The notes beneath the pieces were generated by a model. It saw only the letters and a program-made list of their open reading frames with translations, ran no database searches and was not told the DNA's origin. A stretch of 35,787 bases of DNA from a virus (lineage: Duplodnaviria > Caudoviricetes). Position 1 is the stretch's first letter. Every line of letters starts with the position of its first letter. The translations under genes were made by a program, and so were the position numbers. The DNA lies in IMG/VR virus record IMGVR_UViG_3300025018_000328, positions 1 through 35,787 of that record; one strand, 5' to 3'. Positions 1 to 35,787 of the stretch are shown here, piece by piece.

Positions 1-134
1 AATACCAATAAATACAGAGCCTTATGAGGATTTTATAGATGAATTATAAAAAGCAACTGTCAGTCCTGTCATCTGTGTATTCTATATTGGTAACTATATT
101 TATAGTTTATATATATATATATATATATATACCT
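1..134 (+). repeat. Terminal direct repeat, left copy
   Basis: 1-134 matches 35654-35787 except A127 vs T35780. Positions 2-49 re-encode the last codons of the replicase (IPINTEPYEDFIDEL*). Confidence 0.97.
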
Positions 135-190
135 ATACGTGGATAAATATATATATATAGAAAACCATATGACACGTCCGACACTTGGAG
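50..190. other. Putative replication origin
   Basis: Non-coding and directly downstream of the replicase stop. Two (TA)n tracts (108-131, ~148-159) are flanked by inverted motif pairs TGTCAgtccTGTCA (58-71) and TGACAcgtcCGACA (170-183). A DnaA-box-like site (CGTGGATAA) lies at 138-146. Confidence 0.6.
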
Positions 191-198
191 GGTAAAAA

Positions 199-423
199 AT
201 GATAGAAAAAAAGAGTAAAATATTAGGTAAAAAAATAGTTATTTTAGATCGTAAAAATCAACTAAAAAATAAAGAGATAAAAATAACTGCATATACAAAG
301 TTTGAGGTAGAAAAACTAACGGCTATACAAGATACTTCCGCGCGCGAGGATTACGAGCAATTATTAAAATGCATCGACTGGACTAAGGAAATCTTTGGCA
401 ATGAGACTGAAATAATAGATTAA
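199..423 (+). CDS. Hypothetical protein
   Basis: 74-aa ORF with a GGAGG Shine-Dalgarno upstream. Confidence 0.7.
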   Translation: MIEKKSKILGKKIVILDRKNQLKNKEIKITAYTKFEVEKLTAIQDTSAREDYEQLLKCIDWTKEIFGNETEIID

Positions 424-445
424 CATACAAACAAAGGAGTTATTT

Positions 446-712
446 ATGAAAGGCAAGAAAAACAACGCATATTACGCTATCCCTGAAAATTTAGGTAAAC
501 TTGATACATTGTTACTAACTATACCCATATCATATCGCAGAATAGCGAAAAAAGCATATGCTGGTGAAAAAAAAGGGGTGTTCTTAATAAAGACGAAGTG
601 TCAAGAATGTGTAAATTATGAAGATGTTAGAAATAGAGTTAAGAATTGTACCGCTTATCGATGTCCCTTACATGCATGGAGACCGTATCAAAATCAAACT
701 AAAGAAAAATAG
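446..712 (+). CDS. Small Cys-rich, putative zinc-binding phage protein
   Basis: AAGGAG SD. Motif IKTKCQEC...VKNCTAYRCPLHAWRP (CxxC...Cx4CPL). Confidence 0.75.
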   Translation: MKGKKNNAYYAIPENLGKLDTLLLTIPISYRRIAKKAYAGEKKGVFLIKTKCQECVNYEDVRNRVKNCTAYRCPLHAWRPYQNQTKEK

Positions 713-785
713 CCTTGATTTTATTAATTAATTTAAAGTATTCTGTAAATACTCATTAAAAGCTCAAAGCAAGCGTTTTTCTATC

Positions 786-815
786 AGGGGTGGATGTAAT
801 TGTGCATTCACCTCT
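786..815 (+). other. 13-bp stem-loop in the intergenic region
   Basis: AGGGGTGGATGTA-ATTG-TGCATTCACCTCT pairs fully on the + strand, using three G-U pairs. Confidence 0.6.
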
Positions 816-864
816 TAAAACCCGCCAGAATCGATTTAAACGCATTTTAAACGTATTTGATAGG

Positions 865-960
865 TGACATTAATTGTCATTTGTCCGTTTTTTGCGGACA
901 GTTGCATAGGTTTTTAACTAAAAATGTACATAATGTTGACATAAGTGACAAATTTTGTCA
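865..960. promoter_or_regulatory. Operator-like palindrome cluster
   Basis: TGACA-N5-TGTCA at 865-879 and 946-960, and TGTCCG-N7-CGGACA at 882-900. TTGACA at 936-941 with AATAAT at 960-965 puts the second palindrome inside a sigma70-like spacer. Confidence 0.6.
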
Positions 961-1001
961 ATAATATCATGTCGATTCAGGTATACTTTTGAAGTATTAC
1001 T

Positions 1002-1010
1002 TGATATAAT
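1002..1010 (+). promoter_or_regulatory. Extended -10 promoter element
   Basis: TGaTATAAT upstream of the AAGGAG SD and ATG of 1043..1315. Confidence 0.5.
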
Positions 1011-1042
1011 GAATGTAGGTAGAGTAACAAAGGAGTAAAAAA

Positions 1043-1315
1043 ATGAAACAAATTTGTTCAATTTGCAAAAGGATAAGAAAAAAAAGTAAAAGAAAAATTA
1101 AGGATTGTTTTTTTGATATTTTAATTGACCAAAATTTTTATTGCCTTTGTGAAAAATGTTATAACGAACATAATACAACTATTGAAAAAAAGTTTGAGTT
1201 AAGAAGCAAAAAAAAACAAAAGCATTTAGAGATGCTAGATAGAATGAGCGTGTTACAAAGATTAAAAAAGAAAGATTATTATGAAATACTTAGTTTATGT
1301 AAAGCTTATAACTAA
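1043..1315 (+). CDS. Hypothetical protein, putative zinc finger
   Basis: AAGGAG SD. CSIC and CEKC motifs; basic protein. Confidence 0.75.
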   Translation: MKQICSICKRIRKKSKRKIKDCFFDILIDQNFYCLCEKCYNEHNTTIEKKFELRSKKKQKHLEMLDRMSVLQRLKKKDYYEILSLCKAYN

Positions 1316-1466
1316 TAAAACCATTGGGTATGAATTCCCGACTGAAAAAACACAAAACGAGTTTTTCAATTATATAACAAACAAAGAAAATAAAGAATTT
1401 GTATTAGAGGCAATAAAAACGATTGATACTAAAAAAATTAAAACTAAAAAATTAAATGTCAAATAG
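1281..1466 (+). CDS. Hypothetical protein
   Basis: 61-aa ORF overlapping the previous gene on the same strand. Confidence 0.55.
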   Translation: MKYLVYVKLITNKTIGYEFPTEKTQNEFFNYITNKENKEFVLEAIKTIDTKKIKTKKLNVK

Positions 1467-1503
1467 TTTTTTGAGAAAGCTTTATTAAAAACACTCTTAG
1501 CTT

Positions 1504-1689
1504 TCACTGCACCGTAAATCCATACTTATACGGCCAGCAACTTTCATCCACTACTTGCTTGCCACAATTCATACACACAATTACTTGAACCTCACGCTGA
1601 CACGTTTCATCCCCTACCACTGCATTAAAATATTGATAACTATATGCCCCGCATTCCTCACATTCTTTTAATGGTTGCATGTTATTCAT
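1504..1689 (-). CDS. Small zinc-ribbon protein, probably leaderless (start revised from 1725 to the ATG at 1689)
   Basis: CEEC...CMNC pairs. The annotated N-terminal extension is occupied by a consensus promoter whose +1 falls on the ATG at 1689. Confidence 0.65.
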   Translation of the reverse strand: MNNMQPLKECEECGAYSYQYFNAVVGDETCQREVQVIVCMNCGKQVVDESCWPYKYGFTVQ

Positions 1690-1695
1690 ATTTTT

Positions 1696-1725
1696 ATTAT
1701 ACTCTTTTATTGGTAATATGTGCAA
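1696..1725 (-). promoter_or_regulatory. Sigma70-type promoter for the zinc-ribbon gene
   Basis: On the - strand: TTGCAC (1725-1720), 18-nt spacer, TATAAT (1701-1696). Confidence 0.65.
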
Positions 1726-1749
1726 ATTTATATTCTAATTCCTTTGTTC

Positions 1750-1787
1750 AAAAAACCTTGAGCAATAAAAAAGCTTGAGGTTTTTTT
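1750..1787 (+). terminator. Rho-independent terminator
   Basis: AAAAAACCTTGAGC-loop-GCTTGAGGTTTTTTT. The G-U pairs favour the + strand, and a T-tract follows. Confidence 0.65.
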
Positions 1788-1810
1788 ATTTATAAATCAC
1801 ACTTATTTTT

Positions 1811-2167
1811 ATGAGCAAGCGACTTAAACTACAACCAATTAAATTCAATGAAACTGCGCTTATCAATCAAATTCTAAAACTACTAAAATTTAAATACAAC
1901 ATTACTGCATGGCGTAATCACTCGGTAGGAATATATGATGCCGCAAGGAAAGTATTCCGTAAACCCCACACTAGACGTGGTACTTCAGACATACTTGGCT
2001 TGTTACCCACTAACGGCAAGCTTCTTGCCATTGAAGCAAAAGTGCATCCCAATAAACCCACAATTGACCAACTGTTGTTTATACAAGACGTCAAAAATAG
2101 CCATGGTATTGGCTTTGTGGCCTATTCACTTGAAGACGTGGAAAAACATTTACATGACAACATTTGA
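1811..2167 (+). CDS. VRR-NUC domain nuclease (PD-(D/E)xK)
   Basis: GTSDILG...LAIEAKV...PTIDQLLFI...GIGFVAYSLEDV matches the VRR-NUC pattern. Confidence 0.88.
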   Translation: MSKRLKLQPIKFNETALINQILKLLKFKYNITAWRNHSVGIYDAARKVFRKPHTRRGTSDILGLLPTNGKLLAIEAKVHPNKPTIDQLLFIQDVKNSHGIGFVAYSLEDVEKHLHDNI

Positions 2168-2450
2168 AATCATTGGTATTAAACGCATGTGGCGTTATGC
2201 GTTGTATTATTACTTAAAAGATTTAAGCATGTTTTTGTTATACAAAAATAGTAATAATCTTTCTCGTAGTCTAAAATCATATGTAAGAGAATTAAAACAA
2301 AATGTAATTATCGGTAATTGCTATTGGCACAATACTATTTATGCAGAAAAAATATGTGAACTTTGTGACTTCGATTATGTCAAGTTTTTAATTGCGTGTG
2401 ATAAAATAATAAACACACCAGACAGTGTTTCTTATTTTAGAAAATTATGA
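2154..2450 (+). CDS. Hypothetical protein (start revised from 1935 to the ATG at 2154)
   Basis: In-frame ATG overlapping the VRR-NUC stop. The upstream extension is a shadow frame of VRR-NUC. Confidence 0.6.
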   Translation: MTTFEIIGIKRMWRYALYYYLKDLSMFLLYKNSNNLSRSLKSYVRELKQNVIIGNCYWHNTIYAEKICELCDFDYVKFLIACDKIINTPDSVSYFRKL

Positions 2451-2462
2451 TACCTAATTTTT

Positions 2463-3059
2463 ATGACAGAAAGACAATCAATAAGTTTTTCAGAATATCG
2501 TAAACATCATAAAGAAAAAAAAGACCAGGCACGAGAACTGTATTTTAATTTCGTGGATCAAAAAGAAATTTGTAAAAAATTGGGACTAAAACGTGAGACC
2601 TTAAAAAACTGGGTCAATGATTCAAAACGATATAAAAATTCTGGTTGGAGTAAACTCCGCACCGACTTGGTATACGCGGCTCTCAAAAGCTCGTTTGAGC
2701 AAAGAGGCTTTGTTATATCAAAAATGTGGTCCGCTTCTTTGCCCTGGATCTATAATTCTATTATACATCATATCAATGGTAAAAAAATATTGTCGCTTCC
2801 TGAAATGTTAATTGTAAGCAACCTACTATCCAGTCTAGACAAGGTGTTCCGGTTAGACACAGGTCAATCAACAGAAAATATTGATGTAAAAAAACTAGAA
2901 CCGTTGTCACTAACAGAAATTAAAAAGATACTTGAATCAGATTATTTCATTGATGCGAAAGACAAAAACAAACCAATCGATATTAGCGACAAAAACCAAC
3001 AAGCGGAACTTTCATTGGAATATAAAAATCCAGTTGACCCGATGATAAATAATTTATAA
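2463..3059 (+). CDS. terS: Probable terminase small subunit (N-terminal HTH)
   Basis: KDQARELY...KEICKKLGLKRETLKNWV...GW HTH pattern, C-terminal G-x-STE motif, and position upstream of terL. Confidence 0.65.
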   Translation: MTERQSISFSEYRKHHKEKKDQARELYFNFVDQKEICKKLGLKRETLKNWVNDSKRYKNSGWSKLRTDLVYAALKSSFEQRGFVISKMWSASLPWIYNSIIHHINGKKILSLPEMLIVSNLLSSLDKVFRLDTGQSTENIDVKKLEPLSLTEIKKILESDYFIDAKDKNKPIDISDKNQQAELSLEYKNPVDPMINNL

Positions 3060-3069
3060 AGTTTTTTAA

Positions 3070-3255
3070 ATGAAATTAAAAATGAAAAAAGTTTCGTATG
3101 ATCGATTAATCGCTTGGTTTAATTTAAGTGAAGTATTTAAATTGTATGAATATGATGGGTGGCATTATTGGCTTGAAAGAGAAGATGGTAGCGGCATGCC
3201 AATTAAAAAAGCCTCTGTTTTATCTTTTTTGGTAAATCAATTGAAAGACTTTTAA
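3070..3255 (+). CDS. Hypothetical protein
   Basis: 61-aa ORF filling the gap in a tightly packed operon. Confidence 0.6.
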   Translation: MKLKMKKVSYDRLIAWFNLSEVFKLYEYDGWHYWLEREDGSGMPIKKASVLSFLVNQLKDF

Positions 3256-3274
3256 CACTTATCACAGAGGGTAA

Positions 3275-3520
3275 ATGCAAATAAAAGAAATTGTATCGCG
3301 CGCAAATGAAATAAAATTTAGTGACGCAAATATAACAATATGCAAACTAGGAGACAATAAAGTATGTTATATTACTACTAGTGGTATTTATTTTAAATAT
3401 ACATTTGGTAAATGGTTACGATTCAGAAGTGTTTTAGCTGAATTGAATTATTTAAAAATCTGGAATATTGCAAACACTAGTTTAATCGTTTATTTATTTT
3501 ATAGGTTAATATGGAAATAA
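3275..3520 (+). CDS. Hypothetical protein with a hydrophobic C-terminus
   Basis: GAGG SD; overlaps the start of the next gene. Confidence 0.6.
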   Translation: MQIKEIVSRANEIKFSDANITICKLGDNKVCYITTSGIYFKYTFGKWLRFRSVLAELNYLKIWNIANTSLIVYLFYRLIWK

Positions 3521-4788
3521 AAATAAATTGTACAGCAACTGATTTTCTACCGATATCGAAATTAACTAACTTGCAGGGAAATCTTAAATCCCTTTCAAAA
3601 GATAATTACGAGAAACTAAAAAACCATATTCTTACATTTGGTTTTTCTTCTCCCTTCCATGTATGGAAAGACGGGGAAGTTAATTATATATTAGATGGCA
3701 CCCAACGCCTTCGTACATTGCAAACAATGCAAAGCGAAGGTTGTGATTTGCCAAATTTACCAGTTACCTTCATTAACGCACGGGATATAAAAGAAGCACG
3801 CACTATCTTAATATCTCTTGCCAGTACGTACGGTGAAGTTACTAACGAATCTCTATATGAGTTTATGCACCTATCGGAAATGCCTTTGGAATTATTACAA
3901 GATCATTCTTATTTTCCAAATATTGATTATGATAAGTTTGCAGAATATTCTTTAGATTTAGATAATAAAGATAAATACGATGAATCTAAAGAAGATGATA
4001 TTCCTGAAGTAACACAATCTATTTGTAAGCTAGGTGATATTTGGCAGTTGGGTAATCATCGGTTATTATGCGGTGACTGTACTGTGAAAGAGAACGTTGA
4101 CAAGTTAATGAATGGTGAAAAAGCCGATATGGTTTTTACTGATCCGCCGTATGGGGTTGGATATGAACAAGGGAAGTTTACAGGGATAGAAGTTAAAAAC
4201 AAATTCAAACCAATTATGAATGACGAAAAAACAGGGGAAGAACTTAAAGCTTTTATTATTTCTGTTTATAAAAATATATTTGATCTTTGCCACGAACATG
4301 CACCAATCTATGTGTGTTCGCCATCAATGACGGAGTCATTGATGATTTTAGAAGGTTGTAAATATTCTGGCTTCCATATGCAATCACAAATAATATGGTA
4401 CAAGAATCAATTCATATTGGGACTTTGTGATTATCATCGGAGGCATGAAGTTGTTTGGTATGGATATAAAGGAAAGAATCATTTTTGGTGTGGCGATAGA
4501 ACCCAGGATTCCGTTTGGTTAATTAAAAAAGATCCGCATAGTGCTTATGTACATCCAACTCAAAAACCTATCGAGTTAATAGAAAAAGCAATTAATAATT
4601 CAAGTAAGTTTAATAATAATATACTAGATTTATTTGGCGGTTCCGGATCAACTCTTATCGCCTGTGAAAAAACAAATCGTAAATGTTTTATAATGGAATT
4701 AGACCCACATTATTGCGACGTGATTATTAAAAGATGGGAAGATTATACTGGCAAGAAGGCAGAAAAAATATCAGGAGATCAATCATGA
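3511..4788 (+). CDS. ParB/Srx-like N-terminal domain fused to a beta-class N4-C/N6-A DNA methyltransferase
   Basis: N-terminal ILDGTQRL ParB-like motif. Then GDIWQLGNHRLLCGD, catalytic DPPY, HPTQKP and SAM-binding LDLFGGSGST, with motif IV before motif I (beta order). Confidence 0.93.
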   Translation: MEIKINCTATDFLPISKLTNLQGNLKSLSKDNYEKLKNHILTFGFSSPFHVWKDGEVNYILDGTQRLRTLQTMQSEGCDLPNLPVTFINARDIKEARTILISLASTYGEVTNESLYEFMHLSEMPLELLQDHSYFPNIDYDKFAEYSLDLDNKDKYDESKEDDIPEVTQSICKLGDIWQLGNHRLLCGDCTVKENVDKLMNGEKADMVFTDPPYGVGYEQGKFTGIEVKNKFKPIMNDEKTGEELKAFIISVYKNIFDLCHEHAPIYVCSPSMTESLMILEGCKYSGFHMQSQIIWYKNQFILGLCDYHRRHEVVWYGYKGKNHFWCGDRTQDSVWLIKKDPHSAYVHPTQKPIELIEKAINNSSKFNNNILDLFGGSGSTLIACEKTNRKCFIMELDPHYCDVIIKRWEDYTGKKAEKISGDQS

Positions 4789-4985
4789 TACCAAACGATG
4801 ACACGTCAACACCGGCTTATGAAGCACTAAAAGAATATTCACTTAAGCAGGAAAAAGAATTGACGGAACAACTAGAATCATTACAATCACAATTTGACTT
4901 ATTGAAGTCACAAGCTTATAAATTAGAAGGTGAGCGAGACGCATTATTAGAAACAATCAAATTACTTTTAGGGAGGGATTTATGA
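4785..4985 (+). CDS. Hypothetical coiled-coil protein (start revised from 4734 to 4785)
   Basis: ATGA overlap with the methyltransferase stop, AGGAG SD, heptad pattern. Confidence 0.7.
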   Translation: MIPNDDTSTPAYEALKEYSLKQEKELTEQLESLQSQFDLLKSQAYKLEGERDALLETIKLLLGRDL

Positions 4986-5245
4986 AATTCGAAGATTTTA
5001 GACTTGAGTTAATAAAAGAAATCGGAAGCATCGATGCCAGCACAATAGAAAAAATATTAGTTAAAGTTTTACAAGACAAACTAGAAAAAAAAGCAACACA
5101 ATTGTTAGAACAAGAAGATGCTAAAAGTGTCATGTCAATAATATCAGAATTTAGAGTGTTCGTTCAAGATGCTGTAGAAAAACAAAGCTTTGAAAAATTA
5201 AAAGAAAAATTTAAACCTATTGAAGTAGTTGCTGAAGCAAAGTAA
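4982..5245 (+). CDS. Hypothetical protein
   Basis: GGAGG SD; ATGA overlap. Confidence 0.7.
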   Translation: MKFEDFRLELIKEIGSIDASTIEKILVKVLQDKLEKKATQLLEQEDAKSVMSIISEFRVFVQDAVEKQSFEKLKEKFKPIEVVAEAK

Positions 5246-5247
5246 TT

Positions 5248-6627
5248 GTGATAGATGAAAAACGAGCTTCCGATTACGCTAAAATCATACAATCCCTGCA
5301 TGCTAAGTGGACACCGCATCAGGGACAAATCACAATCGGCAAAGCTTTGTTCAGAGATGAAAAGAAAAACCTTTTTATAAACGCAGGTCGTAAGTTCGGT
5401 AAAACCGAGCTTGCGATCTATATTCTTTGGCGATGGGCACTCACACATCCACAATCAAATTGTTACTACATAACACCTAGTTTAAAACAAGGACGGGAAA
5501 TTGTTTGGGCAGATCCGCGTATACTAACTTTAGGCGATCATAGTCATATAAAGAAAATAAACAATTTTGAAATGAGATTAATATTTAATAACGATTCGTT
5601 TATAAAAATAGATGGTTCAGAAAACTATCAAGCGCATAGAGGAACCAGGCCTAGCATTGTTATATTTGAAGAGTTTAAAGATCATAACCCTGAATTTAGA
5701 AACGTAATGAAACCTAATCTTGCTGTTTATAATGCACCAGAGATATTTATCGGAACCCCCGATGACAGAGAATCACATTACTATCAAGTTATGCGTGAAC
5801 ATCAAAACGATCCGAATAAGTTTTACTTTGAAGCCTCGACTTATACAAATCCTATAATACCTAGAAAATTCATAGAAGACGAGCGTAAAAGATTATATGA
5901 TATAGGCGAAGGCGATGTATTCGAGCGCGAATACATGGCAAAGCCGGTATTAGGAACAGCTTCAAAAATATATCCCATGATTGATAAATCTTATATTGTT
6001 TCACATGAAACATTGCTGCAAGAAATTGAAAAGGATAAACATAAACTAGAGTGGTATATTGCGGCCGATCCTGCAGGTGCAAGCACCTTTGGTGTATTAT
6101 TTATGGCCTTAAACCCATACACTAAAACCTGGTATGCACTGGACGAAATATACGAAAGAGATCAACTTGAAATGACGGTTGTGAAAATAGGACAACGGAT
6201 TCAAGATATTAAAAAATCATTATGGCACCGCGAGTGGACACAAATATATGATGAGGCAGCCACTTGGTTTAGTAATGAAATGATACAACACTACGGTGAA
6301 CACTACTTTCCTACTCAAAAATCTATGCACAATAAAGAAAATGGCCTTACTTTAATTAAAGACGTATTGTTTCAACGTAAGCTTTTAATTTCATCAAAAT
6401 GTAAATATCTTTATTGGGAAATGGATAACTACTATAAAGACAAAAACGGCAACATACCTAAAAAAAATGATCATTTAGGAAGTGATTGTCTTAGATATAT
6501 ATTAGGCTTTGCTAATTACTCATTACATGAAACACAAGAACCGAAAATTGAGGAAGAAGAAATTTGGTTAGATCAACACAGAAGTTTACGCAGCAAACAA
6601 CCTTCTTCTGAATGGGAAACTTTTTAG
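5248..6627 (+). CDS. terL: Terminase large subunit
   Basis: Q motif PHQGQ, Walker A AGRKFGKT, Walker B IVIFEE, coupling motif IGTP, and RNase H-like nuclease motifs AADPAG and KNDH..DCLRY. Confidence 0.93.
   Translation: MIDEKRASDYAKIIQSLHAKWTPHQGQITIGKALFRDEKKNLFINAGRKFGKTELAIYILWRWALTHPQSNCYYITPSLKQGREIVWADPRILTLGDHSHIKKINNFEMRLIFNNDSFIKIDGSENYQAHRGTRPSIVIFEEFKDHNPEFRNVMKPNLAVYNAPEIFIGTPDDRESHYYQVMREHQNDPNKFYFEASTYTNPIIPRKFIEDERKRLYDIGEGDVFEREYMAKPVLGTASKIYPMIDKSYIVSHETLLQEIEKDKHKLEWYIAADPAGASTFGVLFMALNPYTKTWYALDEIYERDQLEMTVVKIGQRIQDIKKSLWHREWTQIYDEAATWFSNEMIQHYGEHYFPTQKSMHNKENGLTLIKDVLFQRKLLISSKCKYLYWEMDNYYKDKNGNIPKKNDHLGSDCLRYILGFANYSLHETQEPKIEEEEIWLDQHRSLRSKQPSSEWETF
5997..6012. promoter_or_regulatory. 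parS-like palindrome 1 (inside terL)
   Basis: TGTTTCACATGAAACA matches the bacterial chromosomal parS consensus TGTTTCACGTGAAACA at 15/16. Confidence 0.7.
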
Positions 6628-6655
6628 TTGCAATTATTTATTAATTTGGTACTTT
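6628..6655 (+). promoter_or_regulatory. Possible promoter for the portal operon
   Basis: TTGCAA, 16-nt spacer ending in TGG, then TACTTT, in the gap after terL. Confidence 0.35.
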
Positions 6656-6664
6656 TATAGACAC

Positions 6665-6904
6665 ATGATAGAGTTTATTTTTGGCATCATAGTTATAATC
6701 GTAGCACTGCATGTTTTATCCACATTGGCACTATCATACTATTTAATAAAAGCGCATAATGAAATAACTAAAATTAAAAATTCTCAAACTAACTTTTCAA
6801 ATGATGTTAAATTTGAAATGCCTGTTATAAAAAACACTACAGACAAAGAAGACGACGATTTACAAAACATGGACTTTAAAAAGTTTTTTGACGAAGTAAA
6901 TTAA
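6665..6904 (+). CDS. Small single-pass membrane protein
   Basis: About 25 hydrophobic N-terminal residues and an acidic tail; sits between terL and portal. Confidence 0.75.
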   Translation: MIEFIFGIIVIIVALHVLSTLALSYYLIKAHNEITKIKNSQTNFSNDVKFEMPVIKNTTDKEDDDLQNMDFKKFFDEVN

Positions 6905-6922
6905 CGAAAAGCGAGGGGCACC

Positions 6923-9100
6923 GTGGCTATTAGTTGGAACATAAACGATACTACCGACAACTTTCAAAAACCTGATAAACCGTTTTGGGAACTTCCCCAT
7001 GATGACGAGCCTTTTAATAAAGAAATTCATGCTTGGCTACAAGGGGAATTGAATTATTTAAAACAAGAAAATAAAAATAGAATTAATCGCATAGAAAGTA
7101 ATATTTGTCGTTTTAAAGGTATTCAATATCGCGATCAATTGCCTAACTTAACAAGAGTGTCTCCCACAGGGGATAGAATTTCAAGACGAAATCCTGTAGA
7201 AAAAATAGTTGTTAATCATATATTTGATTTTGTGAAAAATCGTGTATCGCGTGCAATGCGCTTTCAGCCAGGCATTCAAATGATCCCTCGTCAAGATAAG
7301 TTTAGATCAAAAAACTATTCTAAAATGGCTAAGTCATTTCAAGAACATATTTGGTATATAAAAAACTATCAGAGATTACTTCGAGCTAATTGGAAACGTA
7401 TTGTTGAAGTGTGTGGAGAAGCGTATTTGTTTATTCTTTGGGATGCCACCGCAGGAGACCTTCATCCAGCATATAAGGAATTAAGAAAAAACAAAATTCC
7501 TTTACTAGACGACAACGGAAGACCAAAATATGACAACGAAGGTAACCCAATATTAATAGAGAAACCTGTCTATGTTGGCGAAGTTGACTATCAACTAGAA
7601 CATCCTATGAATATATATTTAGAACAAGTTAATAGATATGAAAATGTTAATTACTTGTTTCGTCGTGTAATCATGGATTCACACGCAGTAAAATTAAAAT
7701 ATCCTAAACGCATATACATACTTAACTCAGACGAAAATGCTATATTTTACGATTTTGATAACATGGAGTATAAATCGGTTGAAGGCAAAACCGAGGTTTG
7801 GGAGTTTTACTATAAACCTACAGACAAAGTATCGGACGGACGCTTAATCATATTTACAGAAAATGGTATTCTTAGGAATATTAAAAACCCATATAAGAAA
7901 ATTCCTTGTGTTCGATGGATAGGAGAAGATTGGGGAGATCTATACGGGCATTCATTTATAGAAAATGTCGGACCAATCCAAGGCATGTATAATAATTTAC
8001 AAAACTTAATTTTAAGAAATGAAATCATGGTATCGCATCCCAAGTGGGTATATCAAGAGGGATCTGTCAACCCAGCTAATCTTGGAAATGAAATATCATT
8101 AACTCCTTACAAAGGACAAGTTCCTCCAATGCTTGTACAGGCTAACCCAACACCACAAGAGATATTTATTAATTTAACCAAATTAGAAGAAGCAATGCAG
8201 AAATTAGTTGGTGTGCTTGGAGTATCAAGAGGAGAACCGCCTCCTGGTGTAAAAGCAGGTGTTGCAATTCAATATTTAGATCAACAAGAATCTGACAGAT
8301 TCAATGAAGACGTGGCCATTCAAGCCGAAGTGGATAAAATGGTTGCCCAACAAACGCTTGATGTATGTAAAAACAATTATGATGAATCAGACGGTAGAAC
8401 AATTCGAGTAATTGGAGAAAACAATCAATGGATTACCCAGTTCTTTGATATAAAAGCATTAGAACCAGAGTATGATATTATTGTACAAAACTCGTCTGCA
8501 TTGCCTGAAACTAAAGCCGCAAGAATACAAACAATATTAGATATCAATGAAGTGTTTCCAGATTTACTACCAAGAGAACAATTACTTGATATGTTGGATT
8601 TGGGACAGTCTGAAAAACTAATGGACACTGTAACCTTGTCTGTTAAAGCTGCAGAAGCTGAAAATGAAATGATGATGAAAGGAAAAGAAATACCAGAACC
8701 CAAAGAATATGAAGATTTAACAAAACATTGGGCAATACATTTAAAATTAATTAGAGAATGGCAATTCAAAAACAGAACTCCCAAAGAAGTACAAGACAAA
8801 GTAATAAGTCATTTGAGGGCCACAGAATATTTAATGATTGATAAAGGAGTTAGAAGCCCAGCGTATGCGCAATCACTTGACGCATTGGTGGATTTTCCAA
8901 CCGTGTTTAGATTGCCACAAGAAATTACTAATCCACAACCTGTAATGCCTCCACAACCTGTAATGCCTCCACAAGTTCCAGAAGGAATGCCCGAAATACC
9001 AATGCAAGAAAATCAACCGCCAATGCCTGATTTATCTGCACAAGTAGAAAACAATAACCCGTTGCCACAACAGAATTTACCAATAATGAATGAGGAATAA
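6923..9100 (+). CDS. Portal protein (P22-like size and position)
   Basis: 725 aa after terL. Contains GVSRGEPPPGVKAGVAIQYL, DIIVQNSSALPETK and a Pro/Gln-rich tail, as in podovirus portals. Confidence 0.88.
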   Translation: MAISWNINDTTDNFQKPDKPFWELPHDDEPFNKEIHAWLQGELNYLKQENKNRINRIESNICRFKGIQYRDQLPNLTRVSPTGDRISRRNPVEKIVVNHIFDFVKNRVSRAMRFQPGIQMIPRQDKFRSKNYSKMAKSFQEHIWYIKNYQRLLRANWKRIVEVCGEAYLFILWDATAGDLHPAYKELRKNKIPLLDDNGRPKYDNEGNPILIEKPVYVGEVDYQLEHPMNIYLEQVNRYENVNYLFRRVIMDSHAVKLKYPKRIYILNSDENAIFYDFDNMEYKSVEGKTEVWEFYYKPTDKVSDGRLIIFTENGILRNIKNPYKKIPCVRWIGEDWGDLYGHSFIENVGPIQGMYNNLQNLILRNEIMVSHPKWVYQEGSVNPANLGNEISLTPYKGQVPPMLVQANPTPQEIFINLTKLEEAMQKLVGVLGVSRGEPPPGVKAGVAIQYLDQQESDRFNEDVAIQAEVDKMVAQQTLDVCKNNYDESDGRTIRVIGENNQWITQFFDIKALEPEYDIIVQNSSALPETKAARIQTILDINEVFPDLLPREQLLDMLDLGQSEKLMDTVTLSVKAAEAENEMMMKGKEIPEPKEYEDLTKHWAIHLKLIREWQFKNRTPKEVQDKVISHLRATEYLMIDKGVRSPAYAQSLDALVDFPTVFRLPQEITNPQPVMPPQPVMPPQVPEGMPEIPMQENQPPMPDLSAQVENNNPLPQQNLPIMNEE
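8932..8974 (+). repeat. 18-bp tandem repeat in the portal C-terminus
   Basis: TCCACAACCTGTAATGCC x2.4, encoding PQPVMP PQPVMP PQ. Confidence 0.9.
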
Positions 9101-9103
9101 TAA

Positions 9104-10324
9104 ATGACAGAAACTATAGAAACAGATCAAACAACAGAACCTACAATTACGGAAACAAACACTTCTGGTTTGGATGATTTAACAAGCTTTGATGATTTAA
9201 CACCTAAAAAGTTTAATAAAATAGCAACTGCGCCAAAAGAAGATGTTAATGAATTTGATAACTTAAAAAGCGAAGTATTAGAAGACAAGGAGAAAAAAAA
9301 TGACAGCAAAGAAAAAAGCGAACCAAAACAAGAAAAAACCGATACTAAAAACATCGCAGAAAAAACCGATGAAGAAAAAGAAGTAAAAGAAGAAAAAAAA
9401 ACAAAGCTTATTAGCGTGAAGGATGGGGACAACGAATTGTCTTTGTCCTTGGACGCTAAAATTCCAACTAAAATTGACGGTGAAATAGAAGAACCAACAC
9501 TTAGAGATTTACAATCACAATATTCCGGTAAAATACATTTAGATCGTGAGTTTACTAAGTTATCAAAAGAAAAAGAGTTTTTACAAGCACAGACCGAGCA
9601 AGCCTTTAACGCATTGAAACAAATTTCTGATTCCGTAATGGTGGATAAAAACCCGTTAGCGGTGCTAGACTTTGTGGCCGAGCTTACAGGCATAAATCCA
9701 ATTCAATTTAGAAATGAATTTAAAGAACAAATCAAACAAGCCGCATTAGCCGAAGCACAACTAACACCAGAGGAAACATTAAGAAAACAATTAGAAGACG
9801 AGAGATCTTATTATAAAAGCGTACAAGAAAAACAACTTCAAAAACAACAAGAAGCTCAAAAATTCGAGCAAATGAAAATTGCCGCTAAAAATGCAATGAC
9901 TAAGTATGAAATATCACCAGATGATTATATGAGCGCATTTAATGAAATGAGAGAAGCAGGACAGTTTGATCCTAATTTAGGAATAGAGGAAAATGCCGAG
10001 CGTGTGGCCATGTTTTCTTTAGATAAAACAGCTACTAATCTTGTTAGCAATGAAATTAGAAAATATATATCAGAAGGCAATATAGAAAAAGATATTGCAA
10101 CGCTGAAAAACATTTGGTACTCTGATAGTGAAATCACTTTTGACGATATCAAACAATCAATCAAAGAAACGTACGATAAGAAAACCGAGGAAGCGTCAAA
10201 GAAAAAAAAGGCGAACTTGGTCTTATCAAAAAAGGTTGGTAGTGATGAATCACGAACTAATCAAACATCCCCTTGGGATAACGTTAACACCTTTGATGAT
10301 TTGTCGATGCTTCGTTTTAAGTGA
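9104..10324 (+). CDS. Probable capsid scaffolding protein
   Basis: Between portal and major capsid gene. Acidic/Lys-rich disordered N-terminus, KIDGEIEEPTLRDL motif and long helical segments. Confidence 0.75.
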   Translation: MTETIETDQTTEPTITETNTSGLDDLTSFDDLTPKKFNKIATAPKEDVNEFDNLKSEVLEDKEKKNDSKEKSEPKQEKTDTKNIAEKTDEEKEVKEEKKTKLISVKDGDNELSLSLDAKIPTKIDGEIEEPTLRDLQSQYSGKIHLDREFTKLSKEKEFLQAQTEQAFNALKQISDSVMVDKNPLAVLDFVAELTGINPIQFRNEFKEQIKQAALAEAQLTPEETLRKQLEDERSYYKSVQEKQLQKQQEAQKFEQMKIAAKNAMTKYEISPDDYMSAFNEMREAGQFDPNLGIEENAERVAMFSLDKTATNLVSNEIRKYISEGNIEKDIATLKNIWYSDSEITFDDIKQSIKETYDKKTEEASKKKKANLVLSKKVGSDESRTNQTSPWDNVNTFDDLSMLRFK

Positions 10325-10340
10325 TTTAATGTTATATAAG

Positions 10341-10384
10341 GACTGAATCGATAGGGAGCCGTAAGGGTAACCCCGAAGGTTAGC
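10341..10384 (+). promoter_or_regulatory. Structured leader upstream of the major capsid gene
   Basis: Nested pairing CTGA/TTAG, TCG/CGA, GGG/CCC and CC-GTAA-GG (GNRA loop), in a GC-rich island ~40 nt before the start codon. Confidence 0.5.
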
Positions 10385-10425
10385 TAATTGAAATACAAAT
10401 TAATTAACTTTTAAGGGAGGCTATT

Positions 10426-11679
10426 ATGGCTGGTTACGTAGTCAATTCAACTAATACTGTTAACAATGGTATTTTAAAACAAGTTTATTCCAAACTTGCA
10501 ATCAATGCTTACAATTCTGAAAATAAAGTACTAAGTCAAATTAAAAAAACGTATGATTTTACAGGCTATCAAAAAGTGTTCTCTGTACCATCATCTTTTT
10601 CCGGCGGTGTTGGTTCCGCATCTATTCCAACAGTTTCACCTTCAATTGATAGAAATGCAGTTTTACTAAGAAAAAAAGTGTACTCTAAAATTGAAGTAGA
10701 CCGTGAAGCTGCAATGGCATCTAAAACAAGTGAAGGCGCATTCTTTGAATACACAAAGTATGCAATGAAAAAATGTGTTGAATCTTTTTTAAGAAATCAA
10801 TCAAGGATATTGTTTGGTGGAACCGGAGCATCCAGTGGAGCAATGGGTGGGGATGGGTTACTAGGAACCACAAACACAGATATTACAGCAAGTACAACCT
10901 CAATTGTTATTGTTGAAACTGGAAATGAATCTGTATGGGAAGAACAAGACATTGTTGATATTTACGACGGAGCTACATTAAAAAGTAAATTTTTAATTGA
11001 AGCTGTTGCAGTAAATGCAACAACCAACGTTGTAACACTAACTGTATCCAACGTATCACACGTTGCAGACGATGCTACAAACGGTCTTAGCCTTTATATG
11101 CAAGGGTCAAAAGGCGCAGAGCCTGTAGGCCTTAGAGCCGTAGCAGATATGAGTGGGACAGCTACATTGTATGGCTTATCATTTGGGCGCAGATGGCAAA
11201 TGAACACAATAGATGCAAGTTCTGCCGGAATATCTGTAGACTTATTGAATCAAGGAATGGTTGAAACTGAAAGACGTTTCGGTCATGCACCTAAATTAAT
11301 CGTTGCTTCCTATAAACAATACAGAAAATTATTAAATCTTATTGAAGATGCAAAACGTTATCCAATGAAATCTGTAGAAAAAGTAGGCAAAGGATATTTC
11401 TCTTTTGAAGCTCTTGAGTTTATGTCTTCAAACGGACCAGTGCCTATTATTCCTGAAAGATTTGTGGATGACGATAGAATTTACGGACTCAACACAGATC
11501 CAGAATGTTTAAGAATTGAACATGCACCTAACTTCGGTTGGTTCGAAGATAATGGGGAAATAATTTTCCCTGGTTATGTTGGCGGCGGCTCGAGCGACAC
11601 GCTCATGGCCATTTACGGGGGATATTGTCAAAACGTAATATTGCCTCCCGCGCATTTCTGTATAAAATCATTGGCTTAA
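10426..11679 (+). CDS. Major capsid protein
   Basis: 417 aa after the scaffold, with a strong AAGGGAGG SD and a terminator downstream. The GPVPIIPERFVDDDRIYGLN segment resembles HK97-fold capsid proteins. Confidence 0.85.
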   Translation: MAGYVVNSTNTVNNGILKQVYSKLAINAYNSENKVLSQIKKTYDFTGYQKVFSVPSSFSGGVGSASIPTVSPSIDRNAVLLRKKVYSKIEVDREAAMASKTSEGAFFEYTKYAMKKCVESFLRNQSRILFGGTGASSGAMGGDGLLGTTNTDITASTTSIVIVETGNESVWEEQDIVDIYDGATLKSKFLIEAVAVNATTNVVTLTVSNVSHVADDATNGLSLYMQGSKGAEPVGLRAVADMSGTATLYGLSFGRRWQMNTIDASSAGISVDLLNQGMVETERRFGHAPKLIVASYKQYRKLLNLIEDAKRYPMKSVEKVGKGYFSFEALEFMSSNGPVPIIPERFVDDDRIYGLNTDPECLRIEHAPNFGWFEDNGEIIFPGYVGGGSSDTLMAIYGGYCQNVILPPAHFCIKSLA

Positions 11680-11691
11680 TAAACTAAACAC

Positions 11692-11727
11692 AAAGAGTGG
11701 GGGTTATAAAACACCTCCGCTCTTTTT
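11692..11727 (+). terminator. Rho-independent terminator after the major capsid gene
   Basis: Stem AAAGAGTGGGGG / CCTCCGCTCTTT, followed by Ts. Confidence 0.75.
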
Positions 11728-11750
11728 GTACATTAAAAGGAGTGACTCTC

Positions 11751-12068
11751 ATGTTAAGAAACCCAGTAACAACTCAAAGAAGCGTAAGAGTACTTGCCGG
11801 AAACGTTGCAAGTAATGCATTAGTAGAAGGTGAATTTGATTCAAGCGTAGCAGTCGCATCAAGCGTATACACATTTACATTTAATGAACCATTTGCAAGA
11901 GATCCTGTGTGTGTTGCTTCCTCTCAAACAGCAGCTAAAAACTTACAGGTGCACACAATATCAACCTCGGGTTTTAAAGTAAGTTCATTTGCAGTTGACG
12001 GTACAACACCGGCAGACGCAGATTTTTCATTCTTAGTTTGGGGATTTGATGCGGCAGACGAAGTATAA
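11751..12068 (+). CDS. Putative capsid decoration protein with a gp53-like/H-type-lectin-like beta fold (start revised from 11697 to 11751)
   Basis: AAGGAG SD before the ATG at 11751; the upstream extension is the terminator. Pattern FTFNEPF..DPV.VAS...ISTSGFKV...FSFLVWG. Confidence 0.6.
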   Translation: MLRNPVTTQRSVRVLAGNVASNALVEGEFDSSVAVASSVYTFTFNEPFARDPVCVASSQTAAKNLQVHTISTSGFKVSSFAVDGTTPADADFSFLVWGFDAADEV

Positions 12069-12081
12069 GGAAATATAAATC

Positions 12082-12405
12082 ATGGGTCAAACATATAAGC
12101 AGCAATATGCAGATAAATTTGTTTTCAATAAATCAGTAAGTGCAAGTGGAATTATTGGAAACAATTCTTATGATGTATCGGTTGAAAGTAAAGTAAATAT
12201 AGTAGTGTCAGGAGCAGGAGCAGCTAACGAGGTTACTATTAAAGGTAGAATCTTTAAAGCTGCATTTGCAACTATTTCTACTATTACAGGTGATACAACC
12301 GGAATAATGCTTGATGTGTCTATTTATGATGAAATACAATTTGATTGTACTAATTATGATAGTCAAGCTTTTACAATAAAAGCATCGGGTTTTATAATAC
12401 TTTAA
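12082..12405 (+). CDS. Small virion protein, paralog of the N-terminal domain of the giant fibre
   Basis: Aligns end to end with residues ~1-110 of 12431..18208. Confidence 0.8.
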   Translation: MGQTYKQQYADKFVFNKSVSASGIIGNNSYDVSVESKVNIVVSGAGAANEVTIKGRIFKAAFATISTITGDTTGIMLDVSIYDEIQFDCTNYDSQAFTIKASGFIIL

Positions 12406-12430
12406 AATTACTATAGACGAGGTAATATAA

Positions 12431-15400
12431 ATGGCTACTTTTAAACAACAAAATGCAGATAAATTTAGATTTAATCACGTAATAACTGGAACTGGTGTAA
12501 TAGGCAACACTAGTTATCCCATAGAAGCGGAGCGTAGTTTAAGAGTAGTAGTACTCGGGGCTGATGCTACAAACGCGATAGTTGTAAGGGGTAGGATTTT
12601 AACCGGACCTGATGCTTCGGCTTGGGTAGACCTTGCAACTGTAACAGCCGATACGACTGGGACCACTATTGCTGTTGATATATACGATGAGTTACAATTT
12701 GAATGTACTGTGTTTGATGCTGTATCAACTAGCCTTGAAGTGTGGGCATCTGGGTTTGTCAACATAACTCCCGCATCGTCAACAGTAGGAAATGTCGACG
12801 GCCCGCTAACATCCACAGACAATGCCGTAGCCCGATGGGACGGGGCCGCCGGGGATACCTTGCAAGACAGCGGTATTATAATCAGTGACGGTAATGTTAT
12901 AACCGGAGCAACCAATATTATTTCGGGAAAACATGTATCGTTAAATAATGCTAACGCTGCTTTTGTATCTGCTTACGATACGCCAACTACTCAAACCGCG
13001 GATCAAAACGGGCTTGTGTTAGATTACGACACTAATTTTACGACAAATTCAAATGCTTTAACTGGAGTAGTAATTAATATTGACGGAACAGATGTTACAA
13101 ATAAATTTTTTGTTGTAGCATTGAAAGATTCTGTCCCAGTTTTTACGGTTGATATAGACGGCAACGTTTTTTTTGATGGCACAATAAATGGAACAGATCC
13201 GGCATTGTTTATAATAGGCCCTGGGTTATCGACGGACAACGCTTTGGTAGTTTATGACGGGGTTGACGGGGCTTTAGCAAAAGATTCTGGTTTATTAGCC
13301 TCACCTACTATAAATGATTTAGTTGTTCCGGGTGTTTTTGAAAGTAAAAGTTTATTTTATGTAAATGCAGGAGACTTTGTAAGCGTAGGTACCCAAACTC
13401 CACAAGTAGGATCATTAGTTGTGTTAGAGAGTGCAAGTACTAGTGAGGTATTGGAGTTAAATTCTCAAATCGCTGGCAATACAGGAGTTGTTTTAACTGC
13501 AAATCATTTAGAAACTGGAGCTTTAAATAATGCAATTTTTAGTATCAATGCAAATGCTTGGGATGATATTTTTTCTTCACTTCAAATATATTCACAAATT
13601 TTATTTAGTATCATCGATCCTACTAATACCACACAAACTGGGAAAATAGATTTTTATGTAATGGAAAGTGGCATTGCAACTAACATCATGCAGTTAAGTG
13701 GGGATGGACAAATAAATCTCAATCACATTACAACAATTACTAACGATCAAGACGATAATACTTTAAAATTAATTAGCACCAATGGTGTATCTCAACTTGG
13801 ACCTTCTATATCATTCTTTTACGATAACACCGTAGGCGTAGCAGGAGATATCGTTGGAGATTTACATACACAAGGTAAAAACGCTGCCGGGGATACTATA
13901 AATTACACAAGATTAATGATGACGATTGGAGATCCGGCGGCGGGTAGTGAAATCGGAATGTTTGATTTTCAAGTAAGAAACGGGGCCGCTTTTAATTCAA
14001 TATTAACGATAGATGCCGACGGACCTAAGGTAGACAGTAATCTTCTTGCAGCAAGTTCTGTTATATCCGTAACCGACAATGCTTTGGTAAGATTTGACGG
14101 TGTCACGGGTGCAATTATACAAGATTCAACTGCAACGATAGACGATACAGGCGTTTTAACCATGGCGGGTGAAATTGCTATGGGGACGAATAAAATAACA
14201 GGCTTAGGAGATCCAACTAACCCACAAGATGCGGTTACTAAAAATCATTTCGACACGGCTCAAGTAGCTTCAAACGTAAGTATGTCTGTTATTGGAGCAC
14301 CAACATATTCAAGCGTACAAGATTTGCAAAACGTGTTTCATTCTGCTGGATGGCTTTCCGGAGGAGACGTAACAGACAATCTTGATGGAACAGTTGCAGT
14401 GGCATCTGGAACCGGTGCTATAAGATCTGGAGCAAGTGCTGTATCCGAGCTATTGTTTTTTGATTGGGCAGCTTCGGCTAGCAAGGCACTAACCGATTTG
14501 GTGCAAAATTATATTTACATAGATTATAATGCAGGAACGCCGGCAATCGTAGTTTCTATAAGCCCACAAACTGATTTTTTTCAATTTATAGAACTTGCAA
14601 GAGTATATCGAAAAGGGACAGAGCTTCATATTAATGAATCCTTTAGACAAGCCGTAGGCGATCATGCATCCTTAATGTTACAGTTTAATGAAGATATAAT
14701 GCCCTACGCTCATGCAAGTGGATCTGCTATTTCTGAAACCGGGACAAGAAACATTGGAGTAACGGCGGGGGTTTTTTGGCAAGGGCTTACACGTTTTACC
14801 ACAACAGCTTTCGATTCATCCGTTGCAGGAACATTTTCATACTTTTATAGAGACGGGATAGGTGGATGGACAGAAGTAACAGCACAAACTCAAATAGATA
14901 ACACACAATATGATGACGGAAGCGGAGCATTAGCAACGCTAACAAATAACCGTTATGGTGTGCATTGGATATATCAAGAAACCGATTCCGATATTGTAGT
15001 AATATATGGACGAGGTGATTACAACACACTAGCTGCTGCTCAAGATGCAGATCCTTTTAATGATGTACCGCCAAGAATTTCAACACAAGGTTATTTGATT
15101 GGTAAAATTATTATTCAAAAATCCGCTTCAAGTTTCGCTGAAATTAATTCTGTTTTTGAATCAAGTTTTAGTATAAGCCCTACAAACAATCATAATGAAT
15201 TATCAGGAATACAAGGCGGTGCTGCTACGGAATATTATCACTTAACTACAAGTGAGCACACAGTAGCAACACAAGCGGCCACAACGTCATTAGACGGATT
15301 TTTAAGTTCAACAGATTGGAACACTTTTAATGATAAAGTTGATGGCCCTGCTAGTTCAAGTGACAATATAATTCCTAAATTTGATTTAACTACTGGAAAA

Positions 15401-18208
15401 TTATTACAAGAATCTGGCATTACGTGTGATGACAGTAATAATTTAACCGGACTTGGCACGTTAAACACTCGTACAATAGCAAATTGGGTAGACGGACCAG
15501 GAACCTCAACCGATGGCTATATAGCGTTATGGGACGGTGTAACCGGTAAATTATTAAAAGATTCAACCTATGATCCTTCTACCATAGTAATTGGCCCGGC
15601 AAGTTCAACCGACACAGCAATTGCTTTGTATAATGGTATTACTGGGAAAATAATCAAAGATTCAGTAGTGTTGGTTGATGTTAGCGGGAATTTAACTGGG
15701 CTTGGCACGTTAAACACTCGTACAATAGCAAATTGGGTAGACGGACCAGGCAGTGCAAGTGACGAGGCTATTGCAAGATTCGATTTAACCACAGGAAAAC
15801 TTATACAAAATAGTGGAGTATTGATAAGTGATACTAATGTTATAACCGGGGTGACTTCAATTGTATCCGGTAAAGTAGTGGTTCAAAATAATGCTGTAGC
15901 TGCAGCACCGGCGTATGTAAGTACATATACCGCACCTTTCACACAAACCGGAGCAATGACGGGGTTGGTATTAGATTATGACACTAATTTTACCACAAAT
16001 GTAAATACCTTCGCTGGTGTAGTAATAAAAATAGACGGCACAGATGAAACAGGGAAAGTATTTTTCAATTTCTTTAAAGATGCTGGCAGTGTTGCCTCAA
16101 TGGATATAAACGGTAATTTAGTTTGCGGAACTGTAAATGGCGTTAATGTAACAACGCTTACGGGGGATGTAAGCGGCCCCGGTATAGCAGTCACAGACAA
16201 CGCCATTCCAAGGTGGGACACTACAAGCGGAACAAATATCCAAGGATCAGGCGTAATTATAGATGATAGTAATAATATAACAGGGGTTAATAATTTAACT
16301 TTAGGTGGGGGAACGATAACGCTTTCTGTTGACACTAATTTTGTATTAACAGGCGGTGTAAATGGAGTTTCATTTGATAGCGGAGTACTTTCAATTGATG
16401 CAGCTAATAATCGAGTAGGTATCAACACAACTGCACCGACTGCAAGTTTTAATGTAAATGGCGGCACTACTCTTTTTGGCTCTGTTGGAACTGATGGATG
16501 GATAGCAACGGGTGCAAGTGGGGTTGGGGGATTTAGTAGCGAAACAAGAACTACATACGCATTTACGGGACTAACAAACACTGGAACTGGGATTAATTGG
16601 GGATTATATCAAGGGGTTAAATACACTACAGGTATAATTAGCGGGGGTAGTGAATCCCAAGCGGACGTTGCCGTTAGTTATGATATTGATATACCAAGAT
16701 GTACTTTAGGGGCTGAAGTAAGGGATTATTATGGGATTCGTACTCGAGCATTTGGTGCGACCGTATTTACAGACCAATTAACCATTCCCTACAATACAGG
16801 ACTTGTTACTGGACACTTAATTGACCTTGATACGAATATTACATTTACGAATGCAGAACGAAACGTAACAGGACTTGAGATATTAATAGATAGTGGAGTT
16901 TCTGGTTCGTTTACAAGGGATTTAATAGTTGGGAAATCAGACACTACGGTTTCGCTAAGATTGTCTGCAAATGGTGCTGCCGTATTTAACGAAGCGGGCA
17001 ATGCGGTTGATTTTAGAGTTGAGGGAGATACCCAAGATGAGCTTTTATTAATTAGAGGGGATGTCGATAAGATTAAAATTGGTAACTATAGTACATCAGA
17101 AGACTTTTTTGCCAGATTAACGGTTACAATTCCAACTTCTGCTCTTGGAAACCCAAGAGTACTTGGAGTTTATAGTGGAACATTAACCGGAATAGCTGCA
17201 AGCAGTTCTCAGGGAACAATACTTATATCTCCTGGCTCTCAAGAGCGCGCAACCGGTAATATAACTGGTGGCGATTTTGCAGATAGTAAAATATTTGGAC
17301 CAGAGTACAAAGCGGTTGGCGCATCAACTTATACCCATACCAATGCGCTATATGTAGCCGCTAGTTCTCAAGGAGCTAATGTTACTATAACAAATAATTG
17401 GGCTTTAGGATTAAGTGGTTCTGCTCAAATGATAGGCGGTGGCTTTTATATTGATCGTACAGGAGGTACGGGAACAACAGCGGTTCCAACTAGTGCGCTT
17501 GATTTACATGTTGCTGATAACGGGACTTGTGCTATTATGCGAATCAATGCAACTCAAGCAAATGTCACGGCATCGGATACGTTTATAGAATTTAGATCAA
17601 CGTCTGGGGTAGAAGGATCGATTGCAGGAACTGGATCGGCCGGAGTGTTGGCATATAATACTTTTACAGGAAGCCATTGGTCTCAATTCGATGATTCGAG
17701 GGTTAAGGTTGAAAAGAAGGTTGAAAAGAAAGTGGATAAATTTAAAAAGATAGAATCTTATACGGAACAAGATAAGGACGGAAAAACCGTTTATAAAGAG
17801 AGAGAAGTTGAATGTGAAGAGGAAAAAGAGATTATACTTAATTATGCAAACATTGAAGATGGAACATTACTAGTTACATCCGGTAAAATATGTAAATGGG
17901 AAGGGGAAGTTGCAAATCATCTTCCGATGGTAAAACTAAGCGATAAAAAAGAAGATAAAAAGATTTATGGCGTATTTGGTGGATGCGACAAAGACGGCGA
18001 TGTTATGGTTTTAGCAATTGGTTCAGGTTTAATTTTAGTTTGTGATGAGGGTGGGAAAATAGAATCCGGTGATTTACTATGTTCGTCTTCAAAGCCCGGA
18101 TATGCAATGCGATATGATGGAAACGATATGCGAGTTGTGGTTGCTAAGGCTAGGGAAGACTTTAACTCTAAGAATGGTAAAATTGCATGTACTCTATTAG
18201 GAGGTTAA
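12431..18208 (+). CDS. Giant repeat-rich fibre protein (1925 aa) with a putative C-terminal intramolecular-chaperone-like domain
   Basis: Thr/Gly/Ser/Asn-rich, with about 8 GPxxSTDNAIARFDG-type repeats and a KITGLGDPTNPQDAVTKN fibre motif. The C-terminal FTGSH...GDLLCSSSKPGYAM domain has a different, charged composition. Confidence 0.82.
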   Translation: MATFKQQNADKFRFNHVITGTGVIGNTSYPIEAERSLRVVVLGADATNAIVVRGRILTGPDASAWVDLATVTADTTGTTIAVDIYDELQFECTVFDAVSTSLEVWASGFVNITPASSTVGNVDGPLTSTDNAVARWDGAAGDTLQDSGIIISDGNVITGATNIISGKHVSLNNANAAFVSAYDTPTTQTADQNGLVLDYDTNFTTNSNALTGVVINIDGTDVTNKFFVVALKDSVPVFTVDIDGNVFFDGTINGTDPALFIIGPGLSTDNALVVYDGVDGALAKDSGLLASPTINDLVVPGVFESKSLFYVNAGDFVSVGTQTPQVGSLVVLESASTSEVLELNSQIAGNTGVVLTANHLETGALNNAIFSINANAWDDIFSSLQIYSQILFSIIDPTNTTQTGKIDFYVMESGIATNIMQLSGDGQINLNHITTITNDQDDNTLKLISTNGVSQLGPSISFFYDNTVGVAGDIVGDLHTQGKNAAGDTINYTRLMMTIGDPAAGSEIGMFDFQVRNGAAFNSILTIDADGPKVDSNLLAASSVISVTDNALVRFDGVTGAIIQDSTATIDDTGVLTMAGEIAMGTNKITGLGDPTNPQDAVTKNHFDTAQVASNVSMSVIGAPTYSSVQDLQNVFHSAGWLSGGDVTDNLDGTVAVASGTGAIRSGASAVSELLFFDWAASASKALTDLVQNYIYIDYNAGTPAIVVSISPQTDFFQFIELARVYRKGTELHINESFRQAVGDHASLMLQFNEDIMPYAHASGSAISETGTRNIGVTAGVFWQGLTRFTTTAFDSSVAGTFSYFYRDGIGGWTEVTAQTQIDNTQYDDGSGALATLTNNRYGVHWIYQETDSDIVVIYGRGDYNTLAAAQDADPFNDVPPRISTQGYLIGKIIIQKSASSFAEINSVFESSFSISPTNNHNELSGIQGGAATEYYHLTTSEHTVATQAATTSLDGFLSSTDWNTFNDKVDGPASSSDNIIPKFDLTTGKLLQESGITCDDSNNLTGLGTLNTRTIANWVDGPGTSTDGYIALWDGVTGKLLKDSTYDPSTIVIGPASSTDTAIALYNGITGKIIKDSVVLVDVSGNLTGLGTLNTRTIANWVDGPGSASDEAIARFDLTTGKLIQNSGVLISDTNVITGVTSIVSGKVVVQNNAVAAAPAYVSTYTAPFTQTGAMTGLVLDYDTNFTTNVNTFAGVVIKIDGTDETGKVFFNFFKDAGSVASMDINGNLVCGTVNGVNVTTLTGDVSGPGIAVTDNAIPRWDTTSGTNIQGSGVIIDDSNNITGVNNLTLGGGTITLSVDTNFVLTGGVNGVSFDSGVLSIDAANNRVGINTTAPTASFNVNGGTTLFGSVGTDGWIATGASGVGGFSSETRTTYAFTGLTNTGTGINWGLYQGVKYTTGIISGGSESQADVAVSYDIDIPRCTLGAEVRDYYGIRTRAFGATVFTDQLTIPYNTGLVTGHLIDLDTNITFTNAERNVTGLEILIDSGVSGSFTRDLIVGKSDTTVSLRLSANGAAVFNEAGNAVDFRVEGDTQDELLLIRGDVDKIKIGNYSTSEDFFARLTVTIPTSALGNPRVLGVYSGTLTGIAASSSQGTILISPGSQERATGNITGGDFADSKIFGPEYKAVGASTYTHTNALYVAASSQGANVTITNNWALGLSGSAQMIGGGFYIDRTGGTGTTAVPTSALDLHVADNGTCAIMRINATQANVTASDTFIEFRSTSGVEGSIAGTGSAGVLAYNTFTGSHWSQFDDSRVKVEKKVEKKVDKFKKIESYTEQDKDGKTVYKEREVECEEEKEIILNYANIEDGTLLVTSGKICKWEGEVANHLPMVKLSDKKEDKKIYGVFGGCDKDGDVMVLAIGSGLILVCDEGGKIESGDLLCSSSKPGYAMRYDGNDMRVVVAKAREDFNSKNGKIACTLLGG
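15452..15750 (+). repeat. Exact 50-bp direct repeat within the fibre gene
   Basis: CTTGGCACGTTAAACACTCGTACAATAGCAAATTGGGTAGACGGACCAGG at 15452-15501 and 15701-15750. Confidence 0.95.
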
Positions 18209-18209
18209 T

Positions 18210-18335
18210 ATGCGTTTTGATTGGTGGTTATTTTTTGTAAGACTATCTCAACATTTGCCAAAAGTAATTTTGAAAAGTATTTTATTTATACACAACGTAA
18301 TCACTAGTTTTTTAAAATTATTACTAGGAAGGTAA
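18210..18335 (+). CDS. Small amphipathic protein (41 aa) absent from the ORF track
   Basis: AGGAGG SD (18199-18204), ATG at 18210 and TAA ending at 18335; fills the gap almost exactly. Sequence MRFDWWLFFVRLSQHLPKVILKSILFIHNVITSFLKLLLGR. Confidence 0.6.
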   Translation: MRFDWWLFFVRLSQHLPKVILKSILFIHNVITSFLKLLLGR

Positions 18336-18338
18336 AAA

Positions 18339-19214
18339 ATGAGTAGCGTAATATTTGATACCGACAAGGTTAAGACTTTATTAAGCGGCGGCATAAATTT
18401 CAACGACGAGGCTTCACACTTAGTGGGTACGTTGGATCCTACAAGTGTTGCAGTGAATGCGCCTAAAGGAAGCTTGTACTCGTCTATTACTACGGGAAAC
18501 ACCTATCGTAAAACAGATGCGGGAAGCACAACTAATTGGATTATTTTAGATTCAGGCGGCACGTCTGCTTTAATAAGTGATGGGGGAACTCAACTTGATG
18601 TGAATATATCCGGCGGGGTTAATTTTAATAATGATACTAGAATAATTAACGGCACCGACGATCCAACGTCTGTAGCAAAAACAGGAGAAATCGGTAGTTT
18701 GTATCAAGAAACAACGGTAGGGGCTTTATATGTAAAAAAAGACACAGGAAGTTCTACGAATTGGAATAGATTTGAAATTCATGACCCCGCATATGTTCAA
18801 GTCATGAGAACAATTGATCAAATTATTGTAACTGGTGGGGCACCTCAAACAATTCTTTTTGATTCTGTAAAATTTGAAGAACCTGCTGGATTATATAATC
18901 CAGCAACTGGGATTTTCACTGTAGGAGTGACCGGAGTATATACGGTAAGTGTAAATTTTGTTTTACGAGCTGGTTTTTCAAATTCAACTGTAACAATAGG
19001 ATTTAGTGGAATAGAAGCTAGCTTTGGTGTTGATTATACAGTTACTTTTGATACCGACAATTTGGGATATGATCATGCTGTGTCTGCTAGCGTAATGGCA
19101 TTTAAAGCTGCAACAGACACATTGGGAATTTATGTTTCTAACGTGAGCGGTGGCGGATCCGTGGTGGCTGTTGGAAACAAATGTTCTTTATCTATAAAAA
19201 AGGAGATTATGTAA
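18339..19214 (+). CDS. Fibre/spike protein: two tandem N-terminal repeats and a C1q/TNF-like head
   Basis: GG(I/V)NFN...GT.DPTSVA....GSLY..T.G..Y.K.D.GS.TNW occurs twice, 75 aa apart. The C-terminal ILFD...YNPATGIFT..VTGVY.VS fits the C1q signature. Confidence 0.75.
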   Translation: MSSVIFDTDKVKTLLSGGINFNDEASHLVGTLDPTSVAVNAPKGSLYSSITTGNTYRKTDAGSTTNWIILDSGGTSALISDGGTQLDVNISGGVNFNNDTRIINGTDDPTSVAKTGEIGSLYQETTVGALYVKKDTGSSTNWNRFEIHDPAYVQVMRTIDQIIVTGGAPQTILFDSVKFEEPAGLYNPATGIFTVGVTGVYTVSVNFVLRAGFSNSTVTIGFSGIEASFGVDYTVTFDTDNLGYDHAVSASVMAFKAATDTLGIYVSNVSGGGSVVAVGNKCSLSIKKEIM

Positions 19215-20621
19215 ATGCCGTTTATAACATTAACCAGTGGGTTAACAATAAAAGTTCCAACACTAGGGACTCGTAATTGGGGTACCACTATTTTTACCGA
19301 TACGTGGACAAAAATATCTCAACATGCTCATACGGGTTCGCCCGACGGAAATCAAATAACTGCAAGTGGCATTGCAGCGGGAACTATTACAACCACACAA
19401 ATTGCTAATGACACAATTTTAAATGAAGATATAAACAGCGCGGCAGCGATAGCGTATAGCAAGCTAGCGTTAACCGATTCAATTGTTAATGCTGATGTAA
19501 ATTCAGCGGCAGCAATAGATTATAGTAAACTAGCATTAACAGATAGCATCGTTAATGCAGATGTTAACAGCGCGGCAGCGATAGCGTATAGTAAGTTAGC
19601 GTTAACCGATTCAATAGTAAATGCAGATGTTAACACCGCAGCGGCAATAGTATATAGCAAGCTAGCGTTAACCGATTCAATCGTTAATGCTGATATAAAC
19701 AGTGCGGCAGCGATTGCGTATTCTAAGTTAGCAATAGCGGACTCGGATTTAACAATTGCAAAGACCTCGGGATTACAAGCTGCTTTAGATAGTAAGTTAG
19801 GCGATTCGTTAGCAGACGGAAAAGTTTGGATTGGAAATGTGAGTAATCTTCCAATTGAAATTACATTATCAGGAGATGTAACGGTTAGTAATGCAGGGGT
19901 AACAACAATCGGAGCAGCTACGGTTACCAATACAATGTTAGCGGGAAGTATTGACGACTCTAAATTAAATACGATTACTACGACTAATAAAGTTTCAGGA
20001 AGTGCAATACAATTACAAGTTAATAAAGGAATAACAGACAGCACAGGGTTAGGACTATTACTTGACGGGGCTACCTTATCAGTAGGAGCAAGTGGGTTAA
20101 AAGTTAACTTAATTACTAATACAGAAGTGGATAACGCTGCCGGCATAGCATATAGCAAGCTAGCATTAACCGATTCAATCGTTAATGCGGATGTTAACAG
20201 TGCAGCAGCAATAGCGTATTCTAAGTTAGCATTAACCAACAGCATTATAACGGGAGATATTGTAGACAATAATATCACTAGCGGTAAAATAGCTTTAAAC
20301 CTTGCTTTAGGAAACGCGTCAACGTTAACACCGGCAGGAACTACTGAAACTTTGAATTTCGATTTAGGAAACAATCAAATAATAGACTTAGGATCTGCAA
20401 GTGGAGATGTAACCTTAACGTTATCAAATCCACAAACAGGAGCTAAGTATATAATACTTGTAATTCAAGGAGTAACTCCAAGAGATTTAATCTGGCCAGC
20501 AGCTTGTTTGTGGCCTCAAGGACAAAAACCGATAATCAATACAGCAAGTGAAACACATAAGATAGAATTATTTTATAACGGTACAAATTACTTTGGTGAT
20601 TGGAACGTTAATTACTCATAG
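19215..20621 (+). CDS. Tail fibre-like protein with 22-aa repeats
   Basis: N-terminal P..G..NWG...H.HTG..G..I attachment-like motif, seven DSIVNADVNSAAAIAYSKLALT-type repeats, and a C-terminal beta domain (TLTLSNPQTG...IWPAACLWPQG). Confidence 0.8.
   Translation: MPFITLTSGLTIKVPTLGTRNWGTTIFTDTWTKISQHAHTGSPDGNQITASGIAAGTITTTQIANDTILNEDINSAAAIAYSKLALTDSIVNADVNSAAAIDYSKLALTDSIVNADVNSAAAIAYSKLALTDSIVNADVNTAAAIVYSKLALTDSIVNADINSAAAIAYSKLAIADSDLTIAKTSGLQAALDSKLGDSLADGKVWIGNVSNLPIEITLSGDVTVSNAGVTTIGAATVTNTMLAGSIDDSKLNTITTTNKVSGSAIQLQVNKGITDSTGLGLLLDGATLSVGASGLKVNLITNTEVDNAAGIAYSKLALTDSIVNADVNSAAAIAYSKLALTNSIITGDIVDNNITSGKIALNLALGNASTLTPAGTTETLNFDLGNNQIIDLGSASGDVTLTLSNPQTGAKYIILVIQGVTPRDLIWPAACLWPQGQKPIINTASETHKIELFYNGTNYFGDWNVNYS
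19410..19739 (+). repeat. 66-bp coding tandem repeat, 5 copies (2 more at 20106-20237)
   Basis: Repeated GATTCAATxGTTAATGCxGATGTxAAC...TAxAGxAAGxTAGCxTTAACx units that diverge mainly at synonymous sites. Confidence 0.93.
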
Positions 20622-20633
20622 GAGACAAACTAT

Positions 20634-20903
20634 ATGGCAATAGCAACAGAGGCAGCTAAAGGAGCGGCTAGTGGAATGTGGGCAGGTTTTCCAGGTGCGG
20701 TGTTTGGCGGGACATTAGGCGCATTAGGAAGCTATCTTCAAGCGAAGGAATTAAAAAAACAAAAGAAAATGGAATTACAAGTAAATGCAGCAGATAAACT
20801 AGCGGCATCAAGACAAAATGCCGCACAAATGAAACTACAAGGACAACAAGATGCTTATAATAGAATGATGCAAGCATATCAAGCAGCACTAGGAGGTTAT
20901 TAA
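20634..20903 (+). CDS. Putative small internal virion/ejection protein
   Basis: AGGAG SD. Gly/Ala-rich hydrophobic N-terminus followed by a Gln/Ala coiled coil. Confidence 0.6.
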   Translation: MAIATEAAKGAASGMWAGFPGAVFGGTLGALGSYLQAKELKKQKKMELQVNAADKLAASRQNAAQMKLQGQQDAYNRMMQAYQAALGGY

Positions 20904-20904
20904 A

Positions 20905-21198
20905 ATGATGAATTGGAATATGGAAGAAGAAGAAAGTGACAAAGAAGCAATGCCATTTAAAGTTAAAGAAGCCTATGATAATTTATGCGATGCTTTAAAT
21001 GAAGCTGGGATGGATGAACCGAGCTTTTTTAAAAACATGTCGAAAGGCAAAGAAGAGTATGAAGACAAGGCAATGCCTGTAGAGGAAGGAGACAAAGAAC
21101 AACCGGAAATGGAAGGCAAAGACGCTAAGAAAAACATGATCATGATGATACTTAAGAAAAAAAAACTTGGTAAATATAAAGAACAAGAGGAAATGTAA
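20905..21198 (+). CDS. Hypothetical Glu/Lys/Met-rich protein
   Basis: AGGAGG SD; low-complexity charged sequence; stop overlaps the next start. Confidence 0.7.
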   Translation: MMNWNMEEEESDKEAMPFKVKEAYDNLCDALNEAGMDEPSFFKNMSKGKEEYEDKAMPVEEGDKEQPEMEGKDAKKNMIMMILKKKKLGKYKEQEEM

Positions 21199-22142
21199 TG
21201 TCACTAAGAAGAGTGGATTTATTAGTTAACGAATGTAGAACACAAACCGGAAACGAGGATTTTTCAGAAAATGCCGGGATATCTGATGAGCAAATTATAG
21301 CCTATATAAATCGGGGGCAAGAGAGATTACAAAGTTTAATATTTGCTGTAAATCCTGAAATGTTTTTAACAGAGTCTACTATTTCCACAACCGCTAATAC
21401 TAATTCTTATGACGTGCCTTCACTTGCATATATAAAAGGGCGTGTTCAATTAGTTGAGTACACTTCCATTAGTTCGGACTCAACACAATATTATCAATTA
21501 GACCAGGCGCCGTTGAATGAAAAACGTGAGTGGATGCAAGGAGAACCGTGTTATTACATAAGACGTGGCACTAATCTTCTTATTTATCCAATACCACAAA
21601 CAAGCAATGGGTTATTAAAAGTAACCTATCAAAAAACACTACCTAAATTAGATAAACGTAGAGGCACGGTTTTAAGTGCTGTATTAGACTCTGGAACGTC
21701 TACAATCACAACCTTAACTATGGATGTAAATGAGTTTTTAGATACCATTACACCGTTAAATAACGGTCTTATTACAATTGTAGACACTTATGGTTCAATA
21801 AAAATGAAAGGCATACCAATAACAGCGATCAATGAAACAACCGGGGTTGTAACAGTTGCTTCATTTACCTATGCATCTGGGGAAACAATATCAGCCGGAG
21901 ATTTTATGGTCACGGGAAATTACAACACTACACACTCTGAATTGTCTGATATGTGTGAAAGGTATTTGATCGAGTATGCATGTTATAAAATTTATAAACA
22001 AGATTCTAACAGCGATAGCGTTGGCTCAACAGAAGAGTTACAAGCAATTGAAAGAGATATCGTTGATAGTTATGCGATGACCGATAACGATATTGATTAT
22101 ATACCGATATTAAATCAAACTTATTTGTATTCAGATATATAG
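21198..22142 (+). CDS. Head-tail adaptor (tail tubular protein A-like)
   Basis: Helical N-terminus (SDEQIIAYINRGQ), GEPCYY..RG..LLIYPIP motif and C-terminal YLIEYACYK helix; precedes the nozzle gene. Confidence 0.75.
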   Translation: MSLRRVDLLVNECRTQTGNEDFSENAGISDEQIIAYINRGQERLQSLIFAVNPEMFLTESTISTTANTNSYDVPSLAYIKGRVQLVEYTSISSDSTQYYQLDQAPLNEKREWMQGEPCYYIRRGTNLLIYPIPQTSNGLLKVTYQKTLPKLDKRRGTVLSAVLDSGTSTITTLTMDVNEFLDTITPLNNGLITIVDTYGSIKMKGIPITAINETTGVVTVASFTYASGETISAGDFMVTGNYNTTHSELSDMCERYLIEYACYKIYKQDSNSDSVGSTEELQAIERDIVDSYAMTDNDIDYIPILNQTYLYSDI

Positions 22143-22151
22143 TGAAAAAAC

Positions 22152-24698
22152 ATGGCCAATTATATACATAAGAAAAGATATGACAATCACTTTGGGCTTG
22201 ATTTAAAAGCAACTGACTTGATACGCCCAGAAAATTTTGTATCATCAATGTTAAATGCCGAATACATGGCAAGCGGTGCAATTAACAAAAGAAAAGGTTA
22301 TCAAGTTATAGCTAATTTAACAGCTGATAAAATTCATGGTATTTTTTCTTATAACAAAATAAATCCCAGAACATTTGCAGATGAGTCACAAATAATAGGC
22401 GTAGGCGCAAGCTTATATAAATTAAATTCAACTACGATCACTGTAACATATAGCGGAGCTGCAACTTCGGCTTTGTTATCAGTTTTCTATTCATCTGATG
22501 ATTCGGAGTATCAATTAACTTTATCAGAAGATAATACAACGGTTTTAACTCAAAGTTTAGGAATTGGTTTTGATGAGGTAACCCCGTATACAATTGCCGA
22601 TCTTGTAACTGATATTACAGCGGTAACTAATTTCAGTGCCGTGGCAAGTGGGGATTCAACTGTCCCGGCAGCTTTTACAAGAATAACAAGAGATTATGAT
22701 TTAATAGTAAATGATTTTGTAGGAACGAGTTATTATTGGAATGCAATTAATCAAACAGTATCGGCACCGTTTCAATCATCTATAGATAATAAAGAAAATG
22801 TGGATTTTGAAAATCTGTCCTTTGCACAATTACGAAACGTTGCTTACTTATCAAACGGCTATGATGATTTACATAAATACGACGGGCAAACTTGCTATAA
22901 AGCAGGGCTTCCCGATGTATCTTCTTTGACAGCTGTCAAGCTAGCCGTGGCGGGCAATCTAACGGGTGATTATTTTTATAGAACGAGATACATTCAATAC
23001 GATGCGGCAGGGAATATAGTAGAGGGAAATGTTTTAGATCCGGTTGCTCATACAGGCGGAACCTTGGCCAGTGAAACAATGACTGTAACAGTAGGGAATA
23101 TACAAACAGGAAGCGGCTTTAACACTAATAGTGCGCAAGTAGACGGCAATCAAAACGGTGTATTAATAATTATAGTTGACGCGGGTCATACAATGAAGGT
23201 TGGAGATACCGCCTTTTTTTGGGATGGGGTTCAAAGTAAATACATACAAAGAGAAGTAACCGGAATTGCTGCAACCACTATAACAATTAGCACTACAAGT
23301 CTTGACACAGATTCAACTTCTCATACATATGATTTAGGCGGCGTTGTAAATGTGGTAAACAACTATCCAATTTCTAATAATTTAAGAATAGGGTTATATA
23401 GAATAAAAAATGCCGGAACTATTTATTATTTGGTTGAAGAGCTTCCTAATTTTTCGGGTGCTTCCACACAACAATATATAGACGATATAGCAGATAGTTC
23501 ATTGACAATTGAGTTAGTGCTTCCGATAACTGATAGAAGTTTACCTCCTAAGGGTAAATACATAACAACGCATCAAAACTTATTAATCGTGGCCGGAAAT
23601 TATGAGGATAGAAATTTAGTATATTGGTCTGACATAGATTTTCCCGAGTATTTTCCGTCTGGAGCTAACTTCGAAATCATGGACACTGTGGCCGGAGATG
23701 TAATAACAGGCGTCATTTCAAGTGGACCATATTTGGCAATAGGGAAAACAAGGTCAATGCGTTTAATGTCCGGCACACTAGGGGACAGTAATTATAGAAA
23801 CGATTTACTTACACAAGACATAGGATGTATTGCACACTCAACATTAACCGAAGGGGATGGGATAATTTATTATTGGTCTGACAAAGGCCCTTACATGATA
23901 GTAAATGGACAAATTCCAGTTCCGGTAGGTTTAAGTGTAACGGGCGGCGGAAGACTTGAGACAGTTTTTTTACAAGAAGGTATCGAGCAAGAATTTCAAT
24001 ACATTAAGAAAAAAGCAGTATCTCTTAACGATAGATTAAATAAAAAATGGATTACATTCATTCCTTGTGAAACTTTATCCTCTGGAAATGAAAAATACTC
24101 GAACGAAAATTCAAGATTATTCGTCTATGATTATTCAAGAGATGCGTGGGTAGTATGGTCAAACATGAATATAACAAACGGAATAACATTACATAACGGA
24201 GAATTGTTTTTCACAGAAAAAACTTATTCAGATTTTGAAGATGCTCTTATATATAAAACCTTTAAAAGGCATAATTTAAACGAAGCTTGGGATTATGAAG
24301 ACAACACCGAAGCAATTGATTTTTCATACGGCAGTAATTGGGAGACTTTAGGGGAGCCTAGTATTTATAAAAAACCTTTAAAATTTAGATTATTTGCATT
24401 AGAAAGCACTGTTAATTCAGAACCAACAATTTCATTTGATCAGGAAAATAATTTTTTATTTAGCATAGCAACCTTAACTAAGAGTTTGCCTCAACCGTTT
24501 GGCGGTTATGGGATAAGTGAGTACGGAGTTGTTGGATATGGGGAGATAGCAGAGCCTTTTTTTGAATCCTCTTTAAGAAGAGATAAGGTTAGATCAATGA
24601 GGTTAGTTTTTAAAAACAGCGAACATCAGCAAAATGCGATTATAACAGGTTGGGAAGTTGAATATAATGCGCCGTTTGATGTTCAATTTAAGAAATAG
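22152..24698 (+). CDS. Tail nozzle/hub protein (P22 gp10 / T7 gp12-like)
   Basis: 848 aa. N-terminal FGLD...N....SGAINKRKG, beta-propeller-like segments (LVYWSD...PEYFP, DIGCIAHST) and C-terminal IITGWEVEY. Confidence 0.8.
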   Translation: MANYIHKKRYDNHFGLDLKATDLIRPENFVSSMLNAEYMASGAINKRKGYQVIANLTADKIHGIFSYNKINPRTFADESQIIGVGASLYKLNSTTITVTYSGAATSALLSVFYSSDDSEYQLTLSEDNTTVLTQSLGIGFDEVTPYTIADLVTDITAVTNFSAVASGDSTVPAAFTRITRDYDLIVNDFVGTSYYWNAINQTVSAPFQSSIDNKENVDFENLSFAQLRNVAYLSNGYDDLHKYDGQTCYKAGLPDVSSLTAVKLAVAGNLTGDYFYRTRYIQYDAAGNIVEGNVLDPVAHTGGTLASETMTVTVGNIQTGSGFNTNSAQVDGNQNGVLIIIVDAGHTMKVGDTAFFWDGVQSKYIQREVTGIAATTITISTTSLDTDSTSHTYDLGGVVNVVNNYPISNNLRIGLYRIKNAGTIYYLVEELPNFSGASTQQYIDDIADSSLTIELVLPITDRSLPPKGKYITTHQNLLIVAGNYEDRNLVYWSDIDFPEYFPSGANFEIMDTVAGDVITGVISSGPYLAIGKTRSMRLMSGTLGDSNYRNDLLTQDIGCIAHSTLTEGDGIIYYWSDKGPYMIVNGQIPVPVGLSVTGGGRLETVFLQEGIEQEFQYIKKKAVSLNDRLNKKWITFIPCETLSSGNEKYSNENSRLFVYDYSRDAWVVWSNMNITNGITLHNGELFFTEKTYSDFEDALIYKTFKRHNLNEAWDYEDNTEAIDFSYGSNWETLGEPSIYKKPLKFRLFALESTVNSEPTISFDQENNFLFSIATLTKSLPQPFGGYGISEYGVVGYGEIAEPFFESSLRRDKVRSMRLVFKNSEHQQNAIITGWEVEYNAPFDVQFKK

Positions 24699-24708
24699 GA
24701 CAAGTACA

Positions 24709-25074
24709 ATGAGATTCACTAGTTTTAAAGAATTTAAATCAGATTACAGCAATGCAAGAAATTATTTGTCTGTAGAATTGCCTCAAACATTACGTGATTT
24801 ATCTAGTGGGTTAACTAAATTAAATTTTAATGACAACTTTGTTTCATTTACAAAAAGCTTAATCATAGCAGCTAATACAGAAACAACTATAATTAATGAA
24901 TTAAGGTCCGCTGCTGGACAAAAAATAATTCCAACACAACGATTTATAGTAAGAGGAAATGAGTTTGCAAGTTATGTGCAGGATGGGGCAACAGAATGGA
25001 CAGCTGATAATTTGTATTTAAAAAACTATCACGGCAGCGGTGTTGCAGTTTTTACAGTAATATTTTTTAAGTAA
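24709..25074 (+). CDS. Putative tail-associated protein (start revised from 24658 to 24709)
   Basis: AGGA SD after the nozzle stop; helical N-terminus, LNFNDNF motif and a small beta domain. Confidence 0.6.
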   Translation: MRFTSFKEFKSDYSNARNYLSVELPQTLRDLSSGLTKLNFNDNFVSFTKSLIIAANTETTIINELRSAAGQKIIPTQRFIVRGNEFASYVQDGATEWTADNLYLKNYHGSGVAVFTVIFFK

Positions 25075-25087
25075 AGGGGATATAAAC

Positions 25088-26056
25088 ATGGGTTTAATAG
25101 ATTTAGGTTTTTTTAATCAAGAAAAAGAAAGAAAAAAAGAGGAAGAGCTTGAAGCTCTTCGTACCCAGAAACAAAACAACGCACAAAAACAGAAAATGGA
25201 ATTGTCCTTAGAAAAAGGGCGCAAACGCGGAGAAGAATTGTTTCAATTGTCTCCGGAAGAAAAAGCCAAGAATGAAGAGTTGCTTAAAAGATATGAAGAT
25301 TATTCGAAAGGTTTGTCTGCACAAGAACTGCAAGGGTTTAGAGAAAATGCGGCCGCTAAAGCCGCGAGTGATTATGCAACTTCGGCTCGACAAATGAAGG
25401 TGGAAGCAGGTGCTCAAGGTGGTAGAGGTGGAGCGTTATCCGGACAATTAGGGCAATTAAAACAAATGCAAGCTCAAACAGGATTACAGAACGAGCGAGA
25501 TATATTTTTACAAAACGTTGGGATGCAACGCACAGGATTAGATCAATATGGACAAGCTATTTCAGCGATAAGGAAGGAAGAACTTGCAAGGGCTGCAGGC
25601 ATAGGTGGAATGGAAACAGCCTACGGTGGGCTGCAAGCCACAAATCAAGCCCAACAATCGGCCTTAGAAGCAGCGCTGCTTCAAGCACAACAGCAAGCAG
25701 CAGCAATAAGACAAAGCAATAGTGGAGGCACATGGCTTTGCACAGAAGCTATTTCAATCAGCGGGGAGAATGCAAAGTTGTTACGTAAATTTAAATTATA
25801 TGCGTTAAAGAATTTTAAAGCAGATACTAAATTTTATATAAAACATTGTTGGGAACTTGTAAGTAGAATGAAAAAAGAAAATGCAGATTGGAATGTGAAT
25901 AAAAAATTTGTAAAAGAAGTTTTAAGTTTAATAAAAGAAAATAAATTAAAAGAAGCATACATACAATATAACAATTATGTAACACAATTAATAAATAAAC
26001 ATTGGTCTGATTGTGATTATGATAGGCAACTAATAGGGGTTAATAAACATGGCTAA
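25088..26056 (+). CDS. Putative ejection (DNA pilot) protein with a C-terminal CFI-box-CTERM-like domain
   Basis: Gln/Ala/Gly-rich helical body, then SGGTWLCTEA...LLRKFKLYAL...FYIKHCWELV...LIKENKLKEAYIQYNNYV. Confidence 0.65.
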   Translation: MGLIDLGFFNQEKERKKEEELEALRTQKQNNAQKQKMELSLEKGRKRGEELFQLSPEEKAKNEELLKRYEDYSKGLSAQELQGFRENAAAKAASDYATSARQMKVEAGAQGGRGGALSGQLGQLKQMQAQTGLQNERDIFLQNVGMQRTGLDQYGQAISAIRKEELARAAGIGGMETAYGGLQATNQAQQSALEAALLQAQQQAAAIRQSNSGGTWLCTEAISISGENAKLLRKFKLYALKNFKADTKFYIKHCWELVSRMKKENADWNVNKKFVKEVLSLIKENKLKEAYIQYNNYVTQLINKHWSDCDYDRQLIGVNKHG

Positions 26057-27164
26057 TAAGTTTGATATTAATGAATTGTTTAAGATTCCACAACCGGAAC
26101 CTATGCAAACAAAGTTCAATTGGGACGAGGCATTAAATCAGGTGAAAGAACAGCCACAAGCAATTCCTGTTAATCCGCACACTAGAAAAGCAATAGCTAT
26201 GCAAGATAAGTCTAAAGTGATTCCTATCCCGCCGCCAGTGAAACCAGTGGAACAACCACAACCTATCGAGCCACAAGCGTTGCCTCAAGAGTATGAGAAA
26301 CCAAAACAACTTGATACCTGGGGAGCAATTCTTGCCGGGGCAATTCCTTTACTAGCAAGCGGGCTGTTTGGCGGATCCGAAGGTTTACAGCATGGGGCTA
26401 AAGGCGGTGCGCAAGCAATAGAAGGTGTTCAAAGGGCAACACAAGAAGAAAATAAATTGATAGATCAACGCAATAAAGAATTAATGGCTGCGAAGCAAGA
26501 ACAAGCAAAATCAGAATTAGAAAAAAACAAATGGCAACAAGAGTTTCAATTAAAACAACAAGAATTTCAAATCAAAAAACAAGATTTGAATATGAAACTA
26601 GATAAACATTTAAAAGAATCTAATACAATTCCGGAAGCAATTTCTAAATTAGAAGGGGATTTAAGAAAAGAATTTAAATCTGATCCTAGGGTAAAAGATT
26701 ACTATGAATTGGCCACTGCAGCAAATACAGTATTAAAATACGACAAAATGCCTTCAAAAGACTTAAAGGGAATTAGGCAAGTAGACATATTATTTGGATT
26801 CATGAAGGTGCTAGATCCGGGCAGTCGTGTAACAGGTTCGGAAGTTGCACTCTCTAAAGAGGCAACCCCTACGGCCAAAAAATGGGCACTAATGTTAAAT
26901 AAATTTAATTCTGGAGATATAGCGGATAAAGACACTGTAACCGAAATGATTGAGATTACAAAAAGAAATATGAATGCTGCAGCGGAGGGGTTTAATACTG
27001 TAAGAGAAGAAATGGCGCAATTAGCTTCTGGGTATCCCGGAGTAAGATTAGAACAAGTAACAACACCGTCAAAGCAATTGCTTGAAATAGAAAATCAACC
27101 GTTAACAAGACAAGAAAAAATCAAGCAAGAAATTGAAAGAAGAAAAAAGAAGTTGGGGAAATAA
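26049..27164 (+). CDS. Putative ejection protein
   Basis: Pro/Gln-rich N-terminus, hydrophobic Gly-rich segment, coiled coil and FMKVLDPGS.V...E motif; follows the tail genes. Confidence 0.65.
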   Translation: MANKFDINELFKIPQPEPMQTKFNWDEALNQVKEQPQAIPVNPHTRKAIAMQDKSKVIPIPPPVKPVEQPQPIEPQALPQEYEKPKQLDTWGAILAGAIPLLASGLFGGSEGLQHGAKGGAQAIEGVQRATQEENKLIDQRNKELMAAKQEQAKSELEKNKWQQEFQLKQQEFQIKKQDLNMKLDKHLKESNTIPEAISKLEGDLRKEFKSDPRVKDYYELATAANTVLKYDKMPSKDLKGIRQVDILFGFMKVLDPGSRVTGSEVALSKEATPTAKKWALMLNKFNSGDIADKDTVTEMIEITKRNMNAAAEGFNTVREEMAQLASGYPGVRLEQVTTPSKQLLEIENQPLTRQEKIKQEIERRKKKLGK

Positions 27165-27167
27165 AAA

Positions 27168-29672
27168 ATGCCTAATTTAAAAAGAATAGAAGACATGACG
27201 GATGAAGAATTATTGTCGGAACTAGAAGATAAAGAAGATTTAACCAAATTATCTGACGATGAGCTTCAACTAGAATTACAAAAAGAACAAGAAGCGGCCC
27301 CTTATGAGGAAGGCCTTATTGGGAGTGCTGTAGAAGGTGCAGAATCACTTTTAGGAGCTGGGTTAGAAAAAGTTGGGCGTATATTGTCTCCTTTAGACGA
27401 ATTTGCTAGTAAATATGTAAGCAATCCACTAAAAGCCAGTTATGGTGCATATCAAACAGGACAAGGAGCTGGGCAACAATTCAAAGCATTAGTAGAACAA
27501 TTTGGTAAAGCAAGATTACCTACAACGCCTGAATCTTGGAAAGAAATAGCTCAAAAAGGCGGGATACCAAAAACATCTTTAAGCGAAGTAGCACCTGAAT
27601 TATTTTCTAAATCAGGGCAAGAATGGCTTAAGCTAAGAAAGGGCGGGATGTTAGACGTGTCTCCGGCAGGGGTGGTTGGCGGAGTAACTGAAATAGGGTT
27701 AAGCCCTACAAGCTATTTGCCTTATGGTGCAGCTTTAAAAGGGTCGGCTAAAGCGGCATCCGGCTCGGTTAAGCTTGTAGGAAAGGGGACTTTAAAAACA
27801 ATAGAGAAAATGGCCGAAGGAGCATCAAAATTTACCCCCAAAGAATCAAAGCTTGCGGGACAATTAAATAAAATATCCGAGGTAGCACAAAAAGGAGGGC
27901 AAGCCCTTAAAAAAACAAAAGACATACCGTTAAAACCAAACGCTAAGGAAATAATAAAAGCTGCGAAGGATTTGAATGTCCCAGCAACTAGCGGGATGTT
28001 GTCTGCTAGTGAAGACGTTGCAAAGTTGGAGCAAGCATTGGCTTCAAACCCTTCTAGTATGGCAAAGCCAACAAGAGAAATGTTTAGTAAATTAAAAACA
28101 GGCTTAACAAACACTACAAAAGAAATAATGAACGTTGGGGAAGAAGGAGTTAAACTAACAGCCGATGAAATAGGTGTGGCTATAAAAGAAAAAGCATTTA
28201 AAGTATTTGAAGACAAATTTAACAAGCTTGGAAATGTTTATGACAAAGTAGCAAACAAATTTAGAACAAGCAAAGTTCCAAATTTGAAACTTGTTTCTAC
28301 AACTGTAAATGATATAAAAAACAATATTGGTAAATTTAAAATATCAGGAATACAAAACAAAATAAAAGACACATTAAGTGATTTAGACCAAATAAAAACA
28401 CTAGAAGATTTAAGAAATTTTAGAAGTGGATTAGGGAAAACCATATCTTCTGCTAGTTCTGGAAATGAAATAGATTTTGTAGTTCGCGTGAACGAGGCCA
28501 TAGACAAGGCTATGGAACAAAACATATTATCTTCTTTTGGTAAAAAATCCACTTTATATAAACAATGGAAGAAAACAAACAAAGCTTACGCAAATGAAAT
28601 AAATAATTTCAAACAATTAATTGGTTTATCTAAAGTTGATAAAATAGGGCGCAAGGGACAGTTGTTTGATAAATTAGAAAAAATGAAAGAAGAAGGTGTG
28701 GCAAACAAGATATTTAATTTACAAAATAAAAATAGGTTGCTTCATGCACAAAAAATCTTACCAGAAGAATTTGAGTTATTTAAAAAATTAAAGCTAGCGC
28801 AACTGACACCTAGTGATTTATCAGCAAAAAGATTACTAACCGAAATAGATAAAATGCCAGAGTATCAAAGAAAAATGTTTTTTACACCAGAAAAAACAGA
28901 GAAACTAAACGCTTTACGAACTGTTATAAAAGCAATGCCAGAGAATTACAACCCGAGTGCAACGGCTAAGTTTTTACCCTGGGTGATTGAAGCCGGGCAG
29001 GGTTCAAAAATGGGAGGTGTTTTTAGTAAAGTAAAAGATCTTGTGTCGCCGTCTTCTGCATTAGAAACTTTAGGCACAGCGGCCGAAGCAAGTAAATTAA
29101 AAGGCATTACTTCACAAGTTGGCACAACAGCACAAAGAGGTAAAAAAATGTCATTATTAGAAGAATTTGCGCCGTCTCGAACGGAAGGTATTCCTAGCGT
29201 TGGAATGAAAATAAATCAATTAATGCAAACAGGAATAAGGGCTAATGAGCCCACTCCGATGGATGAGTTTGACACACTTCCGCAAGCGAATAAGTATTTA
29301 GAACTTGCAGACAAAAAGGATATTCTTTTGAGTGGCGCAGCACAACAAATGTTAATGAAGTATCCGAGGTTTATGCAAGAAAAGATTAAAAACGAATTAA
29401 TGAAAATTCCAGGAGCACCAACGGCAGACAAAGTAATGAGACTAGCCTTACCAGGATCGATTAAAAAAGAAGTTTTAAATGTATTGAACAGAGTTTATTA
29501 TTCTAACACTCAAGATGAGCCAGTTACTTTTGTGCCGGAAGAAAAAAGAAACTCTGTACGTCAAGACATACATAACAATCCGGCTTTATCGTTAGAAGAA
29601 AAGGCTAATATGATTGACCAACTTAACCGCCATGGTAGTATTACTAATATCAAGGCAATAACAGGATTCTAA
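27168..29672 (+). CDS. Large putative ejection/internal virion protein
   Basis: 834 aa, Lys/Ala/Gly-rich and helical, with N-terminal D(M/L)..(T/S)D(E/D)EL repeats; last gene before the lysis cassette. Confidence 0.65.
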   Translation: MPNLKRIEDMTDEELLSELEDKEDLTKLSDDELQLELQKEQEAAPYEEGLIGSAVEGAESLLGAGLEKVGRILSPLDEFASKYVSNPLKASYGAYQTGQGAGQQFKALVEQFGKARLPTTPESWKEIAQKGGIPKTSLSEVAPELFSKSGQEWLKLRKGGMLDVSPAGVVGGVTEIGLSPTSYLPYGAALKGSAKAASGSVKLVGKGTLKTIEKMAEGASKFTPKESKLAGQLNKISEVAQKGGQALKKTKDIPLKPNAKEIIKAAKDLNVPATSGMLSASEDVAKLEQALASNPSSMAKPTREMFSKLKTGLTNTTKEIMNVGEEGVKLTADEIGVAIKEKAFKVFEDKFNKLGNVYDKVANKFRTSKVPNLKLVSTTVNDIKNNIGKFKISGIQNKIKDTLSDLDQIKTLEDLRNFRSGLGKTISSASSGNEIDFVVRVNEAIDKAMEQNILSSFGKKSTLYKQWKKTNKAYANEINNFKQLIGLSKVDKIGRKGQLFDKLEKMKEEGVANKIFNLQNKNRLLHAQKILPEEFELFKKLKLAQLTPSDLSAKRLLTEIDKMPEYQRKMFFTPEKTEKLNALRTVIKAMPENYNPSATAKFLPWVIEAGQGSKMGGVFSKVKDLVSPSSALETLGTAAEASKLKGITSQVGTTAQRGKKMSLLEEFAPSRTEGIPSVGMKINQLMQTGIRANEPTPMDEFDTLPQANKYLELADKKDILLSGAAQQMLMKYPRFMQEKIKNELMKIPGAPTADKVMRLALPGSIKKEVLNVLNRVYYSNTQDEPVTFVPEEKRNSVRQDIHNNPALSLEEKANMIDQLNRHGSITNIKAITGF

Positions 29673-29930
29673 ATGGATTCAATAGTAATGCAGTTTTTGG
29701 CTGTTTTGTTAGGGATTACATTTTCTGGAAACATATTTTTCTTTAAACGAATCATAAATAAAATAGACGTATTTGAAGACAAGCTAGAAGCTATTCATAA
29801 GGATTGGTATTACACTAAAAGCAAAATGGAATTAGTTGATGACAGAATAGAAAACATTAAACTACAATTAAAAGAAATTACAACTAATTGCAATAAATTA
29901 CATCCTGTTAGAATATATAATAAAGATTGA
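29673..29930 (+). CDS. Membrane-anchored coiled-coil protein (holin/antiholin-like)
   Basis: One N-terminal hydrophobic helix followed by a coiled coil; first gene of the lysis region. Confidence 0.55.
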   Translation: MDSIVMQFLAVLLGITFSGNIFFFKRIINKIDVFEDKLEAIHKDWYYTKSKMELVDDRIENIKLQLKEITTNCNKLHPVRIYNKD

Positions 29931-29951
29931 TATAAAAAAAAAGGGGGGTAT

Positions 29952-30167
29952 ATGCCACAAGTACTAAAGGATTTATTATCCAGTAAAAAGTTTTTAGTTA
30001 TGATTTTAAGTTTACTTGGTGCGGTTGGGGTTCAATTTTTGGCCGATCCTATACACGCCGATAAATTAGCAGACATTATAGTAATGTTGGGTGGGTTATT
30101 TCTGGGATCACAAGGATTGGCTGATTTATCTAAAGCCAAGGCACAAATAGAAAACAAAATAAAATAA
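29952..30167 (+). CDS. Putative holin (two transmembrane helices)
   Basis: LLSSKKF.. then two hydrophobic helices and a ..QGLAD..K basic tail; strong SD. Confidence 0.7.
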   Translation: MPQVLKDLLSSKKFLVMILSLLGAVGVQFLADPIHADKLADIIVMLGGLFLGSQGLADLSKAKAQIENKIK

Positions 30168-30168
30168 T

Positions 30169-30363
30169 ATGTTAACAACAATATGGAATGTGTTAAAAAA
30201 CTTGCCTCAATTTTACGTTTTGCTTAAAGAAGTAGTATCTTTTTTATCTCGTTTTGTTGATTCGTATGAGAAGGCTCAAAAGTTAAAGGATTTGAATGAG
30301 GCGATAAAAAAGGCTAAGAATGAAAAAAATACAGAAAATCTTGAGAATTTGTTTAAAAAATAA
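30169..30363 (+). CDS. Small amphipathic/coiled-coil protein, possible inner spanin-like component
   Basis: Amphipathic N-terminal helix and charged C-terminal helix; overlaps the lipoprotein gene by 44 nt. Confidence 0.5.
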   Translation: MLTTIWNVLKNLPQFYVLLKEVVSFLSRFVDSYEKAQKLKDLNEAIKKAKNEKNTENLENLFKK

Positions 30364-30700
30364 AGATCAATTATTATTAATATTTTTACTTATATTTTTA
30401 TTGGGCGTCATTGTGTCATTAACAAGTTGTGGCGGTGGGGAAGGACTTCCAAGTGGTTTTGATGGTAAGATTTGGGCAGGAGACTCAAGCGATGCTACTA
30501 TCAAGCGTTCCCAGACTGGGGAAGTAATTTCAACCAGTGACTCTAAGTTTGACGATTATGCCGCAATATCATATAGTGATTTATCCTGTTTATATCAAGT
30601 ATTGGTTTATAATTGTTTATCATGGAAACAAGAACACGTAGAGTGCAAGTCTTTATCAACCGACACAATTAAAAGAACGATAAGAAAGTACGATAAATGA
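30320..30700 (+). CDS. Lipoprotein, possible outer spanin-like component
   Basis: Basic N-region, hydrophobic H-region and lipobox LTS/C followed by GGG; GAGG SD. Confidence 0.7.
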   Translation: MKKIQKILRICLKNKDQLLLIFLLIFLLGVIVSLTSCGGGEGLPSGFDGKIWAGDSSDATIKRSQTGEVISTSDSKFDDYAAISYSDLSCLYQVLVYNCLSWKQEHVECKSLSTDTIKRTIRKYDK

Positions 30701-31113
30701 ATAAAAGAGATTTGTTTGTAAAAGAAGTAAAAAAATGTGTCAACATTCCCTATATTTGGGGTGGCAATAACGGAGACGTGGCATCAAAAAAAGCCGGGGT
30801 TGATTGCTCGGGGTTAGTGATATGGGGGGGCTTAAAATCCGGGTTGTGGAACAAAACGTTTGATGATACGGCCGCTGGGTTGTTTAATTCTTGTGTGTCT
30901 GTTAAGAAAATAAATAACGGCGATTTAATTTTTTATGGTAAAAACAGAATCACACATGTTATGATATTTATAGACGGTAAAGCTTTTGGTGCCACAGGTG
31001 GGGGATCAAAAACCACTACAAAAGAAATAGCAAAATCGATAGGTGCTAAGGTTTGTTATAAGCCTATATCGTATCGAAGCGATATATACGGCATAGGTTC
31101 CTTGCCTTTTTAA
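30697..31113 (+). CDS. NlpC/P60 peptidoglycan endopeptidase (probable endolysin)
   Basis: PYIWGG, GVDCSGLV (catalytic Cys), GDLIFYG and ITHV (His). Confidence 0.9.
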   Translation: MNKRDLFVKEVKKCVNIPYIWGGNNGDVASKKAGVDCSGLVIWGGLKSGLWNKTFDDTAAGLFNSCVSVKKINNGDLIFYGKNRITHVMIFIDGKAFGATGGGSKTTTKEIAKSIGAKVCYKPISYRSDIYGIGSLPF

Positions 31114-31119
31114 TATTAT

Positions 31120-31506
31120 ATGAGTAATAATGACATAAAGTTATTTTTTGATATAGAGCCTAGAGGGCTTCATATAACGCAAGACCCGCATACGGGTCAA
31201 TCCAAGATATCTTACAAAACATGGACGTTTAGAAAAGGTATTCTTGGACTTATTAAACAACAGTATTTCAAAGACCCTGTTGAGTGTAGACTTTCACTTG
31301 AAGTAATATTTAATTTAAAAAATAAAGATCATGATAAATTAATGTCGACTAGTAGGCCTGACTTAGATGATTTATTGGCCAATATAATAAAGCCTATGTC
31401 TGGTGTAGTTTTTCAGCGCACTGCACAAATTCAAGAAATGATGGTAAAAAAAATATATTCTAAAGACGAGGGCTATATAATGATAAATCTCAGGAAACTA
31501 GATTAA
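31120..31506 (+). CDS. RusA-like protein, probably catalytically degenerate
   Basis: PVECRLSLEVIF...SRPDLDDLL...SGVVF...AQI..M.VKKIY...G.I.I.L follows the RusA layout. Confidence 0.7.
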   Translation: MSNNDIKLFFDIEPRGLHITQDPHTGQSKISYKTWTFRKGILGLIKQQYFKDPVECRLSLEVIFNLKNKDHDKLMSTSRPDLDDLLANIIKPMSGVVFQRTAQIQEMMVKKIYSKDEGYIMINLRKLD

Positions 31507-31777
31507 GTTTGTTTAATGTTTTTTCAATTTCATAGACAGTAAGAAGTTTTTTTTCTTTAGCTATAGAGTATAGTATTTCACGAATGTTTTCTACAGACAT
31601 ATTGGATTTGATTAATTCCTCTGTGTAATAAGACACTGCGTCTATTGTGTGTGGGATATTAAGTGTTGAGAAGTAGTTTTTCACAAGCAAAGCGACTTCT
31701 TGGGATTTATTAAACATAACAGTATTAAAGATAATGCTTTTTATAAAAAAAAGTAAATAATATTTATTTATCTTCAT
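31490..31777 (-). CDS. Hypothetical protein (true start may be the ATG at 31717)
   Basis: Last ORF of the - strand block; small helical protein. Confidence 0.55.
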   Translation of the reverse strand: MKINKYYLLFFIKSIIFNTVMFNKSQEVALLVKNYFSTLNIPHTIDAVSYYTEELIKSNMSVENIREILYSIAKEKKLLTVYEIEKTLNKLNLVS

Positions 31778-32102
31778 TATTATTTAAGTTATCAACAGAG
31801 TTATCAACCTGTTCATAAGTGTTTAAATCACCGATAAGGTTAGTGATTGAATTGCTTACTATCTCAAGTTTTTTCAAAGCGTCGTCAAATATTTCTATTT
31901 CATTATTGTTTTCTAATCTAAGTAATCTTTTGTCCATAACCGTTAATTCTAACTGAATTTCATCGATTTTGTCCATCATAATATTTATAGTCATAAGCAT
32001 GTGTCCTTTGCAACAATTAATCATATTGGATGAGTTATCTTTTGTACAAGCAGGACATTCAGGATCATGAGGTATAGATTTTTCAAACTCTTCGTGTGTC
32101 AT
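31764..32102 (-). CDS. Hypothetical protein with a Cys/His cluster and coiled coil
   Basis: AAGGAG SD. HDPECPAC...CCKGH followed by heptads. Confidence 0.7.
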   Translation of the reverse strand: MTHEEFEKSIPHDPECPACTKDNSSNMINCCKGHMLMTINIMMDKIDEIQLELTVMDKRLLRLENNNEIEIFDDALKKLEIVSNSITNLIGDLNTYEQVDNSVDNLNNNEDK

Positions 32103-32116
32103 ATAAGTAGTTCTCC

Positions 32117-32725
32117 TTAAAATGGTAGTTGTTCGGTAGAACCTGGTTGTATTGATAAAAATTTACCTATTTTATCTAACAAAAAAGCGTTTTTAGTAGA
32201 CTTATGAAACTTAAGAAGCTCGTCTTTTTTAGTGTCCCAAACTTCTTGGATAGTAAGACCTTCAAACGGCGGATATTTAAACATAGTTTTACCCACGTCG
32301 TCTACTTTGTATTGAGGGGGGGTATTTTTATAGGTTTCACGTGAAACACTATTACCGTCATCGTCTTCCTCACAAGGAATGGCTAATAACGCGGCTAATT
32401 GTTGTCTCTTACCATAGGTAATTGCAGCCCCTAATGATTGCATGTTTACACGTTCACCTAATTCTAGTTTTAGCATGCCGGATGACCACACTTCACCCGA
32501 TACGTGTTGTAGGATTGTTTCAAGACTAGAAAAGCCTTCGACTGTGCATACTTTATGAGATAGAAAAAAACCGTTATTGTTTAAAGGTTCCTTTGCAACT
32601 TTAATAATTTCCTCATAGGTTGCATACATTGATTTAAAGTGTGGATTTTCTGCGCTTTTTACTGCTTCTTTGATTGATTTTTGAACTGTTAGTAAAGCTG
32701 TGAATAACTGTGATTTGTTTTCCAT
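32117..32725 (-). CDS. erf: ERF-family ssDNA-annealing recombinase (start revised from 32740 to 32725)
   Basis: NPHFKSMYA, LETILQHVSGE and QSLGAAITYGKR..L.ALL.I..EEDDDGN are ERF signatures; GGAGG SD before the ATG at 32725. Confidence 0.92.
   Translation of the reverse strand: MENKSQLFTALLTVQKSIKEAVKSAENPHFKSMYATYEEIIKVAKEPLNNNGFFLSHKVCTVEGFSSLETILQHVSGEVWSSGMLKLELGERVNMQSLGAAITYGKRQQLAALLAIPCEEDDDGNSVSRETYKNTPPQYKVDDVGKTMFKYPPFEGLTIQEVWDTKKDELLKFHKSTKNAFLLDKIGKFLSIQPGSTEQLPF
32333..32348. promoter_or_regulatory. parS-like palindrome 2 (inside erf)
   Basis: GGTTTCACGTGAAACA matches the consensus at 15/16, with a perfect 14-bp core GTTTCACGTGAAAC. Confidence 0.78.
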
Positions 32726-32800
32726 TGAATATACCTCCATTTGAAAAGTTAAGTGTATATAAATTAATAATTTGTAAATGTAAACATCTTTTTTATAAAC

Positions 32801-32830
32801 AAAAAGACCGATATTGCTACCGATCTTTTT
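32801..32830 (-). terminator. Rho-independent terminator, - strand
   Basis: On the - strand: AAAAAGA-TCGGTA-GCAA-TATCGG-TCTTTTT, with a GNRA loop and G-U pairs that form only on this strand. Confidence 0.65.
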
Positions 32831-32942
32831 ATTTACTTTTTCAAACTAAAGATATATTACTAACAAACTTTGCAAGAAAGTTAGTGAGTAATCATTAACC
32901 TACCTTGTAAAAAAAATCAATAATTAATTAATTGGAATACGA

Positions 32943-33350
32943 ATGGACAAAGAAGCTTTAGAATTTATTCTAAAAGAAAAATATCCAGAAAAAAACATTT
33001 TTGTATTTGATGTGGATGCATATTCGTTTTGTAATTTATTGATAAATAATGAATATAGATTGAATTCAAGTTTAGAATTAGAAAAATACCTTGCTGATAT
33101 TTATAAAACATTAAATGTTAACTTTTTTACTAATACAAAAGAAAAGAAAAAAGAAAATAATTTTAAAAACTATACTAATATCTATTATTGTTTAAAGGTA
33201 AATGAACAAGATTTATTAACAACTATTGAAGTAAGAAGTTTAAAAAAGGAAATTGCACTGTTATTAAAACTAAAAACTTCAAGTTTTAGAGAAGTGGTAG
33301 AAGAAATATATGAGAAAATAAATCAATTAAAAAATAGCATGTCAAAATAA
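32943..33350 (+). CDS. Hypothetical protein
   Basis: 135-aa ORF upstream of the replicase. Confidence 0.65.
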   Translation: MDKEALEFILKEKYPEKNIFVFDVDAYSFCNLLINNEYRLNSSLELEKYLADIYKTLNVNFFTNTKEKKKENNFKNYTNIYYCLKVNEQDLLTTIEVRSLKKEIALLLKLKTSSFREVVEEIYEKINQLKNSMSK

Positions 33351-33380
33351 CATAACAACATAATCAAAGGAGGGCACATC

Positions 33381-35702
33381 ATGAATAAACTAGAACATGC
33401 ATTGGCTTATGCTAAATTAGGACTACGAATTTTCCCTTGTTTACCAAATACTAAAATACCAATAAAGAAAAAAGAGAATGAACTTAAAGGGGGGGCTTAT
33501 ATTTCCTCATGTGATCCGATTAAAATACAAGAGTGGTGGGGAGAAAATCCTAATTATAATATCGCCCTTGCTTGTGGTCATTTTTCAGGGGTTATTATGA
33601 CTGATTATGATTGTAAAGATGGCAAACAAGGACTTGAAAAGCTTAATGAATTAGTTGCTAAATTTCCAGAATTATCCTTTGCTCCTAGACAACGCACATG
33701 GTCTGGAGGGGCTCAGTTATTTCATAAATATTTAGATAACGAAGATTTTCCACAACTACAAGAATTATGGGGGTGTGTTGATACAAGGTCTACCGGTGGG
33801 TATGCAATGCTTCCAGGAAGCGTAATTGATGGAATAGAATATGAATGGGAGGCTGGAAGAGATATTTTTGACAACCCATTAATATCATTTTCAAAAGAAT
33901 TTAGAGCTACACTATTAAATGCCCCAAGAATCAATTCTAAAATGTTTAAAGAAATGGGAATTATTCATGGAGGGCGACAATATGCTGTTTTTATTAGAGC
34001 ATGCGATCTTAGAGGACAGGGACTAGAAATTGATGAAATATCAGAAATATTAATAAGTGAAAAATCAAACTATGAATTTAAACAGAATGATCAAAATGAA
34101 ATGCATAATGATGATTGGTTAAAAAAGTTAGCAGATCGAGTTTGTAAAACATATATAAAAGGGAATAGACAAAAAGAAATAGAAGTAGAAATACCTAATT
34201 TTAAATCACCTGAACCAATATTCCCTAACATGTTATTAAAAGGAAAAATAGGAGAAGCAATAATTACAGAAAGTAATAATCTATTACTTCCACCCGAAGT
34301 TTTATATACAAACTATCAATCGTTAATTGGAAGTCTTTTGTCTAAGAAGTTTATTTTACAACCAAAGAAAAATGATACATCTCATACAATATATCCAAAT
34401 TCTTGGTCTCTTACTATTTTACCTACTGGAAAAAGAAAATCAGCTGCATTAAAAAATGTTGGAACATATTTACATAAATTACAAGAGATGGAAAATAAAG
34501 ACTATAATATCAGATTTAAGGCATATAATCGCAATAAACATGTTTGGGAAACGGAAATTACAATTGGAAAATTTGACATAAAAAAAGAAGGTAACGAATA
34601 TAAGAGATTAGATATAAGTCAAAAAATAGCCCGAGCAGAAGAAAATATAGATCAACAAAAACCAGATATGCACTATTATTTTTTATCTAAAGCAACACCA
34701 GAAGGTTTAAAAACTCAAATGTCTTTAAATAGATGCGCTTCAATGTTGTTAATGAAAGATGAAATTACTTCTTTGTCAAAAGATTTTACTAAAAAAGAAC
34801 ATGGTGCAATCATTGAGGATTTCCTTGAAATGTATGAAGGTAAATCTGTTATTTCTGAATTTACTAAAAATAACGGAAATACTTACTTGAGCTACCCTTT
34901 ATTATCTATTATAGGGGCAACCACAACTGATGGTTTTAATTCGTATTTTGGGGGCAATAAAGAATATAGAGTGAATGGATTACTTCCAAGATTTGACATG
35001 ATTTGTTATCCTAATATAAATCAATTTGAAACAACTTTAAAAGATATAGAAACAAAATTCAGCACAGATATATTAAAAATGTTAATACAATTAGATATTT
35101 ATAATAGACCTAATATTACATTTAATGATCAAGATGGCAAAGTTATTACTCATACTTCTAAAAAGCTAGTGTTTGGAGAAAAAGCCTATAAACAATGGAT
35201 GAATATTGCTACAAATACATATAAAGAAATACATAAGAATAACATGGCTAATTCATGTGATTTTAATAATGCCTATTTATCTAGGTTTGCAACGACTATT
35301 GGTAAATTTTGTATACGGTTTCATGTTATAGATCATTTAGAGAGAGGGGAAGATTTAAAGGACATAGAAACCCATATTTCAGAGGATACTTTAAACGAAG
35401 CAATTATAGCAACCGACTACTATAAATCACAGTTTTTTAACCTCTTTAATTTATCAGAAAATGATAGAGATAAAAAGCCCTATTTTTTGCTGAAAAAAAT
35501 GATATATGCAAATTTATCAAAAACGACTTTTCGCGAACTGTCTAGAAGGTTTAGTGTTCCTAAAAATGAGTTACTAAAATGTTTAAGACAGTTGGAAAAA
35601 GCCGGTTTTTTGAAAATTGACAAAAAATCAAAAAATCAAATGGAGATCAATATAATACCAATAAATACAGAGCCTTATGAGGATTTTATAGATGAATTAT
35701 AA
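33381..35702 (+). CDS. Replicase: Prim-pol (AEP) N-terminal domain, DUF3987/YfjI-like P-loop helicase domain and C-terminal winged helix
   Basis: ALAYAKLGLRIFP, NIALACG, DYD, TWSGG and DTR..GGY..LPGS (Prim-pol). PTGKRKS, ATPEGL, LLMKDE, LSIIGATT and NGLLPRF (DUF3987-like). TFRELSR...L.QLEKAGFL (wHTH). AAGGAGG SD. Confidence 0.88.
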   Translation: MNKLEHALAYAKLGLRIFPCLPNTKIPIKKKENELKGGAYISSCDPIKIQEWWGENPNYNIALACGHFSGVIMTDYDCKDGKQGLEKLNELVAKFPELSFAPRQRTWSGGAQLFHKYLDNEDFPQLQELWGCVDTRSTGGYAMLPGSVIDGIEYEWEAGRDIFDNPLISFSKEFRATLLNAPRINSKMFKEMGIIHGGRQYAVFIRACDLRGQGLEIDEISEILISEKSNYEFKQNDQNEMHNDDWLKKLADRVCKTYIKGNRQKEIEVEIPNFKSPEPIFPNMLLKGKIGEAIITESNNLLLPPEVLYTNYQSLIGSLLSKKFILQPKKNDTSHTIYPNSWSLTILPTGKRKSAALKNVGTYLHKLQEMENKDYNIRFKAYNRNKHVWETEITIGKFDIKKEGNEYKRLDISQKIARAEENIDQQKPDMHYYFLSKATPEGLKTQMSLNRCASMLLMKDEITSLSKDFTKKEHGAIIEDFLEMYEGKSVISEFTKNNGNTYLSYPLLSIIGATTTDGFNSYFGGNKEYRVNGLLPRFDMICYPNINQFETTLKDIETKFSTDILKMLIQLDIYNRPNITFNDQDGKVITHTSKKLVFGEKAYKQWMNIATNTYKEIHKNNMANSCDFNNAYLSRFATTIGKFCIRFHVIDHLERGEDLKDIETHISEDTLNEAIIATDYYKSQFFNLFNLSENDRDKKPYFLLKKMIYANLSKTTFRELSRRFSVPKNELLKCLRQLEKAGFLKIDKKSKNQMEINIIPINTEPYEDFIDEL

Positions 35703-35787
35703 AAAGCAACTGTCAGTCCTGTCATCTGTGTATTCTATATTGGTAACTATATTTATAGTTTATATATATATATATATATTTATACCT
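35654..35787 (+). repeat. Terminal direct repeat, right copy
   Basis: Matches 1-134 at 133 of 134 positions. Confidence 0.97.

Follow-up and report, generated by a model that had tools for sequence, protein, structure and literature searches.

Host-type parS sites within terL and erf of a groundwater podovirus: candidate centromeres for the ParB of the host

Introduction

Can a phage in which no partition genes are found make use of the centromere system of its host? This question is raised by two short palindromes within the genes terL and erf of a circular phage genome from groundwater, which resemble the parS sites of bacterial chromosomes. A sequence-only reading of this DNA had suggested that they might enable the phage to borrow the ParABS/SMC system of the host or to titrate host ParB. 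Here we analyze how far the sites exceed chance and the demands of the encoded proteins, how they are distributed among relatives of the phage, and which protein might read them.

Results

The window, i.e. the whole stretch of 35,787 nt that was analyzed, is circular: the ends overlap by 134 nt, which gives a circle of 35,653 bp, and this circle is also closed by one contig of run X1, possibly the sample from which the window itself derives. In the runs X2-X4 the genome is covered in short pieces, none of which, among those listed, spans site 1. The phage is a circularly assembling, SU10-like podovirus of ~36 kb. A search for cultured relatives among 50,697 phage records yielded TerL values of 22-30% at best among the 30 matches listed and no match for MCP. 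The nearest of 350 TerL homologues shows 58% identity. The TerL relatives in IMG/VR were obtained by alignment-based searches; a search of IMG/VR with the single TerL protein returned zero relatives, and a scan with the pattern WEMDNYxKD added only 4 loci.

Site 1 (TGTTTCACATGAAACA, 5997..6012) is a T-type palindrome with the central ACAT variant and codes for V-S-H-E-T in terL (5248..6627, plus strand; Terminase_6N at residues 44-243, nuclease-region match at 285-420). Site 2 (GGTTTCACGTGAAACA, 32333..32348) codes on the minus strand for V-S-R-E-T in erf, the gene of a single-strand annealing protein (32117..32740, minus strand; PF04404, phrog_2324). It is located ~0.4 kb into the gene and near a divergent intergenic region. 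Coordinates and match level of the first inspection were reproduced: both sites agree with TGTTTCACGTGAAACA at 15 of 16 positions and are the sole windows with up to three mismatches in a scan of the whole genome. The mismatch histogram contains two windows at one mismatch, none at two or three and two at four, so that the next best match is 12/16. Using Markov models of orders 0-5, 0.0004-0.0014 sites with at most one mismatch are expected per genome, in line with the ~1e-3 estimated previously, and the probability of at least two sites is at most 1e-6. Synonymous recoding of all 40 genes, the codon-shuffled null that the sequence-only reading had called for, led to 0.031 expected sites compared with the two observed. 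If both peptides are taken as given, the joint probability of the parS codons in this phage is still ~2e-4.

Site 1 corresponds to I-V-S-H-E-T, residues 250-255 of TerL, in the segment that separates the ATPase from the nuclease domain. Given this peptide and the codon usage, the probability of the site is 0.011. An alignment of 118 TerL proteins revealed that H253 is near-invariant (109/118) and that P or S is common at position 252, i.e. the position is to some extent pre-adapted to a parS sequence. The commonest residues at the aligned position are K251 (43 proteins), P252 (83) and E255 (47), with T255 in 9, and V[SPA]HET is present in 7 of the 118 proteins. These seven VxHET proteins require four changes on a tree of 39 rows, and their grouping as one clade was rejected (p-AU 1.35e-5). 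The codons were compared for three of the seven, i.e. the window, L102/G051 and L110; the other four proteins are P0038, P0040, P0042 and P0103. L102/G051 contains the identical 16-mer at the same terL position and L110 a variant with one base changed. L102 and L110, with TerL ~50% identical, retain the silent parS positions with probabilities of 0.0015 (GC3 0.50) and 0.00026 (GC3 0.57), respectively. The sequence-only reading had named freely varying codons for VSHET as an argument against a function; parS codons were found in both relatives whose DNA was compared. The 204 distinct DNA contexts at this position comprise one with one mismatch, one with two, none with three or four and 202 with five or more. 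A terL site of L303 in another frame has a probability of 0.21 given its peptide and was not counted as convergence.

Site 2 is read as S-V-S-R-E-T immediately after the conserved DDDGN motif of Erf, and its probability given the peptide is 0.020. Of 120 Erf homologues, only that of the window phage itself has a peptide of this class. DNA-level support for site 2 is at the level of codons, and support from homologues is confined to site 1.

The enrichment in relatives that the earlier interpretation had led one to look for was present. In 2.03 Mb of family DNA six sites with at most one mismatch to TGTTYCACGTGRAACA were identified, compared with a mean of 0.09 and a maximum of 2 for 300 permuted palindromes. 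An additional 0.25 Mb contained two sites compared with 0.016 for the permuted palindromes, and in a fresh set 4 of 26 records had strong sites, all of them C-type or mixed, with 0.04 expected. At the level of peptides, V[SP][RH][EG]T is encoded by parS codons in 8 of 21 cases compared with 0.18 expected. The other side of this count is that 12 of the 21 compatible peptides have free codons, including VSRET of L050 and VPRGT of L063, both at portal positions that do bear a site in other relatives. Some of the relatives' sites are also likely given the peptide (L303, as above; L070, P 0.11). Two parS sites of a Paludibacter MAG were located on a 44.7-kb contig and not on the 42.2-kb phage contig, and were not counted.

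Among the near-complete relatives, 7 of 54 have a site with at most one mismatch and 16 of 54 one with at most two, mostly one site each. The trait is accessory and patchy and not a core maintenance system, since only 7/54 relatives have the site and most of these a single one. The sites of the relatives lie in terL, at two portal positions, in tail genes and in small ORFs. Judged from these sequences, parS sites appear to have arisen more than once within the family, in variable stretches of several genes, and very probably they are under selection at the DNA level. Extrapolation from 4 of 64 parts of IMG/VR leads to an estimate of ~2,000 stretches with the exact 16-mer of site 1, a number obtained without a matched control; parA or parB was present within 1.5 kb of it in none of the 80 stretches examined.

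The two sites, which are separated by 9.3 kb of the circle, had been described as flanking a putative origin, for which a (TA)n tract (106..160) downstream of the gene of a Prim-Pol + DUF3987 replication protein (33381..35702, plus strand; domain matches) was proposed. The distances of 5.9 and 3.4 kb to this tract are arithmetically correct. A search for an iteron array found none, and a switch of the GC skew along the genome was not seen at the tract. As the origin is unproven and the sites of relatives are scattered over terL, portal and tail genes, as far as 14-16 kb from terL, a meaningful placement on both sides of an origin is not supported.

Concerning partition and integration genes, the profile searches bore out what had been read from the sequence: neither ParA, an HTH-bearing ParB nor an integrase was found among the window genes. 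The scan of these genes did not detect serine recombinases either, and a type I partition cassette, with ParA and ParB adjoining a centromere, is absent from the window. Among the five site-bearing records including the window, HTH_ParB and AAA_31 were each found in 0/5. The integrase PF00589 was present in 2 of 42 records and absent from the window and from 22/22 records that are at least 90% complete. An unusual DNA-binding protein could be concealed among the ~20 small ORFs that were not assigned to any family; an atlas search with the ORF 32943-33350 gave no usable match. TerS and the winged helix of the replicase were rejected as readers of the sites: a pac or origin site is essential and would hardly be absent in 47 of 54 relatives.

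The only ParB-fold gene found had been overlooked previously. It encodes a fusion (3511..4788, plus strand; profile and feature matches) of a ParB_N-fold domain (residues ~1-150), which is HTH-less and contains a degenerate GxxR box (GTQR), with an N6/N4 DNA methylase part beginning at residue ~175. The assignment is based on a feature score of 0.94 to ParB_N clusters and on structure rows named PF02195; the profile score of the window is not independent, since the window is part of the profile seed. That this protein reads the sites is improbable. In a discovery set of 28 records of at least 30 kb, sites with at most one mismatch were present in 3 of 6 ParB_N carriers and 0 of 22 other records (Fisher p 0.006), and sites with at most two mismatches in 5/6 and 3/22 (p 0.003). 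The resulting prediction, stated beforehand, failed on fresh records (28 records less G481 and G493, which have no TerL match; for G466 and G467 the parS scan preceded the prediction): 0/3 carriers and 4/23 others had sites with at most one mismatch (p 1.0) and 1/3 and 7/23 with at most two (p 1.0). ParB_N was matched in 0/4 strong-site records of this set. Pooling of both sets gave p values of 0.08 and 0.014, uncorrected for kinship. L113 has a perfect parS site ~100 bp before the ParB_N gene, and ParB_N is present in each of the five near-complete genomes that have T-type sites (G037, G051, G456, G458 and the window).

The host is probably an uncultured bacterium of the phylum Bdellovibrionota, presumably with T-type parS. 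This assignment rests on one prophage relative (37% TerL identity) and one binned contig. The prophage is located between host genes on a Pseudobdellovibrionaceae contig, and nine window proteins match it in co-linear order. The site TGTTCTACGTGGAACA of three relatives is the parS upstream of parA in the genome that bears this prophage. TerL relatives were found in 2 of 401 genomes of the phylum sample and in 0/14 genomes of the all-T-type class of G091, and they are binned also in unrelated MAGs. G085:C15 shares only methylase and Erf with the window. A comparison of positions 1-12,500 of the window with 43 T-type genomes showed, in terms of DNA similarity, one methylase-level match and weak matches at chance level.

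A comparison with parS in the presumed host phylum pointed both ways. In some genomes of the phylum each of the two exact sequences is found near parB: the 16-mer of site 1 is located 1.5-3.3 kb from parB in 16 genomes and that of site 2 0.4 kb from a parB match in G323. Host parS sites can also lie inside genes, as in mnmG and rsmG of G054. On the other hand, the parS sites of the phylum are mostly C-type among those listed, and the T-type is present in only 43 of 401 genomes. Chromosomal parS of Caulobacter is TGTTTCACGTGAAACA and that of B. bacteriovorus TGTTCCACGTGGAACA (PMC10547168, PMC5815017 and PMC7383237), and the ParB of B. bacteriovorus showed no binding to the T-type TGTTTCACGTGAAACA (PMC10547168). 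The low share of T-type genomes and this lack of binding both argue against a reading by host ParB.

Discussion

We propose, with a probability of about 0.5, that the two parS sites in terL and erf load the ParB of the host, and that host ParA and SMC position the unintegrated phage circle and pass it on. The proposal starts from sites that exceed chance and recur in relatives beyond the requirement of the peptides, in a phage with no detected ParA, HTH-ParB or integrase. The host would be the Bdellovibrionota-phylum bacterium described above, with a T-type parS of its own. From the biochemistry of ParABS one would expect that host ParB-CTP nucleates at each site, slides along several kb of DNA and links it to ParA and SMC. 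Least certain is the last step, in which the phage genome would be kept and distributed among daughter cells in a phase of delayed lysis or a carrier phase, comparable to the use of parS by phi29 for the prespore. Judged from the sequences, host ParB is a likely reader of the sites, and we lean slightly towards positioning or segregation of the phage DNA as the benefit. The earlier idea of a borrowed host ParABS system stands insofar as host-type parS is kept at the DNA level, and the refuting observations named with it did not turn up as far as they could be looked for. The placement around an origin is not supported, and the idea has a precedent in phi29.

A decoy function, which we consider possible though clearly less than an even chance, would bring its gain in lytic growth: the replicating phage copies would titrate ParB or ParA and stall segregation and division of the host, so that the cell stays undivided and goes on producing phage. 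The sequence evidence is the same as for segregation. A strong parS on a plasmid reduces the viability of Caulobacter ~1000-fold (PMC5815017), a harm that fits titration as well as segregation. Attempts to delete parA and parB in B. bacteriovorus did not succeed (PMC10547168), and the parS mimics of SGI1 destabilize the helper plasmid by dose (PMC10954446). Absence of an integrase from the near-complete records would also suit a decoy, and with increasing copy number a single site per genome, as is usual here, would be enough. Against this, we reason that lysis may come too early for a block of segregation to make a difference; the patchy presence of the sites suggests a modest benefit under a decoy or segregation alike.

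Spreading of host ParB might instead dampen the genes for packaging and early recombination, in their transcription or their replication, and couple phage development to the growth state of the host. The positions of the sites inside terL and ~0.4 kb into erf, near the divergent intergenic region, would agree with this, as would the occupation of parS by B. bacteriovorus ParB in the replicative phase only (PMC10547168). The sites of relatives, however, are found in many unrelated genes with no single regulatory position, and such a regulation appears improbable.

It is still less probable that the HTH-less ParB_N domain of the phage docks on host ParB clamps at parS and brings the fused methylase to the phage DNA. 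This would account for the association in the discovery set, for the co-occurrence of both features in the window and in the other four near-complete genomes with T-type sites, and for the arrangement in L113. It is opposed by the failed prediction on fresh records, by the role of the HTH as the part of ParB that recognizes parS, and by the frequency of ParB_N-methylase fusions in phages generally (PMC12704722). As all strong sites of the fresh records were C-type or mixed, their result speaks neither for nor against a link confined to T-type sites.

An accidental origin of the 16-mers from VSHET/VSRET peptides and AT-rich codon bias, with no function at the DNA level, could draw on the pre-adapted TerL position, on CAT (0.78) and GAA (0.79) as the preferred codons of the phage, on the comparatively high site probabilities of L303 and L070 given their peptides and on the free codons in most compatible peptides, but is largely refuted and very improbable in view of the joint probability in the window, the silent positions retained in two GC-richer relatives, the family-wide excess of parS codons and the permuted-palindrome controls.

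Returning to host ParB as the reader, an extended version, which we regard as rather unlikely, would be that a large, uncultured podovirus family of predatory Bdellovibrionota repeatedly rewrites variable protein stretches into the parS type, T or C, of the respective host, with ParB, gated by growth phase, as sensor and carrier. The DNA would be idle in the hunting cell, clamped by ParB at growth and dealt unintegrated to the progeny of the non-binary division, i.e. a cis-only phage-plasmid without partition genes.

If host ParB reads the sites, centromere piracy extends beyond phages of spore formers. A family of phages of Gram-negative bacteria would then have acquired it repeatedly and paid for it with altered amino acids in core proteins. 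Inheritance would be conceivable even for phages that are regarded as lytic because they have no integrase or par genes, and for uncultured phages the T or C type of parS would hint at the host. Such sites may be widespread, given the ~2,000 stretches estimated in IMG/VR and the lack of parA or parB nearby in all 80 examined, which makes a single genome worth less and a systematic survey more.

The phage-plasmids P1 and N15 possess genes for a ParA and a ParB of their own as well as plasmid-type centromeres. They resemble the window phage as extrachromosomal phage DNA with a centromere and differ in that neither ParA nor ParB was found in the window. With the chromosomal ParABS centromere the window sites share the sequence, both variants of which occur beside parB in genomes of the host phylum, and the possible location within genes; unlike there, no parAB is present on the replicon and the sites are 9.3 kb apart instead of clustered.

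The use of host parS in cis by a phage is already known from Bacillus phage phi29, whose five parS sites act by way of the Spo0J protein of the host (PMC2731898). A literature search for phage-borne host-type parS, with most subscription papers outside its scope, found phi29/Nf only. As far as these sources describe them, phi29 and Nf are like the window phage in having no partition proteins of their own, a parS of the host chromosomal type in cis and host ParB as proposed reader. In the same sources phi29 is linear and protein-primed, infects a spore former, combines its five sites with Spo0A boxes and benefits by entrapment in the spore, whereas the window phage is a circular podovirus whose presumed host is Gram-negative and forms no spores, with one or two intragenic sites in a minority of its relatives. 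Binding of ParB was demonstrated for phi29; the window phage is known from sequence alone.

SGI1 resembles the window phage in its two cis-only copies of parS and, as far as the source goes, the lack of parAB (PMC10954446). It differs in being an integrative element that mimics plasmid parS, while the window sites are chromosomal-type and overlap coding sequence. According to the same report, the parS mimics of SGI1 hijack the ParABS system of the IncC plasmid, by which the element is stabilized and the owner of the system destabilized, and these are both of the functions proposed here.

Two parS sites in terL and erf of the window

The sequence-only reading had proposed two parS-type 16-mers, and both are present with one mismatch each, in terL (site 1, 5997-6012, read as VSHET) and in erf (site 2, 32333-32348, read as VSRET); no other match within three mismatches was found in the window. 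Markov models of order 0 to 5 expect 0.0004-0.0014 such sites per genome, in line with the earlier hand estimate of about 1e-3. Synonymous recoding of 40 genes gave 0.031 expected sites compared with the two observed, and the probability of a match, given the encoded peptide and the codon usage of the phage, is 0.011 for site 1 and 0.020 for site 2. The parS sites are a real, selected feature.

The sites lie about 5.9 and 3.4 kb from the (TA)n tract at 106-160, as had been proposed, but this tract is at most a putative origin: no iterons were found and no GC-skew switch occurs there. The tract (end copy at 35654-35787) is located directly after the Prim-Pol gene and forms an imperfect inverted repeat around CCTATACGTGG; the two terminal copies of the window end overlap differ slightly at this position.

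Site 2 directly follows the DDDGN motif of Erf, where 120 homologues diverge, and among these its peptide class is found only in the window phage itself. The exact 16-mer of site 1, read as VSCET, is located inside an erf gene of the viral locus L492 (reverse strand, 1500), and an identical 16-mer lies about 0.4 kb upstream of an erf gene on another viral contig (L529:1501).

Gene content of the phage

The window is a complete virus record, which forms a circle of 35,653 bp via a 134-nt terminal overlap. The end junction is spanned by one contig of sequencing run X1, possibly the source sample, and the top-matching metagenome is from an aquifer. Among 42 ORFs scanned with Pfam and PHROG, terS-like, DNA methylase, terL, NlpC/P60, RusA and Erf genes were identified, together with a Prim-Pol/DUF3987 replication protein and an SU10-like portal, capsid and adaptor; ParA, ParB and integrase were not detected in these scans. 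A close cultured relative was not found, and the 350 homologues of TerL (top identity 58%) form a large uncultured family. One homologue, the 804-aa protein P0032, contains PF14890, presumably the intein splicing domain.

A lysis-like cassette was recognized by eye at 29952-31113. It comprises NlpC/P60, which alone has a family match, together with a lipoprotein-like ORF (…LTSC…) and a pair of small membrane proteins, and this composition suggests a Gram-negative host. The 36-kb window also contains two separate Holliday-junction-resolvase or endonuclease-like genes (1811-2167 and 31120-31506) and a 1,925-aa tail protein without family match (12431-18208), in which the X1 contigs break at an internal repeat (about 15450-15730, identical 16-mer at 15452 and 15701).

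parS is enriched in the phage family

Scanning of related phages revealed parS enrichment in the discovery DNA and again in fresh records. Non-redundant DNA of the family (2.03 Mb) contained six sites with at most one mismatch to TGTTYCACGTGRAACA, compared with a mean of 0.09 and a maximum of two for 300 permuted palindromes. At up to two mismatches there were 12 sites (2.17 expected; one of 300 controls as high), and at three mismatches the excess over permuted palindromes was not significant. A further 0.25 Mb contained two sites at up to one mismatch (0.016 expected) and five at up to two (0.27 expected), and none of 500 controls reached either number. The fresh set comprised 28 large records, 26 of which were kept after two without TerL had been dropped, and yielded four (0.04 expected) and eight (1.0 expected) sites, respectively. 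Such sites are nevertheless uncommon in the family: among near-complete records, 3 of 28 and 4 of 26 carry a site with at most one mismatch, and 8 of 28 and 8 of 26 one with at most two. A second site within one mismatch was found in none of the relatives examined, whereas the window has two.

The sites of the relatives are scattered over terL, several portal positions, tail genes and small ORFs, some of them 14-16 kb from terL, and therefore do not support placement around the origin as a rule. The ORFs of the family contain 21 V[SP][RH][EG]T peptides, of which eight are encoded by parS codons (0.18 expected), one deviates at two positions and the other 12 have free codons; this suggests that sites arise opportunistically on pre-adapted peptides. 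Most of the 12 belong to the conserved portal motif GVSRGT, and two occupy portal positions that hold a site elsewhere in the family.

Contig G462:C1 carries three C-type sites at two mismatches (20478, 29071, 30270), one of which, TGTTCTCCGTGGAACA, is shared with G467:C1 (26959). For IMG/VR, extrapolation from 4 of 64 parts, without a matched control, puts the number of stored viral stretches with TGTTTCACATGAAACA at about 2,000. In none of 80 loci examined there (L487-L566) does parA or parB lie closer than 1.5 kb to the 16-mer; 45 of 79 distinct sites lie outside long ORFs, 27 are in the V-S-x-E-T frame, and nine loci have more than one site.

The terL site is maintained at the DNA level

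Across 118 aligned TerL proteins, K251, P252, H253 and E255 are the most frequent residues at the position of site 1, yet seven proteins have V[SPA]HET, the peptide to which tGTT-NCA-CAT-GAA-ACA necessarily translates. Codons could be inspected in two relative lineages (loci L102 and L110); four of the seven VxHET proteins are known as protein only. L102, whose TerL is the same as in G051/L180 and P0059, has a 16-mer identical to site 1 (GC3 0.50), and L110 deviates by one base (GC3 0.57). In both, the parS codons are retained despite flanks that have diverged from the window, with probabilities given the peptide of 0.0015 (L102) and 0.00026 (L110); the site is thus kept beyond protein constraint. 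Among 204 distinct DNA contexts at this position, 202 have at least five mismatches and none has three or four.

A FastTree phylogeny of 201 rows placed the seven VxHET proteins in separate parts. With IQ-TREE, using 39 rows picked from the 118 TerL proteins after inspection of the FastTree result, the pattern needs four changes, and the starred branches force at least three. The VxHET proteins were united in none of 200 bootstrap trees of this set, and a single clade was rejected (p-AU 1.35e-5). The changes counted may be gains or losses, and transfer of the short tract by recombination would be another possible route.

A host protein as candidate reader of the sites

None of five site-bearing records including the window contains HTH_ParB or the ParA-type AAA_31, and tyrosine integrase was found in none of the 22 records with a completeness of 90% or more and in 2 of 42 records overall. 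The earlier statement that the phage lacks ParA, HTH-bearing ParB and integrase was upheld, except that a ParB_N fold had been overlooked: the methylase at 3511-4788 (+) starts with this fold, with no space for an HTH ahead of the methylase domain. According to PMC12704722, phages commonly carry ParB_N-methylase fusions, and it is the HTH that recognizes parS.

In the discovery set, sites within one mismatch occurred in three of six ParB_N carriers vs 0 of 22 other records (p 0.006). The corresponding prediction, fixed beforehand, failed in the fresh records (0 of 3 carriers vs 4 of 23 others). Strong sites in records without a detected phage ParB-fold gene point to a host protein as the probable reader. 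A ParB_N link restricted to T-type sites may exist, as ParB_N is present in each of the five near-complete T-type carriers and no pure T-type site occurred among the fresh records.

Next to terS, ParB_N domains of the family occur as methylase fusions, as fusions of about 255 aa or as stand-alone proteins of 153-166 aa ending in a CxxC motif; loci are window 3511-4788, L341:1486-1986, L342:1291-1758 and L343:1483-1944. The window domain is divergent, with GTQR in place of the GHGR of its relatives.

Host group and parS type

A GTDB scan for TerL relatives yielded 20 loci, and most of the closer ones are phage-sized contigs in unrelated MAGs, presumably mis-binned. Locus L084 (G052:C389; also L225, L226) is an apparently intact prophage of about 38 kb in a Pseudobdellovibrionaceae MAG contig, flanked on the left by host genes (dnaE confirmed; miaB, guaB and guaA by eye) and on the right by tyrosine-recombinase-like and GST-like genes, each under curated cut-offs. 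Nine window proteins match this prophage in co-linear order (24-39%), and no parS within one mismatch was found in it. It carries a repressor-like HTH gene. The same GTDB phylum sample includes another MAG that contains a contig of the phage family, although it was deposited as Epsilonproteobacteria; we infer that this phylum is Bdellovibrionota.

A parS core occurs in 190 of 201 genomes of the phylum, and most of the matches listed are of the C-type GTTCCACGTGGAAC. According to PMC10547168, ParB of B. bacteriovorus binds its own C-type site and not the T-type Caulobacter site, which counts against a Bdellovibrio-like host for the window phage. The T-type KGTTTCACRTGAAACA was found in 43 of 401 phylum genomes (control: 1), all 43 with TIGR00180 ParB above the cut-off; these genomes are uncultured and filed under Deltaproteobacteria and comparable labels. 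Of the 17 phylum genomes with the exact 16-mer of site 1, 16 have it at a distance of 1.5-3.3 kb from parB, and the exact 16-mer of site 2 lies 0.4 kb from a parB match in genome G323. Many phage relatives have C-type sites; in L008, G459 and G496 the site is TGTTCTACGTGGAACA, identical to the parS found upstream of parA in the host genome of the prophage. These matches fit the idea that phage sites would track the host parS type. Neither DNA similarity of window positions 1-12,500 to the 43 T-type genomes nor a TerL search in the 14 genomes of one T-type class revealed a direct phage-host pair.

Within the phylum sample (G058-G439) the parS type splits by lineage. C-type pairs are about 2.45 kb apart in many genomes. 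The T-type, present in 43 of 401 genomes and among them in all 14 of the class of G091, frequently takes the form of two sites with an ACAT centre, separated by 30-100 bp.

Proposed function and comparison with known systems

Judging from ParABS biochemistry (PMC12704722 and PMC5815017), each site would be a loading point for host ParB-CTP, which would extend over about 2-10 kb and link the phage circle to ParA and SMC; this may serve segregation or positioning of the unintegrated phage genome. We favour this benefit because of the precedents of phi29 (PMC2731898) and SGI1 (PMC10954446), and because an integrase is lacking. Titration of host ParB by the phage sites is a close rival: plasmid-borne parS is harmful to Caulobacter (PMC5815017), and ParABS is apparently essential in B. 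bacteriovorus (PMC10547168). Segregation and titration would be compatible with each other, as SGI1 does both (PMC10954446).

No publication on this phage family was among the best 15 of 851 literature matches, and a literature search mostly confined to papers outside subscription found no phage parS cases other than phi29/Nf. The window phage is not a phage-plasmid of the P1/N15 type. With phi29 (PMC2731898) it shares the type of parS sequence and the absence of par genes of its own, and its sites would work in a similar way. To this system the present case adds a replicated, family-wide parS enrichment, evidence from codons and trees that one position in terL was recoded repeatedly and, possibly, a predatory, non-sporulating host group.
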